A DNA stretch of 64,000 bases. Origin: Patescibacteria group bacterium. GTDB taxonomy: Bacteria > Patescibacteriota > Microgenomatia > Levybacterales > GWA1-39-11. The stretch lies in contig DASZRC010000026.1 in NCBI GenBank assembly GCA_035549315.1, positions 988 through 64,987 on the forward strand, given 5' to 3'. Positions 1-64,000 of the stretch are shown piece after piece; position 1 is the stretch's first letter; each line of letters starts with the position of its first letter. The notes beneath the pieces are model-generated. The model ran no database searches. It had not been told where the DNA came from and worked only from the letters and a program-made list of their open reading frames with translations. Position numbers and translations under genes: made by a program.

Positions 1-753
1 CTCTATGCTTCTTGTTTTTGATAGCATTACAACATTCGGAAGTGAAATCAGCCAATTAATTGCAATTTGGGCAGGTGTAGCACTATATTTCTGAGCCATT
101 TCATCTAGGATGTGCCCCTTTTCTGTAAGTAGCACGCTTTTTTGAAGTGGTCTCCAAGCGATAAACATAACATCATTTTGTTGGCAGTATTCAAGGAGTC
201 CCCTTCTTTGTGCTTCTCTGTATTTAAGGTTAAGATGAAGTTGATTAGCGACAATTTTACTATTTGTATAAGACTGTGCCTCCTTAAGTTCTTCTACATT
301 AAAATTACTTACTCCTACATTTCTAATTAGCCCCTCGTTCATTAATGTGTCCATCGCTCTCATAGTTTCTTTAACTGGAATTTCAGGATTGTATCTATGA
401 GCAAGATATAAATCTAGGTAAGGAGTATCAATTCTTTTAAGACTTTCTTTTGCAGCATGAATCATGTCATCATATGCAAGGTGGTCAGCATGAGCTTTTG
501 AAACAATAAATAATTTAGATCTTTCATATCCCTTAATTGCTCTTCCTACTAAAGTTTCTGCATAACCTTGAGCATAACTTTCTGCCGTATCAATATGGGT
601 GATACCTAAATCTATTGCGGCTTTTATTGCTTGAATATCTGCTTCGTCATCATTATCAGGATTGCGTGTTTCTCGTCCACCCATTTGCCAAGTTCCCAGT
701 CCATAAACGGGTATTTCAAAACCACTTTTTAATTTCTTTGTGGGGATTATCAT
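1..753 (-). CDS. aldo/keto reductase family oxidoreductase. Its C-terminal end runs off the window start.
   Basis: Translating the minus strand from the ATG at 753 gives MIIPTKKLKSGFEIPVYGLGTWQMGG...HIDTAESY...LDLYLAHR...SNF..., which carries AKR signature blocks. No stop is reached before position 1. It is not in the ORF track because it is truncated at the edge. Confidence 0.75.
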   Translation of the reverse strand, partial: MIIPTKKLKSGFEIPVYGLGTWQMGGRETRNPDNDDEADIQAIKAAIDLGITHIDTAESYAQGYAETLVGRAIKGYERSKLFIVSKAHADHLAYDDMIHAAKESLKRIDTPYLDLYLAHRYNPEIPVKETMRAMDTLMNEGLIRNVGVSNFNVEELKEAQSYTNSKIVANQLHLNLKYREAQRRGLLEYCQQNDVMFIAWRPLQKSVLLTEKGHILDEMAQKYSATPAQIAINWLISLPNVVMLSKTRSIE

Positions 754-886
754 GAGGTAATTATAGCACCAAAAGTACAAAGTATAATCGAGACCTTAAA
801 AACTTTCTAAACTTTATAACTTCTCAAACTATCATTGGGAATTAGAATCCAGTTGTTAATAAATATATAAAAGCTATACTAGGGAT

Positions 887-1768
887 ATGCAACGGAAAAT
901 ACTTGATCACTATCTTGAATATGGGATGTTTACTTATCCAGGACTTTATGAAGATTATTTCAAATCTTTACCAAATAATATTAGGGAGATTGGATACCTT
1001 TTGAGATGGTCTTTTATTCATAGGACTACTTTAGATGCTGGAAATAAATTCACAAATTCTGATTTGAAGTTCGGAGATATGAAAAAAGTACCATGGCACA
1101 GACAGGCTGAGGACGATAATTTAACAACAGCAGTAGCCATAATTGCGGAACTTTTTAGAAGAGATAGTAAAGGACTTACAAAAGAGAGGTTGGTTGAAGA
1201 TAAAGTTGTATTGACTTGCCGTCATATAGCTGTTCTTTTTGCCTCCATCCTAAAAGCCAAGGGAACACCCGTAAGAGTCCGTTCTGGCTTTGCAGGATAC
1301 TGGCCATGGGCAAAAGTAAGTGGAGACCATTGGATCAGCCAATACTGGGATAAGAAAAAAGAACGATGGGTTAATGTGGATATTGATGGGAGCTTCCACG
1401 ATACGGGGTTCGATATGTATGATATTCCCGATGGAAAATTTGAGTTTTCGGCAAACGCTTGGCTTGATGTTAGACAGAATAAAGTAGACGGTAAGCATTT
1501 TTTGAATGGGGACGGAACTCATGGACTAGTTGTTATAGCTTGGGAATTATTCTACGATTTTCATTGTCTTATGAACAATGAAATAATATACCTTCATCAT
1601 CCCCAGATAGCCACATATCAAGCATTCAAAAAACTGACAGAAAGTAAGCTACAGGAAATAGATCAGCTAGCAACCCTTATGCTAAATCCTGATGATAATT
1701 TTGAAAAACTGCAAAAGATTTGGGAAACAAATAAAGAATTTAGACTTCTAAAAGGCGGTTTGTTGTAA
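887..1768 (+). CDS. transglutaminase-like domain protein (putative Cys-His-Asp core)
   Basis: LTCRHIAVLFASIL (Cys) ... GDHWISQYWD (His) ... WVNVD (Asp), with spacing typical of the transglutaminase-like superfamily. Confidence 0.5.
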   Translation: MQRKILDHYLEYGMFTYPGLYEDYFKSLPNNIREIGYLLRWSFIHRTTLDAGNKFTNSDLKFGDMKKVPWHRQAEDDNLTTAVAIIAELFRRDSKGLTKERLVEDKVVLTCRHIAVLFASILKAKGTPVRVRSGFAGYWPWAKVSGDHWISQYWDKKKERWVNVDIDGSFHDTGFDMYDIPDGKFEFSANAWLDVRQNKVDGKHFLNGDGTHGLVVIAWELFYDFHCLMNNEIIYLHHPQIATYQAFKKLTESKLQEIDQLATLMLNPDDNFEKLQKIWETNKEFRLLKGGLL

Positions 1769-1770
1769 AT

Positions 1771-1786
1771 GACCAAAAGGTATTCC
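1771..1786. repeat. degenerate third copy of the tRNA-Glu 3'-end / att-like repeat (gaccaaaaggtattcc)
   Basis: Matches gacccaaaggtattcg at 2858-2873. That segment is itself a degenerate copy of the tRNA 3' half, cgaagtgaccccaatggaattcgaat. Confidence 0.35.
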
Positions 1787-1933
1787 CCGGGCGGAGCCAA
1801 GTCGGACTCGGTGACCCATCGTGTGACAGCACGGAATTACGTAATTCCTGAACTCATAAAACTTCACCGTTTGTTTGGTGAAGATGTATCAAGGCTAGGA
1901 TTTCAATCTCCATCCCCCCAATAGGTAATAGAA

Positions 1934-2830
1934 CTATGCAGATGCTTTTCCTAGTGTTGCCCAAACGATATTAGAAGTAATTGAACCACGCGCTTCTTCT
2001 AGTTCCATTTCCTTTGTTTCAGACTCTACTACTTTAAGACCAATATCTTGAAGCATATCTGTTTTCAACCATCCTCCAGTTGCTTCAAATAGTGGATTCC
2101 TATCAATAGTTCCTAAATCATTCAACAAAATTAAACCATCTTTGCTCAATTTGCTGGAAATATTTGCTAATGCTAACATTTGTCCACTCATCGGTAAATG
2201 ATACAATACATTTGTGCAATCAACGAAATCATATTCATCATTACCAATGTCTGCAATTGCTATATCCTCCTGAATTAACTTAATGTTTCCTGAATTAACT
2301 TTTTGCCCAAAGGTATGTGGGATTTCTGCTGCATGGATACCAACTCTCATATAGTATTCTGGTGGGAAAGTAATATCAGTATATCCGAAAACCAATCCCT
2401 CTTCCCCTTCATGGAGAACCCTATCTACTTGATGTGTCCATGATAAATAATCTTCCCAACAGCTTTTAGTTGATGGCAATTCCTGCATGCTAATAGAGGT
2501 TAGGTAAAGACTTTTTCTATTTTTAACTTCGGAAATTGCCTCTTCGGAAATATCAACAACCGACATATTGTAGTTCACGCCTTGTGACTCTAGGAATCCA
2601 GAGATAACGAAAGGAGAGTAGGTGCATACTAATGGATTCTCGTCCCCACCTTTATAACCTATTCCAACGAGTAATATGTTGGGAGTTTTATTTATTGGCA
2701 ATACCCTTTCACGCAAAACATCTATTGATTTTTGAGCTCTGCCAAAATTTGTTTCAACTCTGATTGGAGTATCAGCATTTGTTTGGTATTGTTCTCTTGC
2801 TGCGACTAACCAGCCTACTTCAGGTGACAT
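1934..2830 (-). CDS. hypothetical protein, possible class I SAM-dependent methyltransferase
   Basis: NILLVGIGYKGG is glycine-rich and motif-I-like. MSVVDISEE is an acidic post-I. YDFVDCTNVLYHL...DGLILL resembles motifs II/III. Assignment is weak and by eye only. Confidence 0.4.
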   Translation of the reverse strand: MSPEVGWLVAAREQYQTNADTPIRVETNFGRAQKSIDVLRERVLPINKTPNILLVGIGYKGGDENPLVCTYSPFVISGFLESQGVNYNMSVVDISEEAISEVKNRKSLYLTSISMQELPSTKSCWEDYLSWTHQVDRVLHEGEEGLVFGYTDITFPPEYYMRVGIHAAEIPHTFGQKVNSGNIKLIQEDIAIADIGNDEYDFVDCTNVLYHLPMSGQMLALANISSKLSKDGLILLNDLGTIDRNPLFEATGGWLKTDMLQDIGLKVVESETKEMELEEARGSITSNIVWATLGKASA

Positions 2831-2853
2831 GCTGGGAATTATATCACAGGCAC

Positions 2854-2877
2854 GAAAGACCCAAAGGTATTCGAATT
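2854..2877. repeat. degenerate direct copy of the tRNA-Glu 3' half (acceptor 3' strand + T-arm)
   Basis: cgaaagacccaaaggtattcgaatt versus the tRNA region cgaagtgaccccaatggaattcgaatc. The order and orientation are the same. Confidence 0.45.
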
Positions 2878-2930
2878 AATTTAGCCTTAAAATTAGAGCA
2901 GTTTTTAGAAGAGTATAATATTTAGCTTCG

Positions 2931-2949
2931 AGTGACCCCAATGGAATTC
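2931..2949. repeat. 19-bp perfect direct repeat of the tRNA-Glu 3' end (att-like)
   Basis: agtgaccccaatggaattc at 2931-2949 is identical to 3328-3346, which covers the tRNA 3' acceptor strand, the discriminator and half of the T-stem. Confidence 0.65.
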
Positions 2950-3329
2950 CCTTCAGCTCTCCTTCGGCTGCGCTCAGAATCGTTCAGGGTAAACTCAACT
3001 ATTCAAATTTCCTAAGAGGTCTTCAGCAACTTCAGTGCATGTATTTATTCCAATTTTTCCATCAACTAACATTTGTTTCTTTGCGTGAGACCAGCCTTTA
3101 AATTGTTTTTCTCTTTTTGCAGCTTCATATTTGTTTTCATATCTCTCTGCATAAACTAGTTTGAAATCAGAAAACTTTTTAGTAGAAATATTTTGTTTGT
3201 TTTTGTGCTGCGAGAATCTTTGAGAAAGTTGATCAGTAATTCCAACATAAAATGTTTTCTGATCGCAAAGAAGCATATATACAAACCACATGTTAGTTTT
3301 ATACTGTGCTTGCACTGAGCTTGCCGAAG
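2950..3329 (-). mobile_element. small insertion carrying a free-standing GIY-YIG endonuclease gene between tRNA-Glu and a duplicate of its 3' end
   Basis: Bounded by the tRNA 3' end (3330) and the 19-bp direct repeat (2931-2949). The only gene inside is GIY-YIG. Confidence 0.4.
2995..3291 (-). CDS. GIY-YIG nuclease family protein (small UPF0213-like)
   Basis: MWFVYMLLCDQKTFYVGITDQLSQRFSQH...KLVYAERYENKYEAAKREKQFKGW carries the GIY...YIG...R...H...E motifs. The track ORF 2995..3387 extends 32 codons upstream across the tRNA, so I start the gene at Met33. Confidence 0.7.
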   Translation of the reverse strand: MWFVYMLLCDQKTFYVGITDQLSQRFSQHKNKQNISTKKFSDFKLVYAERYENKYEAAKREKQFKGWSHAKKQMLVDGKIGINTCTEVAEDLLGNLNS

Positions 3330-3401
3330 TGACCCCAATGGAATTCGAATCCATGTTTTCAGGATGAGAACCTGATGTCCTAACCACTAGACTATGGGGC
3401 C
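3330..3401 (-). tRNA. tRNA-Glu(CUC)
   Basis: Minus-strand reading: GGCCCCA-TA-GTCT-AGTGGTTA-GGAC-A-TCAGG-TTCTCAT-CCTGA-AAAC-ATGGA-TTCGAAT-TCCAT-TGGGGTC-A. This is a 72-nt cloverleaf. Acceptor is 7 bp with one G-U, D-stem 4 bp, anticodon stem 5 bp, T-stem 5 bp and T-loop TTCGAAT. Anticodon is CTC with A37. CCA is not encoded. Confidence 0.8.
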
Positions 3402-3519
3402 TTAATTAATTTTTCAATCGCCTTCCGGCTCTTTAGAGATTTTAAATAATATTCCCTCTTTTTAGCTTCAGAGTTAGTATTATACGTCTCCTTATATATT
3501 AGCTCAAATGGTCCAATAT

Positions 3520-3580
3520 TAAAATTCAAAATTTAAAATTCTAAATAAGAATTAAGAATTAGAAATTAAGAATTACTTAT
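3520..3580. repeat. AT-rich tandem heptamer-like repeat (aattaag/aagaatt units) in a divergent intergenic region
   Basis: aaaattcaaaatttaaaattctaaataagaattaagaattagaaattaagaattac lies between the tRNA-Glu (minus strand) and malQ (+). Confidence 0.4.
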
Positions 3581-3670
3581 GTATTTTACCTTAAATTGAG
3601 GCTCGAACTCAAGCTATGTCAAGATAAATAGCAACCACTCTTAATTTCTTTCCCCTCTCTTACACTCCAA

Positions 3671-5086
3671 ATGATATGCTTTTCAATATTTATGAAGACT
3701 GGTAAGAAGATTATTGGGACTTTTGTACCCATCGGTTCACTTTTAAGCAATAAGCTGCCCAAAAATAAAAGAGGAACTTTTGAAGAGGGTCTTATATTTT
3801 TAGATTGGTTAAAAAAGACTAATCAATCTGCATGGCAATTTCTTCCTCTACATGAAACATATCTTAAACCTGGCTCAACAAATAAACATTCTTCCTCTCC
3901 ATATGATGGGTATAGTATAGGGTTTGACCCTATTTATCTCCCAAAATCTTATAAAAATATTACGCCAACAGATAGAGAAAAAAGTAACTTTGTTAAAGAA
4001 AATAAATCATGGATTTTGGATTATGCATTATTCTGCGCATTAAGGGATCATTTTAAAACAGATGATTGGAAAAAGTGGAAAGACAAATTAAGAAACCGTG
4101 ATAGGAGAGAATTAAAGATATGGGAGAAAAAACTAAAAAAAGAAATTAATAAATACATTATTATGCAATGGCAATTAAATAAAGCCTTTATTGAACTAAA
4201 AGCTAAGTCAAAAAAGCTAGGAATAATATTGATCGGCGACATGCCTTTTTATGTATCTAGAAAAAGTCCGTTGGTATGGGCAAACCAAAATGTTTTTAAT
4301 TTGGAAGATGATGGTAGTCTAAATTATGTATCGGGAGTAATTTCTGATGATCCAATGTTTGGTAGACAAGTTTGGGGTCATCCTTTATACAATTGGGATG
4401 ATAAAAAAAGACACAAAGAGATTATAGGTTTTTGGAAGAACAGAGTAGAATATGCCTCAAAATATTTTGACATCGTAAGAATAGATCATGCAATTGCATT
4501 TTTTGATTATGGAAAAATGCACAAAGAAAATGAGGATAAAGATATTCAAAAAAAAGGACCAGGGGAAAAGATTTTTAGAAATATTATTAACTTTGGGCGC
4601 AAACATAACCTTTCATTCTTTGTTGAAGATCAGGGAGACAATGTAGAAGACTTACGTAAAGCAATGAAAAAGTTAAAAGTTCCCGGTATTAAGATTTTGA
4701 GGATGGGAATTTTGGAAAAAGAAAATAAATTTGATGAACAACATTTAAATCCTAAAAAGTATGGGAAAAATACAGTTGCCTATACAACAACACATGATAC
4801 GGAAACTCTTTTGGGTTTCCTATCTATTATTGATGATAAGCAAAAGAGAGCTTTGGTAGAGGCCTCTAACTTACCATACGAAAGGGATGATAATAAATTA
4901 TTAGTTCACCTTAGGAATTCTGTTATTAACTCTCCTGCAAAAACTGTAATTATTCCTATTCAAGATTTTTTAGGAATTAAGGACAGGATAAACGTTCCCG
5001 GCACTACGGAATCAAGTAATAATAAAAATTGGAAGTTTAGAATACCTCTCCCCATAGAAGAATTGCCTACCAATATTTTTAGTTAA
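3671..5086 (+). CDS. malQ: 4-alpha-glucanotransferase (amylomaltase, GH77)
   Basis: WQFLPLHET...SPYDGYSIGFDPIYL...GDMPFYVSRKSPLVWANQNVF...RIDHAIAFFDY are GH77 blocks. The true start may be Met8 at 3692. Confidence 0.75.
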   Translation: MICFSIFMKTGKKIIGTFVPIGSLLSNKLPKNKRGTFEEGLIFLDWLKKTNQSAWQFLPLHETYLKPGSTNKHSSSPYDGYSIGFDPIYLPKSYKNITPTDREKSNFVKENKSWILDYALFCALRDHFKTDDWKKWKDKLRNRDRRELKIWEKKLKKEINKYIIMQWQLNKAFIELKAKSKKLGIILIGDMPFYVSRKSPLVWANQNVFNLEDDGSLNYVSGVISDDPMFGRQVWGHPLYNWDDKKRHKEIIGFWKNRVEYASKYFDIVRIDHAIAFFDYGKMHKENEDKDIQKKGPGEKIFRNIINFGRKHNLSFFVEDQGDNVEDLRKAMKKLKVPGIKILRMGILEKENKFDEQHLNPKKYGKNTVAYTTTHDTETLLGFLSIIDDKQKRALVEASNLPYERDDNKLLVHLRNSVINSPAKTVIIPIQDFLGIKDRINVPGTTESSNNKNWKFRIPLPIEELPTNIFS

Positions 5087-5847
5087 GTATTTCCTAACAA
5101 ATTTTGACATACCTTGCAGTAGAAGCTTTTTCTTTTAAACTTTCCGGTAGTTTCCCATGTAACTTTCCCACCACAATTTGGGCAAATACTTTTTCTATAG
5201 ATTTTTAAGTTCTTTTTTAATTCATATTTTTTTCTCAGTTCGCAGAACAGTTTTGAAAAATTTACAGACGTATTAATTAGCTCTTTTATTTTTGCATCCT
5301 CCAGGTTTGAGATTTTTTCCTTAGGGTTTAGTCTTGTTAAAAAAAGAACTTCATTCTTTATTATGTTTCCCACACCTGCAAATATTGTCTGGTCAAGCAA
5401 AACATCATCAATTTCTTCATCCTCCTGATCCTTAATTTGTTGAAACGCTTTGTCCGGATCAAATTTTTTAGACATGATGCTTATTGAATAGTCGTAGTCC
5501 CTTTTCAGATTACTGGTTTCAAATATCTTTATGGAGCAATTAAAAAAAGTTATGTCACCATTATCAAATTCAAATTTAAGCCGGGGAGTTTGAGATTTCT
5601 TATAGTCCCCCGTTATTGACGAGCCGTTAATATTTGCTTCAAATGTTCCGTAGAGTAAGAAATGTATACGCATAGCAAAATCATCAAATTGGAAGACTAG
5701 GTGTTTTCCCCAAGAAAATATATCAATAACTATTTTGTTAGTAAACCTTTCTTTTCCAACTTTTGTGTTTCCGCTAACTATTTTTATTTTCTTACCCTTA
5801 AAAAGGATTAATTGTTCTTCTGCTAAAAATAATGAGGGACCTTCCAT
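5083..5847 (-). CDS. Fpg/Nei family DNA glycosylase (formamidopyrimidine-DNA glycosylase / endonuclease VIII-like)
   Basis: N-terminal MEGPSLFLAEEQL is a PE(L/G)PE-type catalytic N-terminus. The C-terminal zinc finger is CPNCGGKV...FYCKVCQ. Confidence 0.7.
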   Translation of the reverse strand: MEGPSLFLAEEQLILFKGKKIKIVSGNTKVGKERFTNKIVIDIFSWGKHLVFQFDDFAMRIHFLLYGTFEANINGSSITGDYKKSQTPRLKFEFDNGDITFFNCSIKIFETSNLKRDYDYSISIMSKKFDPDKAFQQIKDQEDEEIDDVLLDQTIFAGVGNIIKNEVLFLTRLNPKEKISNLEDAKIKELINTSVNFSKLFCELRKKYELKKNLKIYRKSICPNCGGKVTWETTGKFKRKSFYCKVCQNLLGNT

Positions 5848-5848
5848 T

Positions 5849-6571
5849 TTAAAACATGTTTTTTAGTTCCAGTGCATTTTTTGTTGCGTACCCTCCATTA
5901 TCATTATTGAAAAATGCGAAAACTTCTTTATCTTTGGAATACTTATTTATTTTTTTTGACCAATTCAAAAGTTCTGACTTTGAATAGCCGGAAGAGTATA
6001 AACCTTTTGGTCCATGAAATCTTATGTAGACTAATTTATTCCCCGGGAGTTCTATTTCCGGAAATTTAGATGATTGGGAAATAACAAGTGTCGAATTGTT
6101 TTTGCCGAGTAGTTTTTCTACTTTTTCTACAAACCATCCCTTTTCTCTAAATTCAAAAGCATGTTTTATGTTTTGGGGTAAGATCTCTAAAAAGTATTTT
6201 AGACGTTCAAAGTGCTCCACACTATAAGAGAAGTTAGCTGGAAATTGCCACAAAACAACTTTTAACTTTTCTTGTAGAGGCTTGGCATTTTCAAAAAATA
6301 AACTTACCGAGTCTTCTATGTTTTTAAGTTTTTTGAGCTGTGTTATATATCTATGCCCCTTAATTACAAAGTTAAAATCTTTTGGTGTTTCCAGATACCA
6401 ATTTTGGTAAGTTTTAGGTTTTACTGTAACGTAGAAGCTGTTATTTATTTCAACCGTATTAAAAATGCCAGAATAGTAGGGCAACCATTTTTTTTGAGGT
6501 AAGTCGTCAGGATAAAAGCTACCCTTCCATTCACGGTAGTTATATCCAGATGTGCCAATGTATATTTTCAT
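5849..6571 (-). CDS. DUF72 (UPF0759/YecE-like) family protein
   Basis: MKIYIGTSGYNYREWKGSFYP...YSGIFNTVEINNSFY is the DUF72 signature. Start is set at Met10 so the gene abuts the upstream one. Confidence 0.7.
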   Translation of the reverse strand: MKIYIGTSGYNYREWKGSFYPDDLPQKKWLPYYSGIFNTVEINNSFYVTVKPKTYQNWYLETPKDFNFVIKGHRYITQLKKLKNIEDSVSLFFENAKPLQEKLKVVLWQFPANFSYSVEHFERLKYFLEILPQNIKHAFEFREKGWFVEKVEKLLGKNNSTLVISQSSKFPEIELPGNKLVYIRFHGPKGLYSSGYSKSELLNWSKKINKYSKDKEVFAFFNNDNGGYATKNALELKNMF

Positions 6572-6572
6572 G

Positions 6573-7415
6573 TCATCCATTAACAGGATGGCCACCATTT
6601 ATATGTATAGTTTGTCCTGTGATATAGGAGGAATCACTTGATGCTAAAAACAAAAAGCCGGTTGCTACTTCATAGGGCTGGCCGGGTCTACCAAGTGGAG
6701 TATCTTTCCCAAAATCTTTAAGTTTGTCTTGCGGAAAAGTTGAATAAACAAGTGGGGTCCATATAGGTCCTGGAGCAACTGCATTTACTCTTATACCCTT
6801 TTTTGCTAGATTTTGAGATAGCGACCTTGTAAAGCTAACTATTGCCCCCTTGGTAGAAGAATAATCTATAAGTTGTTCCCGCCCTTGGTATGCAACAACA
6901 GAAGCAGTATTTATTATTGAGCTACCGGGTTTTAAATATTTTAATGCTGCTTGAGTCATAAAAAACATAGAAAAAATGTTTGTCCTAAAAGTTTTGATAA
7001 GTTGTTCTTCTGATATCTCTTCTATGTTTTCCTTTGAGTGTTGTTCGCCGGCATTATTAACTACAATATCTAGAGCTTTAAATTTATCAACAGTTTTGCT
7101 AATTGCATCATCGCAGAAATCCTTATTCCCAACATCCCCCTTTATTAAGATGCAGTCAACACCAAGCTTTTCAATTGTTTTTTTTGTTTCCTCCGCATCT
7201 TCATCTGACTCGTTATAAACTATGGAAATTTTTGCTCCTTCTTTTGCAAATAAGATGGCTGTAGCCTTTCCTATTCCGCTATCTCCGCCTGTAACAATCG
7301 CAACTTTACCCAACAACTTTTTTATTTCACGGTAATCAGGATCAACACTAATTGGTTTGGGATTCATATCCAATTCTTTTCCGGGAGATTTTTGTGGTGG
7401 ATTATCTTGATTCAT
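6573..7415 (-). CDS. SDR family NAD(P)-dependent oxidoreductase (YghA-like)
   Basis: VAIVTGGDSGIGKA (TGxxxGxG), NNAG, and YSSTKGA (YxxxK). Start is set at Met16 so it does not overlap the DUF3072 gene. Confidence 0.75.
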   Translation of the reverse strand: MNQDNPPQKSPGKELDMNPKPISVDPDYREIKKLLGKVAIVTGGDSGIGKATAILFAKEGAKISIVYNESDEDAEETKKTIEKLGVDCILIKGDVGNKDFCDDAISKTVDKFKALDIVVNNAGEQHSKENIEEISEEQLIKTFRTNIFSMFFMTQAALKYLKPGSSIINTASVVAYQGREQLIDYSSTKGAIVSFTRSLSQNLAKKGIRVNAVAPGPIWTPLVYSTFPQDKLKDFGKDTPLGRPGQPYEVATGFLFLASSDSSYITGQTIHINGGHPVNG

Positions 7416-7416
7416 A

Positions 7417-7635
7417 TTAATTGGTTTGTCCACGTCCGGTAATTTTCTGAAGCTCTTCAATTTTTTCTGCAGCTTGCGCTTTAGTCATACCCTTCACGTC
7501 TGTCTCTACCCCTGCCTCTTGACTCATAGTTTCGATATATGAGATTTGTGCGCCTGTTGCACGCTCTTCGCCTGTTTTCCAATCTTCAGGGTCCTTTCTG
7601 GTATTATCCGGTAATTTATTTGATTGATTTAACAT
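7417..7635 (-). CDS. DUF3072 domain protein
   Basis: DPEDWKTGEERATGAQISYIETMSQEAG matches the DUF3072 pattern. Confidence 0.55.
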   Translation of the reverse strand: MLNQSNKLPDNTRKDPEDWKTGEERATGAQISYIETMSQEAGVETDVKGMTKAQAAEKIEELQKITGRGQTN

Positions 7636-7749
7636 AAGTCTAATTTAGACCAACCAAATAATATATTGGTAAAACTTAGGTAAGAATATGACAAAAATGA
7701 ACGAAAGTTATTGTAATAGTAATTAAATTTACCTATACTTGTGATAGAT

Positions 7750-8520
7750 ATGAGGGCAATTTGGTCAGGTTCAATAAATTTTGGATTAGTCAATATTCCG
7801 GTTAGGTTATTTCCGGCTACAGAAGACAAAAATATAGACTTTGACTATTTACATAAAAAAGATTTATCAAGAATTCGTTATGCAAAGTTTTGTGAAAAAG
7901 AAGATAAGGAAGTTGAATACAAGGATATAGTTCGGGGTTTTGAATATCGTGAAGGTGACTATGTAGTTGTAACAGATGAAGATATTAAAAGAGCAAGTCC
8001 GGAAAAAACAGACTCAATCCAAATTTTAAGTTTTGCTAAGGTAGATCAGATTGATACTCAATATTTTGACACGCCATATTATATTGAGCCGGTTAAATCC
8101 GCGCAAAAGGCCTACTATTTATTGTATGAGTCACTTAAAGAGACTAAGACAGTTGGAGTTGCAAGTTTTATCTTAAGAACTCGTGAATCCCTTGCTGTTT
8201 TAAAACCACATTCCAATATGATTATTCTTAACAAGATAAGGTTTAGTGAAGAGATAAGAAGTCATAAGGAATTATCAATTCCTGACAATGAAAGGGTTTC
8301 AAAAGCAGAAATAGAAATGGCAACTTCATTAATTGAGAAATTAACAAAACCTTTTGATCCGGAAGACTACAAGGATACCTATAGAGATAAATTGGAGAAG
8401 TTAATACTTAAGAAAGCAAAGGGAGAAAAACTTCCCGAGCTTAAAAAAGCAAAGCCGCCAGCAGATGTTAAGGATCTTATGTCACTTCTAAAAGAGAGCC
8501 TTAATAATCCATCCGCATAA
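7750..8520 (+). CDS. ku: Ku protein (NHEJ DNA end-binding)
   Basis: MRAIWSGSINFGLVNIPVRLFPA is the canonical bacterial Ku N-terminus. The track ORF begins at GTG 7741. Confidence 0.8.
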   Translation: MRAIWSGSINFGLVNIPVRLFPATEDKNIDFDYLHKKDLSRIRYAKFCEKEDKEVEYKDIVRGFEYREGDYVVVTDEDIKRASPEKTDSIQILSFAKVDQIDTQYFDTPYYIEPVKSAQKAYYLLYESLKETKTVGVASFILRTRESLAVLKPHSNMIILNKIRFSEEIRSHKELSIPDNERVSKAEIEMATSLIEKLTKPFDPEDYKDTYRDKLEKLILKKAKGEKLPELKKAKPPADVKDLMSLLKESLNNPSA

Positions 8521-8526
8521 GACCTG

Positions 8527-10986
8527 ATGACACTTTCAAAATATAACGAAAAAAGGAGATTTAACAAAACTCCGGAACCCGTAGGTAAAGAAAAAAAACA
8601 CAAGGGGAAGCTGGAATTTGTAATTCAAAAGCACCACGCTACGCAACTTCACTATGACTTTAGGTTAGAAGCGGGCGGAGTTCTAAAAAGCTGGGCTGTG
8701 CCAAAAGGACCATCTCTGGATCCTGCTACTAAGCGGTTGGCAATGATGGTTGAAGATCATCCCTATGATTACAGAAATTTTGAAGGGGTAATACCGGAAG
8801 GCAATTATGGCGCGGGTAATGTAATCATTTGGGATCAGGGTACATACGAATCGGTAGTTGATCCTCAAAATTCGGAGAAAGAAATTTTAAAAGAACTTAA
8901 TCAGGGCAGTATTAAATTTAGATTGTTTGGAAAAAAACTCCATGGCTTATGGGCGTTAGTCAAACTAAAAAATGCAGAGGAAAATGCTTGGTTATTAATA
9001 AAAGATAGGGACGAATATGCATCGGATAAGGATATTACGGAAAACGACAAGTCAATTATCTCCGGGGCAAGGGTAGATGAAATAAATAAAAAACAAAACA
9101 AAAATTTTAAGAAAATGTTGGAATCTCTTCCAAAAGAAAAGCCACCGGAATTTATTAAACCAATGCTTGCAACACTAATAGATAAACCATTTGATAATAA
9201 GGATTTTATTTTTGAAATAAAATGGGATGGATATCGGGCAATTGCTGATACTGTTGGTAAAAAAGTAAGACTTTATTCAAGAAATAAAATTTCCTTTAAT
9301 GATCATTATCCAGAGATTGTTGAAGCATTAGGAAATTCAAAAATAAATGCTGTATTGGATGGGGAAATTGTGGTTGTAGATGATAATGGAAAGCCGGATT
9401 TTCAAGCATTACAAAATTACAGAAAAGTAAAAACCGGGAATTTGCTTTATTACGTTTTTGATATTCTTTTTCTTGATGGAAGAAATTTAATGGGCCTTCC
9501 TCTGATAGATAGAAAAAAGATTTTGGAAAAAGTTATTCCGGAAAATAGCCAAATTAAATTGGGAACCCACATCGAAGAAAAAGGCGTAAGGTTTTTTGAA
9601 GCGGCAAAAAAAGAAGGTATAGAGGGTGTGGTTGCAAAACGTGGTGATAGTAGTTATTCCCCCGGAATACGCGGAAACAATTGGTTAAAAATTAAAACTC
9701 ATGCCAGACAAGAAGTTATTATTTGTGGTTTTACAAAACCCAAAGGAGGAAGGAAATATTTTGGGGCGTTAATTCTTGGAGTTTATAAAGATAATGAGCT
9801 TACATATGTTGGCCACACGGGAAGTGGTTTTGATGAGCAAAGCCTAAAGGATATGGATGGCATTTTGCAAAAACTAATCGTTGAAAAATCACCTTTCAAA
9901 AAAGTACCAAAGACTAATACTCCGGCAACTTGGGTTAAGCCAAAGCTTATATGCGAAGTGGAATTTTCTGAATGGACAGAAGGCGGTAATATGAGACAAC
10001 CAATTTTTAAGGGTCTTAGAACAGATAAGGATATAAAAGAAGTTACAACTGAAAAAGCAAAAGAAGAAGAAAAAGTTCTAGAGGATAGTGGGATTGAATT
10101 GTCTAATCCGGACAAGATTTTTTGGCCAAGAGAAAAATATACCAAGGGAGATCTGGCAAATTATTACAAAAGTATTTCAAAATTTATTTTGCCTTATCTT
10201 AAAAATAGACCGGAATCTCTAAAGCGTTACCCTAATGGAATTGAAGGAGATTTTTTCTTCCAGAAAGACTTTACTTATGAGTTGCCAAAGTTTGCGGACT
10301 CTATTAAGATTCATTCCGATAGCGAGGACAAAGAGATAAATTATCTTGTTTGTAACAATGAAGAAACACTTTTGTACATGGTTAACTTAGGCTGTATTGA
10401 TATTAATCCTTGGAATAGCAGAGTGGATAACCTTGAGAAGCCGGACTACCTAATTGTTGATTTGGATCCGGAAGAGATAGGTTTTGATAAAGTTATTGAT
10501 GCAGCGCTTGAGGTGAGAAAAGTTTTGGATGAGCTAGAAGTTAAAAGTTATCCTAAGACTTCGGGTGCAACCGGGATTCATATTTATATACCAACCGGTG
10601 GCGAATACACACATGAACAAGGCAGAAGGCTTTGTGAAGTTATAGTAAATATTGTTAACAGCAGAGTACCGGAGTACACAAGTATTACAAGGAGTCCATC
10701 AAAAAGAAAAGGAAAAGTTTATTTGGATTTTCTTCAAAATAGGGTAGGTCAAACGCTTGCTTCACCATATTCTGTTAGGCCAAGGCCGCATGCTACAGTT
10801 TCAGCGCCTCTTAAATGGAGTGAGGTTAAAAAAGGTTTAACTCCGGATGATTTTACTATTAAAAATATTTTGAAAAGGGTAGAAAAAGAAGGTGATTTAT
10901 TTAAAGAAGTATTAAGTGAAGAGCTAAATATGAAAAAGACGCTAAAAAATCTTGAAGATAAATTTGCAGATATAATTAGCTCCTAA
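8527..10986 (+). CDS. ligD: ATP-dependent DNA ligase LigD, three-domain (phosphoesterase - ligase - polymerase/primase)
   Basis: PE domain: HYDFRLEAGGVLKSWAVPKGPS. Ligase motif I: EIKWDGYR. C-terminal LigD Pol domain: IFWPREKYTKGDLANYY...PNGIEGDFFFQKD. Confidence 0.85.
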   Translation: MTLSKYNEKRRFNKTPEPVGKEKKHKGKLEFVIQKHHATQLHYDFRLEAGGVLKSWAVPKGPSLDPATKRLAMMVEDHPYDYRNFEGVIPEGNYGAGNVIIWDQGTYESVVDPQNSEKEILKELNQGSIKFRLFGKKLHGLWALVKLKNAEENAWLLIKDRDEYASDKDITENDKSIISGARVDEINKKQNKNFKKMLESLPKEKPPEFIKPMLATLIDKPFDNKDFIFEIKWDGYRAIADTVGKKVRLYSRNKISFNDHYPEIVEALGNSKINAVLDGEIVVVDDNGKPDFQALQNYRKVKTGNLLYYVFDILFLDGRNLMGLPLIDRKKILEKVIPENSQIKLGTHIEEKGVRFFEAAKKEGIEGVVAKRGDSSYSPGIRGNNWLKIKTHARQEVIICGFTKPKGGRKYFGALILGVYKDNELTYVGHTGSGFDEQSLKDMDGILQKLIVEKSPFKKVPKTNTPATWVKPKLICEVEFSEWTEGGNMRQPIFKGLRTDKDIKEVTTEKAKEEEKVLEDSGIELSNPDKIFWPREKYTKGDLANYYKSISKFILPYLKNRPESLKRYPNGIEGDFFFQKDFTYELPKFADSIKIHSDSEDKEINYLVCNNEETLLYMVNLGCIDINPWNSRVDNLEKPDYLIVDLDPEEIGFDKVIDAALEVRKVLDELEVKSYPKTSGATGIHIYIPTGGEYTHEQGRRLCEVIVNIVNSRVPEYTSITRSPSKRKGKVYLDFLQNRVGQTLASPYSVRPRPHATVSAPLKWSEVKKGLTPDDFTIKNILKRVEKEGDLFKEVLSEELNMKKTLKNLEDKFADIISS

Positions 10987-11000
10987 CATCCATATCCGGC

Positions 11001-11534
11001 CTAACGGAACAAGGGTAGGTAATAAAGAATAATTCCCAACACACTTGCTGCTGCAAAACTTAGAAATCCATTCAGCTTTATAACTTTGGTTAGAATAACA
11101 CATGTCAAAAATACTATCCAAGGGATTACCCCTGTTAAAACATCCTTACCTATACTTGCAGTTGCAGATAATATTAGTCCAATCGATGCAACAGTGATCC
11201 CTTTGGTTAAGTGGCCAACTACACCAATATCTTTTACTTTTTGATATCCATGCATGGCCGGAATCATAATAACTCCAGGAAGAATAATGGTAATGAGAGC
11301 AAGGATCGCGCCTATAAATCCACCAACAAAAAATCCTATAGCCGAAATATAAAGGTTTACTTGTCCCGGCGTAACACGCCCTATTGCGTATGCATAAAGA
11401 AGTTGATCATTTGCAATGTAGTGTTGGTTTTGAACCAATGACTGGCTAAGTAACGGGAGCATTATTGGTCCATTACCAAATGTGATAATGGTTTGGAATA
11501 ATAAAATTCCAAGAAAGTTAATAAGGGAGATCAT
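11001..11534 (-). CDS. chromate transporter family protein (short-chain CHR, half-size)
   Basis: Multi-TM protein. ANDQLLYAYAIGRVTPGQVNLYISAIGF matches ChrA-half repeats. Confidence 0.65.
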   Translation of the reverse strand: MISLINFLGILLFQTIITFGNGPIMLPLLSQSLVQNQHYIANDQLLYAYAIGRVTPGQVNLYISAIGFFVGGFIGAILALITIILPGVIMIPAMHGYQKVKDIGVVGHLTKGITVASIGLILSATASIGKDVLTGVIPWIVFLTCVILTKVIKLNGFLSFAAASVLGIILYYLPLFR

Positions 11535-12081
11535 GACCCTCCTTTACTTTGGAAAAGATTATTATTCCCAAAATTCCACCGGCAAATAGAACTAAAGCCG
11601 CATTAATGCCTATAAAAAAAGTTGCAACAAACGATGCAGCAGCAAAAGCTATTAATAAAGGTGAGTGCACTACGTCCTTTCCCATATTGAGTGCCGATAT
11701 AAAAATTAACCCTACTGCAGATGGCATAATTGAAATATTAACAAGATCAAAAAGTTTATTCTCTTTAAGAACCGCATACATAGCCGCAAGAATTATCGTT
11801 AGGGTAAAACCAGGTAGGGTTACGCCAAGTAGTGCTACAAATACTCCGGGAATTTTTTTATATTTATAACCAATACCCAAGGCAAGATTGGAAACTCCTC
11901 CAGCAGGGACAATTCTTGCCAGTGCAAAAAGATCCATAAATTCTTTTTTTTCCATAAGCCTATGTTTTCTAACAAGCTCTTCTTCCATGGCAAGGATAAC
12001 GGCAAGCCCACCTCCAAAAGCTAATCCGGCTTTTAGAAAAATCAAAAACAACTTCTTATACGTCATATCATGCTTATTCAT
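11518..12081 (-). CDS. chromate transporter family protein (short-chain CHR, half-size)
   Basis: LKAGLAFGGGLAVILAMEEELVRKHRLMEKKEFMDLFALARIVPAGGVSNLALGIGY matches the ChrA N-terminal repeat. It is paired with the adjacent half-size gene. Confidence 0.7.
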   Translation of the reverse strand: MNKHDMTYKKLFLIFLKAGLAFGGGLAVILAMEEELVRKHRLMEKKEFMDLFALARIVPAGGVSNLALGIGYKYKKIPGVFVALLGVTLPGFTLTIILAAMYAVLKENKLFDLVNISIMPSAVGLIFISALNMGKDVVHSPLLIAFAAASFVATFFIGINAALVLFAGGILGIIIFSKVKEGHDLPY

Positions 12082-12134
12082 AGATAAAAGACCAAACGAA
12101 GAACTTTAAGAGGATCTCTACGGTCGAGTTTTAA

Positions 12135-12767
12135 TTATAACAGATTAATTAACTCGGAAATATTTTTAATTGTCTTAACGTTTCTATTGCTAAACTCTTC
12201 CTTTGGAGTGGTTCTATCCGCCACTCCGTAAAAAGAAATTCCAGCGCCATTTGCTGCAAGGAAATCAGATATGGTATCTCCAACGTACAATACCTCTTCC
12301 TTTTCAATCCCTTTGCTGTTTAATTCTTGAAGTGCAAAGTCAAAAACCTTTGGGTCTGGTTTGTGTGCTCTATTTTCTTCTTCTGTTTGGATTAAAAAAA
12401 ATAAGTCGTTTGAGATCCCTGCTAAATCTAAATCATTTTTTATATAACGTTTAGATTTATTGGTTATCATTCCAAGTATATATTTTTTAGACAATTGATT
12501 AAGTGTGGGAAGAGTATCTTCATAAGCAATTGTTGGGTAGTTCTCCCTTTCAATAACATATCGTTCAAATCCTTCTTCAAGGTCTTTTAGGTCTTTGTAG
12601 AGGATTGGCAAGAGATCTTTTATTGGTTTACCCCAGTGTGGTCTTATATCCTCATCTGTTAGTACGGTATTGTAGAATTTCCTGCCCATATCTTTTAATG
12701 CTTCCTTTTTTGTTTCAAAGGTTTTTATAAGCGTATCGTCAATGTCAAACAGTATGGCTTTTACCAT
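12135..12767 (-). CDS. HAD family hydrolase
   Basis: LFDIDDTL (DxDxT motif I) ... YVGDTISDFLAANGAG (motif IV). Confidence 0.7.
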   Translation of the reverse strand: MVKAILFDIDDTLIKTFETKKEALKDMGRKFYNTVLTDEDIRPHWGKPIKDLLPILYKDLKDLEEGFERYVIERENYPTIAYEDTLPTLNQLSKKYILGMITNKSKRYIKNDLDLAGISNDLFFLIQTEEENRAHKPDPKVFDFALQELNSKGIEKEEVLYVGDTISDFLAANGAGISFYGVADRTTPKEEFSNRNVKTIKNISELINLL

Positions 12768-12798
12768 AGTATATGCTGATTATATACCCAGAGTGTCT

Positions 12799-13725
12799 TT
12801 AATTTGTAAGAGGTTGAATAGAAGATAGTTTATTCTCTCTTTCTATCCTTTGTGTTTTCCAATTATTTTTGCAATCACTGTTGCAAAAAGCAAAACCCGT
12901 TTCATCATCAAGACAATCATGACAACTTATAAAGTGTTTGTGGCAATAATCCAATTCACAATTTACATAATTTTCACTTTTAACTTGGCAGAAGCTGCAT
13001 CTGGCAATAACTTCATGCTCCGGTTTATCAGTGTTAAAACCCAAGGTCATTCTGTTATCAAATACATAAAGTTTACCTTTGAAATATTTGTTGGGGTAGG
13101 TTTCCATAAAAGTTTGGATACCATCTTTTAGTTGGTAAACATCTTTAAAACCATTTTGCAGTAAGAATCCGGAAGCTTTTTCACATCTTACGCCTCCGGT
13201 GCAAACGGTTACAATAGTTTTATCTTTCATATCCAGTAGTTTTTCGGCGACTTTTCCTAATTCAAAAAAATTCTTCATTCCGGACGCAATTGATCCTTCA
13301 AAATGTCCGGATAGGAATTCATAATCATTTCTCATATCAACAATATAGAATTCTTTTTTGTTTTCAAACCAACTATATAACTCTTCAGAGGATATGTATT
13401 TACCTGTAATTTTATTTGGATTGAGGTTCTTAACGCCAGAAGTTACAATCTCCGGTCTGACTCTTACTCGAAGTTTTGGGAAAGCATTTCCTGTACCTTC
13501 GCTTTTTTTGTAAGTAATACCGCTAAGTAGTTTATCTTTATTCATTGAGGAGATATATTTTTCTGTATCCTCAAGTTTTCCCTCAAGGGTTCCGTTTATG
13601 CCTTCATTTGACACAATAATTCGTCCCTTAAGATTTAATTTTTGACAAAGTTCAATTTGAGCTTCTTTTAGCTCTTCGGGATTTGGTAGATCAACATATT
13701 TATAATATAGTAGTATCTGATACAT
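12799..13725 (-). CDS. trhO: rhodanese-domain tRNA uridine(34) hydroxylase TrhO (YceA/UPF0176)
   Basis: MYQILLYYKYVDLPNPEEL...GRIIVSNEGINGT...CTGGVRCEKASGFL has the rhodanese active Cys plus a C-terminal Cys cluster. Start is set at the internal Met of track ORF 12799..13785. Confidence 0.65.
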   Translation of the reverse strand: MYQILLYYKYVDLPNPEELKEAQIELCQKLNLKGRIIVSNEGINGTLEGKLEDTEKYISSMNKDKLLSGITYKKSEGTGNAFPKLRVRVRPEIVTSGVKNLNPNKITGKYISSEELYSWFENKKEFYIVDMRNDYEFLSGHFEGSIASGMKNFFELGKVAEKLLDMKDKTIVTVCTGGVRCEKASGFLLQNGFKDVYQLKDGIQTFMETYPNKYFKGKLYVFDNRMTLGFNTDKPEHEVIARCSFCQVKSENYVNCELDYCHKHFISCHDCLDDETGFAFCNSDCKNNWKTQRIERENKLSSIQPLTN

Positions 13726-13771
13726 ATGGCCTATAAGTATACCAAATTTAAAGCTAAATTTAAAAAATTTG

Positions 13772-13777
13772 TATAAT
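13772..13777 (+). promoter_or_regulatory. TATAAT -10-like box 6 nt upstream of the AlkZ-like ATG (probable leaderless transcript)
   Basis: gtataatgagcacATG. Spacing to the ATG is too short for a 5'UTR or SD. Confidence 0.3.
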
Positions 13778-13783
13778 GAGCAC

Positions 13784-14851
13784 ATGACAATAGATGATTT
13801 AATTAGAGCAAGGTTAACAAATCAGCAATTAACGAACAGGAGTATCAAAAACGTTGCCGATTTGGTTTCTTGGTTTGGAGCGGTTCAGGCTCAGGACTAT
13901 GCTGGTGCAAAATGGGGATTGGGTCAAAGGTTGGGTATTAATGATAAAGAAATAGAAGAAGCATTCAATAGTGGCGAAATTTTAAGGACACATATAATGC
14001 GTCCAACATGGCATTTTGTTTATCGCAATGATATTAAATGGATGCAAAAACTCACCTCACCCCGTGTGAATCAGATAATGTCCTATTATAATAGGTTGCT
14101 CAGCCTCGATAAAACTTTTTTTGACAAAACAAACCGTATTATTTCCAGCTCCCTTAAAGGGGGTAAATTTCTTACTCGTTTAGAGATTGCAAAAATTCTT
14201 GAGGAAAATAATATATCAATAAGAAGTCAAAAACTAGCTCATGTGGTATCTCAAGCTGAGTTAGATGGAATAATTTGCAGCGGTCCAAGAACAGGGAAAC
14301 AGTTTACGTATGCTTTGTTAGCAGAAAGAGCTCCGGAAGCAAAAGATTTAAATAAAAAAGAATCACTTAAGGAACTTGCAGAAAGGTTTTTCCAAAGTCA
14401 CGGTCCTGCAACGGCCAAGGATTTTGTTTGGTGGTCTGGCTTGACCATGGTAGACGCAAAAGAGGCTATTGGTTTAGCAAAGCTAGAGAACGAAGATATT
14501 GGTGGTAAAAAATATTGGTATGTAAAACCTTTAGAAAAAGTAACAAGGAGCAATCTTTTTCTACTACCAAATTATGATGAATATACCATAGCATATAAAG
14601 ACAGAGATGCATTTTTAGCTCCGGAAGTGGTTAGGTATTTTAAAGCCCAAGGGAATGCATCTTTTTGGAATGCTATTATTTTTGACGGGAAGATAATTGG
14701 TATGTGGAAAAGAACAATACAAAAAGATTCAGTCATCATAAGTATAAAATTATTTAATGGTGTTGGTTCTGAAGTTAAAAAGGATTTGGAAAAAGCTTGT
14801 TCAGGATATGGTAGGTTTTGGAATCTTAAACCGGTTATTAATATTCACTGA
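13784..14851 (+). CDS. winged-helix DNA glycosylase, AlkZ/YcaQ-like (crosslink repair)
   Basis: LVSWFGAVQAQDYAGAKWGLGQRL...ILRTHIMRPTWHFV matches the YcaQ/AlkZ family QAQD and (R)xTxH blocks. The track start is TTG at 13769. Confidence 0.55.
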   Translation: MTIDDLIRARLTNQQLTNRSIKNVADLVSWFGAVQAQDYAGAKWGLGQRLGINDKEIEEAFNSGEILRTHIMRPTWHFVYRNDIKWMQKLTSPRVNQIMSYYNRLLSLDKTFFDKTNRIISSSLKGGKFLTRLEIAKILEENNISIRSQKLAHVVSQAELDGIICSGPRTGKQFTYALLAERAPEAKDLNKKESLKELAERFFQSHGPATAKDFVWWSGLTMVDAKEAIGLAKLENEDIGGKKYWYVKPLEKVTRSNLFLLPNYDEYTIAYKDRDAFLAPEVVRYFKAQGNASFWNAIIFDGKIIGMWKRTIQKDSVIISIKLFNGVGSEVKKDLEKACSGYGRFWNLKPVINIH

Positions 14852-15230
14852 TATATAGCTTAGCAAAGTTATCTGCCTCTTCTTCTTGTTTTCTAATTTC
14901 TTCTTTAGTTTGCTTGATGAGAGTTGAATTTCTATGTCCCAAAATTACATGGCCAATTTCATGGGCTATTGTATATCTTATTTGGTAAACATGTTCATTT
15001 AATAAATGGTCACTTAGAAATATTAGGTGTTGGTTTTTTAAATCGTTGCCCGTAAAAGTAAATGCCCAGGCGTCTTCAAATGAGGATACAAACCAGCAGG
15101 TTTTGGTTACTTTATCTATTATATTCTCCGGCATTAATGAAAGGGTTTGGGAGACAAGGTTCTTCATTCTTTTATTTCCTACTAACTTACCTTCAAAAGA
15201 ATAAATAATTTCTTTTATATCGTCTTTCAC
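14838..15230 (-). CDS. ImmA/IrrE-like zinc metallopeptidase domain protein (DUF955)
   Basis: TIAHEIGHVILGH is an HExxH motif. Small size. No adjacent HTH partner was seen. Confidence 0.45.
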   Translation of the reverse strand: MKDDIKEIIYSFEGKLVGNKRMKNLVSQTLSLMPENIIDKVTKTCWFVSSFEDAWAFTFTGNDLKNQHLIFLSDHLLNEHVYQIRYTIAHEIGHVILGHRNSTLIKQTKEEIRKQEEEADNFAKLYISEY

Positions 15231-15270
15231 AAAAAGATTATATCAGTTTTAAAAATGCCCATCTCTTATG

Positions 15271-15276
15271 TATAAT
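15271..15276 (+). promoter_or_regulatory. TG-TATAAT extended -10-like box 10 nt upstream of the first gene of the glycosylation array
   Basis: tcttatgTATAATagttctacttATG. Implies a very short leader or a leaderless transcript. Confidence 0.3.
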
Positions 15277-15286
15277 AGTTCTACTT

Positions 15287-16042
15287 ATGAAAAATTTTTC
15301 CCTCTCAATCGTAATCCCATCCTACAATGAAATGACTAATTTGAGAAAAGGGGTTTTAAACAAAGTGGAGTATTATCTTAAAAAAAATAAGTATAATTTT
15401 GAGGTAATTATTGTTGATGATGGGTCAAATGATGGAAGCCGCGAGTTTGTAAAATCTTTTATAAAGGACAATAAGGGTTTTAAATTAATAGAAAATCCAC
15501 ATACGGGTAAAGCGGGCGCTGTAACGGCGGGGGTTCTGGCAGCCAAGGGTGACTATGTTTTATTTACAGATATGGATCAGGCTGTCCCAATTGATGAGCT
15601 TGAAAAGCTTTTGCCATTTGTGGAGAATGGGTATGATATTGTGATTGGCTCACGTAGTGGTTCAAGACGTGGTGCTCCCTTGACCAGAAGAATAATGTCT
15701 AAAAGCATGATGATTCTTAGGGCCGGACTGGTTGGGCTTTCCGAGATACACGATACCCAATGCGGTTTTAAGCTTTTCAATAAAAAATCGGCGCATGACA
15801 TTTTTGAAAAAATTAAATTTCTACATAAGGGTTATCATTCAATCAAAAATTCTTCAGTGACAGCAGGTTTTGATGTTGAGCTTCTTTACATAGGTAGCAA
15901 AATGGGATACAAGATAAAAGAGGTACCTATAGATTGGTTGTATGTAGAAACAAGAAGAGTAAGCCCTATTAAAGACTCCATAGATGGACTCTTGGATTTA
16001 CTTAGGATTAAAGGCAACATATCAAAGAAGGCTTACGAATAG
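15287..16042 (+). CDS. GT2 polyprenyl-phosphate sugar synthase (DPM1/CsbB/GtrB/ArnC-like)
   Basis: SIVIPSYNE...IIVDDGSNDGS...DYVLFTDMDQ...DIVIGSR, then a C-terminal amphipathic segment. This is the classic Dpm1-like architecture. Confidence 0.75.
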   Translation: MKNFSLSIVIPSYNEMTNLRKGVLNKVEYYLKKNKYNFEVIIVDDGSNDGSREFVKSFIKDNKGFKLIENPHTGKAGAVTAGVLAAKGDYVLFTDMDQAVPIDELEKLLPFVENGYDIVIGSRSGSRRGAPLTRRIMSKSMMILRAGLVGLSEIHDTQCGFKLFNKKSAHDIFEKIKFLHKGYHSIKNSSVTAGFDVELLYIGSKMGYKIKEVPIDWLYVETRRVSPIKDSIDGLLDLLRIKGNISKKAYE

Positions 16043-16044
16043 TT

Positions 16045-17196
16045 ATGAAAAAAATAATAGTTCCCCTGTGGGCAATTGGAGCATTAGCTCTATTTTTATA
16101 CTCTTTTACCCAAATTGATTTATCTTTAACATTTTCAAGAGTTTCTATTTGGCAAGGAATACAAAAAGCATTTCAATACGTTGGATATTTTAATAGACCA
16201 TTATCTACATATCTATTCATTGGTATTGTTTTGTTTTTATTCTTCCTTTATATAACTACCCTTAGATTAGTAAAACAAAATAAGTTAAAAGCAAAAACTG
16301 TTTGGATCATAATAATTGGTCTTTGTTTTGCTCTATTTCTTTCTTATAACGCTTTTTCATACGATATTTTTAATTACATTTTTGATGCAAAGATTTTGGT
16401 CCACTATGGGCAGAGTCCATATCTACATAAGGCTTTGGATTATCCTGGGGATCCAATGCTTTCCTTCATGCGCTGGACACATAGAACTTATCCCTACGGT
16501 CCTTTTTGGCTGGTCTTGACCGTACCACTATATTTCATTGGACTTGGTTACTTTATTATTACGTTTTATCTATTTAAGCTGCTTATGCTGGCAAACTATA
16601 TTGGAAGCGGATTTCTAATTGAAAAAATTGCCAAAAAATTAAATGTAGATCCATTACTTAGCCTGGCAGCATTTGTTCTTAATCCCTTAGTAATAATTGA
16701 ATCTTTGGTATCTGCTCACAATGATATTGTTATGATATTCTTTTCGCTGTTGGGACTTCTTTTCTTCTTGGAAGGAAAATATTTCAAGTCGGCAGTTGGA
16801 ATGATTATTTCTATTGCGATAAAATTTGCAACAGTTCTTATGATTCCTGCATTCTTGGCAAAGATTGTTTTTAAGGTAAAAAATGACACATTTATCTACA
16901 TACTTATAATTGGCATGTCTATAGGAGTGTTTCTTGCTTCTTATAGAACAACTTTTCAACCCTGGTATTTGGTTTTGGTTATTCCATTTGCCTCACTTGC
17001 GATTAAGAAAAAATTTGTAGCAATTCCAACTGTAATTATTTCCATCTTTGCCTTGTTTCAATATGCTCCGTACCTATATTTGGGTAATTGGGATCCTCCG
17101 GTTCCAATATATTTGTCCTATATGCTTTATGGATCAATAATTGCTTCAATAATATTGTTTTTATTCTTTACTTTTGCAAAGAGTAGGAAAAAATAA
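16045..17196 (+). CDS. polytopic membrane protein, GT-C-like (DUF2029/GT87-like?). Paralog of 53112..54242.
   Basis: About 10 TM segments. Shares SYD(I/V)FNY...AK and (V)S(A/G)HNDIVM(I/M)F blocks with the 53112 paralog. Confidence 0.4.
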   Translation: MKKIIVPLWAIGALALFLYSFTQIDLSLTFSRVSIWQGIQKAFQYVGYFNRPLSTYLFIGIVLFLFFLYITTLRLVKQNKLKAKTVWIIIIGLCFALFLSYNAFSYDIFNYIFDAKILVHYGQSPYLHKALDYPGDPMLSFMRWTHRTYPYGPFWLVLTVPLYFIGLGYFIITFYLFKLLMLANYIGSGFLIEKIAKKLNVDPLLSLAAFVLNPLVIIESLVSAHNDIVMIFFSLLGLLFFLEGKYFKSAVGMIISIAIKFATVLMIPAFLAKIVFKVKNDTFIYILIIGMSIGVFLASYRTTFQPWYLVLVIPFASLAIKKKFVAIPTVIISIFALFQYAPYLYLGNWDPPVPIYLSYMLYGSIIASIILFLFFTFAKSRKK

Positions 17197-17277
17197 TCTA
17201 AATACTTTTGTGTTAACAAAAGTATCAAAAATAACTCGCCCATTTTTACTCAAGCTTTTGATATTCATTCGTTCAAC

Positions 17278-17385
17278 GGGGGAATGTTTGCCCCCTCCGC
17301 GATCCAAGTCGATGCTTGGCCGCTGGACCTCCCCCTGTTTCACTCATTCATCTCTCAAGATTTCGTAAAAGGGGCGAGATGGATA
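17278..17385 (+). ncRNA. candidate conserved structured RNA element, copy A (5' leader of the downstream glycosyltransferase gene)
   Basis: GGGGGAATGTTTGCCCCCTCCGCGATCCAAGTCGATGCTTGGCCGCTGGACCTCCCCCTG is about 90% identical to 33782-33840. The differences fall in hairpin loops while the stems (GGGGG/CCCCC; GCGATCCAAG/CTTGGCCGC) are preserved. The downstream shared segment is ATCTCAAGA..AAAAG.GCGA. Confidence 0.4.
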
Positions 17386-17442
17386 TGAATCACTCACACT
17401 GCTTTATTCACAACTAGTTATTGGTTATAATTGATTAGTAAT

Positions 17443-19008
17443 ATGCGGATAACCCGTAATCATTTTCTGTTTTTAGGTGTAGCACTGGCAATATTAGCTT
17501 TGTACATAGTTCTTCGTTTGCTTAACATTCTAAATCTTCCTTTATTTACAGATGAGGCAATCTACATAAGGTGGGCTCAAATTGCAAAACAGGACGCTTC
17601 ATGGCGATTTATTGCTTTGGTTGACGGGAAAGGCCCCTCTTTTGTATGGGCAGAAATGCTAACTCTCAAACTGTTTAAGGATCCACTTTTTGCAGGCAGA
17701 ATGGTTTCCGTAATAACGGGTATATTTACTACAATCGGATTATTCTTTTTGGGCAACGAGGTGTTTCGTGAAAAACAAAAAGGAAAAGAATACAAAGTAT
17801 TTTCATTTACAAAAGAAACAGTGCCTTACGGTCTTCTTTCAAGTTTAATCTACGTTCTTTATCCGTTTGGATTGGTATATGACAGAATGGCTCTCTATGA
17901 CAGCATGGTTGGTATGTTTGCAGTTTGGTCTTTGTACTTGCTATTTTTATTGGTTAGAACCTTAAGGCTTGATGTAGCTTTAATAACCGGTATAGTTGCC
18001 GGAGGAGGTTTATTAACAAAAGTTAATGCAACGTTTTCTCTCTATTCAATTCCATTTTTACTTCTTATTTTTGATTGGAAACAAAAAAATGTTAAATCAC
18101 GTCTGGCAAAGTTTGTAGGCTTGTCTTTGGTAATAGTTATCCTTGCATATGGCATATATTCAATCCTTCGTCTATCGCCGTTTTACCACATAATTGGTGA
18201 GAAGACGACCCTTTTTGTGTATCCCTTTGGAGAATGGATACATCACCCCTTTACCTATTTTTATAGTAACGCCAGAGCGCTTCTTAATTGGTTCTTTATA
18301 TACATGTCTGTCCCTTCAATTATTCTTATAATAGCTTCATTTTTTGTAAATAAGAAAAACTTTATGGAAAAAGCGGTTCTATTTTTATGGTTTATTTTTC
18401 CAATTACAGCACTTGCCCTTTTTGGAAAATTAATCTACCCAAGGTTTATTTTATTTATGACATTATCATTAATACCTCTAATTTCATATTCAATTATTAA
18501 TTTGGTTGATAAATACAAAAGTCCTTTGATAAGAGCTCTAATTATTCTTTTCGCTTTTGTAATGTATATTTATGCTGATTATTTTATAATCTTTAACTTT
18601 GCTTATGCTCCAATCCCCGGAGCAGATCTTGGACAATATATTAACGGATGGAGTGCCGGGAATGGTGTTAAACAATCCGTTGCTTACTTCAACGAGCAAG
18701 CCAAAGATAAAAAAATATATATTGTTACGGAAGGTACATTCGGGCTTATGCCTTATGGGTTGGAAATGTACTTAGTTAATAACCCAAATATTAAAATTCA
18801 AGCTTTATGGCCAATAAATGATAATACTCCAAAAGATATTTTGGATAAAGCCAAGGTAATGCCAACATATGCCGTCTTTTATCAGCCATGCCCATCTTGC
18901 GGGAATGAAGGCGGAAAGATGCCTCCATTATGGAAGGGTGAAAAAGTTTTATCCGAGCAGCAAGGTATAGGTAACTCTTTCTACAGCGTTTATAGAATTC
19001 TTCCATGA
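17443..19008 (+). CDS. GT-C glycosyltransferase, PMT_2/GT39 (ArnT/Pmt-like) family
   Basis: The first loop has PLFTDEAIYIRWAQ, a DE motif. GPSFVW...DPLFAGRMVSVITG resembles the PMT_2 HPPL..RLPSAL.G region. Many TM segments. The track ORF starts at TTG 17431. Confidence 0.55.
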   Translation: MRITRNHFLFLGVALAILALYIVLRLLNILNLPLFTDEAIYIRWAQIAKQDASWRFIALVDGKGPSFVWAEMLTLKLFKDPLFAGRMVSVITGIFTTIGLFFLGNEVFREKQKGKEYKVFSFTKETVPYGLLSSLIYVLYPFGLVYDRMALYDSMVGMFAVWSLYLLFLLVRTLRLDVALITGIVAGGGLLTKVNATFSLYSIPFLLLIFDWKQKNVKSRLAKFVGLSLVIVILAYGIYSILRLSPFYHIIGEKTTLFVYPFGEWIHHPFTYFYSNARALLNWFFIYMSVPSIILIIASFFVNKKNFMEKAVLFLWFIFPITALALFGKLIYPRFILFMTLSLIPLISYSIINLVDKYKSPLIRALIILFAFVMYIYADYFIIFNFAYAPIPGADLGQYINGWSAGNGVKQSVAYFNEQAKDKKIYIVTEGTFGLMPYGLEMYLVNNPNIKIQALWPINDNTPKDILDKAKVMPTYAVFYQPCPSCGNEGGKMPPLWKGEKVLSEQQGIGNSFYSVYRILP

Positions 19009-21404
19009 AGAGTAAATTAATCTTGGTTTTATTGTTTGCTGGAATAATATCCATTGTATTTTTTCATCAAATTCTTAAAGGGTGGATGCCTTTCCCCGGA
19101 GATTTATTAGTTGGTAATCAAGAGCCATACAAATCTTATTCATACCAAGGGTTTGCCCCCGGCGCAGTTCCTAATAAAGCACAAGGTCCGGATGTAATAA
19201 AACAACTTGTTCCCTGGAAGAAATTTGCCATAGATAGTTTTAAAAAAAATCAAATTCCCTTTTGGGACCCCTATAATTTTTCAGGCAATCCTTTAATGGC
19301 AAATTTTCAAAGCGGAGTTTTTTATCCGCTAAATGTCATTTTCTTGACGTTGTCATTTCCAAGTGCTTGGACTATCTATATAGTTCTTACTCCAATTCTT
19401 TCAATATTTTTTATGTATTTATTCCTGGACAGGTTAAAGCTCAAGCCTGCTGCAAGTTTACTTGGTGGAATAAGCTTTTCTTTCTGTCTATACATGGGGG
19501 TGTGGATGGAATATGGAAATATAGGGCACACGCTTTTGTGGTTGCCGTTAATTTTATTTTTAGTTGATAGGTTTATAGATAAGCCTACGCGCTTAGATTT
19601 TTTGGGAATAGTAATTTCTTGTTTGTTGTCTATTCTTGCCGGTTATATTCAGGGAGTATTTTATATTTATGCAGTAGTTGTAATTTATTATTTTGCAAAA
19701 AGTATAAGTCTTAAAAAGATAGATAGAAAAAAGTCTTTATTTTTCTTACTAGCGCTTTTATTTCCGGTACTAATCGCGCTTCCGCAAATTTTACCAACTC
19801 TCGGGCTTTTTGTATATTCCACAAGGGGTAATTATACTTTGGATCAAATTCAAAAAAATCTTAATCCTATTTATTATTTAATAACAACTATTATCCCGGA
19901 CTTTTTTGGTAACCCGGCATCTAGAAATTTTTGGTTTAACGGTACGTATATTGAAAGGGTTTCTTATTTTGGTTTGATTCCTTTTGTCTTTGCAATTTTT
20001 GCTATTTCAACTTTATATAAAAAAATTGAAGTAAGAATATTTTCAATACTATTTGTTTTTACTTTGTTAATATCAACCGACATTTTTGTTACCAGATTTT
20101 TTTATCTAATTCCTATTCCGGTAATCTCAACAACAGTTGCAACAAGAATTCTTTCTATATTTAGTTTTTCGGGAGCAGTTCTTGCGGCTTATGGATTTAA
20201 TCATTTATTGGATCTAAAAGATAAAAAGAAGTTTTATATTATTTCTTCAATTGCCTTTATTTTTATTGCAGGGCTTTTTGTTTATGTAAATATCTATCCC
20301 AAAATCTCCAACAATGCTAATTTGATTAATGATTTTCAAACTTCAAAACGAAACATTATTATTCCAATGGCCACTATAATTTTGTTAATGCTTTCAACTT
20401 TTGCGCTTTTTCTAAAAAACTTTTCCAAGAGAAACTATAAATCATATTTATATATAATTTTAATATTAGTTATTTCATCTTTTGAGCTTTTTTATTATTT
20501 TCAAAAGATCACGCCATTTTCTCCAAAAGAATTTTTATATCCTCAAACTCCAGTTACCAAATTTTTAAAGGAAGAAGCGGGTATAAATAGAGCATGGGGA
20601 TACGGGTCTGCCTATATGGAGAGTAATTTCCAAACATTTGATAATACTTATTCAACAGAGGGTAATGATCCGCTTCACATAAAAAGTTACACAGAATTAC
20701 TTGCTGCAAGCAAGGATGGTAAGATCCCCAATATGTTGCCAAGGCCGGATGCAAATATTGCACCGGGATTTGGTAAGAGTGATTTAGTCTCTAATCTGTA
20801 TAGGAAAAAAGTGTTAGATATTACTGGCGTAAAATATATAATCAATAAAGATGAGAGTATTAATGGTAAATTTAACCCTGACTACACAACTTTTCCTGAA
20901 GATAAATATAAATTAGTCTGGCAGGAAGGTTATTGGCAGGCCTATGAAAATCTTAATGCTACGCCACGTTTTTTTGTTACAAATAATTACCAAGTAATAG
21001 ACGGTAATAAGGTTCTAGAGAAAATATTTGATAAAACTTTTGATGAAAAAAGGCAAATAGTTTTATCATCTAATCCGGGTATTAAGTCAGGGGTTTCATC
21101 AGGGAGTGCAAGACTTGTCTTCTATTCACCCAACAAAATTATAATAGATACAAATTCCAAAGTTCCTGCCCTTCTTTTTCTATCTGATAATTTCTATCCG
21201 GATTGGTCAGCAAGCGTTAATGGAAAAGAGGCTAAAGTTTTTCTGGCTGATTATACATTTAGAGCAGTTCCAGTCTCCAAAGGAAGCAGTAGGGTTATTT
21301 TTGAATTTAAAGCTAAAAAATTCTACTATGGATTATATATATCAATTGCCTCCATATTTATGCTGTTAGTTACATTGTTGGCAATGAATAAATATGAAAA
21401 ATAA
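19005..21404 (+). CDS. YfhO family membrane glycosyltransferase (GT-C)
   Basis: PFWDPYNFSGNPLMANFQSGVFYPLN is the YfhO signature. About 800 aa with an N-terminal TM bundle plus a C-terminal extracytoplasmic domain (YPDW...NG...G). Confidence 0.7.
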   Translation: MKSKLILVLLFAGIISIVFFHQILKGWMPFPGDLLVGNQEPYKSYSYQGFAPGAVPNKAQGPDVIKQLVPWKKFAIDSFKKNQIPFWDPYNFSGNPLMANFQSGVFYPLNVIFLTLSFPSAWTIYIVLTPILSIFFMYLFLDRLKLKPAASLLGGISFSFCLYMGVWMEYGNIGHTLLWLPLILFLVDRFIDKPTRLDFLGIVISCLLSILAGYIQGVFYIYAVVVIYYFAKSISLKKIDRKKSLFFLLALLFPVLIALPQILPTLGLFVYSTRGNYTLDQIQKNLNPIYYLITTIIPDFFGNPASRNFWFNGTYIERVSYFGLIPFVFAIFAISTLYKKIEVRIFSILFVFTLLISTDIFVTRFFYLIPIPVISTTVATRILSIFSFSGAVLAAYGFNHLLDLKDKKKFYIISSIAFIFIAGLFVYVNIYPKISNNANLINDFQTSKRNIIIPMATIILLMLSTFALFLKNFSKRNYKSYLYIILILVISSFELFYYFQKITPFSPKEFLYPQTPVTKFLKEEAGINRAWGYGSAYMESNFQTFDNTYSTEGNDPLHIKSYTELLAASKDGKIPNMLPRPDANIAPGFGKSDLVSNLYRKKVLDITGVKYIINKDESINGKFNPDYTTFPEDKYKLVWQEGYWQAYENLNATPRFFVTNNYQVIDGNKVLEKIFDKTFDEKRQIVLSSNPGIKSGVSSGSARLVFYSPNKIIIDTNSKVPALLFLSDNFYPDWSASVNGKEAKVFLADYTFRAVPVSKGSSRVIFEFKAKKFYYGLYISIASIFMLLVTLLAMNKYEK

Positions 21405-22941
21405 ATACATAATACTTGGTCTACTTATTTTATTGCTAATTCCATCTGTATGGTTTCTAGCAAAAAGCGGATTCGTTCTAACAGATGATGGAAACTGGAT
21501 GATAATTCGTTTCTCAGCATTTTACCAGGCTTTACGGGATGGACAATTTCCCGTTAGGTTTCTATCCAGGCTTAACTTTTCTTATGGATATCCTGTTGCT
21601 AATTTTTTGTATCCGGGCTTTATGTATATTGGTGTTCCAATAAAGCTTGCCGGTTTTAGTTTTGAACAGACAATAAAGGCAATTATTGCTGCCTCTTTTA
21701 TAGGTGGGGGAGTTTTTACATATTTTTGGCTTAAGAAGATTTTTGATGATATAAGTTCTTTTTTCGGGGCGATTTTATATACCTACGCTCCTTATCATTT
21801 GTTCGATGCATACAAGAGAGGGTCAGTTGGAGAAGTATTGTCTCTTGCGGTTTTGCCATTTGTTCTTTGGCAAATAGAGAGGGGCAGTATTTTCTGGATG
21901 GCAATTGGTATTGCTGCTTTAATAATTTCCCACAATACATTGGCGATACTCTTCTTGGGGTTTGTTATTGTTTACGTTTTTGCCAAAAGTTATGGTGTAA
22001 AGAAAAACAAAAAAAACATAGAAAACTATATTTTGGCTTTGGTTATGGGGCTTACCTTATCTGCTTTCTTTTGGCTTCCGGCAGTTTTTGAGCTAGGCTA
22101 TACGGTATTTTCATCAACTAAAATATCTGATTATTCCAAATATTTTGCAGACATAAGCCTTATTGGTATACCAACGTTTATCGTAATGGTAGCTGCATTG
22201 ATTTTGTTTGTTGTAAATAAATTAAAGCCCCAGAAAAATCTGCTCACAATTGCGGTATTTTTAATGGGTATTCTATCTATATATATGTCATCACAATTCT
22301 CATCATTTATTTGGGCTTATTTGCCTGTATCTTTTATTCAATTTCCGTTTAGGGTTTTATCGGTTACAATAATTTGCTTTGCTTATCTTTCTGCTTTTGC
22401 CCTAAATCAAACAAGAAATATCTACAAAATTGTATTTGGCTCAATTCTTCTAGTAGGTTGTTTATACATATCTATGAATACTATCTTTTATCCTAAACTT
22501 GTTAATAATGATGATTCTTTCTACTCTACAAATGAGGCAACTACAACGGTTATGGATGAATATATGCCGACTTGGGTTAAGGTAAAGCCCACTTCCCATC
22601 CGGATGATAGGATATTTATATTAAAGGGGCAGGGGGATGTTCAGAATATTATTAATGATTCCAATACTATTACTTTTGATTACTTGTCAAAGTCGCCATC
22701 TGTTGTGAGGATAAATACAATTTATTATCCCGGTTGGAAAGCATATTCAGGAAATAATGAAAAGGCCATTTTCTATGACAATAATCAAGGCTTAATGGAC
22801 CTAAAGTTAGAAGGCGGAAATCAAAAAATAAAGCTTATATTTGGTGAGACTCCAATTAGGGTTCTGGCAGATTTTGTGTCACTAATTACTTTATTGGTTT
22901 TAATAGCATCGGAAATTAAAAAATTTGACTTCAATAAATAA
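21394..22941 (+). CDS. polytopic membrane protein, PTPS-related-domain (PF10131-like) family, GT-C-like
   Basis: Family blocks: DDGNW..RF..F.QALRDGQFPVRF, YKRGSVGEV, ISHN, and C-terminal YYPGWK. Confidence 0.5.
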   Translation: MKNKYIILGLLILLLIPSVWFLAKSGFVLTDDGNWMIIRFSAFYQALRDGQFPVRFLSRLNFSYGYPVANFLYPGFMYIGVPIKLAGFSFEQTIKAIIAASFIGGGVFTYFWLKKIFDDISSFFGAILYTYAPYHLFDAYKRGSVGEVLSLAVLPFVLWQIERGSIFWMAIGIAALIISHNTLAILFLGFVIVYVFAKSYGVKKNKKNIENYILALVMGLTLSAFFWLPAVFELGYTVFSSTKISDYSKYFADISLIGIPTFIVMVAALILFVVNKLKPQKNLLTIAVFLMGILSIYMSSQFSSFIWAYLPVSFIQFPFRVLSVTIICFAYLSAFALNQTRNIYKIVFGSILLVGCLYISMNTIFYPKLVNNDDSFYSTNEATTTVMDEYMPTWVKVKPTSHPDDRIFILKGQGDVQNIINDSNTITFDYLSKSPSVVRINTIYYPGWKAYSGNNEKAIFYDNNQGLMDLKLEGGNQKIKLIFGETPIRVLADFVSLITLLVLIASEIKKFDFNK

Positions 22942-22942
22942 A

Positions 22943-24664
22943 ATGAAAATTAAGAAATATTTACCAGACATTGTGTATTTAGCTGTTTATTTTATCCTGG
23001 GCTTATTAACAATTCTTCCTTTCTTTAAGCCGGGCTTTTTTGCATTCCATGACGACGTTCAGGTTTCAAGATTCTATGAGATGGGGCAAGCTTTGATATC
23101 TGGACAATTTCCAGTGAGATGGGTTGGGGATTTGGGTTATGGATTTGGTTATCCAATATTTAATTTTTACTCTGTGCTCCCATATTATATAGGTGGTTTT
23201 ATAAATGTATTTGGCGCGGACGCTTTAATTGCAGCAAAAACGGTTTTTGTAATTGGAATTTTGCTTTCTGGATTATCCATGTTTTTTCTAATCAAAGAAT
23301 TTTTTGGTAGACTACCTGCTTTGGTGGCATCAATTGCGTATTTATACTTTCCATATCATGCTGTGAATATCTATGTCAGGGGAGATCTTGCTGAGCTTTT
23401 TGCTTATGCTATCCTTCCTTTGGTTTTTTTGGGACTTTTAAAAATTCATTACTCAAAGGCTAACTTGATTCCTAAGGCGGCAATCATTATTTTGTCTTTG
23501 TCTCTTTTTGCTTTAATAATCTCCCACAATCTATCGGCCTTAATGATGGGAATTTTTATAACTATTTTTGTAGTTGTTTCATTAGTTGCTACAAAAAATA
23601 AAGAAATATATAAATGGTATTTAATTTCATTCTTAATCGCCTTTTTGCTATCTGCTTTTTATACAATACCGGTTCTTTTTGAAATGAAATATACAAATGT
23701 ACTATCACAAGTTGGAATAGGTGGGGGATCAAACTATAAGGACCATTTTCTTTGCATTAACCAATTGTGGAATAGTCCTTGGGGATTTGGTGGATCAACC
23801 AAAGGGTGTATTGCTGATGGGCTTAGTTTTAGATTGGGGAAGATTTATATTTTACTAACTCTTATATCAATTGCCCTGGCAGGATTTTATTTTAAAAAAA
23901 TTAAAGACAAGGCAATGATTTTATTTATTTCAATTGCCTTCCTTCTATTCAGTATATTTATGACTTTGGAGGTCTCGGGCATTATATGGTCTATCCCATA
24001 TATGAATTTTTTGCAGTTCCCATGGAGATTTTTAAATTTTGCGGGATTGTTTATGGCAACTTTAATTGGAATTTCTGTTTATTTAATAGAAAAGGTTTCT
24101 AAAAAAGAAATCTATACTATTGTTGCAGGTCTTATGGTGATAGGAATAATATTCTTTAATGCTAAGTTATTTGCGCCACAGGAGTATCTTAATAGGGAAG
24201 CATCATATTATACAAATAAATATTATCTCAATTGGACTGCATCAAAAATATCGGATGAATATCTCCCTAAAAATTTTAAAAAGCCCACCAATTCTCATGA
24301 CGTGTGGAATTATCCCTTTGAGGCTATACTGCCAAATGGCAACTTGCCCTTACCAAATAAGTTAGTTACAAAAACTCCAACAGATTTGGTTGCTACAACA
24401 AATTTGGCAAATAATTTTGGAGTTGTGGCAAAAACTCCCTATTTTCCTGCATGGAATATTTATATAGATGGTAAAAAAGTGAATTATAAGATTAAAAATG
24501 GAGAAATGTATTTTTCGTTGCCTGCAGGACCCCATAAGATAGAAATTCGTTTTGAACAGACAAGAATTGAGCTTTTGGGTGATTTATTAACTGTTATTGG
24601 AGTTGTAGCTATTTCTATTGTTATAATAAATAAGTCCAAATTTTATGGCAGAAAAACTTCCTGA
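22943..24664 (+). CDS. polytopic membrane protein, PTPS-related-domain-like family (paralog)
   Basis: FHDDVQVSRFYEMGQALISGQFPVRWVGDLGYGFGYPIFNFY, YVRGDLAE, ISHN, YFPAWNIYIDG...GPHKIEIRF. The track ORF starts at 22925. Confidence 0.5.
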   Translation: MKIKKYLPDIVYLAVYFILGLLTILPFFKPGFFAFHDDVQVSRFYEMGQALISGQFPVRWVGDLGYGFGYPIFNFYSVLPYYIGGFINVFGADALIAAKTVFVIGILLSGLSMFFLIKEFFGRLPALVASIAYLYFPYHAVNIYVRGDLAELFAYAILPLVFLGLLKIHYSKANLIPKAAIIILSLSLFALIISHNLSALMMGIFITIFVVVSLVATKNKEIYKWYLISFLIAFLLSAFYTIPVLFEMKYTNVLSQVGIGGGSNYKDHFLCINQLWNSPWGFGGSTKGCIADGLSFRLGKIYILLTLISIALAGFYFKKIKDKAMILFISIAFLLFSIFMTLEVSGIIWSIPYMNFLQFPWRFLNFAGLFMATLIGISVYLIEKVSKKEIYTIVAGLMVIGIIFFNAKLFAPQEYLNREASYYTNKYYLNWTASKISDEYLPKNFKKPTNSHDVWNYPFEAILPNGNLPLPNKLVTKTPTDLVATTNLANNFGVVAKTPYFPAWNIYIDGKKVNYKIKNGEMYFSLPAGPHKIEIRFEQTRIELLGDLLTVIGVVAISIVIINKSKFYGRKTS

Positions 24665-25358
24665 ATTATCCGTCTTCTTTCCTTTTTGGAACGAAGAGAA
24701 AAATATTGAAAAAGTTGTTGGCTCAGCTGTTGAGGTTGCAAGCCGTGTAGCTTCAAAGTGGGAGATAATAATAGTTGATGACGGATCAAAAGATTCAACG
24801 CTCGAGAAGGCTAAGAAGTTGGCTTCAAGTAATCCGAATATAAAGATAATTTCTCATAATCCAAATAGAGGATATGGAGCAGCACTCAAAGAAGGGCTTA
24901 TCAATTCAAAATATGAATACGTTGCGTTTACAGACGGTGACGGGCAATTTGACTTTAATGAAATTGACAAATTTATAGCAGAAATAAAGGACGCAGATAT
25001 GGTAATTGGTTATAAGGTTAAAAGAAATGACCCATTCGGTAGATTAGTATTAATGAATATGTTAAAGGCTTGGGATTATATGTTTTTCTCTCTTTGGTTC
25101 AGAGATATTGATTGTGGATTCAAAATGTTTAGAAAAAAAGCGTTAGATGAAATCATGCCATTAAGATCAGAAGGCGCTATGATCACTACGGAAATCCTGG
25201 CAAAAGCTATAAGGAAGAAGTTAGTTATAAAAGAAGTACCGGTTAATCATTATCCAAGGCAATTTGGTGAACAGTCTGGAGCAAATATTCCGGTAGTTAT
25301 TAGAGCAGTTCTCGAAAGTTTAATTTTATGGTGGGATATAAAGAATAGGAGAGTGTAA
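24645..25358 (+). CDS. GT2 polyprenyl-phosphate sugar synthase (DPM1-like)
   Basis: SVFFPFWNEEKNI...IIVDDGSKDST...YVAFTDGDGQ...VIGYKVKRND. Confidence 0.75.
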   Translation: MAEKLPELSVFFPFWNEEKNIEKVVGSAVEVASRVASKWEIIIVDDGSKDSTLEKAKKLASSNPNIKIISHNPNRGYGAALKEGLINSKYEYVAFTDGDGQFDFNEIDKFIAEIKDADMVIGYKVKRNDPFGRLVLMNMLKAWDYMFFSLWFRDIDCGFKMFRKKALDEIMPLRSEGAMITTEILAKAIRKKLVIKEVPVNHYPRQFGEQSGANIPVVIRAVLESLILWWDIKNRRV

Positions 25359-25367
25359 TCATACAAT

Positions 25368-26807
25368 ATGGACTCCACGAAGGATATAGTAAAACACAGC
25401 ATTAATGGGGTAGTGGCTTTAATATCTAAGACTATAATTCTTGAGATCTTTTTTGGTACAACATCAATAATAATATTCAGCGTACTTACACAGGCTGAAG
25501 TAGGATTGTATGCCGTTGTAATATCTATTCAGAGGGTTATTAGTTTTGTTACAGATTTTGGATTTGGTGCCGCTTTGGTGCAGAAAAAGGACGAAATCAC
25601 CACAAAAGATTTACACACAACATTTACGCTACAAGCATCATTAACATTTGGTATTTTTTTATTGACGCTGATTTTAAGACCCCAGCTTATGAGTTTCTTC
25701 CATCTTGGGAATGAAGGTTACCTACTTTTACTGGTTCTAGTTTTTACAATATTTTTATCTTCCTTCAAGGTTATTCCCTCAATACTTTTGGAGCGTAAAA
25801 TTCACTTTCATAAACTTATAATTCCACAAACCGTTGAGACAATTGCATTTAACATAGTGCTTCTTTCTCTGGTTTTGAATCATTTTGGAATAAATAGTTA
25901 TACTTGGGCTTTCCTAATATCTAGTATTATAAGTATTCCCGTATACTATTTTGTTTCTCCTTGGGAGGTTGGGGTTGGTGTACACAAAGAATCATTAACC
26001 CATCTTAAGTTTGGACTGCAATTTCAGGCAAAAAACGTTTTGGCAACGATTAAAGACGATTTTATAACTGTAATACTGGCAAAGTTTTTAACTTTTACTC
26101 AAATTGGATTTATTGGATTTGCACAAAACCTAGCATTCTATCCTTATAGATATTTTGTAGATAGCGTGACTAGAGTAACCTTTTCAACTTATGCAAGAAT
26201 GCAAGGAGACTTAGATCTTCTAAAGAAGACAATAGAAAAATCCTTATTTTTTGTAAGCCTTATAATGTTTCCTGTTTTGGTGGGGCTAATGGTGACTGCT
26301 CCATATATTATAGAGTTCTTCCCAAAGTGGAATGGTAAATGGGAGCCTGCTTATCTGAGCTTAGTGTTCTTTGCTCTAAATGCGATGATCTCATCTCTTT
26401 CCGGAATTCTTGTTAACGTTTTAGATTCAAACGGCAAGGTAAAGCTCACACTGAGGCTCATGGGAATTTGGACAGCTCTTACATGGATACTAACCTTTTT
26501 GTTCATATACCTATGGGGATATAACGGTGTAGCTATAGCGTCATTTATGGTTACATTAACGATTTTCTACACTGTCTATTTGGTAAAGCAAATCGTAGAT
26601 TTTTCTATGCTCAGATCTATTTATCAACCTCTTATATCTGCTGTTATAATGGGTTTGGGAGTATATTTCCTTTGTCGTATATTTGCGACAAACCTTTTTA
26701 CTTTGGTAATTGTTAGTGGGGTTGGTGCAGCAATTTACCTAACTATAATGTACTTTATGATTGGAAAAGAAATCATCCAAGATATTAAATTAATCTTAAA
26801 AAGATGA
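25368..26807 (+). CDS. oligosaccharide/polysaccharide flippase (Wzx-like, MOP superfamily)
   Basis: About 12-14 TM segments. The polysaccharide-biosynthesis-protein N-terminal pattern is present (LISKTIILEIFFGTTSIIIFSVLTQAEVGLYAVV). Confidence 0.6.
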   Translation: MDSTKDIVKHSINGVVALISKTIILEIFFGTTSIIIFSVLTQAEVGLYAVVISIQRVISFVTDFGFGAALVQKKDEITTKDLHTTFTLQASLTFGIFLLTLILRPQLMSFFHLGNEGYLLLLVLVFTIFLSSFKVIPSILLERKIHFHKLIIPQTVETIAFNIVLLSLVLNHFGINSYTWAFLISSIISIPVYYFVSPWEVGVGVHKESLTHLKFGLQFQAKNVLATIKDDFITVILAKFLTFTQIGFIGFAQNLAFYPYRYFVDSVTRVTFSTYARMQGDLDLLKKTIEKSLFFVSLIMFPVLVGLMVTAPYIIEFFPKWNGKWEPAYLSLVFFALNAMISSLSGILVNVLDSNGKVKLTLRLMGIWTALTWILTFLFIYLWGYNGVAIASFMVTLTIFYTVYLVKQIVDFSMLRSIYQPLISAVIMGLGVYFLCRIFATNLFTLVIVSGVGAAIYLTIMYFMIGKEIIQDIKLILKR

Positions 26808-27730
26808 AACAGACTTTATCGGTTGTAATAACTGCCTACAATGAGGAGCTAAATATTAAGGCGTGTCTTGAATCTTTGGGTGATTTGGCTGATGAAATTA
26901 TTGTTGTAGATAACTCATCTGTTGATAAGACAGAGGAAATTGCAAAAAAATATACAAAAAAAGTTTATAAGCAAAAAAACGATCCAAGTAAAATAGACAT
27001 TCAAAAGAATTACGGATTTTCAAAAGCAACAGGTGATTGGATATTAAGCCTCGATGCTGATGAGCGTTTAACCCCGGATCTTTCTAAGGAAATAAAATCT
27101 GTTATTAGTGGTGATAGTTCTCTGGTTGGCTATTGGATACCAAGGAAGAATATAATATTTAAAAAATGGATTCAGAGTGAAATGTGGTGGCCAGATTATC
27201 AACTAAGGTTATTTAAAAAAGATTTTGGAAAGTATGATAAAAATTCAGTTCACAAAGTAATCACGGTAAGTGGAGAGACTGGAAAACTTACAAACCCCTT
27301 TGTACATGAAAATTATATTAGTGTTGACCAATATCTACTTAAGCTTATTAATTACACAACAATAGAAGCAGATATGTTGATTGACCAAGGATACACATTT
27401 AATTGGTTAGATTCTGTGAGATTTCCCACTAATGATTTTCTAAAGACTTTCTTTTTGCAAAAAGGTTATCAGGATGGATTGCATGGTTTGGTTTTAAGTA
27501 TACTTCAGGCTTTCTACATGGAAGTAGTATTTGTAAAAGTTTGGCAAAAGAATAAATTTATTGAAGTTAAAGGGCCAGGTTTTTTTGCTGAAACACTAAA
27601 AGAATTCAAAAACTCACTTAGGCACTCCAAATATTGGGCTACAACTGTCGAAATAGATAAGACAAAAAATCCAATTAAAAAAATTGGACTAAAAGTTTTG
27701 AGAAAAGCTGCTTCTGACTCTGCCTCTTAA
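26804..27730 (+). CDS. GT2 glycosyltransferase, KdtX/WaaE-like
   Basis: LSVVITAYNEE...IIVVDNSSVDKT...LSLDADERLTP...GYWIPRKNIIF...WWPDYQLRLFKK. Confidence 0.65.
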   Translation: MKQTLSVVITAYNEELNIKACLESLGDLADEIIVVDNSSVDKTEEIAKKYTKKVYKQKNDPSKIDIQKNYGFSKATGDWILSLDADERLTPDLSKEIKSVISGDSSLVGYWIPRKNIIFKKWIQSEMWWPDYQLRLFKKDFGKYDKNSVHKVITVSGETGKLTNPFVHENYISVDQYLLKLINYTTIEADMLIDQGYTFNWLDSVRFPTNDFLKTFFLQKGYQDGLHGLVLSILQAFYMEVVFVKVWQKNKFIEVKGPGFFAETLKEFKNSLRHSKYWATTVEIDKTKNPIKKIGLKVLRKAASDSAS

Positions 27731-27731
27731 A

Positions 27732-28640
27732 ATGAAAATATCTATAGTTATTCTAAATTATAAAAGTGCTGATATTACAATTAATTGTTTAAGATCATTA
27801 AGAAAAATAAATACCGGAAAAGAGAAAATAGAAATAATTGTTGTAGATAATAATTCGGGCGATGATATTAAAACTCAGGTTTTAAATAATTTTCCAGAAG
27901 TAATTCTATTGGAAAATTCAGTTAACTTGGGTTTTTCCGGAGGGTCAAATGAGGGCGCCCGATACGCATTAAAAAATGGTGCAGACGCTGTATTGTTTCT
28001 TAACAACGATACCATTGTAGATAAAAATTTGGTTCTAGAATTAGCAGAAGAAGTTAATAAAGACGAGGTGGGTGGGGTAGTTCCAAAAATATATTTTGAA
28101 AAAGGTTACGAATTTCATAAAGCAAGATATAAAAAAGAGGATCTGGGCAAAGTAATTTGGTACGCCGGCGGACGAATGGATTGGTCAAATTTAATTGGAC
28201 AAAATGTTGGCGTAGATGAGGTTGATAATGGACAATTTGATGATAGAAAAGAAATAAAACTTGCTACCGGTTGTTGTTTTATGGTTAGCTCTAAAACCCT
28301 TAATAGGGTTGGGCTATATGATGATAAATATTTCTTATACTATGAAGATGCAGACCTATCAGAAAGAATTAATAGGGCGGGGTTAAAAATTATTTACCAG
28401 CCAAAAGCTATCCTTTGGCACAAGAATGCAGGTTCTAGTGGTGGATCGGGTTCTGAACTTCAGGATTACTATATTTCTAGAAATAGAATGTTGTTTGGTA
28501 TGAAATATGCACCAATAAAAACTAAGACTGCACTTATTAAAGAAAGCTTAAGATTACTTACAATTGGTAGGAAATGGCAAAAAAAAGGAATAAAGGATTA
28601 TTACAGAGGGAAATTTGGAAAAGGTAGTTATAATATTTAG
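27732..28640 (+). CDS. GT2 glycosyltransferase (rhamnosyltransferase-like subfamily)
   Basis: ISIVILNYKS...IIVVDNNSGD...LFLNNDTIV...YEDADLS. Confidence 0.7.
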   Translation: MKISIVILNYKSADITINCLRSLRKINTGKEKIEIIVVDNNSGDDIKTQVLNNFPEVILLENSVNLGFSGGSNEGARYALKNGADAVLFLNNDTIVDKNLVLELAEEVNKDEVGGVVPKIYFEKGYEFHKARYKKEDLGKVIWYAGGRMDWSNLIGQNVGVDEVDNGQFDDRKEIKLATGCCFMVSSKTLNRVGLYDDKYFLYYEDADLSERINRAGLKIIYQPKAILWHKNAGSSGGSGSELQDYYISRNRMLFGMKYAPIKTKTALIKESLRLLTIGRKWQKKGIKDYYRGKFGKGSYNI

Positions 28641-28656
28641 CTTATAGATTTAAAAT

Positions 28657-30297
28657 ATGGAACTTATCAAAAAAAACTTAGGTTTAATAATAGTTATTAT
28701 TCTTGGGGCAATTCCTTTATTTAGCTTGTTGCACCCGGGTCTTCCTTTAACTCATGATGGCCAAGATCATGTTGCAAGAATTGCTAATTTCTATCAATCT
28801 CTCAGCGAAGGCAACATAATTCCTAGATGGGCTGGGAATCTTGATTGGGGATATGGGCACCCCATCTTGATGTTTTTGTATCCATTCTCGTCATACGCCG
28901 CATCTTTTTTTCACTTCTTGGGATTTAATTTTGTAGATTCTCTTAAGATCGTATTTGGTTTGGGTTTTATCGCCAGTGGCATATGTATGTATATTTGGTT
29001 AAGAGAATTCTTAGGAGAGAAGGTAGCAATTGCCGGAGCTACGCTCTATCTGTATGCTCCCTATAGATTTGTTGATCTGTATGTTAGAGGAGCAATAGGA
29101 GAGCACATGGCCTTTATTTTTCCACCTTTAATTGCATACTTCCTTATCAAAATGGTAAATAAAAAATCTTACTGGTATTTTCTTGGGGCCACATTATCCA
29201 TTGCCGGACTTATACTATCCCACAATGCATTATTAATAATGTTTCTTCCAATCATTATGATCTATGGTTTATACCTAATTCTTACTAATAAAAAACAATC
29301 CCAAAGATTAATTATTGAATATCTATTAGCTCTATTGTTAGGATTTAGTCTTTCATCATTCTTTATAATTCCGGCATTTTTAGAAGGTAAATACACCTTG
29401 CGTGATATTGTTACCGATGGGGAAGTATTAAAAAGATTTGTCCAATTTAAAAATATAATATATAGTCCGTGGGGGTATGGAGATTTCTCTGTTCAGCTAG
29501 GGATTGCGCAGTGGGCTACGATAATTTTCTTTCCTTTTGTTATTTATAAACTCAAAAAAAATACAAATAATTTAATTCTTTATTTAATATTTTTTGTATA
29601 TTTCTTGGGAAGTATAGTCATAATGCTTCCCGAGGCAAAACTAATTTGGCAAGTTATTACAACGCTTCAAAAATTCCAATTCCCTTGGAGATTTTTGTCT
29701 GCCTCTGTTTTTTCGGCAGCTCTTTTAGGAAGCTTTTTTGTTTTTGTACTTAAGAAAAATGTTCAGCTATTGGGAGTTGTATTGATTGTTGTTTTTTCAA
29801 TTATTTTGACTAAAACCTACTGGCAACCAAAGGCATATCTTATGAAGCCGGAAGCTTTTTATACAGGGATTTATAACGGGACAACAGATACCGGTGAAAG
29901 TGCTCCTATTTGGTCGGTAAGGTTTATGGAGAACCGTCCAAAAGCCAGAATTGAGGTAATCGAAGGGAAAGCCACTATTAAAAATGTTTCTAGAAATTCT
30001 ACAGAGCATGTATATACAGTTGTCTCTAATGGCAATTCAGGATTAAGAGAGAATACATTATTCTTTCCGGGATGGAAAGTTTATATAGATGGTGTTGAGT
30101 ATCAAAATGTTGAATTTCAAGATCCTCATAACCGAGGCTTGATGACTTTCAAGGTTCCCAATGGGGAACATAAAGTTGATATTAAATTTGAAAACACCAA
30201 GCTTAGGACCATATCAAATGTTATATCACTTGTTTCAATAGCTATTGTTTTTCTTGTGTATTTTGTGTGGAAGCAGAGAATTAAAAAACTAACATGA
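28657..30297 (+). CDS. polytopic membrane protein, PTPS-related-domain-like family (paralog)
   Basis: THDGQDHVARIANFYQSLSEGNIIPRWAGNLDWGYGHPILMFLYP, YVRGAIGEH, LSHN, FFPGWKVYIDG...GEHKVDIKF. Confidence 0.5.
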   Translation: MELIKKNLGLIIVIILGAIPLFSLLHPGLPLTHDGQDHVARIANFYQSLSEGNIIPRWAGNLDWGYGHPILMFLYPFSSYAASFFHFLGFNFVDSLKIVFGLGFIASGICMYIWLREFLGEKVAIAGATLYLYAPYRFVDLYVRGAIGEHMAFIFPPLIAYFLIKMVNKKSYWYFLGATLSIAGLILSHNALLIMFLPIIMIYGLYLILTNKKQSQRLIIEYLLALLLGFSLSSFFIIPAFLEGKYTLRDIVTDGEVLKRFVQFKNIIYSPWGYGDFSVQLGIAQWATIIFFPFVIYKLKKNTNNLILYLIFFVYFLGSIVIMLPEAKLIWQVITTLQKFQFPWRFLSASVFSAALLGSFFVFVLKKNVQLLGVVLIVVFSIILTKTYWQPKAYLMKPEAFYTGIYNGTTDTGESAPIWSVRFMENRPKARIEVIEGKATIKNVSRNSTEHVYTVVSNGNSGLRENTLFFPGWKVYIDGVEYQNVEFQDPHNRGLMTFKVPNGEHKVDIKFENTKLRTISNVISLVSIAIVFLVYFVWKQRIKKLT

Positions 30298-32615
30298 AAA
30301 AAATTTTAATTAGATTTTGGCCAATCATACTTATTTTTGTAATTTGGCTAGTTTTTGCCTCCCCCTACTTGGTTAAAGGAAAAGTACCCTTCCCATCAGA
30401 CTATCTTGCAGCAAACTTTGGGCCCTGGAATTCATACGGAAATTATGTGGGAGGGGTTAAAAATGGTGCGACTCCGGATGTAATAAGTCAGATATATCCA
30501 TGGAAAAAAATGGTCATAGATATTTGGAAAACCGGGAGCCTTCCGTTATGGAACCCATACAATTTTTCCGGGACGCCGCTACTCGCAAATTATCAGTCTG
30601 CTGTATTATCACCTCTCAATCTGATCTATTTTGTACTGCCTTTTATTGATGCCTGGAGTATACAAATAATACTCGCTCCGCTTCTTGCCGGAATATTTAT
30701 GTACCTTTTTACAAGATCGCTTAAGATAAGTGAATTTGGTTCTCTTACTGCATCTCTTGCTTTTATGTTTTGTGGATTTATTACCTCTTGGTTAGTTTAT
30801 GGAACCTTACCTTATGCAATTTTATTTTTACCACTTTCCTTATTTGCAATAGAAAAATTTATCTTGGATAAAAAAAGAATTTACCTTTTGATTTTGGCTT
30901 TATCTATTCCGTTCTCATTTTTCAGTGGACATTTTCAAACAAGTATCTACTTTATTCTATTTATATTAATTTACTTAATTTATGAATCTATTGTAAATAA
31001 GAGATTAATTATTCCGCTCTATATCTCTGTCCTTTCAGGGCTTTTATTATCTGCTCCTCAGCTTTTTCCATCAATTGAGTTTTATTTTGAGTCTGTAAGA
31101 AGTTCAATATTTATAAAAACGGAAGTGATACCTTGGGGTTATCTTCCTACACTTATTGCTCCGGATTTTTTTGGAAATCCGGTAACTCGAAATGATTGGT
31201 TTGGCCACTACGCTGAGTGGAATATGTATATTGGTTTAATCCCATTGTTTCTTGCTTTTTATTCCTTCTCTAAAAAAAATAAAGATACAATATTTTTTGG
31301 AATAGCAGCACTAGTTATTTTATTACTATCCTTCCAAACGCCTTTATTAGATTTATTAATTGCATTAAAGATCCCTGTTTTATCAACAAGTGCGGCATCA
31401 AGAATAGTTGTTTTGTTTAGTTTCTGTTTATCTGTTTTAGCAGGGTTTGGTTTAGATAAGGTAGTAAAAGATGTTGAAGAGGAGAAGTTTAAAAAAATAG
31501 TTCCCCTCTTTGCCATCTTCTTTTTAATTTTTGCCGCTCTATGGACAATAGTAATAACAAAAAGTATATTGCCGCTAGATAAGGCATCTATTGCTTATTC
31601 TAATCTAAGATTGCCTTCTATAATTTTTGCATGTTTTGTTGTTGTCAGCCTTATTTTATTTATCATAAAAAATAAAAAAATGAGATTTATTATCTTGGGC
31701 TTTCTTATTTTGCTTGTTTCAGTAGATTTAATTAGGTTTTCTTTAAAGTGGCAACCTTTTGAGGATAGAAGCCTAATGTATCAGAATGTTCCAATAACCA
31801 ATTTTCTTAAAAACATTAAGCCAGAGGACAGGGTTTTTGGTTCAATAAATCAAGAGGGTGCAATGTACTATGATTTTTCAATTCCGGAAGGATATGATCC
31901 ACTTTATATCGGGCGTTATGGTGAATTGATTGGCGCAGCAAAAGATGGAGAATATCATAGTCCGGAAAGATCAGTTGTTAGCTTGTCAAAAAATGGCCAG
32001 TATACAGGACAAATAATTAATCTTCTTGGGATTAAGTATATTATTCATAAAATTTCAGATGGGCAGGCAGTATGGGCATTTCCATATTGGACTTATCCAG
32101 TAGATACTTTTAGAGAAGTTTATAAAGACGACAAATATCTGGTTTTAGAAAATGATAAAGCACAACCTAGAGCCTTTTTTGTTGATAAAGCCAAAGTTGT
32201 AAAAAATAATAGAGAAATTCTAAGACAATTATTTAGAAAAGAATTGGATTTAAGAAAAAACGCTGTCTTGGAAGAAAATCCGGGAATTAGTGAGGGAAAT
32301 TCATCTGGGAGTGCTATTGTCAAAGTCTACACGCCAAATAAAGTAGAAGTAGCAACAAATAATAACAAAGCGTCTGTTCTTGTTCTTTCAGACCCTTACT
32401 ACCCGGGGTGGAGAGCTACGATTAATGGGAAACCTGCCAAAATTTATAGAGCAGATTATGCTCTCAGGGCAGTTGTCGTGCCTAAAGGAAAGAATACAGT
32501 TACATTTAGTTATAATCCCAAAAGCTTCCTTTATGGCTTAGTTTTAGCAGGAATTGGCGTGATAATGCTTATTTTGCTCATGTTTTATTCGGCTATGCCT
32601 CCCCGAAAAAAATGA
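30294..32615 (+). CDS. YfhO family membrane glycosyltransferase (GT-C), paralog
   Basis: LPLWNPYNFSGTPLLANYQSAVLSPLN. C-terminal YYPGWRATINGKPAKIYRADYALRAV. Confidence 0.7.
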   Translation: MKKILIRFWPIILIFVIWLVFASPYLVKGKVPFPSDYLAANFGPWNSYGNYVGGVKNGATPDVISQIYPWKKMVIDIWKTGSLPLWNPYNFSGTPLLANYQSAVLSPLNLIYFVLPFIDAWSIQIILAPLLAGIFMYLFTRSLKISEFGSLTASLAFMFCGFITSWLVYGTLPYAILFLPLSLFAIEKFILDKKRIYLLILALSIPFSFFSGHFQTSIYFILFILIYLIYESIVNKRLIIPLYISVLSGLLLSAPQLFPSIEFYFESVRSSIFIKTEVIPWGYLPTLIAPDFFGNPVTRNDWFGHYAEWNMYIGLIPLFLAFYSFSKKNKDTIFFGIAALVILLLSFQTPLLDLLIALKIPVLSTSAASRIVVLFSFCLSVLAGFGLDKVVKDVEEEKFKKIVPLFAIFFLIFAALWTIVITKSILPLDKASIAYSNLRLPSIIFACFVVVSLILFIIKNKKMRFIILGFLILLVSVDLIRFSLKWQPFEDRSLMYQNVPITNFLKNIKPEDRVFGSINQEGAMYYDFSIPEGYDPLYIGRYGELIGAAKDGEYHSPERSVVSLSKNGQYTGQIINLLGIKYIIHKISDGQAVWAFPYWTYPVDTFREVYKDDKYLVLENDKAQPRAFFVDKAKVVKNNREILRQLFRKELDLRKNAVLEENPGISEGNSSGSAIVKVYTPNKVEVATNNNKASVLVLSDPYYPGWRATINGKPAKIYRADYALRAVVVPKGKNTVTFSYNPKSFLYGLVLAGIGVIMLILLMFYSAMPPRKK

Positions 32616-32671
32616 TTTTTATACTTTATGTCAAATACTATATACTAAATACCATATACCAAATATAAATT

Positions 32672-33418
32672 ATGATATCTTTGTTAATAATTACAAAAAA
32701 TGAGGAAGATGTAATAGAAGACGCAATAAAATCTGCAAAGGGGTTTGCGGATGAAATAATTGTTGTTGATGACTCAACTGATAAAACTCCCGAGATAGCC
32801 AGGAAGCTTGGGGCTCGTGTAATAGAAAATAAGTTCAAAGACTTTTCAGATCAAAGAAATTTGGCAGCTTCTGCAGCAAAGCATGCATGGTTATTCTATC
32901 TAGATGCCGATGAGCGTTTAACACCGGAAATAATTAAAGAAATTAAAGATCTTTTGGATCTATATGACCTTACATTTGAAGAAATGGGGTTTTGGGTTAA
33001 GCGTAAGACATTTTATTTTGGACGAGATTGGCATTTTGAGGACAAGGTCCAAAGATTTTTTAGAAAAGACAAGTTTAAAGGCTGGCAAGGCGTAGTCCAT
33101 GAAACTCCTGAGGTTGAAGGGAAATTGGGTTTGATAAAAAACCCTATTTTGCACTACACCCATAGAAATCTGTCACAAATGATTGCCAAAACCAATGAAT
33201 GGTCTGAATATGAAGCCGAGCTTAGGTTAAAAGCGCACCATCCCAAGATGACATGGTGGCGTTTCCCAAGAGTCATGATCCCGGCTTTCTTTGGTTCGTA
33301 TTTTGGTGGCGGAGGGTATAAAAACGGTACCCCCGGATTAGTAGAGGCAATCTATCAAGCATTTTCAATGTTTATTACTTACGGAAAGCTTTGGGAAAAA
33401 CAAAAGGCTAGTAAATAG
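32672..33418 (+). CDS. GT2 glycosyltransferase, KdtX/WaaE-like
   Basis: ISLLIITKNEE...IIVVDDSTDKT...FYLDADERLTP...GFWVKRKTFYFGR. Confidence 0.65.
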   Translation: MISLLIITKNEEDVIEDAIKSAKGFADEIIVVDDSTDKTPEIARKLGARVIENKFKDFSDQRNLAASAAKHAWLFYLDADERLTPEIIKEIKDLLDLYDLTFEEMGFWVKRKTFYFGRDWHFEDKVQRFFRKDKFKGWQGVVHETPEVEGKLGLIKNPILHYTHRNLSQMIAKTNEWSEYEAELRLKAHHPKMTWWRFPRVMIPAFFGSYFGGGGYKNGTPGLVEAIYQAFSMFITYGKLWEKQKASK

Positions 33419-33421
33419 TAA

Positions 33422-33661
33422 CTATTTACTATTTTTGGGGAGCCAAGATTTTATTTCCTCGATTGTGAGTGGTTTTTTGCAGAATTTAAATAAATAGATT
33501 AGCTCAATAATTCCGGCTGTATTTATAGGTAGAATAAAAAATATAAACCAATTTCTCTGCTTGTTGTTAGCAGCCCTCCAGGTTGCAATTCCACGCCAGA
33601 TTATGCTCCATACCAAAAGCACAAACAAAACCGGAAGCGGAATAGGTGAATTTGTATTCAT
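33422..33661 (-). CDS. small two-TM membrane protein (DUF5652-like?)
   Basis: VLFVLLVWSIIWRGIATWRAANNKQRNWFIFFILPINTAGIIELIYLF. It is the only minus-strand gene inside the 49-kb array. Confidence 0.4.
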   Translation of the reverse strand: MNTNSPIPLPVLFVLLVWSIIWRGIATWRAANNKQRNWFIFFILPINTAGIIELIYLFKFCKKPLTIEEIKSWLPKNSK

Positions 33662-33781
33662 GTGACTAATTTACCACAGATTGATCCCGTAATCAACGAT
33701 TTATATTTCTTTTGTACAGACAAAAGAAACAAAAACTGCCATCGCGGTTTTGTTCATGCTTTCTATTTTAAGTCGCTTATC

Positions 33782-33885
33782 GGGGGCATTTCTTCCCCCT
33801 CCGCGATCCAAGCTTTGCTTGGCCGCTAGACCTCCCCCTGATACGCTCGTTAAAATCTCAAGAAATCACAAAAGTGCGATGTGTT
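33782..33885 (+). ncRNA. candidate conserved structured RNA element, copy B (5' leader of the second gene array)
   Basis: GGGGGCATTTCTTCCCCCTCCGCGATCCAAGCTTTGCTTGGCCGCTAGACCTCCCCCTG. See copy A. It sits about 94 nt upstream of the GT4 gene start codon. Confidence 0.4.
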
Positions 33886-33933
33886 TACTAAATGAATGTA
33901 TGTGGGAAGATAATATTTTGATACAATTATGCT

Positions 33934-35010
33934 ATGCGTATCGGAGTTTATGACCCTTATCTTGATGATATGGGAGGGGGGGAGAAATATATGGTGACAT
34001 TGGCCACGAGCCTTCTTCCCGGAAATGAAGTGGATATATTTTGGGATAACAGGGATGACCTTGATAGAGTGGCTCAAAGATTCTCCTTAGATGTGGCCAA
34101 TTTAAGAGTTGTACCAAATATTTTTTCCCAAAAGGTTGGTACTATAAAAAGACTAATAGAAACTAAAAAATATGATGCCATAATCATTCTGTCCGATGGT
34201 AGTATTCCATTAGTTTCTTCTAAGAAATTATTTTTACATGTCCAGCAACCAATTCCTAATGCAAAGAAAAATATCAAATCAAGGCTAAAACTTAAAAGGG
34301 TAAATAAAGTTTTTTGTAACTCATACTTTACAAAAAGTTTTGTAGATAAGGATTTGGGAGTAGATAGTATTGTTGTTTATCCTCCGGTTTCTCTTCATCC
34401 TAAAAATGTAAGTAAAGAAAATATAATTCTTCACGTTGGAAGATTTAGGGTTAGAAATGTTGGTGTATCAGATTACAAAAAACAAGACGTAATGGTTGAG
34501 GTGTTCAAGAAGATGGTTAAGAAAGGTCTTAAAAAATGGAAATTTGTCATAGCAGCAAGTGTTGCAAGTTCTAGTGAGGATGAGGTTAAGCTTTTTGAGG
34601 AGTTTGTTAACAAGACAAAGGATTTTCCCATTGAGTTTGAAGTTAATAAATCAAATGCCGAACTGTGGGATTTATATTCTAAAGCCAAGATTTATTGGCA
34701 TGCTTCAGGTTTTGGCGAAGATTTGGAAAAACACCCTGAATTTGCAGAACATTTTGGTATATCAACAGTAGAGGCAATGGGCGCAGGAGATGTGCCTGTT
34801 GTTATTAATGCGGGTGGACAGAAAGAAATAGTAGAAGATGAAGTAACAGGATTTCTATGGAATAACTTAGATGAATTAGCAGATAAGACTATGTTGCTAA
34901 CGCGTGAAGATAAGATCCTTGCTACAATGTCAGCGGCAGCAAAGAAAAAAGCAAAAGATTTTGCAGGAGACAGATTTGCCGATGATGTAAGAAGAATGGT
35001 ATATGCTTAG
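33934..35010 (+). CDS. GT4 glycosyltransferase
   Basis: C-terminal FGISTVEAMGAGDVPVVINAGGQKEIVEDEVTGFL is the E-x7-E-like GT4 donor-binding block. Confidence 0.75.
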   Translation: MRIGVYDPYLDDMGGGEKYMVTLATSLLPGNEVDIFWDNRDDLDRVAQRFSLDVANLRVVPNIFSQKVGTIKRLIETKKYDAIIILSDGSIPLVSSKKLFLHVQQPIPNAKKNIKSRLKLKRVNKVFCNSYFTKSFVDKDLGVDSIVVYPPVSLHPKNVSKENIILHVGRFRVRNVGVSDYKKQDVMVEVFKKMVKKGLKKWKFVIAASVASSSEDEVKLFEEFVNKTKDFPIEFEVNKSNAELWDLYSKAKIYWHASGFGEDLEKHPEFAEHFGISTVEAMGAGDVPVVINAGGQKEIVEDEVTGFLWNNLDELADKTMLLTREDKILATMSAAAKKKAKDFAGDRFADDVRRMVYA

Positions 35011-37258
35011 TTTTTTAAAGAAGAATTGTTTGATTTTATTTTTAGTTTTAATATCTGTTGTTTTTTTCTATAAAACAATTGCGGTAGGTCTGCTTCCTTT
35101 ACCCTCTGATACCATTGTTGGCCTTTATTATCCATTTCGTGATAATTATGCCAAGACCAATCCTAGAGGTGTCCCATTTAAAAACTTTTTAATAACAGAT
35201 CCGGTTAGGCAAACTTATCCATGGAAAAATTTATCAATCGAAATTGAAAAAAAAATACAATTGCCATTATGGAATCCATATAATTTTTCCGGGACTCCGC
35301 TGCTTGCTAATTTTCAGTCCGGTGTATTTTATCCATTAAATATTCTTTACTTTATTCTCCCTTTTGAATTCGGTTGGTCAATAATGATAATTCTTTCACC
35401 AATTTTGGCAGGGGTATTTATGTATCTTTTTCTTAGAAATTTAGATATTAGGAAAGAGGCAAGTTTACTGGGTGCTATTGCCCTCTCTTTTAGTGGCTTT
35501 TTTATTGCATGGATGGAATGGGGAAATATTATTCATACTGCTCTCTGGTTACCGCTAATTCTTTTATCAATAGATAAAATTTATACGGAAAAAGAACAAA
35601 AGGGGTGGGGGTTATTGCTTCTTTTTTCTCTTATCGCCTCGTTCTTTGCAGGGCATCTGCAAACGTTCTTCTATATTTTGGTTTTGGCATTTTTATACTC
35701 AGTTTTTAGATGGTTTAGTTACGGTAGGAAACTTTTGGTTCCAATCCGCCTTATTTTAATATTTATAATTTTTACAGTTTTGGCTGCGATTCAATGGGTA
35801 CCAACGCTTCAATTCATTTTACTTTCTGCAAGGAACGCGGATCTAATTGGAATAAATAATCCGGGGTGGTTTGTTCCACTCCAAAATATAGTACAGTTTT
35901 TAGTGCCTGATTTTTTTGGCAACCCCACAACCTTAAACTATTGGGGAATATGGAATTATGCAGAGTTTGTAGGTTACATAGGAGTAATTCCATTAATGAT
36001 GGCATTTATCGCCATTTTATTTAGAAGAGATAAAAACACCATATTCTTTTCATTGGTACTCTTGTTTTCATTAATTCTGGCATTTGCAACACCATTTGCA
36101 AAATTGCCCTTTATTCTTCATATCCCATTTGTTAATACATCTCAGCCTACAAGGCTATTATTTATAGTTTGCTTCAGCTTAAGTGTCTTATGTGGTTTGG
36201 GGGCAGACTATTTTATGAAGGAAAAAAAGAAAAACATTCTAGTAATAGCGATATTTGCAGTGTTTTTTGTATCCATATGGGTATTTATTGTAGGTAAAGG
36301 ATTTAATTTGGTGGAAGCTTCTAATCTTATTGTTGCAAAAAAGAATTTAATTTTACCAACCCTTATATTTTTATTGGCAAGTGTTTTATTTATTTTTAAT
36401 TATTTTATTTCCAAAAAGAAGTACGGTAATTTTTCAAACCTTGTCATATATTTATTGATATTAATTTCGGTCTTTGATTTGTTTAGATTTGGGTGGAAGT
36501 TTGAATCATTTACAAAAAGTGAGTATTTGTTTCCAAGCACAAAAGTTTTGTCATTTATTCAAAAAGACCCGGATATATTTAGAGTAATGTCGGACAACTC
36601 TGAAATTTTTCCACCAAATTTTTCTATTATGTATAAGATCCAAACCCCCGATGGTTATGATCCCTTATATATAAAAAGATATGGTGAGCTTGTGGCGGCA
36701 TATGGCAGAAAAAAACCGGATATAAGTGCACCATTTGGGTTTAATAGAATAATAACTTTACAAGACTATAAAACTAATTTAGTAGATCTTCTAGGTGTTA
36801 AATATGTGCTCTCAAAAAATCAGTTATTAGACCCAAAGCTTACAAATGTTTATACAGATGGAACAATCAATGTGTATAAAAACTCAAATGCACTTCCCAG
36901 AGCATTCTTTGTATCAACCATTGTTTCGGCTAGTAACGACCAAAACGAAATTGAAAAATTAATTGATACTAAGGATTTATTATCCAATACTGCATTTGTT
37001 GAAACAAATGATAATCTTGCTAACAAGAAGATTAACAAAGGAAACGCTAAAATTGTAACCTACTCACCAAACAGGGTTATTATAAATACGGATAATAGCG
37101 GTGATGGATTCTTGGTTTTAACAGATGCTTATTACCCTACATGGAAAGTAAAAATAGACGGAGTGGATAAAAAAATATATATTACAGATTATGCTTTTCG
37201 TGGAGTATTTATTCCAAAAGGCAAGCATACGGTAGAATTTTATAATAACTTATTATAA
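35003..37258 (+). CDS. YfhO family membrane glycosyltransferase (GT-C), paralog
   Basis: LPLWNPYNFSGTPLLANFQSGVFYPLN. C-terminal YYPTWKVKIDG...GKHTVEF. Confidence 0.7.
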   Translation: MLSFLKKNCLILFLVLISVVFFYKTIAVGLLPLPSDTIVGLYYPFRDNYAKTNPRGVPFKNFLITDPVRQTYPWKNLSIEIEKKIQLPLWNPYNFSGTPLLANFQSGVFYPLNILYFILPFEFGWSIMIILSPILAGVFMYLFLRNLDIRKEASLLGAIALSFSGFFIAWMEWGNIIHTALWLPLILLSIDKIYTEKEQKGWGLLLLFSLIASFFAGHLQTFFYILVLAFLYSVFRWFSYGRKLLVPIRLILIFIIFTVLAAIQWVPTLQFILLSARNADLIGINNPGWFVPLQNIVQFLVPDFFGNPTTLNYWGIWNYAEFVGYIGVIPLMMAFIAILFRRDKNTIFFSLVLLFSLILAFATPFAKLPFILHIPFVNTSQPTRLLFIVCFSLSVLCGLGADYFMKEKKKNILVIAIFAVFFVSIWVFIVGKGFNLVEASNLIVAKKNLILPTLIFLLASVLFIFNYFISKKKYGNFSNLVIYLLILISVFDLFRFGWKFESFTKSEYLFPSTKVLSFIQKDPDIFRVMSDNSEIFPPNFSIMYKIQTPDGYDPLYIKRYGELVAAYGRKKPDISAPFGFNRIITLQDYKTNLVDLLGVKYVLSKNQLLDPKLTNVYTDGTINVYKNSNALPRAFFVSTIVSASNDQNEIEKLIDTKDLLSNTAFVETNDNLANKKINKGNAKIVTYSPNRVIINTDNSGDGFLVLTDAYYPTWKVKIDGVDKKIYITDYAFRGVFIPKGKHTVEFYNNLL

Positions 37259-38184
37259 TGATGAAAATAGATATAGTTATTCCAAACTTTAACGGCGCAA
37301 ATCTTATAGAAAAAAATGTGCCGGTAATTTTTGACGTGGTTGAAAAATACAAAATAGGAAAAATAATAATTGTTGATGATTATTCAGATATAAATGACTA
37401 CAAGAGGTTAGAGGCTTTTGTAGAAAAGTATAAAAATAAAATAGTTTTATATAGGAATCAGAAAAACATGGGATTTTCTTCCAGTTCAAACAAGGGAGTT
37501 TCTCTCTCTGATGCAGATTTGGTAGTGCTTCTTAATTCTGATGTCATACCCTCTAAGAACTTTTTGGATCAAGCAATTGATGATATTGAAAAAAATGAAA
37601 TGATGTTTGGGGTAGGGTTTATGGATGAAAGCGTAGAGGGTAGTAATAAGGTTAGGCGTGGTAGGGGATTAGCCAGTTGGAGTAGGGGATTTTTAATACA
37701 CAGGAGAGGAGAAGTTAATCGGAAAGACACATTCTGGATATCCGGTGGGAGCTCAATAATTAGAAGAGACATGTTTATTAAACTCGGAGGTTTTGATTCT
37801 TTGTATAACCCTTTTTATTGGGAAGATATAGATCTTTCCTATAGAGCCAGAAAAGCCGGCTTTGTAATTGAGTTCAATCCGGACTGTGTTGTGGAGCATA
37901 GACATGAAGAAGGGGCAATTAAAAAACATTATTCATCTTTTCGGGTAAAGACAATTTCATTTAGAAACCAATTTATTTTCGTATGGAAAAATATAAATAA
38001 TTTTGGTTTAATTATGGCTCACATTATTTGGTTACCCTATCATTTTGTTAAGGCTTTACTAAGACTTGATTTGGCATTTTTTTGGGGATTTGGTCTTGCT
38101 GTTCTTAAACTTCCTATAATAATGGAGAGAAGGAGCAGGCAGTCAAAGTTGTATAAATTGGGTGATAGGGATTTATTAAGATGA
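37258..38184 (+). CDS. GT2 glycosyltransferase
   Basis: IDIVIPNFNGA...IIIVDDYSD...LLNSDVIP...WEDIDLSYR. Confidence 0.7.
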   Translation: MMKIDIVIPNFNGANLIEKNVPVIFDVVEKYKIGKIIIVDDYSDINDYKRLEAFVEKYKNKIVLYRNQKNMGFSSSSNKGVSLSDADLVVLLNSDVIPSKNFLDQAIDDIEKNEMMFGVGFMDESVEGSNKVRRGRGLASWSRGFLIHRRGEVNRKDTFWISGGSSIIRRDMFIKLGGFDSLYNPFYWEDIDLSYRARKAGFVIEFNPDCVVEHRHEEGAIKKHYSSFRVKTISFRNQFIFVWKNINNFGLIMAHIIWLPYHFVKALLRLDLAFFWGFGLAVLKLPIIMERRSRQSKLYKLGDRDLLR

Positions 38185-38894
38185 AATTATCCATCATTGT
38201 TCCCGTATTCAACGAAGAAAAAACTATAGGAAAAGTACTTCAGGCACTCCAGGAGATTAAGATCAAAAATGTAAAACCGGAGATAATAGTTATTGATGAT
38301 GGATCAAAAGATAAAACTTGGGAAAAAATAACAAAATCAAAACATCCCAAAATTATTGTTAAGTCTTTAAGACATGACAAGAATATGGGAAAGGGAGCTG
38401 CTGTTAGGACGGGAATAGAAAGAGCTACGGGCGACTACATTATTATTCAAGATGCAGACTTGGAATATGATCCAAAGTTTATTCAGGTTTTGGTGAGCCA
38501 AATATCCGGTAGCAGAGACGTAATTTATGGTACAAGGCTCAATAGAATGCCTAATTTTAAGAATGAAGAAAGAAGAATAAGGTTTATGGCCCATTATGTT
38601 GGCAATAGGCTTTTGAGCTTAATAACAAGCATTTTATACGGCCAATGGATAACGGATATGGAAACTTGCTATAAGCTAATGCCAGCTAAGGAAGTTAAAA
38701 AAATCAAGCTTAAGTCTCGTAGATTTGATTTTGAACCTGAAATTACCTCCAAGCTTTTAAAAAAGGGACTAGTCATAAAAGAAGTTCCAATAATAACTAA
38801 ACCCAGAGGGTATGAAGAAGGGAAAAAGTTAAATACTGTGTCTGATGGGACAGTTGCATTGTGGACATTATTTAAATACAGATTTACCGATTAA
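38181..38894 (+). CDS. GT2 polyprenyl-phosphate sugar synthase (DPM1-like)
   Basis: LSIIVPVFNEE...IIVIDDGSKDKT...YIIIQDADLEYDP. Confidence 0.75.
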   Translation: MKLSIIVPVFNEEKTIGKVLQALQEIKIKNVKPEIIVIDDGSKDKTWEKITKSKHPKIIVKSLRHDKNMGKGAAVRTGIERATGDYIIIQDADLEYDPKFIQVLVSQISGSRDVIYGTRLNRMPNFKNEERRIRFMAHYVGNRLLSLITSILYGQWITDMETCYKLMPAKEVKKIKLKSRRFDFEPEITSKLLKKGLVIKEVPIITKPRGYEEGKKLNTVSDGTVALWTLFKYRFTD

Positions 38895-38895
38895 G

Positions 38896-40530
38896 ATGTT
38901 TAAAGATAATGCAACCTTAACCAAGATATTTTTATTTTTTGTTATTGGTCTTCTTTTTCTATACCCATTGTTTACAAACAAATTTTATTTATCACACGAC
39001 GGTCAAGCTCAGGTCGCAAGATTTGGAGCTTATCTAAAAGCCTTTAATGACGGAGATATACCACTTAGATGGGCAGGTGACCTTAATTACAGGTATGGAT
39101 CGCCGGTTCTTATATTCTATTACCCATTACCCGGAATATTGTCTATTCCGCTTTATGAATTAGGAGCAACCTTTGAGTCTGCTTTTAAAATCATTGTTGG
39201 ATTTTCCTTTATTCTGTCGTTTATTTCTTTCTACTTGTGGATGGTTGAGCTTACAAAAAATAAAGATTCATCATTTCTAGCAAGTATTGTATATGGGTTA
39301 CTTCCCTATCACTTCTTAAACCTATATGTACGTGGTGATATTGCAGAGAGTCTAGCCTTGGCAATTGCCCCTTTAGTATTCTATTCAATAGAAAAACTCA
39401 ACAATACTAAAGAAATCAAATACGCGATTTATTTAAGCGTTTTATACTCTTTGTTAATTCTTTCTCACAACTCGGTAAGCCTATTGATGTCACCCATAAT
39501 ACTTATTTATTCTTTAATTAGAGCCGGGAGTAAAAAAATTTCTATTATTAGTATAGCCTCAATAATAATTGGTTTATTTCTTTCTTCTTTTTTTTGGTTG
39601 CCGGCTCTTCTAGAGGCAAAATATACAAATTCCCATCTATTTGTTGCCGATATGTATAAAAATAATTTCCCAAGTTTTGTTTCCTTAATTTATTCAAAAT
39701 GGGGATTTGGTGCAAGTGTTAATGACCAAGGAGGCTTATCGCCCCAAATTGGAATTGTCCCTTGGATATTTGTTCTAATGACCGGATTATTAATAGCTTT
39801 TAAAAAAATAAAACTAATGAATATTTTAATTTTTTGGATGATTATATTTATAGTCTGTGTATTTCTAACAATTAAACCTTCTATTTTTTTCTGGCAGCAT
39901 TTACCCTTATTATCTCTATTGCAGTTCCCATGGAGATTTGTAGGCATTGCTTCATTTGCTGCTGCTGCAATTGTGGGAATTTTTTCTCCTTATCTTAATA
40001 AAGACAAAATATATTTGCTTTCTGCTCTTATAATTATCTATTCATTTACATTTATTAAAATCCAGGGTATTAATCCTAAATCAAATCAATTTTACTTAAA
40101 CTATCCCGGAACTACTTATTACCATGGGCAAGCAAGCTCTATTTGGACAGCCGGAGACTTTGGTAGTTTTCCCAAAAAAAGTATAGATATTATTGGTGGG
40201 AAGGGGAAAATAGCCGACCTAACTAGAAAAAACAGCACTCATACATTTAGCGTAGATGCAGATACGGAGCTCAAGATATTAGACAATACGGTTTATTTTC
40301 CAGGTTGGCAGGTGTTGATTGATGGAGTAAAAAACCCTATAGAGTTTCAGGATATGTACCATAGGGGGCTAATTACATTTAATGTTCCAAAGGGTAAGCA
40401 TTCTGTAATTGTAAATTTCAAGGAATCACCGATGAGATTGCTTTCAGATATTATATCTTTATTTGGAATACTGGTTATAATTATGTTATTGATGTTTAAT
40501 GAAAAGATAGATAGGTTCTTGTCTAAATGA
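38896..40530 (+). CDS. polytopic membrane protein, PTPS-related-domain-like family (paralog)
   Basis: SHDGQAQVARFGAYLKAFNDGDIPLRWAGDLNYRYGSPVLIFYYP, YVRGDIAES, LSHN, YFPGWQVLIDG...GKHSVIVNF. The track ORF start at 38845 overlaps the previous gene, so Met18 (38896) is preferred. Confidence 0.5.
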   Translation: MFKDNATLTKIFLFFVIGLLFLYPLFTNKFYLSHDGQAQVARFGAYLKAFNDGDIPLRWAGDLNYRYGSPVLIFYYPLPGILSIPLYELGATFESAFKIIVGFSFILSFISFYLWMVELTKNKDSSFLASIVYGLLPYHFLNLYVRGDIAESLALAIAPLVFYSIEKLNNTKEIKYAIYLSVLYSLLILSHNSVSLLMSPIILIYSLIRAGSKKISIISIASIIIGLFLSSFFWLPALLEAKYTNSHLFVADMYKNNFPSFVSLIYSKWGFGASVNDQGGLSPQIGIVPWIFVLMTGLLIAFKKIKLMNILIFWMIIFIVCVFLTIKPSIFFWQHLPLLSLLQFPWRFVGIASFAAAAIVGIFSPYLNKDKIYLLSALIIIYSFTFIKIQGINPKSNQFYLNYPGTTYYHGQASSIWTAGDFGSFPKKSIDIIGGKGKIADLTRKNSTHTFSVDADTELKILDNTVYFPGWQVLIDGVKNPIEFQDMYHRGLITFNVPKGKHSVIVNFKESPMRLLSDIISLFGILVIIMLLMFNEKIDRFLSK

Positions 40531-42188
40531 AAAACGCTAAATTAATTCTTGGTATTATCATCGCTCTTGGTTTTATTCTTAGATTTTATTCATTGGGTAG
40601 TGTCCCTGTTTCATTGCATAGAGACGAGGCATTTTTAGGTTACAATGCCTATTCAATACTTAAAACGGGTAAAGATATAAGTGGTCATACGTTGCCCCTT
40701 CATTTGGAATCATTCTTTTTTAGTCCTGCTGGATATTCATACTTGTCAATCCCTTTTATTGCAATTTTTGGTCTAAATCAATTTTCTATTAGGTTTGCTT
40801 CTGCTTTGTTTGGCGTGCTAACAATACCTGTTATTTATCTTCTTGTAATTAGTTTGTTTGAGAAAAATAAAAGCAAGAAAAATATTGGACTTATTTCAGC
40901 CTTTGTATTTGCAATTTCTCCGTGGAGTATAAATCTTAGCAGGCTTTCGGTAGAGAGTAGTGCGGTACTTTTTTTCGTGACACTTGGAACACTCCTATAT
41001 ATGAGGTACGTTAGGGATAGTAAGGTATATTTTTTACTATTATCTTTCTTATCATTCTTAATAACCATTTTTACTTATCAAGCTCCCAGGGCATTTTTAC
41101 CTTTATTTATACCCCTTTTGTTTATATTGTTTAGAAATGGAAAGGTGTTCGAAAGAAAATTACCATGGATCCTGTATGTTTTATTTGTAATTCTACCGGT
41201 ACTATTTGTTGTTACGTCTCCGGATCTTTCTTGGAGAATTCAGAGTCTGAGCATTTTTAATAATCCGGGCACAAAAATTGCTGTTGATCAACAACTTATT
41301 AATGATACTGTTGAAGGAATTCCCTATGTTCTGGCCCGTACGGTACACAATAAACCAGTTGGATACGTTCTATTATTTATAAGTAATTTTTTTAAGCACC
41401 TATCTTTTGATTTTCTTTTTTCAGACGGTGGATATCCTGATAGATTTAGAATTCCGGGAACCGGCCTATTACACTTATTTGAACTTCCGTTTATTTTAAT
41501 TGGTATTTATTATTTACTCAGAAGGGAATCAAAGATAATGATCTTTATTGTCGGTTGGATTATAGCAGGTATTATAGGTACGGCAATTACTTTTGATGAT
41601 ATACCAAATCTGCAGAGGACATTAATTGTTCTTCCTGCATTTTCTATTATGAGCGGCTACGGAATTTATGCAGCTTACGAGTTTATATTCAAATCAAAGG
41701 GTAGTAGGAAATTATTTATTGCCATTACTTCACTCATAATTATAGTAAGTATTTCATATTATATTATGCAATATTACACACAGGGTAAATTATATAGAAC
41801 ATGGTATAGGCAAGATGGGTATCAAGAATTGGTTACAGACGTAAATAAGCTTCTTCCAAATTACAAATACGCTGAAGTGACAAGCAAGGAAAGCGCCCCA
41901 ACTATACTTTTTCTTTTTTATTCAAAATATGATCCGGCTGTTTTCCAGAAAGAAACAGAAAAAGTTGATATGAAAGAATCAGACCATGTTAATTTTTCTA
42001 AATATAGATTTTCAGTAGAGGATTGTCCTTTGAGAGTTGATGAGAAAGAGCCAAATAAACTAACAGGAATAAAGGGTATTCTATATGTTAACAGTAATCT
42101 TTGTAAAGATCCCGATGGCACAAAGCTTATTAAAACAATTAAAAGAGTAGATGGGTCTGACGTTTTTAAACTCCTCGAGGTTAAATAG
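40527..42188 (+). CDS. GT-C glycosyltransferase, PMT_2/GT39-like
   Basis: LHRDEAFLGYNAYSIL is the DE-loop motif. RFASALFGVLT resembles the PMT_2 block. Confidence 0.55.
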   Translation: MKNAKLILGIIIALGFILRFYSLGSVPVSLHRDEAFLGYNAYSILKTGKDISGHTLPLHLESFFFSPAGYSYLSIPFIAIFGLNQFSIRFASALFGVLTIPVIYLLVISLFEKNKSKKNIGLISAFVFAISPWSINLSRLSVESSAVLFFVTLGTLLYMRYVRDSKVYFLLLSFLSFLITIFTYQAPRAFLPLFIPLLFILFRNGKVFERKLPWILYVLFVILPVLFVVTSPDLSWRIQSLSIFNNPGTKIAVDQQLINDTVEGIPYVLARTVHNKPVGYVLLFISNFFKHLSFDFLFSDGGYPDRFRIPGTGLLHLFELPFILIGIYYLLRRESKIMIFIVGWIIAGIIGTAITFDDIPNLQRTLIVLPAFSIMSGYGIYAAYEFIFKSKGSRKLFIAITSLIIIVSISYYIMQYYTQGKLYRTWYRQDGYQELVTDVNKLLPNYKYAEVTSKESAPTILFLFYSKYDPAVFQKETEKVDMKESDHVNFSKYRFSVEDCPLRVDEKEPNKLTGIKGILYVNSNLCKDPDGTKLIKTIKRVDGSDVFKLLEVK

Positions 42189-42274
42189 ATATGATTCAAA
42201 AAAACACAACTTTAGCTCACCGGAGTAATTTTGAATTAAATTTTAATATGTATTTATCGTTATAAAGATAAATT

Positions 42275-44227
42275 ATGTTGGTTATCTATATTTTACTTTT
42301 TTTGCTTTCAATTATTACCCTGCTGTATTTACCCGGAAAATTTATTGTCAATAAATTGGGGCTAAAATTATCGTTTCTTGAAGATGTATTCATTTCTACT
42401 GTAGTAGGGATACTTTCGTTTACCATTTTATCAATGCTTTTTTCGCTAATAAAGCTTGAAATTGTCTTACTATCTATTTTGTTATTAGTTGACGTACTGA
42501 CAATAAAAACTGAATTTTGGAAGAAATATAAATTTGAGAAAAAAGACCTTGCGCCCTTGGTAGTGATAACAATACTTTCCATAATTTTTAGTATCCCAAT
42601 GATTACTAGCGGTTACTTTGGAAATTCACTAAGATTAGTTGGTGTTAATAATATAGATGGGATTTGGTATCTAGCACAAATTACAGAATTAAAAAATAAT
42701 TTTCCTCCCCAGCACCCGGGGTTTGCCGGTTATCCTTTGACTGGATACCATTTCTTATATTTTTTCTTACTCGCAAAAATTAGCAATATTTTTGGAATAC
42801 CCTCAGTCACTTTACTATTTAGCTTTGGATCGGTTTTAACCGCAGTAATGTGGGGACTAGGAGTATATTGTTTAATACTTAAATGGAGCAAGGACAGAAT
42901 AAATGCATTAATTGCAGTATTTCTGACGATGTTTGGTGGAAGCTTTGTTTTTATTTCATGGTTGCAAGGGCATAGAGCTTTGGATTTGGACAGCGGGTAT
43001 GGAATTTTGCAACCACCATTGTCCCTTCTTAACCCTCCATTTGCTATATCTGTAGTTTTTCTTACAGCTTTTCTTATAAGTTCCTATGAGTATTTTAAAT
43101 CAAATAATAAGTCTTGGATTTTTCCGCTAGTTTTAATTGCGGGCGCTGTTTCCCTTTTTAAGGTATATGCTGGAATTATTATTTTGGGTGGATTCTTGTT
43201 TATCGTGTTAGTTAATTTATTGCAAAAGAAATTCTACATAATATATGGATTAATTGGGGTTATTCTACTTTTCTTTGCCACTTATTGGCCGTTTACAGAC
43301 AAAACTGCTCACTTAATTTTCTATCCTCTTTGGGCTCCGCATAGTGTTTTGAAAGATAACATGCCTTGGTATGGATATACGGAGAAATTTTATACTTATT
43401 CACGCGAACACGTCATTAAGGGATTAATAACAATTGAATCTTACGCATTATTTATTTTCCTAATAGGAAATATAGGAAGTAGAATTATTGGTTTAGTAGT
43501 TTTACCCTTTATATATTTCAAAAAGCGCAAGCTACCCTCTCTTTTTTCTTCAATGGTTTTCTTGATGTTATTGGGATCAATTCTTACTACCCTATTTTTT
43601 ATTCAAACAGGTAAGGTATTTGAGACAATACAATTCTCTTGGTATTTTCTTTTTTTAATATCCCTTTTTTCTTCTTTTGGATTGGCATTTATATTGGAAT
43701 TAAAATATCCTAAGTTTTTAAAATATGTTTTTATAATATTATTTTTAATAATAACTTTACCTTCAGCTGTTTCTTCTATCTTAAAATATACATCTCCAAC
43801 TGGTGGTTTTATTGACCCGGCCTTTTATAGTGCATCAATATATTTAAAGAATCATGGTAGCTATAACCAGACTGTTCTTACAGTACCAAATGGAGTAGGT
43901 AGCACCTCTGCTGCCCTAAATAAATGGTATATTTCAACTAATCCAATAGTTCCTGCAATTATGAACAAAAGAAGCTTTCTAAGTTTTGAGTATTTCTATT
44001 TTAATGGTTTAAATACAAATGAAAGGCTAAATTTAATAAAATTGATTATTAATACTGAAAGTAGTGGATCAAAGGATAAGTCTTCAATAGAAGATATTAA
44101 AAAGGCATTGAAAAAGTATGATATTGTTTATATATATAGTATGAAACCGCTAAAATTTGCACAAAAAACTGATAATATAAAAGCAGTTTATAATAGATCA
44201 GGGCAGTACATTTATGAAGTTAATTAA
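42275..44227 (+). CDS. polytopic membrane protein of unknown family (possible GT-C)
   Basis: More than 12 predicted TM segments. No soluble catalytic motif was recognised. Confidence 0.35.
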   Translation: MLVIYILLFLLSIITLLYLPGKFIVNKLGLKLSFLEDVFISTVVGILSFTILSMLFSLIKLEIVLLSILLLVDVLTIKTEFWKKYKFEKKDLAPLVVITILSIIFSIPMITSGYFGNSLRLVGVNNIDGIWYLAQITELKNNFPPQHPGFAGYPLTGYHFLYFFLLAKISNIFGIPSVTLLFSFGSVLTAVMWGLGVYCLILKWSKDRINALIAVFLTMFGGSFVFISWLQGHRALDLDSGYGILQPPLSLLNPPFAISVVFLTAFLISSYEYFKSNNKSWIFPLVLIAGAVSLFKVYAGIIILGGFLFIVLVNLLQKKFYIIYGLIGVILLFFATYWPFTDKTAHLIFYPLWAPHSVLKDNMPWYGYTEKFYTYSREHVIKGLITIESYALFIFLIGNIGSRIIGLVVLPFIYFKKRKLPSLFSSMVFLMLLGSILTTLFFIQTGKVFETIQFSWYFLFLISLFSSFGLAFILELKYPKFLKYVFIILFLIITLPSAVSSILKYTSPTGGFIDPAFYSASIYLKNHGSYNQTVLTVPNGVGSTSAALNKWYISTNPIVPAIMNKRSFLSFEYFYFNGLNTNERLNLIKLIINTESSGSKDKSSIEDIKKALKKYDIVYIYSMKPLKFAQKTDNIKAVYNRSGQYIYEVN

Positions 44228-45872
44228 GCACAAATATTTTTTATTGGTAGTTATTTTTTTGATTGCTGCATTTTTAAGGCTTTACCAATTGGGAGTAAAT
44301 CCTCCATCTCTTACTTGGGATGAGGTTGCTTGGGGATACAATGCATATTCACTTGGAATTGATGGTCACGATGAATTTGGAAGATTCTTGCCTCACGATT
44401 ATCTAGAATCATTTGGGGACTTTAAACCTCCGGTTTATGCATATTTAGACATAATTCCCGTTAGGCTTTTTGGTCTTAATGCTTTTGCTACCCGTCTTCC
44501 ATCAGCAATCTTTGGTATTTTAACGGTGTTAATGTCCTACTTCCTAGTTAAAGAGATATTCCATAAGGATAAATCAGAAGGAGAGGCAATTGCATTAATT
44601 ACATCATTTTTGCTTGCAATTAGCCCTTGGCATATTATGCTTTCCAGAGCTGCTTTTGAGGCGAACGTTTCGACATTCTTTATTGTAACCGGTGTTTGGG
44701 CGTTTCTTGCATCAGTACAGGGTAAGAGATGGCTCTTAATACTATCCGCAGTATCTTTTGTTCTTTCGATGTATACCTTTAATACTGCAAGAATTGTTAG
44801 TCCGCTTCTCGTATTGATACTTGCCTTCGCATTTAGGAAAAAGTTATTAGATCAAAAAAAGGTTACGATTTCCGCTTTTGTTGTGGGTTTATTACTCATA
44901 TTGCCTACCGTCCAGTTTTTATTATCTCCTCAGGCCGGATTAAGATTTAAGGAGGTAAATATATTCTCAGATGTGAGCGTTGTAGAACGTGCAAACCAGG
45001 AAATTCTAAATAGCAAGAATAGCATATTGTCAAAAGTAGTTGATAATAGGCGCGTTTTATACGCAATTGAATATGTTAAGCACTATTTTGATAACCTAAG
45101 TCCAAGATTTTTGTTTATAAGTGGGGACGGAAATCCTAAGTTTTCTACACAAAATGTAGGGCAGATGTATATTTGGGAGGTAGTCTTCTTTATTTCCGGA
45201 ATCCTCTTTCTTATTAGAAAAAAACAAGGCAATTGGTGGCTTGTTCCTGTATGGCTTTTGGTTGGAATAATACCGGCTGCGACGGCTCGCGAAACTCCTC
45301 ATGCATTAAGGATTGAAACGACATTACCAACGTTTCAGATACTTGTTGCATATGGTTTATTCTGGATAGGCAAATATGTATTTGAATTAAAAAACAAGGT
45401 TATCGGTATAAAGTTATCTAGAGTAATTGGTGTAGCCTTTGTTTTAGTTATCTTTGCAAATTTCTTTTATTTTTGGCGTGATTATACGGTCAATTATAAA
45501 TATGACTATTCCGGCGAATGGCAGTATGGATATGAAGATTCTATAAATTATGTTAATTCAGTCAAGGAGAAATATGATTACGTTCAGGTAACTAACGCCT
45601 TGGGAAGACCATATATTTATTATCTCTTCTTTACTAAGACAAATCCCGGTGATTTTAGAAAAGAGGCAAAAATAACTCGCGATCCATTTGGTTTTGTAGA
45701 CGTAGAAGGTTTTGGGAAATATAAGTTTCCAAATAGTTTTGAAATATCAAAGGATAAAAATAAGAAAGTTCTTTACATTGCTACACCTTATAAATTGCCT
45801 GAAAATGCTAGAATCTTAAAGACATTTTGTCTTTTAGATGGTAAGCCCGTTTTAGTGGCGTATGAAATATAG
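44214..45872 (+). CDS. GT-C glycosyltransferase, PMT_2/GT39-like
   Basis: TWDEVAWGYNAYSL, FKPPVYAYL (HPPL-like), and RLPSAIFGILTV. It is a paralog of 46263. Confidence 0.65.
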   Translation: MKLIKHKYFLLVVIFLIAAFLRLYQLGVNPPSLTWDEVAWGYNAYSLGIDGHDEFGRFLPHDYLESFGDFKPPVYAYLDIIPVRLFGLNAFATRLPSAIFGILTVLMSYFLVKEIFHKDKSEGEAIALITSFLLAISPWHIMLSRAAFEANVSTFFIVTGVWAFLASVQGKRWLLILSAVSFVLSMYTFNTARIVSPLLVLILAFAFRKKLLDQKKVTISAFVVGLLLILPTVQFLLSPQAGLRFKEVNIFSDVSVVERANQEILNSKNSILSKVVDNRRVLYAIEYVKHYFDNLSPRFLFISGDGNPKFSTQNVGQMYIWEVVFFISGILFLIRKKQGNWWLVPVWLLVGIIPAATARETPHALRIETTLPTFQILVAYGLFWIGKYVFELKNKVIGIKLSRVIGVAFVLVIFANFFYFWRDYTVNYKYDYSGEWQYGYEDSINYVNSVKEKYDYVQVTNALGRPYIYYLFFTKTNPGDFRKEAKITRDPFGFVDVEGFGKYKFPNSFEISKDKNKKVLYIATPYKLPENARILKTFCLLDGKPVLVAYEI

Positions 45873-45883
45873 CTATCGAGTTT

Positions 45884-45913
45884 AAAGTTACTAAAGTGTA
45901 AAGTTAGTAAAGT
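45884..45913. repeat. two 14-bp direct repeats (aaagttactaaagt / aaagttagtaaagt), which also contain the inverted pair TTACTAA/TTAGTAA, abutting the four-helix-bundle start codon
   Basis: Read directly. The two units match at 13 of 14 positions and are separated by 2 nt. Confidence 0.5.
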
Positions 45914-46258
45914 ATGGTTATAAAATCTTTTGAAGATATTGTTTCATGGCAAAAATCAAAAGTATTTGTAGTAGATATATATAAAGCATTTAAAAATTGC
46001 AGAGATTTTGGCTTTAAAGATCAGATCTGTAGGGCTTCGATCTCCATTATGAATAATATTGCTGAGGGATTTGAGAGAAGCGGAAATAAAGAATTTAGAA
46101 ATTTTTTGTTTATTTCTAAAGGTTCGTGTGGGGAGGTTAGGTCAATGTTGTATGCCGCGTTCGATCTTAAATACATATCAGAAGATGAATATAAAAATTT
46201 GTATGAAAATTCAATTGTGATATCAAAACTAATATCTGGTTTAATTAAAACATTATAA
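45914..46258 (+). CDS. four helix bundle protein (TIGR02436-like; 23S rRNA IVS-type protein)
   Basis: FEDIVSWQKSKVFVVDIYKAFKN...FKDQICRASISIMNNIAEGFERSGNKEFRNFLFISKGSCGEV is a very characteristic family pattern. Confidence 0.8.
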   Translation: MVIKSFEDIVSWQKSKVFVVDIYKAFKNCRDFGFKDQICRASISIMNNIAEGFERSGNKEFRNFLFISKGSCGEVRSMLYAAFDLKYISEDEYKNLYENSIVISKLISGLIKTL

Positions 46259-46262
46259 TAGC

Positions 46263-47972
46263 ATGAACTTTAGGAACCTTATTAACTTTAAAAACTTTAC
46301 AACCATAACATTTTTAATCATTGTATTTGTTGCGGCAATTCTTAGATTGTGGCAATTAGGAAGTATTCCTCCAAGTCCTGATTGGGATGAAGCAGCGCTT
46401 GGATATGATGCTTATTCTATTGCAACAACGGGCCGCGACGAATTTGGTAAATTTTTGCCCCCTGTCCTGAGATCTTTCGATGATTATAAGCCCGCTTTGT
46501 ATGCATATCTTGCTATACCAACCGTTATGACTATTGGTCTAAATACGTTTGCAGTTAGACTTCCTTCGGCAATTGCCGGAATTATCGCAGTAGTGGCCGT
46601 TTATTTTATTGTACAAGAGTTATTGGCAGATCCTCGGGATGACTCGAAAAGAAATGAACAAAAAATAAAATATATAGGACTTGCAGCATCCGGATTACTT
46701 GCTATATCTCCATGGTCAATTCAATTCTCAAGGGTTGCTTTCGAATCAAACGTAGGAGTCCTCTTTAATATGTTGGTTGTTTTGTTTTTCCTAAAGGGAC
46801 TTAAAACGAATTGGCTTTTGTATTTATCCATTATTTTTGCAGGATTGAATATTTATGTATATCAGAGTGAAAAAGTTTATACTCCTCTCCTGTTTTTTAT
46901 TTTAGTAATTATTTACTTTAAGCAGTTGATAAAAATCCCAAAAATAAAACTTATTGGGCCGGTAATACTAGGCTTAATTGTTGTTTTTCCAATGGTCTTT
47001 AATATATTTACGGATAGCGGTTCTTTGTTAAGACTTCGGGGAACTAGTATCTTTACTTATCAAACTGAAGTTTTGGGGAACAGCGCCCAAAAATTTGAGA
47101 GGGATAAAAATAACCACGATTTAATAGGAGAGGTTCTTGATAATAGAAGACTTGTTTATGCAAAAACTATAGTAGATGGGTATCTTTCTCATTTTAATCC
47201 CAATTGGTTATTTATAACAGGAGACATCTCAAGACATCATGCTCCAAATATGGGCCTCCTTTATTTATTTGAGTTGCCGCTAATACTTAGTGGAATATAC
47301 GTATTAATATTTTCAAAATATGATAAAAAAACAAAGATTTTTATTTTTCTATGGTATCTAATAGCTGCTGTTCCGGCATCAATTACAACCGGTGTGCCAC
47401 ATGCGGTGAGAACTCTTAATTTTATTCCCCTATATCAAATATTTGGTGCAATAGGATTTATTTCCTTGTTGATGTGGGCAAATGAAAATAAATCAAAACT
47501 TGTTGGTATAAAAATAGGGAAAGTTCTAATTTTGCTGTACATTTTATTTGCCATTTTCAATGTCGCCTATTATTTAAATCAGTACTTTGTTCAACTTAAT
47601 TATTACGATTCGGCAGATTGGCAATATGGTTATAAGCAAGCGGTAGATGAAGTCAACTCAGTAGGTAGCAATTACAATAAGATTATTGTGTCAGATAAGC
47701 AGCCCTTAGATAAATCCTACATGTTTTTCCTATTTTATACTAAATATCCGGCAGCCCAGTATCAAAAAGAAGGAGGAGCCGGGTCCGGAAGCTTTGATTC
47801 TCACCACTCTTTTGGTAAATTCCAGTTTAGACCTATTAATTGGGATACGGATAGTAAGTTGCAAAAGACCTTGTTTATTGGTACACCAGATGAAATTCCC
47901 AATAATGCTTCGGTAATAAAAACCATCTATAATCTAAACGGAACACCGGCAATTAAAATAGCAGGAACATAA
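46263..47972 (+). CDS. GT-C glycosyltransferase, PMT_2/GT39-like
   Basis: DWDEAALGYDAYSI, YKPALYAYL, and RLPSAIAGIIAV. Confidence 0.65.
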   Translation: MNFRNLINFKNFTTITFLIIVFVAAILRLWQLGSIPPSPDWDEAALGYDAYSIATTGRDEFGKFLPPVLRSFDDYKPALYAYLAIPTVMTIGLNTFAVRLPSAIAGIIAVVAVYFIVQELLADPRDDSKRNEQKIKYIGLAASGLLAISPWSIQFSRVAFESNVGVLFNMLVVLFFLKGLKTNWLLYLSIIFAGLNIYVYQSEKVYTPLLFFILVIIYFKQLIKIPKIKLIGPVILGLIVVFPMVFNIFTDSGSLLRLRGTSIFTYQTEVLGNSAQKFERDKNNHDLIGEVLDNRRLVYAKTIVDGYLSHFNPNWLFITGDISRHHAPNMGLLYLFELPLILSGIYVLIFSKYDKKTKIFIFLWYLIAAVPASITTGVPHAVRTLNFIPLYQIFGAIGFISLLMWANENKSKLVGIKIGKVLILLYILFAIFNVAYYLNQYFVQLNYYDSADWQYGYKQAVDEVNSVGSNYNKIIVSDKQPLDKSYMFFLFYTKYPAAQYQKEGGAGSGSFDSHHSFGKFQFRPINWDTDSKLQKTLFIGTPDEIPNNASVIKTIYNLNGTPAIKIAGT

Positions 47973-49471
47973 TGAAAATTAAAATCTCAGATTTATTTAA
48001 GACTAATTACCTTATTTTATATGCAATTATTATTGTAGGAAGCTTTTTGAGAATTCAAGGTGTCTTAACTAACTCATTTGCCTTTACATATGATGTTGGC
48101 CGCGACATGCTTGCTTTGTGGGATATTGTATATTCTCATCATTTTCCATTGATTGGCGCGACAACGGGAATCCCGGGCGTTTTCTATGGGCCTTGGTGGT
48201 ATTACATGTTGTCACCTTTTTTCTTTATTTTTCAAGGAGATCCTCGTGGGATTGCAATTGTTATGGCCGTCTTTGGCATTTTATCAATAATCCTCTCTTA
48301 TTTTGTTGGGAAAAAAATTGGCGGTGATTTTGTTGGGCTAGCTTTTGCCGGGGTGGTTAGTGTTTCCCCAATTATGATTTCTTTGTCCTCTCAGATTTGG
48401 AATCCAAACATTGCTCCATTTCCGGTGCTTCTAATAATGTTTATTTTGGCGGATTTGTACTCTCAAAAAAAAGAAAAATTCATTTATTACTTTTGTCTTG
48501 GTGCACTATTATCGCTGATCCTAGATATAGAGTTGGTTTTTGGATCAATTTTCTTAATTGGAATGTTGGTTAGCATGCTTTTTGTAAAAAGAATAAAATT
48601 ATCTATTAAATCAATCTTTCTTTTTGTGCTTGGTTTTGTCTTGGTATTACTTCCTAGAATTGTCTTTGACCTAAGACATAATCTCCTAATGACAAATGCT
48701 TTTATAAGTTATTTTAAGAATGGGGCAGAGCCACAGTCACTAACATTTATGCAGTTGGTTATGAGCCGTCTTAATGTATTTTTTGGAGATTATTCATCTG
48801 CGCTTGGAGGCGGAAATAGAATAATAGGAGGAATAGTTTTGATATATACAGCGATTGTTCTAATTGTTTATTTTAGAAAAGCCCGTGAATTAGAAAAGAT
48901 ATTTATTAAAATTACCACAACCGTAATTGCTGTATTTGTTTTGGGAACGATCTTTTTCAGTCACGATATTTGGTCTCATTATTTGGTTGGTTTGCCTGTA
49001 TTTTACATCTTCTTGTTTGTAATGGGTACAAGTCTTGTGGCAATTAAAAAGAAAAATACAATACCACTAATAATAGTTTTGATAGTTTGCGTTATCAATT
49101 TTAATCCCGTGGCTTTTGTTTCCAATTTCAATAAGCCTTTGTGGGTGGGAGATGCATCTGTATATAGAAATCAAATCGGAGTTATTGATTATGTATATGC
49201 AAATGCAAAAGGACACGACTTTAAATATGTTGTGTATACTCCTCCTGTTCATGACTATACATATCAGTACCTTTTTAGATGGTATGGACCAAAAACATAT
49301 AAATATGCTCCATCCGATAAGTCAAAACTTGCATTCTTTATAATAGAGCCGGACCCATCAAATCCCGGCAGAATAACTGATTGGCTTAAGGCAAGAGTGG
49401 GGGATGGGAATATTATAAATACTAAGACGCTAAAGGGTGGAATAGTAGTCCAAACAAGAATAAACAAATGA
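47972..49471 (+). CDS. polytopic membrane protein (paralog of 49468..50796), unknown family
   Basis: FTYDVGRDMLALWDIVYSHHFPLIGATTGIPGVFYGPWWYY corresponds to FGYDQVDNAWAAKSIIIDHRYPLVGMVAKTNSGIYIGPAYYY in the next gene. Confidence 0.4.
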   Translation: MKIKISDLFKTNYLILYAIIIVGSFLRIQGVLTNSFAFTYDVGRDMLALWDIVYSHHFPLIGATTGIPGVFYGPWWYYMLSPFFFIFQGDPRGIAIVMAVFGILSIILSYFVGKKIGGDFVGLAFAGVVSVSPIMISLSSQIWNPNIAPFPVLLIMFILADLYSQKKEKFIYYFCLGALLSLILDIELVFGSIFLIGMLVSMLFVKRIKLSIKSIFLFVLGFVLVLLPRIVFDLRHNLLMTNAFISYFKNGAEPQSLTFMQLVMSRLNVFFGDYSSALGGGNRIIGGIVLIYTAIVLIVYFRKARELEKIFIKITTTVIAVFVLGTIFFSHDIWSHYLVGLPVFYIFLFVMGTSLVAIKKKNTIPLIIVLIVCVINFNPVAFVSNFNKPLWVGDASVYRNQIGVIDYVYANAKGHDFKYVVYTPPVHDYTYQYLFRWYGPKTYKYAPSDKSKLAFFIIEPDPSNPGRITDWLKARVGDGNIINTKTLKGGIVVQTRINK

Positions 49472-50796
49472 AGAAGAAAAAAACATCACCAAAAATAACT
49501 AAACATAAAGACAATTCATTAGGAGTTTTTCTTAAAAAAATTATTAAGAATAAAGTTTTAGTAGCAGTTATTGCGCTTTTTATAATTGAATTATTTTTAA
49601 GGTCTTACCAGATGGATATAAAAAATCCTTTTGGATATGACCAAGTAGATAATGCCTGGGCTGCAAAAAGCATAATTATTGACCATAGGTATCCACTGGT
49701 CGGAATGGTTGCAAAAACTAATAGTGGCATTTATATTGGTCCTGCTTATTACTACTTAATATCAATTTTTTATTTTATATTTGATCTTAATCCTGTTGCC
49801 TCAGCTATTTTTGCACTATTAACAAGTGTATTTACATTTTGGACAATATATTTTGTTTTCAAAAAATTATTCAATGAAGGAATTGCGCTAATTGGGTTAA
49901 TTATTAATACCTTCGCTTTACCGGCGATTATATTTGATAGGATACAGTGGCCGGTTGATTTTATTCCTGCAATATCACTTCTAGTGTTTTATTTTTTATA
50001 TAGAGTGTTACAGGGTAAACCAAAGAATTTAATATACCTTGCGCTGGTAACCGGTTTTTTCTTCAATATCCACTTCACTGCAATATTCGCGCCCATTGTA
50101 GTGTTACTTACTCTTCCATGGTTTCCTAGAACTAAGGAGACAGTCAAATACATATTGATATCTATCCCGCTTTTTTTTGTTTGGATAATTCCAAATATTA
50201 TTTACACTATAAATAGTAGAAGCTCTTCATCAAATGCTTCCTATATTAATACTTATTATCATGGCTTTCACCTTAGGCGAATGTTTCAAATAATTGGGGA
50301 TGCATTTATTCAGTTTGATCCATATGTATTTTTTGAATGGATCAAGAAGATAAAACCAATATTTCCTATATTATTTTTTATAATTTATCTAAAGCGAGAA
50401 ACAAATAAGGATAAGTTTAAATTTGTATATTTAGTTTTCTTATGGTTTATGGTTCCATGGATAGTATTCACAGTTTACAGTGGTGAAATAAGTGACTATT
50501 ACTTCTCCTTTAGTAGATTTATTGTCTTAATGATTATTTCCTACATACTTTATTCAATTTTTATTCAAAATTTAATAACAAAAGCTGCGATTTCCATTTT
50601 CCTTGCAGTTTTTTGTGTTATGAATATAATTAATTTCATGCCATACAAGGATGTTGGCTTAAAGAAGAGATATGAAGAAAATGTTATGCCCGCAGTTGAT
50701 AATAAAAGAAGAATAGAGTTTCAGGTTGGAGTACCGGAGTCATATCTTTACTACTACAAAATGAGAGAAAAAGGCGTTGAGGATGTCTATAAATAA
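49468..50796 (+). CDS. polytopic membrane protein (paralog of 47972..49471), unknown family
   Basis: See the previous feature. Many TM segments. Confidence 0.4.
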   Translation: MKKKKTSPKITKHKDNSLGVFLKKIIKNKVLVAVIALFIIELFLRSYQMDIKNPFGYDQVDNAWAAKSIIIDHRYPLVGMVAKTNSGIYIGPAYYYLISIFYFIFDLNPVASAIFALLTSVFTFWTIYFVFKKLFNEGIALIGLIINTFALPAIIFDRIQWPVDFIPAISLLVFYFLYRVLQGKPKNLIYLALVTGFFFNIHFTAIFAPIVVLLTLPWFPRTKETVKYILISIPLFFVWIIPNIIYTINSRSSSSNASYINTYYHGFHLRRMFQIIGDAFIQFDPYVFFEWIKKIKPIFPILFFIIYLKRETNKDKFKFVYLVFLWFMVPWIVFTVYSGEISDYYFSFSRFIVLMIISYILYSIFIQNLITKAAISIFLAVFCVMNIINFMPYKDVGLKKRYEENVMPAVDNKRRIEFQVGVPESYLYYYKMREKGVEDVYK

Positions 50797-50799
50797 TTT

Positions 50800-51588
50800 T
50801 TGAGCATGGCTAAGCAAACAATATCCGTAGTTTTGGCAACATATAATGAAGAATCAAACCTTGCCTCTTGTCTTGATTCAATTAAGAGTCTTGCAGATGA
50901 AATCGTTATCGTAGATGGTGAATCAACGGATAATACACGTGATATTGCAAAACAATTTGGCGCAAAGATTATTGTTACAAAAAATAAGCCTAATTTTCAC
51001 ATAAATAAGCAAATGGGTATAGATGCGGCCAAATCGGATTGGATTTTTCAACTCGATGCAGACGAACATGCAACTCCGGAACTAAATAAGGAAATAATAG
51101 AAAAAATAAACGAGCCAAAGTCTGATATTCAGGGTTATTGGATGCCTCGAAAAAACTATTTTTTGGGACGTTTTCTTATGAAGGGTGGCCAATACCCCGA
51201 CTATACTTTGAGAATCTATAGAAAGGGTAAGGGCAGACTGCCCATGAAAGACGTTCATGAGCAGGCGGTAGTTGAAGGTAGGGTTGGACATTTAAAACAT
51301 GCATTGCTCCATTATCCATATAGCGATTTCTCTCATTACTATAGGAAATGGAATAAGTATAATGATTTTTTCGCGCATCAAATTAAAGAACAGGTAGGGA
51401 ATAAGAACTTTTTTATTCAGCTATTTTATGCGGTTTTGTATTTATTTATAAAACCAACTCATTGGTTTTTAACAACATATTTTAGGCACAAGGGTTTTGT
51501 AGACTCTTGGCAGGGTTTTATATTTTCTTTTTTTTCTGCTTTAAGATTTCCCTGTTCTTATGTAAAATACATTGAGCTTAAAATTTAG
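50800..51588 (+). CDS. GT2 glycosyltransferase, KdtX/WaaE-like
   Basis: ISVVLATYNEE...IVIVDGESTDNT...FQLDADEHATP...GYWMPRKNYFLGR...QYPDYTLRIYRK. Confidence 0.65.
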   Translation: MSMAKQTISVVLATYNEESNLASCLDSIKSLADEIVIVDGESTDNTRDIAKQFGAKIIVTKNKPNFHINKQMGIDAAKSDWIFQLDADEHATPELNKEIIEKINEPKSDIQGYWMPRKNYFLGRFLMKGGQYPDYTLRIYRKGKGRLPMKDVHEQAVVEGRVGHLKHALLHYPYSDFSHYYRKWNKYNDFFAHQIKEQVGNKNFFIQLFYAVLYLFIKPTHWFLTTYFRHKGFVDSWQGFIFSFFSALRFPCSYVKYIELKI

Positions 51589-51596
51589 ATTAACTT

Positions 51597-52598
51597 ATGA
51601 AAATGTTGGTTACCGGTGGAGCCGGATATATAGGAAGCTTTATGACTCGTTTACTTTTAGACCGCGAGTATGAAGTTGTTGTCCTGGATAACTTAGAAAG
51701 AGGAGACAAGGCTAGAATTGATCCACGTGCGGAGTTTATTAAAGGGGATATAAGAGATCAGGCTTTTCTTAAGGATTTCTTTAAGAAATATAAGTTTGAC
51801 GCTGTTTTGCATTTTGCGGGTTATATTGCGGTTGCAGAGTCAGAATTAGATCCTAAGAGATACTACGAGAATAACGTTGAGGGATCAAAAAATTTATTTA
51901 CAGCAGCAATTGAAAGTGGGACAGATAAATTTATTTTTTCTTCTTCTGCTGCAGTGTATGGTAATCCTGAAACCTTACCTATTCCGGAGGACCATCCCAA
52001 AAATCCAACCAGTAATTACGGACAAAATAAGCTTGATGTGGAGAAGATCCTTTCAACTCTTCGAGAGTCCCATCCGGAAGTTGATTTTGTTTGTCTTAGG
52101 TATTTTAACGCTTCCGGAGCAGCATTGGATGGTAGTAATGGAGAGGCTCATGAGCCGGAAACTCACATTATACCTTTGGCTATTCGTGCCGCATTGGGTG
52201 GGTCAGATTTTAAACTATATGGTACAGATTATGATACGGAAGACGGAACCTGTGTCAGAGATTATATCCATGTTTTGGATTTGGTTCAGGCACATATCTT
52301 GGCTTTGGATAAATTGTATTATGAACCAGGAGAATATTATTATAACGTAGGCGTAGGACAAGGCTACACAAACAAGCAGGTTATTGATATGGTAAAAAAA
52401 GTTAGCGGAAAAGAGTTCAAAGTAATTGAGGAGCCAAGAAGGAGCGGCGATCCGGATAAATTAATAGCAGACCCTTCCAGAATCAATAATGAGCTCAGTT
52501 TTAGTCCAAAATATTCGGATCTGCAATCTATAGTAGAGTCTGCTTGGAAATGGCACGTGAGACAATTAGAAACTCAAAATTCAAAACTTAATGAGTAG
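51597..52598 (+). CDS. galE: UDP-glucose 4-epimerase family (GalE-like) NAD-dependent epimerase
   Basis: VTGGAGYIGS (Rossmann fold), SSSAAVYG, and YGQNK (YxxxK). Confidence 0.7.
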   Translation: MKMLVTGGAGYIGSFMTRLLLDREYEVVVLDNLERGDKARIDPRAEFIKGDIRDQAFLKDFFKKYKFDAVLHFAGYIAVAESELDPKRYYENNVEGSKNLFTAAIESGTDKFIFSSSAAVYGNPETLPIPEDHPKNPTSNYGQNKLDVEKILSTLRESHPEVDFVCLRYFNASGAALDGSNGEAHEPETHIIPLAIRAALGGSDFKLYGTDYDTEDGTCVRDYIHVLDLVQAHILALDKLYYEPGEYYYNVGVGQGYTNKQVIDMVKKVSGKEFKVIEEPRRSGDPDKLIADPSRINNELSFSPKYSDLQSIVESAWKWHVRQLETQNSKLNE

Positions 52599-53115
52599 AA
52601 TTTATCGTTTCCTCGTTATAGCGAGCTTATTTTTAACCGTTTTTTCCAAACAAGTTTTTGCTGAATCTTCATATGTTCTTCCATATCCCGGGACTATGCC
52701 AGGGAGCAAGTTATATAAGCTAGACTTAATAAAAGAAAAGTTGTCTGAGTATTGGTATTTTGGTGATTTTGCTCAGTTCGACTATAACCTTCAACTTGCA
52801 GATAAATACTTAGTTGAGGCAAAGACCCTTTTTGAGTACAAACAATATCTACTAGGCTACAATGCTTTGGAAAAATCTAATAGCTACTTTAAAAACATTC
52901 CGCCAACCTTAGTAAATGCTAAGAGAAATGGTAAGGATACCTCAGATAAAAAAGCGATACTAGACCAAGCAGCTAAAAAACACGTAGAAGAACTGATAAT
53001 CATGAAGAAAAATGTTCCCCAGGTATTTAATTGGTCTCCTGAAAAAGCTGCTCCTACAAACTTAAACCTATGGAAGTTGATAGATGATTCAATTAAGGCA
53101 AGAAACTCAATATGA
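52591..53115 (+). CDS. secreted hypothetical protein (DUF5667-like)
   Basis: Signal peptide MSRIYRFLVIASLFLTVFSKQVFA, then LPYPGTMPGSKLYKLDLIKEKL. Confidence 0.4.
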   Translation: MSRIYRFLVIASLFLTVFSKQVFAESSYVLPYPGTMPGSKLYKLDLIKEKLSEYWYFGDFAQFDYNLQLADKYLVEAKTLFEYKQYLLGYNALEKSNSYFKNIPPTLVNAKRNGKDTSDKKAILDQAAKKHVEELIIMKKNVPQVFNWSPEKAAPTNLNLWKLIDDSIKARNSI

Positions 53116-54242
53116 TAAGAAAAATATATTATTTGTATTTAGTACTTTTTTTAACTTTTTCTATATTTACATATCTTTTTGTTGATAGTAACTTTTTTTA
53201 CCTCAAAAGCCTTGTTACGGGTATTGGGCTGCATGACAGGATATTGGTTTCATTAATATACCTTTTGTATATGGTTTTATTTTTTATACTTTATTTTTTA
53301 TTGATAAAAAATATTAATAGAGTGCCTGCTGTAATAAAAAGCTCAATACTTCCAACTGTAATTGTTTTAGCTTTTTTAATTTTCTCCTATCCCACTATTA
53401 TTTCATATGATGTTTTTAATTATGCTGCTACCGCCAAGGTAACATTTGGTTATAGAGAGAATCCGTATATAATAATGCCAATAGAATTTAGGCAAGATAG
53501 TTTATTAAGGTTCACGCAGGCTGCCAATAAGATAGCCCTTTATGCTCCATTCTGGATATTAATAAGTTTTATACCTTTTGTTCTTGCGTTCGGTAATTAT
53601 TTAGTATTAATTTACCTATTCAAACTTTTAGCGGCAATATTTTTAATCGGGTGTGTTTACTTACTTTTGAAGTTAAGTGATAAACCAAATCCCGCTTTGT
53701 ATTTTGCTCTAAGCCCACTTGTTTTAGTTGAGACAATTGTTTCTGGGCACAATGATATTGTTATGATGTTTTTAGCATTAGCCGCGTTTTATTTTGCTAA
53801 GAATAAAAAGATTTTAATTTCCTTAGTATTTATTTTCCTATCAATATTAATAAAGTATTCAACAATTGTTTTATTACCTACGCTAATATACTCAATCTAT
53901 TTAATTGCAAGAAATGTAAAAATTGATTGGGATAGGATATATTTTTTAAATTTTGTATTATTATTTATAGTTTTTTTACTTTCTCCCATTCGTGCCGAAA
54001 TTTATCCTTGGTATGCAATATGGCCATTATCTTTTCTTGTACTCACTAAAAAAAGAAATTTAATTTACCTTTTTACATTCTTTTCTTTTTGTTTGATGGC
54101 TAGATATATTCCCTATATGTTAACAGGTGACAATTTTGGCTTAACCCCAAACATTAAGATGTTTATGACATTCTTTCCAACAGGAATTATAGCTTTGTAT
54201 ATGATATTCAAAAAAAAGTTGTTGGCGAATAATAGTTTATGA
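53112..54242 (+). CDS. polytopic membrane protein, GT-C-like (paralog of 16045..17196)
   Basis: ISYDVFNYAATAKV ... VSGHNDIVMMFLALAAFYF. Confidence 0.4.
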   Translation: MIRKIYYLYLVLFLTFSIFTYLFVDSNFFYLKSLVTGIGLHDRILVSLIYLLYMVLFFILYFLLIKNINRVPAVIKSSILPTVIVLAFLIFSYPTIISYDVFNYAATAKVTFGYRENPYIIMPIEFRQDSLLRFTQAANKIALYAPFWILISFIPFVLAFGNYLVLIYLFKLLAAIFLIGCVYLLLKLSDKPNPALYFALSPLVLVETIVSGHNDIVMMFLALAAFYFAKNKKILISLVFIFLSILIKYSTIVLLPTLIYSIYLIARNVKIDWDRIYFLNFVLLFIVFLLSPIRAEIYPWYAIWPLSFLVLTKKRNLIYLFTFFSFCLMARYIPYMLTGDNFGLTPNIKMFMTFFPTGIIALYMIFKKKLLANNSL

Positions 54243-55903
54243 CAGGAAAAATCCTCACGCTTATTAAAAAGAATTTAGCACTAATAATTGCTGTAGGATT
54301 TGCTTTATTAGCAGTAATTGACCTAAGTCATTTTGGTCTTCCGCCAACACATGATGCTGAGTATCACGTTATGCGTTTTCAGCAGTTTTATAAGGAAATT
54401 TCTCAAGGGATTTTTTATCCCCGTTGGGCACCAGATTTTAATAATGGTTTTGGAATTCCCTTATTTAACTATGTATATCCTCTGCCAAATTTTGTGGCAG
54501 CGTTATTTCATTCATTGGGTTTTGGCTTTATTGATTCTTTTAAGCTGAATATGGTGCTCGCAACTTTATTTGGCTCTATATTTTTCTACTTGTGGTCCAA
54601 AAAGTATTGGGGGACTCTTGGTGCAATGGTGTCTTCTATTTTTTATACCTTCTCACCATACCACTTTGTTGATATATATGTCAGGGGATCTGTTGGAGAA
54701 GTTTGGGCTTTAGCAATTTTTCCTGCTTTATTGTGGTCATATTCTGAATACTCTGAAAATAAAAAAAATGCATACATTGTTTTATCAAGTGTTTTTTTGG
54801 GTCTACTTATTTATTCGCACAACATTCTTGCTTTAATCTCTTTTATCTTTTTTACACTTTATGCATTTATTCTTATTAAGAAAAAAAGAGTTTTTACTCA
54901 AATTAAATCTTTTATTTTCATTGTTGTTATGGGCTTTGGTTTGGGTGCCCCCTTTTGGTTACCTGCGATACTAGAGACAAAGTATGTTACCGGTTTGCAG
55001 TTATTTGATGTAACGAAAAACTTTACACCTATTTATAAGTTTTTTGTTCCTACTTGGGGGTTTGGATTATCACCCGCTGATCCGCTAAATCCTATGTCGG
55101 TCCAATTGGGGTATGCAAACATTCTAGCTGTTTTGTTAAGTATTTTTGTGTGCATATTGAGTAAAAGAAAAAAGCTTTTAGTTTTCTTTATTGTTTCTTA
55201 TTTTTTAATTTTCTTTATGATGACTAGTTATTCCACAATATTTTGGAAAATTATTCCTTTAATTTCTTATTTTCAATTTCCGTGGAGATTGCTAGGCCTA
55301 GAGATTTTAATTTCATCTTTTCTTGTAGGGTCAATATTTTCACTTAAATACCTAGATAAAAAGGAAAACATTCAGATAATTATAGCCTCTGTTTTGATAG
55401 TTATTTCTGTGGGATTAAGCTTTAGATATATGAAGGCGCCATTCTATCACCAAAGATTGGATTCTCATTATTTAACCAGAAGTAACTTTACAGATGGTAC
55501 AAATAGTCCGGGAAATTCATTTAATACACTATGGCTAACCAAAGGCTTGCCTAAAAAACAAAAAGATAAGGTGAAAATAGTTAATGGTCAAGGTAGTGTT
55601 GGTATAGTCAATGCTACTGCTAATGATTATGTAATTGTTGCAAATTCCAAAAAGGGGATGGCAATTATTTTAAATGTTGCTTATTTTCCAGCATGGCAGG
55701 CAAGTATTGGGAATAAAAAAACTTTAATTTATGAAAAAGACGGAATTGTGGAGATCAAAGTACCAAAGGGCAGAAGTGTAGTTGAGGTAAAACTTACAAA
55801 TACACCAATTGAAGCTTTTGCATGTCTTTATTTTTTGATATCGCTTATTCTTCTGGTGCTGATTAGCAATAAAAGTATTGATATAATTAACCCTATTAAA
55901 TAA
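54239..55903 (+). CDS. polytopic membrane protein, PTPS-related-domain-like family (paralog)
   Basis: THDAEYHVMRFQQFYKEISQGIFYPRWAPDFNNGFGIPLFNYVYP, YVRGSVGEV, YSHN, YFPAWQASIG. Confidence 0.5.
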   Translation: MTGKILTLIKKNLALIIAVGFALLAVIDLSHFGLPPTHDAEYHVMRFQQFYKEISQGIFYPRWAPDFNNGFGIPLFNYVYPLPNFVAALFHSLGFGFIDSFKLNMVLATLFGSIFFYLWSKKYWGTLGAMVSSIFYTFSPYHFVDIYVRGSVGEVWALAIFPALLWSYSEYSENKKNAYIVLSSVFLGLLIYSHNILALISFIFFTLYAFILIKKKRVFTQIKSFIFIVVMGFGLGAPFWLPAILETKYVTGLQLFDVTKNFTPIYKFFVPTWGFGLSPADPLNPMSVQLGYANILAVLLSIFVCILSKRKKLLVFFIVSYFLIFFMMTSYSTIFWKIIPLISYFQFPWRLLGLEILISSFLVGSIFSLKYLDKKENIQIIIASVLIVISVGLSFRYMKAPFYHQRLDSHYLTRSNFTDGTNSPGNSFNTLWLTKGLPKKQKDKVKIVNGQGSVGIVNATANDYVIVANSKKGMAIILNVAYFPAWQASIGNKKTLIYEKDGIVEIKVPKGRSVVEVKLTNTPIEAFACLYFLISLILLVLISNKSIDIINPIK

Positions 55904-56177
55904 TTTTAAATCTTGGTATGTTTTATTATATATATATGTCTTAAAGTCAGACAAGGATAAAATGTTCTATACTGGTTATACTAAAGATTTAAAATTAAGA
56001 TTTAAGCAACACATGGATAAAAAGGTTCAATCTACTAAAAAGAGGGGAAGGCTTAGGCTAATTTATTACGAAGCATGCTTGAATCAACAAGATGCTACCC
56101 ATAGGGAAAAATATCTCAAAACGTATTTGGGAAAAATGTTTTTAAGGAATAGACTTAAATCTTATTTAACAGGGTAA
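55887..56177 (+). CDS. GIY-YIG nuclease family protein. No canonical start codon upstream of the conserved N-terminal strand, so it may be non-canonically initiated or N-terminally decayed.
   Basis: The track ORF 55962..56177 (MFYTGYTKDLKLRFKQH...RLIYYEACLNQQDATHREKYLK) lacks the first GIY beta-strand. The same frame upstream, back to the stop at 55884, encodes SWYVLLYIYVLKSDKDK, which supplies that strand. That stretch contains no ATG, GTG or TTG. Confidence 0.45.
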   Translation, partial: LTLLNNFKSWYVLLYIYVLKSDKDKMFYTGYTKDLKLRFKQHMDKKVQSTKKRGRLRLIYYEACLNQQDATHREKYLKTYLGKMFLRNRLKSYLTG

Positions 56178-56181
56178 AAAT

Positions 56182-57219
56182 ATGAAAGTAGGAATTGACA
56201 TATCACCATTATCTAGTGGACACAAGGTTCGCGGTGTAGGGTTTTACGTTAAGCTCTTAAAAGATAATATTGCAGAATTAGATAAAAAAAACGAATACTC
56301 TTTTTTTGAGGGAAACCCGCCGCCTAATCTTGATTTAGTCCATTATCCCTATTTTGATCCTTTTCAAATTACGCTTCCAAGTCATTTCTCAAATAAAACC
56401 ATGGTAACAGTTCATGATCTAACGCCAATTGTATTTGGGCAGCACTTTCCGGCCGGGCTTATGGGTAAACTAAGGTGGGCATTTCAAAAAAAAAGATTAA
56501 AAAGGGTAGACTCAATACTTGCGGATTCGGAATGTTCTAAGAAAGATATAGTAAAGATAACAGGAATTAGTGAAGAAAAAATAAAAGTTGTTTACCTTGC
56601 TGCAAATAAAATTTATAAAAAAATTAAATTGGGTAGCAATGCTTCACAAGTAAAAAAGAAATTCAGTTTGCCGGATGAGTTCGTTTTATATGTGGGGGAC
56701 GCCACATGGAATAAAAACTTACCAAAGCTTATCGAATCAATTAAGAAAACTTCATACAAGCTCGTTTTGGTGGGTAAGGTTTGGGAAAATACCTTTGAAA
56801 CGGTTTCCGATAATCCTTGGAATGAAGATCTTAAGAAAGTTTTGAAAGAGATTGATCAGGATGAGCAATTTATAAAATTAGGATTTGTTTCAGATGAAGA
56901 TTTGGCAATAGTTTATAATTTGGCCACTGTTTTTATAATGCCCTCAATATATGAAGGCTTTGGTCTTCCGGTTCTTGAGGCAATGAGTTGTGGTACTCCT
57001 GTTATTACTACAAGGGGCGGAAGTTTGCCGGAAGTTGCTGGTCAAGCAGGCTATTATGTTGATGTTGAAGACGTAGAGAATATAAGAGAAGGCATAAATG
57101 CTATGATGACAGACAAAAAATTACGCGATTTATTTTCAAAAAAAAGCATAGAACAATCTAAAAAATTCTCAATTAAGAAAATGATTACCGATACGGTTTC
57201 TTCTTATGCCTCTGTATGA
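56182..57219 (+). CDS. GT4 glycosyltransferase
   Basis: EGFGLPVLEAMSCGTPVITTRGGSLPEV. Confidence 0.75.
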   Translation: MKVGIDISPLSSGHKVRGVGFYVKLLKDNIAELDKKNEYSFFEGNPPPNLDLVHYPYFDPFQITLPSHFSNKTMVTVHDLTPIVFGQHFPAGLMGKLRWAFQKKRLKRVDSILADSECSKKDIVKITGISEEKIKVVYLAANKIYKKIKLGSNASQVKKKFSLPDEFVLYVGDATWNKNLPKLIESIKKTSYKLVLVGKVWENTFETVSDNPWNEDLKKVLKEIDQDEQFIKLGFVSDEDLAIVYNLATVFIMPSIYEGFGLPVLEAMSCGTPVITTRGGSLPEVAGQAGYYVDVEDVENIREGINAMMTDKKLRDLFSKKSIEQSKKFSIKKMITDTVSSYASV

Positions 57220-58484
57220 ATAAGATAAGAGAGATTATCAAAAACCCTCTAATATTTGGGAGCTCAATCATTTTAATAGGGTCATTGGCTGCTAACTTGG
57301 GTCATTATCTGTTTAATCTAATCTTGGGAAGGTGGCTTTTAACACCTTCTCAGTATGGTCTTGTAGTTTCACTAGTTTCTGTTACAGTTCTATTCTCTGT
57401 TTTTCAGCTTGCCCTTACCGGTATTTTTGCCAAATTTTCTGCCCAATTTGAAGCTTCAAAAGATAAAATTAGCCTTTCAGACCTAATTAAAAAAGGGTTT
57501 AGCTTAACCCTCTTAGTTTCCTCTCTTATCCTAGTTATTTTAATCATATTTTTTAAGTCTTTTTCAGATTTTCTGCACGTCAATAACATATTCATAGTTT
57601 TGCTAACTTTTGCATATATCTTTCTATCTATTCTCTCATCCTTGCCTATGGGAATATTGCAGGGTAGAGTAAGGGTATATGTAATATCATTTCTAAATAT
57701 TTCCAATGCAATAGTTAAGCTTATTGTGGGGGTTGGATTGGTACTTCTGGGTTATAAGGTAACCGGAGCAATGATTGGAATTGTCTTGTCTATTATCATT
57801 ATGCTTGTCATGGGCCTTTTCTTTATAAGAAAGAATGTAATTAAAAAAACTGACAAAAGAGAAAATGAACAAAAACTCTTGGTAGAAGAATTAAAAAAAT
57901 ATGGTGTTAAATTTTTCTTTGCAACTCTTGGAATAACGATGTTTACGAGCATGGATGTTATACTTGCCAGACATTTTTTCTCTCCTCTTATTGCCGGACA
58001 GTACGCAGCGCTTGCGTTAATGGGTAAGGCAATATTTTATCTAACCTTTCCAATTTATTTTGTTTTTTTCCCTCTTGTGGCACAGAAAAAAGCGAAAAAA
58101 GAAAAAGTTCACAATTTATTGATACAAGGTGCATTCCTTATACTTACCGTATCAATTCTTTCCAGTATTTTCTATTTTATTTATCCCCACATAGTGCTAA
58201 AGGTATTTTTCCCAAAGCCAGAGTACGCAGTTCTCGCAAAATATTTAGGAATATTTTCTATATTTATATTAATTTTTTCCATTGCAAATCTATTTAACAA
58301 TTTTCTTCTTTCAATCGGTAAAACAAATATCTACTTGATCAACTTGTTTTGTGCGCTTGTAATGATAATACTTGTCTATATTTTCCACTCCGCACTTATC
58401 CAAATAATTTATGCTTTAATTGGAACTTCGCTTTTACTTTTCATTTCCCTTTTTATATACTACTGGTACAATGGCCGCGATTAA
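57216..58484 (+). CDS. oligosaccharide/polysaccharide flippase (Wzx-like, MOP superfamily)
   Basis: About 12 TM segments with the polysaccharide-biosynthesis-protein-type N-terminus. Confidence 0.55.
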   Translation: MNKIREIIKNPLIFGSSIILIGSLAANLGHYLFNLILGRWLLTPSQYGLVVSLVSVTVLFSVFQLALTGIFAKFSAQFEASKDKISLSDLIKKGFSLTLLVSSLILVILIIFFKSFSDFLHVNNIFIVLLTFAYIFLSILSSLPMGILQGRVRVYVISFLNISNAIVKLIVGVGLVLLGYKVTGAMIGIVLSIIIMLVMGLFFIRKNVIKKTDKRENEQKLLVEELKKYGVKFFFATLGITMFTSMDVILARHFFSPLIAGQYAALALMGKAIFYLTFPIYFVFFPLVAQKKAKKEKVHNLLIQGAFLILTVSILSSIFYFIYPHIVLKVFFPKPEYAVLAKYLGIFSIFILIFSIANLFNNFLLSIGKTNIYLINLFCALVMIILVYIFHSALIQIIYALIGTSLLLFISLFIYYWYNGRD

Positions 58485-59223
58485 ACTATTTTCTCTGGTT
58501 CTGCCTGTTTATAAACAAAGCAATACAATTGTTAAGAATATAAATGAGTTGGAAAGTGTCCTCAAGACCTTGCCTTTCAAATCAGAACTTATTATAGTTC
58601 TCGATGGACAAGATCTGGAAACAAGCAGAAAAATTAACTCTTTAATCCAAAAAAATAAAAAAGGAAATATCAAATTTTATGAATACGAATTAAACCAAGG
58701 CAAAGGGTATGCGGTAAAGTACGGAGTCTCAAAAGCAAAAGGAGATATAATTGGTTTTATAGATGCAGGTCTTGATATCAATCCATCAGAAATAAGTTTA
58801 ATGATAAATCTTATGGAGTGGAATGATGCAGATATAATAGTTGGTAGCAAGCTTCACCCGGAATCAAAAGTTAACTACCCTTTTGCGAGAAAAGTTTTGT
58901 CTTGGGGATATAGAACCTTTACTCACCTCCTTTTTGGATTTACGGTAAGAGACACTCAAGTTGGATTAAAGATTTTTAAAGGTAAGGTTGCAAGGGATGT
59001 TTTTCCCAAAATCGTTGTAAAAAGATTTGCCTTTGATATCGAGGTTTTGGCCGTATCTTATAGGTTGGGATACAAAAAAATATTTGAAGCTCCTGTTGTT
59101 TTAGACTTCAAAAATGGTACTATTACATCTAGTAATTTTTGGAGAATAATATTTTGGATGCTTTGGGATACTATGGCTGTATTCTACAGAATCAACATCC
59201 TCCGTTATTACGATCGTAAATGA
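58471..59223 (+). CDS. GT2 polyprenyl-phosphate sugar synthase (DPM1-like)
   Basis: FSLVLPVYKQSN...LIIVLDGQD...GFIDAGLDINP...IVGSKLH...QVGLKIFK. Start is set at the ATG at 58471 rather than the track start 58420. Confidence 0.65.
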   Translation: MAAIKLFSLVLPVYKQSNTIVKNINELESVLKTLPFKSELIIVLDGQDLETSRKINSLIQKNKKGNIKFYEYELNQGKGYAVKYGVSKAKGDIIGFIDAGLDINPSEISLMINLMEWNDADIIVGSKLHPESKVNYPFARKVLSWGYRTFTHLLFGFTVRDTQVGLKIFKGKVARDVFPKIVVKRFAFDIEVLAVSYRLGYKKIFEAPVVLDFKNGTITSSNFWRIIFWMLWDTMAVFYRINILRYYDRK

Positions 59224-60326
59224 ACATATTGATACTAAATTGGCGGGATCCGGCTAATCCTAAAAGTGGTGGGGCAGAAACAGTAACAATGGAACACGCT
59301 AGTGCTTGGGTTAAGGCTGGGCACAAAGTTACCTGGTTCTCATCTATGTTTAATGGAGCAAAGCAAATTGAAATTATTCGCGGGGTCGAGGTTTTTAGGA
59401 GAGGAAATCCTCTCACTGTTTATATTCTAGCGCCACTTTTTTACCTCTTTTCTAAAAGATCATTTGATTTGGTATTAGATGAAATACATGGGTTGCCATT
59501 TCTCACTCCTCTTTATATTAAAAAACCTAAATTAGTTCTAATACATGAAGTAGCGGGTGAGATATGGTCTTATATGTTTCCTTTCCCAATTAGTATGGTA
59601 GGCAAATTCGCGGAGTCTTTATATTTTAAACTATACAAAAAAATATACTTTTGGGTCCCTAGCAAGTCTACAATGGATGACTTAATTAAGATGGGTATAA
59701 AAAAAAGATATATAAAGCTAATAAACGATGGTATAGACAACAAGCCACTTACTAAGCTTCCTATTAAAGAAAAAACCCCAACATTCATTTTTGTTAGCAG
59801 AATAGTTAAGATGAAAGGTGTTGAGGAGGTAATAAAATCATTTTTTTTCATATTAAAAGAATTAAAAGATGGGAATTTGTGGATTGTTGGTGATGGTGAC
59901 CCGGAGTATATAGAATACCTCAAGGAAGTTTTAAGGAGTTATTCAATTAGTGCAAAAGTTAAGTTTTTTGGAAGAGTATCAAATGCAGAAAAGTTCAAGC
60001 TTATGAGTAAGGCAAATTTGCTTTTACATGCATCAAGGAAAGAAGGATGGGGACTAGTGGTGATTGAGGCAGCAAGTCAGGCAACACCATCTGTAGTATA
60101 TGATGTTTCCGGTCTTAGAGATTCGGTCATTAACGGCAAAACCGGAATTGTCATTACAGAAAATAAGCCTGAAAGTATGGCAAGAGCTGCAATTGATCTG
60201 ATCAAAGATAATAGAAAGTACAATAAATACCAAAATAATTGTTTAGCGTGGGCAAAAAGATTAGAATGGGATAAGCCAATAAAAGAAAGTTTAGAGCTTA
60301 TAAAAGATGTTGAAAAGGGTATTTAG
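59220..60326 (+). CDS. GT4 glycosyltransferase (paralog of 61753..62850)
   Basis: MNILILNWRDPANPKSGGAE ... EGWGLVVIEAASQATPSVVYDVSGLRDSV. Confidence 0.75.
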   Translation: MNILILNWRDPANPKSGGAETVTMEHASAWVKAGHKVTWFSSMFNGAKQIEIIRGVEVFRRGNPLTVYILAPLFYLFSKRSFDLVLDEIHGLPFLTPLYIKKPKLVLIHEVAGEIWSYMFPFPISMVGKFAESLYFKLYKKIYFWVPSKSTMDDLIKMGIKKRYIKLINDGIDNKPLTKLPIKEKTPTFIFVSRIVKMKGVEEVIKSFFFILKELKDGNLWIVGDGDPEYIEYLKEVLRSYSISAKVKFFGRVSNAEKFKLMSKANLLLHASRKEGWGLVVIEAASQATPSVVYDVSGLRDSVINGKTGIVITENKPESMARAAIDLIKDNRKYNKYQNNCLAWAKRLEWDKPIKESLELIKDVEKGI

Positions 60327-61641
60327 TAAATCATCCAATATATTTTTGATTCTCGTTGCAATCCTCTTATTGGGGTTTTATCTAAGAGTGAATAACCTTT
60401 ATACTTGGCCTCGCCTTGGAGCTACCTTTGATGAATATGCTTGGACTTGGGAAGGTATGAATTTAATACAAAAAGGAGTTCCTGTGTCTTGGTCTCCACA
60501 CCCCCAATACAAAACAGCTAAAGATATTATTTACCAAAAAACACATTTTAGAATAGTTAAGCCGTTCTTGGAACATCCTCCGGTTTTTGGTTTAGTTGCG
60601 GGTTCATTTGCAATACTTAATGGGGCATCAGATATGTACCATTTATCAATAAATAATATCCGTCCGCTTGCTGTAATTTTGGGATTAATATCAATACTTC
60701 TTGTGTATTTACTTGTGGAAGAAGTATATGACAAAAAAACCGCATTGCTCTCCTCACTTTTATATGCAACTATTCCAACAGTTGTTGTTGGATCAAGAAT
60801 TGTACAAAATGAAAACTTTTTTATCCCTGTTTGGTTATTAAGCCTCTGGTTAATCGCAAAATATATTAAAAATAAGAAAAGCCTATATAGAAACCTAGCT
60901 GCTTTACTGTGTGTATTGTTGGTTCTTGCTAAAGTACCTTGGGTTGCTGCTTCCGGTTCGATTTTTTTAATTTTTCTTTACCTCAAGCAATATAAAAACG
61001 CCTTAATTTTCTTTTTAGGACCAATTTTGGGGTTGGCTATATACACAATATACGGATTCTACTATGATTCAAATTTATTTCTTAGCTTGTGGGGTCTTCA
61101 ATTGAATCGTTATGATTTAACATTTAATAGTATTTTTGCAATCTTTACAGAGCCATTTTTGGTTGACAGATATATGGTAGATGGATGGATATATTTTGGT
61201 TGGTTTGCATTTATCTTACTTTTGACAAAAGACATCAAGAAAAACTTTATTATTATTTTTGGGTTACTAGCTTACTTTTCAATCTTTATATTTGCAATTC
61301 CCAATGAACCCGGCCATGGATGGTATAGATATCCATTTTATCCATTTTTAGCAATTTCAATTGCAGTATTTATAATTGACTACTTTAAAAAGAATTTATT
61401 GCTAACTTTTCTTTTTATCATAATGGTAGGTACCTCTTTATTGCAATTATCTTACGGAATTAAATTTGGTTTTTCTTTTAAAGTATTTAGATTATTTCTT
61501 CTATCAACAGGAATTGTGCTAATTCCTTTATTTTTTAAAAACAAAAATATTAAAAAATTATCCTTGTTATATGCTGATGCAATGATTATATTCTTTATTC
61601 TTTTGAATATTTGGGCGGTATTGGAGTATAACGAACAGTGA
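60307..61641 (+). CDS. GT-C glycosyltransferase, PMT_2/GT39-like (short form)
   Basis: ATFDEYAWTWEGMNL is the DE motif. LEHPPVFGLVAGSFAIL is the HPPL-type block. Confidence 0.5.
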   Translation: MLKRVFSKSSNIFLILVAILLLGFYLRVNNLYTWPRLGATFDEYAWTWEGMNLIQKGVPVSWSPHPQYKTAKDIIYQKTHFRIVKPFLEHPPVFGLVAGSFAILNGASDMYHLSINNIRPLAVILGLISILLVYLLVEEVYDKKTALLSSLLYATIPTVVVGSRIVQNENFFIPVWLLSLWLIAKYIKNKKSLYRNLAALLCVLLVLAKVPWVAASGSIFLIFLYLKQYKNALIFFLGPILGLAIYTIYGFYYDSNLFLSLWGLQLNRYDLTFNSIFAIFTEPFLVDRYMVDGWIYFGWFAFILLLTKDIKKNFIIIFGLLAYFSIFIFAIPNEPGHGWYRYPFYPFLAISIAVFIIDYFKKNLLLTFLFIIMVGTSLLQLSYGIKFGFSFKVFRLFLLSTGIVLIPLFFKNKNIKKLSLLYADAMIIFFILLNIWAVLEYNEQ

Positions 61642-61752
61642 TTTGCCGGTAAGATTTTCTGCCCAAAATACTACCTTTTCTTATCCACGATTATACTGTA
61701 ATATTCATTATCTGTTAGCTATAAATGAAGCTAAAGAACAGCGAAGTTATCT

Positions 61753-62850
61753 ATGAGAATTTTGATACTGAATTGGCGGGACATAAAACACAGTTGGGCC
61801 GGAGGGAGTGAACTGTATATTCATGAGTTGGCAAAACGTTGGGTAAAGTTAGGATCTGAGGTAACTTTATTTTGTGCTCAGGATATAGTCCAACCTCTTC
61901 CGGATAAGGAAGTTATCGACGGAATTACAATTTTTAGAAAAGGAGGAAAGTTCTCTGTTTATTTTTGGGCTTTTATTTACTACTTTAAATATTTTAGAAA
62001 TAAGACAGATGTAATACTTGATGTAGAAAATGGGATTCCATTCTTTACTCCATTCTATTCTAGAAAAAAGAAAGTTTGTTTGGTTTACCACGTTCATGGA
62101 AAACAATTTTTTTATGAGCTTCCCTTTCCAATAAGTATTCTTGGATATGTTCTTGAGAAGTACGTATTTCCACTTTTGTATAGGAATATTAATATTATGG
62201 CAATCTCCAAAAGTACTAAAAGAGAGCTTGAAAGATTGGGTTTTAAATCTAAACGGATTTCTATCGTAGAGCCGGGTGTAAGTATAAATGGCTCCAAAAT
62301 ATTATCTGTAAGTAAATACAATAAGCCAACGGTAGTTTATTTGGGTAGGATTAAGAAATATAAAAGAATAGAAATACTTGTTAATATTATGCCAAAAATT
62401 TTGGAAAAAATTCCCAATGCAAGATTGTTAATTGCAGGATGGGGAAGTGAGGCACCCTTTATAATTGATTTGGCAATGAAAAGTAAAGTTAGGAAAAGAA
62501 TTGAGTTGATAGGACCAGTTAGTGAGTATGAAAAGAAAATATTGCTCTCAAAATCTTGGATTTTTGTTAATCCTTCTTTGCATGAGGGGTGGGGAATATC
62601 TGTTATTGAGACAAATCTTATGGGAACTCCTGCAATAGGATTTAATGTACCAGGTCTTTCAGATTCAATTAAAAATGGATATAATGGGTATCTCTGTGGG
62701 GATGAAGAGGCTATGATTGGGGCAATAGTCAAAGTTTTAGAGAATAAAAAATTGAGAGAAAACTTGAGTAAAAATTCAAAAAAATGGGCACATCAGTTCA
62801 ATTGGGATAATGCTGCTAAACTTAGTTTGAGAATGATAAAAAAAACATAA
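61753..62850 (+). CDS. GT4 glycosyltransferase
   Basis: MRILILNWRDIKHSWAGGSE ... EGWGISVIETNLMGTPAIGFNVPGLSDSI. Confidence 0.75.
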   Translation: MRILILNWRDIKHSWAGGSELYIHELAKRWVKLGSEVTLFCAQDIVQPLPDKEVIDGITIFRKGGKFSVYFWAFIYYFKYFRNKTDVILDVENGIPFFTPFYSRKKKVCLVYHVHGKQFFYELPFPISILGYVLEKYVFPLLYRNINIMAISKSTKRELERLGFKSKRISIVEPGVSINGSKILSVSKYNKPTVVYLGRIKKYKRIEILVNIMPKILEKIPNARLLIAGWGSEAPFIIDLAMKSKVRKRIELIGPVSEYEKKILLSKSWIFVNPSLHEGWGISVIETNLMGTPAIGFNVPGLSDSIKNGYNGYLCGDEEAMIGAIVKVLENKKLRENLSKNSKKWAHQFNWDNAAKLSLRMIKKT

Positions 62851-62856
62851 AATACC

Positions 62857-63693
62857 GTGCAAAATAAAAAAAATCTTCCTTTAGTTTCTGTATCAATACC
62901 AACTTTAAATTCGGCAAAAACTATTGCTAAAACCCTTGATTCTTTGAAGAACCAAACTTATAAGAATATAGAAATTATTATTGGTGATGGTGGTAGTAAG
63001 GATGATACTGTCAAGATTGCTAGAAAGTATGGAGCAATCATATGTTATGGTAAAGCACTAGGAAAGGCACGATTTGAAATTTTGCAAAAAGCTCGAGGTA
63101 AATATGTCATTACAATCGATTCAGATCAATACGTTGGTAAAACTCTAATAGAAAGAGCTGTTAAAAAAATGGAAAAAAATGATTATGATGGTCTTATTTT
63201 AAATGAAGAGTCGGTAATAGGTAAAAATACATTTATCGAAAAACTTTTGGCATATGATAAATGGGTAGTAGTCTCGAGTAAAGATCATAACCCACTTTTT
63301 GGTGCAGAAATACCTAGAATGTTTAAGAGAAAGAACATGCTAACTTTTAAATGGCCAAAAACCGTATCTATTCTTGATGATGCCATTTTGTTTAAAGATA
63401 ATCTAGCAAAGCTTAAAAATGTTGGATACTTGGGGGGAGATGGGATAAAACACAAGGAGGTTGATGACTTTTTTGTTTTCTTTAAAAAATTTATGAGATA
63501 TGGTAAATTGTATTCCGGAACGCTCAAGGTATCCGGTAGTACAACGCTCGCCCACAGTCTTCCAAGACGTAATTATTTTAGAATGGAAGTTATTAAAAGG
63601 CCAAACGTTTTTTTAAGCTTAATGATCTTATACCTTATTAAGGGTGTGGCCGTAACTTGTGGTATCATTTCATACAAATTAACCGGAAAATAA
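62857..63693 (+). CDS. GT2 glycosyltransferase
   Basis: VSVSIPTLNSA...IEIIIGDGGSKDDT...YVITIDSDQ. GTG start. Confidence 0.6.
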   Translation: MQNKKNLPLVSVSIPTLNSAKTIAKTLDSLKNQTYKNIEIIIGDGGSKDDTVKIARKYGAIICYGKALGKARFEILQKARGKYVITIDSDQYVGKTLIERAVKKMEKNDYDGLILNEESVIGKNTFIEKLLAYDKWVVVSSKDHNPLFGAEIPRMFKRKNMLTFKWPKTVSILDDAILFKDNLAKLKNVGYLGGDGIKHKEVDDFFVFFKKFMRYGKLYSGTLKVSGSTTLAHSLPRRNYFRMEVIKRPNVFLSLMILYLIKGVAVTCGIISYKLTGK

Positions 63694-63694
63694 A

Positions 63695-64000
63695 TGAAAC
63701 TAAAAAACAAAAAAATTCTTTTAACAGGTGGTCATGGATTTTTAGGAAGACACGTATATAAAGCACTTCTGAAAAGAGGTGTACCTAAGGAAAATATTTA
63801 TGCTCCATCTTCCAAAGACTTAGATTTAAGAAAGTGGAGTAACTCTATTAAGGCAACTAAGGGTCAAGATATTGTTATTCATTTAGCCGCAAAAGTTGGA
63901 GGAATAGGTTTAAATCGTGATAAGCCGGCCGAGCTTTTCTATGAGAATGCATTAATGGGCATACAATTAATTGAAGCTGCAAGGCTTTCAGGAGTTGAAA
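63695..64000 (+). CDS. fcl: GDP-L-fucose synthase-like NAD-dependent epimerase/reductase (partial, continues beyond the window)
   Basis: KILLTGGHGFLGRHVYKAL...DIVIHLAAKVGGIGLNRDKPAELFYENALMGIQLIEAA resembles the Fcl N-terminus. Confidence 0.55.

Follow-up and report, generated by a model that had tools for sequence, protein, structure and literature searches.

The analyzed window comprises 64,000 nt of a Patescibacteria group bacterium genome (assembly GCA_035549315.1, contig DASZRC010000026.1, positions 988-64,987, forward strand), and its genes are named here by their start position. From 15287 to 63693 it holds one co-directional, tightly packed glycosylation cluster of at least 48 kb on the plus strand, which reaches the window end; the contig continues only ~1.4 kb further (Table 1). 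We identified 18 GT-C-like genes (eight PMT_2-like, three YfhO, five PTPS_related and two MptA/B-like) together with four small GT2 lipid-sugar synthases, two MOP flippases, GalE, six other GT2s and four GT4s. An initial annotation had flagged nine of these ORFs, all confirmed in position and strand, as five GT-Cs and four DPM1-like GT2s forming a five-fold expanded, Ppm/Pmt-like protein-O-mannosylation module; its count passed over 47972, 49468, 42275 and the YfhO, PTPS_related and MptA/B-like genes. A copy of a GC-rich repeat lies between GT2 32672-33418 and GT4 33934-35010.

Table 1. Features of the glycosylation cluster, in window coordinates
Position	Strand	Feature	Matches and motifs
15287..16042	+	Small GT2, polyprenyl-P-sugar synthase class, 251 aa	PF00535 113.7 bits; PDB DPMS 5mlz, then GtrB, ArnC; DXD = DMD
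16045..17196	+	MptB-like GT-C	NF038066 MptB 44.6 bits (cut-off 40); weak GT87
17443..19008	+	PMT_2-family GT-C, group B, 521 aa	PF13231 32.9 bits; TDEAIY, D37/E38
19005..21404	+	YfhO-family GT-C, 799 aa	PF09586 88 bits
21394..22941	+	PTPS_related polytopic membrane protein	PF10131 39 bits
22925..24664	+	PTPS_related polytopic membrane protein	PF10131 53 bits
24645..25358	+	Small GT2, polyprenyl-P-sugar synthase class, 237 aa	PDB ArnC 59.9 bits (residues 5-211), then DPMS
25368..26807	+	MOP (Wzx-type) flippase	PF13440 155 bits; NF007773 113 bits (below cut-off)
26804..27730	+	Cytoplasmic GT2	PF00535; PDB GmaR 65.5 bits, then SunS-type enzymes
27732..28640	+	Cytoplasmic GT2	PF00535
28657..30297	+	PTPS_related membrane protein, 546 aa	PF10131 57 bits
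30294..32615	+	YfhO-family GT-C, 773 aa	PF09586 121 bits
32672..33418	+	GT2, 26804 group	Pfam
33422..33661	minus	DUF5652, between GT2 32672 and GT4 33934	Pfam
33934..35010	+	GT4	Pfam
35003..37258	+	YfhO-family GT-C, 751 aa	PF09586 124 bits
37258..38184	+	GT2, 308 aa, one C-terminal TM	PF00535, PF13641
38181..38894	+	Small GT2, polyprenyl-P-sugar synthase class, 237 aa	PDB DPMS 5mlz 70.6 bits; DXD = DAD
38845..40530	+	PTPS_related membrane protein, 561 aa	PF10131 60 bits
40527..42188	+	PMT_2-family GT-C, group A paralogue 1, 553 aa	PF13231 35.1, PF02366 27.4 bits; RDEAFLGY
42275..44227	+	650-aa polytopic membrane protein, ~17 hydrophobic segments	hhalign to group A 92.7%, to D1 93.9%
44214..45872	+	PMT_2-family GT-C, group A paralogue 2, 552 aa	PF13231 47.0, PF02366 44.8 bits; WDEVAWGY
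46263..47972	+	PMT_2-family GT-C, group A paralogue 3, 569 aa	PF13231 28.3 bits; WDEAALGY
47972..49471	+	PMT_2-like GT-C, D1, 499 aa	hhalign D1-D2 99.9%, D1-A 99.3%
49468..50796	+	PMT_2-like GT-C, D2, 442 aa	PF13231 34.4 bits
50800..51588	+	GT2, 26804 group	PF00535 87 bits; 36% identity to 26804
51597..52598	+	UDP-glucose 4-epimerase GalE	TIGR01179 395 bits (cut-off 262)
53112..54242	+	MptA_B/GT87-like membrane protein	PF26314 MptA_B_family (precomputed); weak GT87
54239..55903	+	PTPS_related membrane protein, 554 aa	PF10131 60 bits
56182..57219	+	GT4	PF00534 117.6 bits
57216..58484	+	MOP (Wzx-type) flippase	PF01943 50, PF13440 34 bits
58471..59223	+	Small GT2, polyprenyl-P-sugar synthase class, 250 aa	PDB DPMS 5mlz 35.5 bits (residues 7-210)
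59220..60326	+	GT4, between small GT2 58471 and PMT_2 60307	PF00534 120.5 bits
60307..61641	+	PMT_2-family GT-C, group C, 444 aa	PF13231 51.1, PF02366 23.3 bits; FDEYAWTW
61753..62850	+	GT4	Pfam
62857..63693	+	GT2	Pfam

Profile searches with the two models named in the initial annotation placed all five flagged GT-Cs above the gathering cut-off of PMT_2 (PF13231, 26.1 bits) and three of them (40527, 44214 and 60307) above that of PMT (PF02366, 22.7 bits), the PMT_2 score being the higher in every case; the assignment is not to ArnT alone, and a GT39/GT83-type match is obtained. Their first-loop Asp-Glu (DE) motifs co-align in a MAFFT alignment and in profile-profile comparisons, and every orthologue alignment keeps the pair without exception (D36/E37 for 44214, n=42; D37/E38 for 17443, n=37; D42/E43 for 60307, n=37). 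Across 56 family representatives (29-55% identity) D36 is at least 90% conserved and E37 does not vary. Since the pair directly follows TM1 and the N-terminus is positively charged, it is predicted to face outward. The HPPL/RLPSA-type block was also recovered, as KPP/HPP and R-L-P-S-A blocks that align with the matching ArnT segment.

BLAST comparison identified 40527, 44214 and 46263 as true full-length paralogues (40527 is 31% identical to each of the others, which share 36%). The alignment of 17443 to 44214 covers 182 aa only, at 23% identity, and 60307 gave no BLAST match to the other four flagged genes; group B aligns with group A by hhalign at 97.2-97.9% probability over ~400 columns. 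By these comparisons the trio is only remotely related to 17443 and 60307. NCBI names 17443 'glycosyltransferase family 39 protein' and lists a 417-aa product for 60307, 27 residues shorter than ours.

D1 and D2 retain the aligned Asp, followed by V or Q, not E, and 42275, which matched no Pfam family, is a distant PMT_2-like candidate by profile alignment. The three YfhO paralogues are 34-35% identical to one another (BLAST), and the PTPS_related proteins are their kin (hhalign 99.5%). Directly downstream of synthase 15287, 16045 resembles polyprenol-phosphomannose-dependent alpha-1,6-mannosyltransferases and scored 70.5 bits against TIGR03459, under that model's cut-off; 53112 is its paralogue (29% identity, BLAST). 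GT2s 26804, 32672-33418 and 50800-51588 form one group by BLAST.

Relatives of 44214 fall into 2,701 clusters at 50% identity (E<=1e-30), and 442 GTDB species loci encode a relative. Synteny of the cluster core extends over 53 species loci of Candidatus Levybacteria (Microgenomates, Patescibacteria; ~21.6 kb each), which carry 2-6 group A copies (median 3) and 4-11 GT-C-like genes (median 8), with paralogue order kept. Such synteny dates the arrangement back to the ancestor of Candidatus Levybacteria, so that it is no local burst, and the contrast between paralogues (at most 36% identical) and orthologues (~46-76%) shows each copy to be old and individually maintained. The presumed five-fold expansion is a heterogeneous set, a trio and two remote relatives, and only part of the 18 GT-C-like genes.

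We next predicted structures for two flagged proteins with AF2, and both adopt a GT-C fold (44214, pLDDT 85.6, pTM 0.86; 60307, pLDDT 90.5, pTM 0.91). Foldseek matched both exclusively to GT-C_A enzymes (AglB/STT3/PglB, ArnT, Emb, Pmt, ALG9/12): 44214 to AglB/STT3/PglB and to ArnT, the best size-matched structure (TM 0.55/0.56), and 60307 to AglB/STT3, ArnT (TMq 0.58) and EmbC (TMq 0.63). Pmt ranked below OST, ArnT and Emb, and the Pmt1/2 alignments were partial. ArnT was also the sole sequence-level PDB match of the PMT_2 genes (E=6e-4). It shares with them the Pfam family, the GT-C_A fold, the KPP and R-L-x-S-A blocks, presumably a lipid-monophosphate sugar donor and, in groups A and B, a C-terminal soluble domain, which is alpha/beta in 44214; 60307 has none. 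Pfam searches found neither PMT_4TMC (PF16192) nor MIR domains in the five genes or the 56 representatives. Judged by sequence and model together, the five are membrane-bound glycosyltransferases of GT-C_A type within the broad PMT_2/ArnT-like superfamily, and membership in GT39 (Pmt) is not supported.

The nearness to ArnT raises the possibility that the target of the PMT_2 enzymes is a membrane lipid or glycolipid anchor instead of a polymer or protein, a reading with which JGI's ArnT-like labels for homologues and the closeness of 24645 to ArnC also agree. However, identity to ArnT is ~12-13%, its equivalog model gave 17 bits where 567 are required, the cluster offers no lipid A setting, and Patescibacteria are generally considered to lack an outer membrane and lipid A. 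A single lipid target would, moreover, hardly explain eight divergent, individually conserved paralogues side by side, and we regard such a role as most improbable.

All four small GT2s passed PF00535, and their joint profile matched Pyrococcus furiosus DPMS 5mlz over the whole catalytic domain (114 bits), followed by GtrB and ArnC. On this sequence evidence they group with the polyprenyl-P-sugar synthases DPMS, GtrB and ArnC, in line with the initial annotation. None has a TM segment, so that the anchors of DPMS, GtrB and ArnC are absent; mycobacterial Ppm1 and human DPM1 likewise have a TM-less synthase catalytic domain. In 58471, DAG replaces DXD. The four are mutually 26-32% identical, and orthologues of three (24645, 38181 and 58471) occur in other species with 51-64% identity, which fits the proposal of several distinct donors. 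Mannose as the sugar fares less well: the sole sugar-nucleotide gene of the cluster is GalE, and no mannose-activation gene was found there.

Synthase 38181 sits shortly upstream of the PMT_2 run, a placement before group A kept in most loci, and two synthases adjoin flippases: 24645 with 25368 (a pair conserved in L048, L061 and L069, loci of other species) and 58471 with 57216 (likewise in L078 and L079). MOP flippases usually carry PP-linked oligosaccharides. No GtrA/GtcA-type small flippase was found within the window. The cluster thus differs from three-component systems (GtrA/GtrB/GtrC; CsbB/GtcA/YfhO) acting on O-antigens and teichoic acids, with which it shares a GtrB-class synthase, GT-Cs including genuine YfhO, and the extracytoplasmic transfer logic (PMC11127046), as in teichoic acid glycosylation by YfhO with a GtrB-type synthase (PMC5836110); its synthases are TM-less, and it has 18 GT-Cs per four synthases, as opposed to 1:1.

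A like gene set occurs in haloarchaea, where AglD/AglR/AglS combine a small GT2 hexose-P-lipid synthase, a Wzx-like protein and a PMT_2-type transferase acting outside (PMC3871713), and where Agl22 has a PMT_2-like membrane partner, Agl23, which when purified moves lipid-linked glycans in liposomes (PMC11182771). Some PMT_2-like paralogues might accordingly be polyprenyl-P-hexose translocators or translocator-associated proteins, each paired with a TM-less synthase as in Haloarcula hispanica, and not transferases; the missing GtrA-type flippase would fit. TIGR03663 (Agl23) is indeed the top NCBIfam match of 40527, 44214, 46263 and 60307, and the small GT2s match the halobacterial dolichyl-P-hexose transferase model NF041391, but at 26-40 and 46-59 bits these scores fall far below the cut-offs (126 and 375 bits); 38181 likewise stays below cut-off for AglJ (112 bits), and none of the five GT-Cs or four synthases attained an NCBIfam equivalog cut-off. 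Catalysis fits the strict conservation of loop residues, the extracytoplasmic DE pair among them, and two MOP flippases already stand beside synthases. We therefore hold translocation by these paralogues to be highly unlikely. The cluster also differs in its bacterial host, and no AglB/OST was recognized within the window.

Protein O-glycosylation, in which PMT_2-like and perhaps YfhO-type paralogues differing in acceptor or sugar would move sugars directly from polyprenyl-P-sugar to Ser/Thr residues on proteins that are secreted or displayed at the surface (for instance pilins, S-layer proteins or disordered tails), deserves more weight, though we consider it rather unlikely. The loop-1 DE pair is a hallmark of PMTs, PF02366 is also passed by 32 of the 56 representatives, and GT2 26804 is similar to GmaR and SunS, which glycosylate proteins or peptides. 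In streptococci, YfhO-family PgtC2 and PgfM1 O-glycosylate Ser/Thr-rich regions with GtrB or PgfS and the epimerase PgfE (PMC11092751); the cluster likewise groups GT2 synthases, an epimerase and YfhO-family GT-Cs, and PgfS is the top NCBIfam match of 15287 and 24645 and the second of 38181 and 58471. These PgfS scores are, however, far below cut-off, GT-Cs are far more numerous than in the Pgf system (PgfS/PgfE/PgfM1/PgfM2), and the cluster has no adhesin, Ser/Thr-rich or other candidate acceptor protein. Actinobacterial Ppm1/Pmt and eukaryotic PMT share the DE loop and, in three of five cases, the PF02366 N-terminal domain, but there a single pair stands against the many enzymes here. The lack of PMT_4TMC and MIR, the lower PMT scores and the rank of Pmt structures argue against protein O-glycosylation, as does the lack of mannose activation, while the MptB-like enzyme, Wzx-type flippases and GT4s favor glycan assembly. 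Of the initial annotation, the assignments to PMT_2 GT-Cs and to the polyprenyl-P-sugar synthase class therefore stand and several donors would fit, whereas protein O-mannosylation and five-fold expansion are not supported.

The PMT_2-family GT-Cs belong to a conserved Levybacteria supercluster, which probably uses lipid-linked sugars, with a complex surface glycopolymer or lipoglycan as the proposed main acceptor. For donor class, flippase role, sugars and acceptors we infer the following route. On the cytoplasmic side, the four TM-less GT2s would transfer different monosaccharides from nucleotide sugars to polyprenyl phosphate, with GalE supplying precursors of UDP-Gal or UDP-Glc type. The lipid-linked sugars would then reach the outer face, for which the two synthase-adjacent MOP/Wzx-type flippases are the best candidates, much as in the Haloferax AglD/AglR/AglS route. 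Outside, each of the 18 GT-C-like enzymes would move one sugar from a lipid donor, with the conserved Asp-Glu of the PMT_2-like enzymes as a putative catalytic or acceptor-activating acid pair. The acceptor may be a lipid-linked core that the cytoplasmic GT4s and GT2s make and that is then lengthened and decorated on the far side of the membrane, in the manner of mycobacterial LM/LAM assembly or of three-component decoration in Gram-positive bacteria; it is a contextual guess, because the window yielded no recognizable gene for an initiating phosphoglycosyltransferase, a polymerase, a ligase or an acceptor.

Mycobacterial LM/LAM and arabinogalactan assembly (Ppm1; PimE, MptA, MptB, MptC, Emb, Aft) likewise has many GT-Cs that build an extracytoplasmic polymer from few polyprenyl-P-sugar donors; further points of contact are 16045, which passes the MptB model, and 60307, whose best structural matches include EmbC. 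The cluster differs in phylum, in concentrating its genes at one place and in GT-Cs that are mostly PMT_2, YfhO and PTPS_related, not Emb/Aft. The MptB-like enzyme, YfhO proteins, Wzx-type flippases and GT4s point to a surface glycopolymer as at least as likely a product as O-glycosylated protein, and some modules may glycosylate surface proteins. The cluster combines known families and a known logic at an unusual scale.

The five flagged genes, with ORFs starting at 17443, 40527, 44214, 46263 and 60307, all scored above the whole-protein gathering score of 26.1 bits for Pfam PMT_2 (PF13231), as did 49468, and the initial placement of the five in the PMT_2 superfamily therefore stands (see table). 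PF02366 (PMT) was above its gathering score in 40527, 44214 and 60307, each time lower than the protein's own PMT_2 score, was absent in 17443 and 46263, and was matched by 32 of 56 representatives of the 44214 family. The quoted first-loop DE motifs were recovered in all five proteins, after the first transmembrane segment (TM1) and mutually aligned, and the Asp-Glu pair was invariant within each orthologue alignment; across the 56 representatives, which share only 29-55% identity with 44214, E37 never varied and conservation of D36 was 90% or higher. With a positively charged N-terminus ahead of TM1, this pair lies on the outer side of the membrane. ArnT has equivalent segments to which the KPP/HPP and R-L-P-S-A blocks, also present here, align. 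This pattern is real, and chance is excluded. The description of the genes as five paralogs proved too broad: in an all-against-all BLAST, only 40527, 44214 and 46263 (group A) were true paralogues (31-36% identity over the full length), whereas 17443 (group B) and 60307 (group C) are remote, still linked to the trio by profile-profile comparison at 97-98% probability. Two further PMT_2-superfamily genes were detected by hhalign at 92.7-99.3% to group A or D1: D1 itself (47972), a relative of 49468 (D2), and 42275, which has no Pfam hit. NCBI lists a 417-aa product for 60307 (94% coverage), with its start 27 codons after the ATG used here; alignment with orthologues of 436-450 aa begins close to residue 1, which favours the longer ORF.

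Structural models were obtained for 44214 (pLDDT 85.6, pTM 0.86) and 60307 (pLDDT 90.5, pTM 0.91), and their Foldseek searches against PDB returned significant scores for GT-C_A enzymes only, with AglB, STT3, PglB, ArnT, Emb, Pmt and ALG9/12 at probability 1.0; 17443, 40527 and 46263 were tied to the GT-C fold through BLAST and hhalign only. For 44214 the ranking ran from AglB/STT3/PglB through ArnT (TM 0.55/0.56, the best size-matched), Pmt4, ALG9/12 and partial Pmt1/2 matches to AftD and EmbC, and for 60307 from AglB/STT3 through ArnT (TMq 0.58) and EmbC (TMq 0.63) to Pmt4. The first Pmt match, Pmt4, appeared at rank 17 (44214) and rank 22 (60307), and Pmt1/2 aligned over 260-300 columns only. 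Judged from these predicted models, the GT-C fold is confirmed and a specific GT39 kinship is not. No PMT_4TMC domain (PF16192) was detected in the five flagged proteins (E<=0.01) or in 56 divergent relatives of 44214 (E<=0.001), and no MIR domain in either set. Bacterial Pmt enzymes are not known to carry MIR, which sits in the large lumenal loop of eukaryotic PMTs only, so its lack is not decisive against Pmt. Taken with the PMT scores below PMT_2 and with solved Pmt structures that are not the closest relatives, these missing domains leave the initial GT39/Pmt assignment unsupported.

ArnT was the sole sequence-level match of the group A profile in PDB (E=6e-4), and the ArnT (GT83) equivalog NF009784 was hit by 40527 only, which scored 17 bits where 567 are required. 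No PDB match came from sequence-profile searches with the families of 17443 and 60307, nor from 44214 as a single sequence. The best curated NCBIfam match of 40527, 44214, 46263 and 60307 was the archaeal Agl23 family, at 26-40 bits against a cut-off of 126. Agl23 is a PMT_2-like archaeal protein that translocates lipid-linked glycans (PMC11182771), and we consider it very improbable that some of the PMT_2 paralogues act in the same way. The best label for the five is uncharacterised GT-Cs of the PMT_2 superfamily; the NCBI name 'glycosyltransferase family 39 protein' and the JGI name 'ArnT-like' are family-level names and carry no functional assignment.

The flagged genes belong to a cluster running from 15287 to 63693, with 38 plus-strand ORFs that are tightly packed or overlapping, 35 of them glycan-related, in a window of 32-36% G+C. 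What had been called a five-fold expansion is a heterogeneous set within 18 GT-C-like genes, which make up ~10,070 codons (~30 kb), or 62% of the cluster's 48.4 kb. Besides the small synthases there are six other GT2 genes, including the trio in the table, and four GT4 genes. Of the two MptA/B-like proteins, 16045 passes the NCBIfam MptB model (NF038066) with a marginal match over a partial stretch (44.6 bits against a cut-off of 40). GalE is the sole sugar-nucleotide enzyme in the cluster and GDP-mannose genes are missing from it, so mannose, the sugar named initially, is unproven. The genes upstream are unrelated (4-alpha-glucanotransferase, DNA-repair genes including Ku and LigD, chromate transporters and AlkZ); Ku and LigD are neighbours and give this reduced CPR genome a complete bacterial NHEJ pair. 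A promoter and terminator scan gave chance-level output in this AT-rich DNA.

Features of the glycosylation cluster and its surroundings (ORF starts or ranges; strand in brackets where recorded).
Feature	Position	Details
PMT_2 genes, group A	40527, 44214, 46263	PF13231: 35.1, 47.0, 28.3 bits
PMT_2 gene, group B	17443	PF13231: 32.9 bits
PMT_2 gene, group C	60307	PF13231: 51.1 bits
PMT_2-superfamily genes D1, D2	47972, 49468	PF13231 for 49468: 34.4 bits
PMT_2-superfamily gene	42275	650 aa
YfhO proteins	19005, 30294, 35003	
PTPS_related proteins	21394, 22925, 28657, 38845, 54239	related to YfhO at 99.5% probability
MptA/B-like proteins	16045, 53112	
Small GT2 synthases	15287, 24645, 38181, 58471-59223	
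MOP/Wzx-type flippases	25368, 57216	
GalE	51597	equivalog 395 bits vs 262
GT2 paralogue trio	26804-27730, 32672-33418, 50800-51588	32-36% identity
GC-rich noncoding element	17205-17371 (+), 33709-33874 (+)	~170 nt, 71-80% identity
DUF5652 protein	33422-33661 (-)	79 aa, two TM
23S_rRNA_IVP four-helix-bundle ORF	45914-46258 (+)	114 aa
Secreted DUF5667 protein	52591-53115 (+)	174 aa
Truncated GIY-YIG nuclease domain	55962-56177 (+)	71 aa
NHEJ pair	7741-10986 (+)	Ku (259 aa), LigD (819 aa: phosphoesterase, ligase, primase-polymerase)

Several smaller features lie between these genes. The two copies of a GC-rich noncoding element lie in the cluster's two largest intergenic gaps, some 60-70 nt before 17443 and 33934, and share the core CCCCCTCCGCGATCCAAG-N-CTTGGCCGCT-GACCTCCCCCTG; for the one G-run of the element, two C-runs would be alternative pairing partners, so the element may be a leader or attenuator. 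Its folding z-scores were weak (-0.2 to -2.5), Rfam gave no match, JGI metagenomes contained no exact match to its longer pattern, and all 120 matches of a 14-mer from it were rejected as chance hits in unrelated GC-rich DNA. The DUF5652 gene, the sole minus-strand gene inside the cluster, is found at the same site in two other loci (L003 and L004), between YfhO and GT4/PMT_2 genes. The 23S_rRNA_IVP ORF lies between two PMT_2 paralogues and, among the annotated loci examined, occurs only in contigs of the same species (L001 and L002); this ORF and the GIY-YIG ORF, both non-glycan, may be mobile-element remnants. The DUF5667 protein, encoded between GalE and the MptA/B-like 53112 in a position kept in many loci, might serve as an accessory protein in the periplasm or be linked to the acceptor.

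The four small GT2 proteins (15287, 24645, 38181 and 58471), initially described as polyprenyl-P-sugar synthases, do belong to the DPMS/GtrB/ArnC class: over query positions 5-241 of 248, their joint profile matched 5mlz, the dolichol-P-mannose synthase of Pyrococcus furiosus, across its whole catalytic domain (114.5 bits), ahead of GtrB (5ekp) and ArnC, and all four passed PF00535. Taken singly, the best solved relative was 5mlz for 15287, 38181 and 58471, and ArnC for 24645. The DXD motif reads DMD in 15287, DGD in 24645 and DAD in 38181; 58471, which gave the weakest DPMS match (35.5 bits), has DAG at the same position and may be catalytically atypical. No hydrophobic segment was found in any of the four, which is compatible only with the TM-less subtype; DPMS of P. 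furiosus, GtrB and ArnC each have a C-terminal TM anchor, which human DPM1 and the catalytic domain of mycobacterial Ppm1 lack. The curated equivalogs for PgfS, ArnC, PpgS, AglJ and Dol-P-hexose transferase were reached by none of them, the best score being AglJ with 38181 (112 vs 325 bits). The synthases share 26-32% identity with one another, and for 24645, 38181 and 58471 other species have orthologues that are 51-64% identical, which fits the proposal of several donor sugars. A GtrA/GtcA-type small flippase of the three-component system was not found among the ORFs of the window. Instead, MOP/Wzx-type flippases adjoin two synthases, as the pairs 24645-25368 (window 24645-26807) and 57216-58471 (window 57216-59223), and these neighbours are kept in other Levybacteria, the former in L048, L061 and L069 and the latter in L078 and L079. 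This suggests that MOP flippases here may serve lipid-monophosphate sugars.

A pattern scan over one genome per GTDB species identified 442 loci with a relative of 44214, the best 80 of which were overwhelmingly from Levybacteria, and the 44214 family alone comprises 2,701 clusters at 50% identity (E<=1e-30). Many such GTDB representative MAGs (L006, L009, L013 and others) are titled 'uncultured Gammaproteobacteria bacterium', and a few bear the names Limnocylindrales or Eisenbacteria. Such titles are evidently placeholders or mistakes, the Gammaproteobacteria ones stemming from an automated submission. Assigning the ORFs of 53 loci (~21.6 kb each) to the window's families revealed a kept core order of YfhO - GT4 - YfhO - GT2 - small GT2 - PMT_2 (group A) x 2-6 - PMT_2-like (group D) - PTPS_related - GT2 - GalE - GT4 - flippase. 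Each of these loci carries 4-11 GT-C-like genes (median 8), including a median of 3 group A copies, and the 40527-, 44214- and 46263-types stay in that order. Orthologues of each copy share ~46-76% identity across species and paralogues at most 36%, which, with the conserved order, led us to reject recent tandem amplification. The copies thus go back to ancient duplications and have each been kept individually, which argues for non-redundant specificities.

Homology supports a first step in which the four TM-less synthases would charge polyprenyl phosphate with monosaccharides; the adjacent MOP flippases may then translocate the lipid-linked sugars, and AglR is the proposed translocator of the Haloferax AglD/AglR/AglS route (PMC3871713). 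From their fold and motif, each GT-C would transfer one sugar at the outer face. The acceptor is the least secure part of this scheme. Several features favour a glycopolymer or lipoglycan in that role, which would be assembled or decorated extracytoplasmically: the MptB-like 16045 right after synthase 15287, the YfhO enzymes, the Wzx-type flippases and the cytoplasmic GT4/GT2 enzymes; teichoic acids are glycosylated by YfhO enzymes (PMC5836110). Protein glycosylation by the cluster's enzymes is a serious alternative, and the GT2 26804 is similar to GmaR and SunS, which glycosylate proteins or peptides. The closest solved structure to its paralogue trio was Listeria GmaR (65.5 bits), a flagellin O-GlcNAc transferase, followed by SunS-type peptide S-glycosyltransferases, and on these matches the trio may be cytoplasmic protein or peptide glycosyltransferases. 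Furthermore, Ser/Thr-rich proteins of streptococci are O-glycosylated by YfhO-family enzymes that work with an epimerase and a GtrB/PgfS synthase (PMC11092751).

All of the families, the polyprenyl-P-sugar/GT-C logic and the NCBI annotation are already known, and no concept is changed; what is unusual is the presence of 18 GT-C-like genes in 48 kb and the conservation of this arrangement in a lineage with genomes of ~0.76-1.14 Mb. In the searchable literature on GT39, GT-C, mannosyltransferase, O-mannosylation and envelope glycosyltransferases in Patescibacteria/CPR/Microgenomates/Levybacteria we found no description of the cluster, though one may exist elsewhere. Patescibacteria are regarded as metabolically minimal, and Levybacteria are ultra-small bacteria, with chromosome records of 0.76 and 1.14 Mb. 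It is possible, though doubtful, that Levybacteria devote ~4-6% of their genome to a mycobacteria-style assembly line outside the membrane, in which repurposed MOP transporters flip four lipid-monophosphate sugars and ~18 GT-Cs build a complex, lineage-specific surface lipoglycan/glycoprotein coat; if true, this coat would not have been previously described for Patescibacteria and could plausibly play a central part in attaching to hosts or evading phages. For studies of donor and acceptor specificity, the cluster offers a compact natural set of divergent enzymes (PMT_2, YfhO and PTPS_related) along with the cognate synthases, which are TM-less, and the MOP flippases. Given ~30 kb of GT-C coding sequence and an arrangement conserved across Levybacteria, extracytoplasmic glycosylation seems to be a major outlay of these cells that selection has maintained, and it probably shapes the surface for host contact, phage recognition and environmental persistence.

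Follow-up and report, generated by a model that had tools for sequence, protein, structure and literature searches.

Do membrane proteins that bear different family names but end in the same short block owe that ending to one domain fused to two cores, or to common descent? The question is raised by a window of 64,000 nucleotides from an uncultured member of the Patescibacteria with a Levybacteria-like genome. A first-pass annotation of this sequence recognized three YfhO-like and five 6-pyruvoyl-tetrahydropterin synthase (PTPS)-related-like membrane proteins, and proposed a shared extracytoplasmic beta-domain joined to two different GT-C-type transmembrane (TM) cores. Here, we show that the shared tail is real but fairly ordinary, since both "families" are related over their full length to the known YfhO type.

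Eight paralogs within a glycosyltransferase gene array

All eight open reading frames are present at the coordinates given, and all lie on the + strand. We assigned them to families using the Pfam gathering cutoffs for YfhO (PF09586, 28.5 bits) and PTPS_related (PF10131, 26.4 bits). Three proteins exceed the YfhO cutoff, namely Y1 (19005..21404, 799 aa, 88.3 bits), Y2 (30294..32615, 773 aa, 121 bits) and Y3 (35003..37258, 751 aa, 124.1 bits), with Y1 sharing 34-36% identity with Y2 and Y3. Five exceed the PTPS_related cutoff: P1 (21394..22941, 515 aa, 39.2 bits over model positions 21-315/621), P2 (22943..24664, 573 aa from the ATG at 22943, 52.9 bits), P3 (28657..30297, 546 aa, 57.1 bits), P4 (38896..40530, 544 aa from the ATG at 38896, 60.2 bits) and P5 (54239..55903, 554 aa, 60.3 bits). 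The P2 and P4 frames are open already from a TTG at 22925 and from 38845, respectively. Pairwise identities among the five PTPS-type (P-type) paralogs are 28-31%. NCBI entries with 100% identity exist for P3, a MAG protein under the name "6-pyruvoyl-tetrahydropterin synthase-related protein", and for Y2, a "YfhO family protein".

The paralogs belong to a 48-kb array in which 18 GT-C-like genes are accompanied by numerous GT2 genes, two MOP flippases and GalE, and whose gene order is kept in a relative at ~60% identity. P-type and YfhO-type (Y-type) genes are adjacent in the runs Y1-P1-P2 and P3-Y2. Two short GT2 genes, each encoding a 237-aa candidate polyprenyl-phosphate-sugar synthase matched by Pfam Glycos_transf_2, adjoin P-type genes: the first (24645..25358, + strand) overlaps the end of P2 and the second (38181..38894, + strand) lies immediately 5' of P4. 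The best NCBIfam similarities of the first are PgfS, AglJ, ArnC and PpgS, and those of the second are AglJ (112 bits) and PgfS (83 bits), all below cutoff. The array also contains a MOP/Wzx-type flippase (25368..26807, + strand; Polysacc_synt_3, E 2.8e-45), which scores 113 bits against the NCBIfam MOP flippase model with its cutoff of 273 bits. The proteins that were scanned yielded no GtrA/GtcA-type flippase. The content of the array points to elaborate extracytoplasmic glycosylation in an organism whose genome is reduced. The GC content of the genome is ~33%, with K, N, I, F and Y abundant in the encoded proteins.

The shared C-terminal beta module

All eight proteins end in a homologous beta module of ~75-80 aa. 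Each isolated module matches the YfhO model in register at positions ~755-825 of 835: Y1 (21084..21323; positions 758-824, E 1.2e-7), P1 (22615..22854; 756-823, E 6.9e-4), P2 (24332..24571; 758-823, E 1.1e-5), P3 (29953..30210, residues 433-518; 755-824, E 1.9e-4), Y2 (32289..32528; 758-827, E 2.3e-16), Y3 (37022..37255; 749-822, E 3.4e-10), P4 (40186..40443; 759-823, E 1.6e-3) and P5 (55574..55813; 763-821, E 0.011), all on the + strand, the Y1 module aligning with the seven others. The module is thus already the C-terminal end of the Pfam YfhO model. Profile comparison of the C-terminal ~100 aa of the two types gave an hhalign probability of 97.9% (E 5e-13), and pairwise BLASTP between modules reached E-values as low as 1e-9, as for P4 and Y3 (46% identity, E 1.3e-9) and for P5 and Y2 (E 9e-10). 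A hidden Markov model built from the five PTPS-type modules only scored the YfhO-type modules at 25.6-36.4 bits, in comparison to a top score of 12.3 bits among 3000 composition-matched shuffles.

We modelled Y2 and P3 with AlphaFold2 (AF2), with pLDDT values of 90.2 and 92.1 and pTM values of 0.91 and 0.92, respectively. In the model of Y2, helices 461-486 and 743-767 flank residues 487-742, and P3 has a similar layout with a shorter loop (residues 390-514). The same eight strands follow each other in the same order in both modules (Y2 residues 672-740, P3 residues 432-511) and correspond one to one, with the terminal helix next in each (Y2 residues 743-767, ~32520-32594; P3 residues 515-545, ~30199-30291; both + strand). 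The beta-domain put forward from the letters of the sequence is borne out by confident models, as an eight-stranded domain between the last core TM helix and the terminal helix. A terminal TM helix follows the module in seven of the eight proteins; in Y1 it corresponds to a hydrophobic segment found by hydropathy (residues 773-797, ~21321-21395, + strand). Y3 stops right after the module ("EFYNNLL*"), and its ortholog in L001 ends alike.

At the level of residues, the C-terminal motif [YF]-[YF]-P-x-W ... G of the five PTPS-type paralogs recurs as the same block in the three YfhO paralogs, as had been claimed; the histidine of its "G.H" element, which was part of that claim, is missing in Y1, Y2, P1 and P5. 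The only invariant residue types in the module are P, W and G. The C-terminal ends of the NCBIfam models of S. mutans PgfM1/PgfM2 match Y1 residues 729-790 and Y2 residues 693-763, both stretches overlapping the module and the terminal helix (Y2 against the PgfM2 C-terminus, E 1.4e-9). Comparison with carbohydrate-binding module families returned no significant sequence or structural match for the module. Its weak local Foldseek matches were a GH30 side domain and a CBM2b xylan-binding domain (E 0.3-0.9), and one module matched DUF4397 (E 1.9e-3).

The module is widespread, with 35,820 representative proteins matching it at E<=1e-3 (>35,000 clusters at 50% identity). Where proteins among the best 150 of these 35,820 are full-length, it ends ~20-35 residues before the C-terminus, and the lengths of the carriers cluster near 545 and 770 aa. 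Among 62 full-length carriers, 37 match YfhO and 36 match PTPS_related. The alignment of Y2 with YfhO proteins from Bacteroidota and Proteobacteria extends through the module. The small beta-sandwich is a sensitive marker for the whole lineage that finds members missed by Pfam, and annotation would gain from a separate domain model for it.

Homology of the cores and descent of the module

The cores of the two types are homologous as well. An hhalign comparison limited to the window paralogs gave a probability of 98.7% (E 2e-16), which rose with deeper alignments to 99.4% (E 2e-21) over P-type residues 1-290 and Y-type residues 1-322, including the first loop. This contradicts the proposal of two different GT-C-type TM cores. 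Relative to the PTPS-type proteins, those of the YfhO type carry ~2 additional TM helices and an alpha/beta domain of ~180 residues, inserted ahead of the shared module. In Y2, AF2 secondary structure places this domain at approximately residues 487-665 (31752..32288, + strand), where P3 has a linker of ~40 residues. The PTPS-type proteins are in effect compact YfhO-like enzymes without the middle domain and the extra helices.

The Pfam matches of the P-type proteins are divided along their length. They match the YfhO model only via the C-terminal module and below its cutoff (whole P3, 21.9 bits; isolated P-type modules, 14.5-24.5 bits), and they match PTPS_related via the TM core, covering only positions 1-315 of the 621-position model. 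Isolated C-terminal modules gave zero matches to PTPS_related. Among the window proteins and the relatives that were individually scanned, the best-scoring stretch reached only ~1-346 rather than the full 621 positions; these coverages describe the best-scoring stretch, and P2, P0241, P0242 and P0315 have a second one. The two models also meet on single database proteins such as P0315, in which both YfhO and PTPS_related match one core. P0269 is a short protein (562 aa) named YfhO. Since some proteins match both models on one core, common descent explains the shared tail better than fusion does. Most simply, this is read as one GT-C lineage that spans Pfam YfhO and PTPS_related and has inherited the tail, and we regard such a lineage, acting in glycosyl transfer at the outer face, as the probable explanation of the data as a whole.

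The main competing account is domain shuffling, in which a mobile beta-domain with its anchor was fused independently to two distinct GT-C cores. It would fit the divided Pfam matches, as the window P-type proteins match the first half of PTPS_related only while their tails match the YfhO model. It would also fit the loss of the module alone, and the carriers with cores outside both families, which include P0254, whose N-terminal part is DUF2079-like (25.5 bits, below cutoff), P0346 and a Solidesulfovibrio protein without a Pfam match. However, the cores are homologous through the first loop, the site of the module is constant (past the last core helix and ahead of the terminal helix), intermediate forms and double Pfam matches on one core exist, and the Solidesulfovibrio protein has a weak YfhO-like core too. 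We consider independent fusion improbable. As a few carriers resemble other GT-C families in their N-terminal parts, some domain mobility is possible.

The single-lineage reading sharpens the annotation of a protein group common in Patescibacteria. On this reading, the so-called "6-pyruvoyl-tetrahydropterin synthase-related" proteins of the window are compact YfhO-like GT-C glycosyltransferases.

Conserved residues and the proposed glycosyltransferase function

We compared the Y2 and P3 models with solved structures by Foldseek. Y2 retrieved STT3 (E 1.0e-6, probability 1.0), PglB, ArnT and AftD, and P3 retrieved STT3 (E 1.8e-4, probability 1.0), AglB, PglB and AftD. Over both models, the matches to solved GT-C enzymes ranged from E 1e-6 to 1e-3 with TM-scores of ~0.4-0.48. 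A sequence-level search against PDB chains gave no match.

The five PTPS-type paralogs have in common an N-terminal loop block, the motif Y-[VK]-R-G-x-x-[GA]-E (in which Y, R, G and E never vary), an invariant S-H-N and Q-F-P-[WF]-R. The alignment contains the motifs that had been read as common to all five (loop block, Y-[VK]-R-G, S-H-N and C-terminal block). In P3, the first extracytoplasmic loop block (residues 30-69; 28744..28863, + strand) lies between TM1 (residues 8-25) and TM2 (residues 92-119) of the model, and column counts over 60 P-type family members leave only D34, R41, G52, R57, G67 and P69 invariant (P3 numbering). The Y2 first-loop block (residues 32-95; 30387..30578, + strand), which hhalign pairs with the P-type first loop, contains P32, D62, Q66, P69, W70, P84, W86 and G93 as invariants across 66 Y-type sequences (Y2 numbering). 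P-x-W and G-x-P are common to the first loops of both types. D34 is present in 60/60 P-type and D62 in 66/66 Y-type sequences, both between TM1 and TM2 in the models; hhalign confidence is low where D34 would pair with D62 or D36 of the Y-type. An invariant Asp just past TM1 occupies the site of the conserved acidic residue of GT-C enzymes. Of the H-D-x-x-x-H and RW positions nominated earlier as key residues, the Asp and an Arg hold throughout the 60 members while the His and Trp vary. The first loop is most divergent in P1 (TDDG...RF), which reads TDDGNWMIIRF...FPVRF at these sites.

From the fold and the gene context, we infer a sugar donor linked to a lipid phosphate. A cytoplasmic GT2 would load a sugar onto polyprenyl phosphate, the lipid-linked sugar would then be flipped across the membrane, and each GT-C paralog, working at the outer face, would move the sugar to a surface glycopolymer or protein. 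In this scheme, the first-loop Asp may serve as the usual catalytic or metal-binding residue of GT-C enzymes. Each protein has a multi-helix core with the first-loop Asp, then a ~75-residue eight-strand beta-sandwich and, in seven of the eight, a final TM helix. The tethered beta-sandwich could be an accessory domain that keeps the acceptor in place or covers the active site. We consider it likely that polyprenyl-phosphate sugars are the donors for transfer on the extracytoplasmic side, with the beta-sandwich in such an acceptor-binding or capping role. We expect the mechanism to conform to the CsbB/YfhO and PgfS/PgfM scheme already known.

The module might instead be part of the catalytic or donor-binding site itself, for example with its conserved Arg and His binding the lipid phosphate. 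The Arg (P3 R493, Y2 R725) is present in 57/60 P-type and 65/66 Y-type sequences and the His (P3 H505, Y2 position 734) in 49/60 and 59/66, so that both are kept in most orthologs, and both are almost invariant in 62 diverse carriers; the pTM values also suggest, at the level of the models, that the module is fixed relative to the core. However, the Arg is absent from P1, P2 and P5, the His from half of the window proteins, and a P2 ortholog at 47.6% identity has lost the whole module while keeping the anchor. Solved GT-C enzymes have their donor-binding residues in the TM core and loops. A catalytic or donor-binding role for the module is improbable, somewhat more so than independent fusion. 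An accessory rather than catalytic module is indicated by this ortholog, by the Y3 lineage, which keeps the module without the anchor, and by the restriction of invariance to P, W and G. That the shared motifs are a mere coincidence of low-GC amino-acid composition, for which the residue usage of the genome could be cited, is rejected with near certainty by the hhalign and BLASTP matches, the shuffle control, the in-register Pfam matches, the identical predicted strand order and the retention of the module in higher-GC organisms such as Microvirga and Solidesulfovibrio.

YfhO acts with CsbB and GtcA in teichoic-acid glycosylation (PMC5836110), and PgfM1 and PgtC2 glycosylate Ser/Thr-rich proteins (10.1101/2024.05.05.592596). 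YfhO systems have three components, the others being a GT2 polyprenyl-phosphate-sugar synthase and a flippase. The description of the window proteins as a family with no assigned function suits PF10131, which is listed in GT-C clan CL0111 with function unknown (PMC7801869), but not YfhO, for which glycosyltransferase roles are known from genetics. The YfhO family includes the YfhO proteins of B. subtilis, S. aureus and L. monocytogenes, S. mutans PgfM1/PgfM2 and streptococcal PgtC2. In B. subtilis YfhO, the last two TM helices are separated by a large loop that is extracellular by TMHMM prediction (PMC5836110), and for S. aureus YfhO an extracellular domain that binds carbohydrate has been proposed (PMC8035078). 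In the Y2 and P3 models, a large extracytoplasmic loop similarly follows the GT-C core and precedes the final TM helix, and the genes lie among GT2 genes with similarity to PgfS and CsbB-type lipid-sugar synthases (below NCBIfam cutoffs). Unlike the YfhO systems, the host is a member of the Patescibacteria rather than a Firmicute, three YfhO paralogs and five compact relatives share one array, and Y3 is without the terminal anchor. Relative to PTPS_related, P1-P5 pass the threshold via the TM core, but the model half ~316-621 lies outside their best stretch, and it is the YfhO model that their C-terminus matches. With STT3, PglB, AglB, ArnT and AftD, the window proteins share an acidic residue in the first external loop and an extracytoplasmic domain C-terminal to the TM core. 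The C-terminal domain of oligosaccharyltransferases is a mixed alpha/beta WWDYG domain; that of the window proteins differs in being a small beta-sandwich, re-anchored by the final TM helix.

More speculatively, and with a low probability in our estimation, the beta-sandwich and anchor could be the defining and most highly conserved feature of a very large, partly recognized superfamily of extracytoplasmic GT-C enzymes, comprising YfhO, the compact PTPS-related proteins of Patescibacteria and proteins without a Pfam match, in which the cassette selects the acceptor. Adjacent P-type and Y-type enzymes would then act together, possibly as heteromers, on a complex surface glycan of these episymbionts, and cassette loss, retention or duplication would reflect such cooperation. 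By description only, the window proteins can also be likened to the "Component 27" YfhO-like glycosyltransferases (representative A0A7X7MB17), which are bacterial proteins that databases label YfhO, differ from the reference YfhO, resemble GT-C enzymes and have a link to STT3/PglB (Durairaj et al., Nature 2023, PMC10584680); their median length of 665 aa falls between those of the two window types.

A common C-terminal module in two membrane protein families

The window has a GC content of ~33% and its genes lie almost all on the + strand from ~15.3 kb on. Three window ORFs passed the Pfam threshold for YfhO (88-124 bits, threshold 28.5) and five passed that for PTPS_related (39-60 bits, threshold 26.4), which confirmed the presence and the families of all of the ORFs named in the first-pass annotation. 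The YfhO-type paralogs are Y1 (19005-21404), Y2 (30294-32615) and Y3 (35003-37258), and the PTPS_related-type paralogs are P1 (21394-22941), P2 (22943-24664), P3 (28657-30297), P4 (38896-40530) and P5 (54239-55903), all on the + strand. P3 and Y2 each have a 100%-identical NCBI counterpart from a Patescibacteria MAG, entered as "6-pyruvoyl-tetrahydropterin synthase-related protein" for P3 and as "YfhO family protein" for Y2, and their orthologs are found in Levybacteria and Gottesmanbacteria (49-73% identity). When a genome collection was scanned with the alignment of the P3 family, only close orthologs from these two groups were recovered (49-67% identity), and the scan is therefore uninformative on distant taxa. 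Many public TPA assemblies with clear Levybacteria-type P3 orthologs (L003-L082) are titled 'uncultured Gammaproteobacteria bacterium', which is probably wrong.

All eight proteins contain a C-terminal beta-sandwich of ~75-80 residues, here termed the module. Alignment of the P-type and Y-type C-termini by hhalign gave a probability of 97.9% (E 5e-13 over 92 columns), and BLASTP of C-terminal pairs gave E-values down to 1e-9. An HMM built from the five P modules only gave scores of 25.6-36.4 bits to the three Y modules, against 12.3 for the best of 3000 composition-matched shuffles. These comparisons bear out the C-terminal block proposed to be common to both types and rule against compositional coincidence, a doubt raised alongside that proposal; at the level of sequence, the similarity is statistically solid. 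The excised modules all match one stretch of the Pfam YfhO model (~755-825 of 835), at E-values between 1e-5 and 0.011 (P) or between 1e-7 and 2e-16 (Y). No further window ORF contains the module.

We obtained confident AlphaFold2 models of P3 and Y2, using 60 and 66 aligned sequences, respectively (P3, pLDDT 92.1, pTM 0.92; Y2, pLDDT 90.2, pTM 0.91). The module in both models is an eight-stranded beta domain that lies after the last core TM helix and is followed immediately by a long terminal TM helix (strands 432-511 and helix 515-545 in P3; strands 672-740 and helix 743-767 in Y2). The strands match one to one once the sequences are aligned, so the modeling that had been suggested as a check on the C-terminal blocks also supports them. 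At the position corresponding to the module, B. subtilis YfhO has a large loop predicted to be extracellular by TMHMM (PMC5836110). Foldseek searches of the PDB returned STT3, PglB, AglB, ArnT and AftD for P3 and Y2 alike (probability 1.0, E 1e-6 to 1e-3), with no solved YfhO or PTPS_related structure among the matches; sequence searches of all PDB chains with both family profiles gave zero matches even at E<=10. For the beta domain alone, all local matches were insignificant (side domains of glycoside hydrolases and a CBM2b, E 0.3-0.9), which leaves its identity as a CBM unsupported.

Relatedness of the cores and the first loop

The first-pass annotation envisaged two different GT-C-type TM cores, each with the shared domain fused to it. 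On the contrary, the P and Y cores are homologous, as judged by hhalign using window sequences only (98.7%, E 2e-16) or deeper alignments (99.4%, E 2e-21, over P 1-290 and Y 1-322). With the deeper alignments the aligned region takes in the first loop, in which P-x-W (P56/W58 in P, P84/W86 in Y) and G-x-P (G67/P69 in P, G93/P95 in Y) are in register. What mainly sets the Y-type proteins apart is an alpha/beta domain of ~180 residues (Y2 ~487-665) ahead of the module, together with about two extra helices. Database proteins bridge the YfhO and PTPS_related families, such as P0315, which matches both Pfam models on one core, and P0269, a 562-aa protein called YfhO. The P-type core is best matched by the first half of the PTPS_related model (positions 1-315 of 621). 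The simplest reading is that the YfhO-type and P-type proteins form a single lineage in which the tail was inherited, and that the P-type proteins are compact YfhO-like enzymes whose core chances to fit the first half of the PTPS_related model best.

Despite pairwise identities of only 28-31%, the five P-type paralogs have in common the motif blocks listed previously, namely that of the first loop, Y-[VK]-R-G-x-x-[GA]-E, S-H-N and the C-terminal [YF][YF]PxW...G, the last of which is also found in Y1, Y2 and Y3. The P-type paralogs additionally share Q-F-P-[WF]-R. Only D34, R41, G52, R57, G67 and P69 (P3 numbering) are invariant in the first loop over 60 sequences. H33, H38 and W58 are each missing from at least one window paralog, and the P1 loop reads TDDGNWMIIRF...FPVRF. 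Thus, of the HDxxxH and RW residues put forward as catalytic or donor-binding candidates, the aspartate and arginine are invariant, and the histidines and tryptophan are not.

PTPS_related has been described as a GT-C clan member of unknown function (PMC7801869), and YfhO-like families distinct from the reference YfhO were noted earlier (PMC10584680). The Pfam YfhO model already includes the module, and precomputed Pfam matches name both families for some P3 orthologs. Among the papers listed by our literature searches, none connected YfhO with Patescibacteria, and we found no description of the shared tail or of the compact P-type architecture. We regard the finding as a correct and useful annotation insight for a known kind of enzyme, not as a new kind of system.

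Distribution, loss and multiplication of the module

A search of 1.84 billion proteins with a profile built from the eight modules matched 35,820 representative proteins at E<=1e-3; tightening the threshold to E<=1e-10 left 5,665. Among the best 150 matches, the full-length proteins have the module ending ~20-35 residues before the C-terminus, and their lengths bunch near 545 and 770 aa. Tested against Pfam, 37 of 62 full-length carriers matched YfhO and 36 of 62 matched PTPS_related. Stretches near the C-termini of Y1 and Y2, overlapping both the module and the terminal helix, match the S. mutans PgfM1/PgfM2 models at their C-terminal ends, and the alignments of Bacteroidota and Microvirga YfhO proteins to Y2 run through the module. 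An 835-aa 'hypothetical protein' from the Solidesulfovibrio magneticus plasmid pDMC1 (WP_148208556.1; L083, 1455-3962) combines the module (31.4 bits, E 1e-11) with a weakly YfhO-like core and has no Pfam match at E<=0.1, indicating that family members missed by Pfam are detectable via the module.

In the syntenic locus of a relative (L001), the P2 ortholog (1599-3131, 510 aa, 47.6% identity) retains the terminal hydrophobic helix and gave no match to the beta module at E<=10. This loss indicates that the module is dispensable in evolution. Y3 ends in EFYNNLL straight after the module, without a terminal TM helix. The ortholog of Y3 (L001 16035-18320; 57% identity) has the same kind of ending, EFYNTLF, and thus the loss of the anchor is a lineage feature and not an assembly error. 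Three very long predicted proteins from the database, P0241 (1670 aa), P0242 (3329 aa) and P0243 (3051 aa), contain 2-4 module copies alongside YfhO, PTPS_related and PMT_2 regions, and represent either multi-GT-C polyproteins that arose by fusion or gene calls that were merged.

The glycosylation island and a proposed mechanism

The eight genes are part of an island that starts at 15287 and continues to the window end (64000), a span of at least 48 kb. It encodes 18 GT-C-like membrane proteins (three YfhO, five PTPS_related, six PMT_2-like, two GT87-like and two unassigned) as well as at least ten GT2, four GT4, two MOP flippases and GalE. Such a very large glycosylation island is striking given the small-genome Patescibacteria host. 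The gene order Y1-P1-P2-GT2-Wzx-GT2-GT2-...-P3-Y2-GT2-GT4-Y3-GT2-GT2 is kept in a relative at ~60% identity. Two 237-aa GT2 genes adjoin P2 and P4, and their products are closest to PgfS, AglJ, ArnC and PpgS with scores under the family cutoffs, hence a resemblance only. These four enzymes load sugars onto polyprenyl phosphate.

CsbB, GtcA and YfhO form a three-component scheme acting on teichoic acids (PMC5836110, PMC8035078), and Ser/Thr-rich proteins are targets of PgfS with PgfM1 and of GtrB with PgtC2 (10.1101/2024.05.05.592596). By analogy, the mechanism most likely follows the three-component scheme. After its synthesis in the cytoplasm, a lipid-linked sugar would be flipped, and each GT-C paralog would then transfer it outside, with the invariant first-loop aspartate (D34 in P, D62 in Y) as the putative counterpart of the acidic residue usual in GT-C enzymes. 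The tethered beta-sandwich may serve acceptor binding or capping. We infer such an accessory role because the module is outside the membrane, is lost in one ortholog and has only structural-looking P, W and G residues as invariant positions. An extracellular carbohydrate-binding domain has been suggested for S. aureus YfhO (PMC8035078).

In the slot of P4, after a 239-aa GT2, L001 encodes instead a fourth YfhO-type paralog (19941-21647; 802 aa, ~31% identical to Y1-Y3), implying that P-type and Y-type genes interchange within the array. Two large multi-TM proteins inside the GT-C array (42275-44227, 650 aa; 47972-49471, 499 aa) have no Pfam match at E<=0.001 and may be further unclassified GT-C-like enzymes. 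Rfam and tRNA scans revealed no relevant element inside the region. A 23S rRNA-intervening-sequence protein gene (45914-46258; PF05635, E 4e-34) lies mid-array between two PMT_2-type genes. Just upstream of the island are genes for a full-length LigD with phosphoesterase, ligase and primase-polymerase domains (8527-10986) and an AlkZ-like DNA glycosylase (13769-14851).
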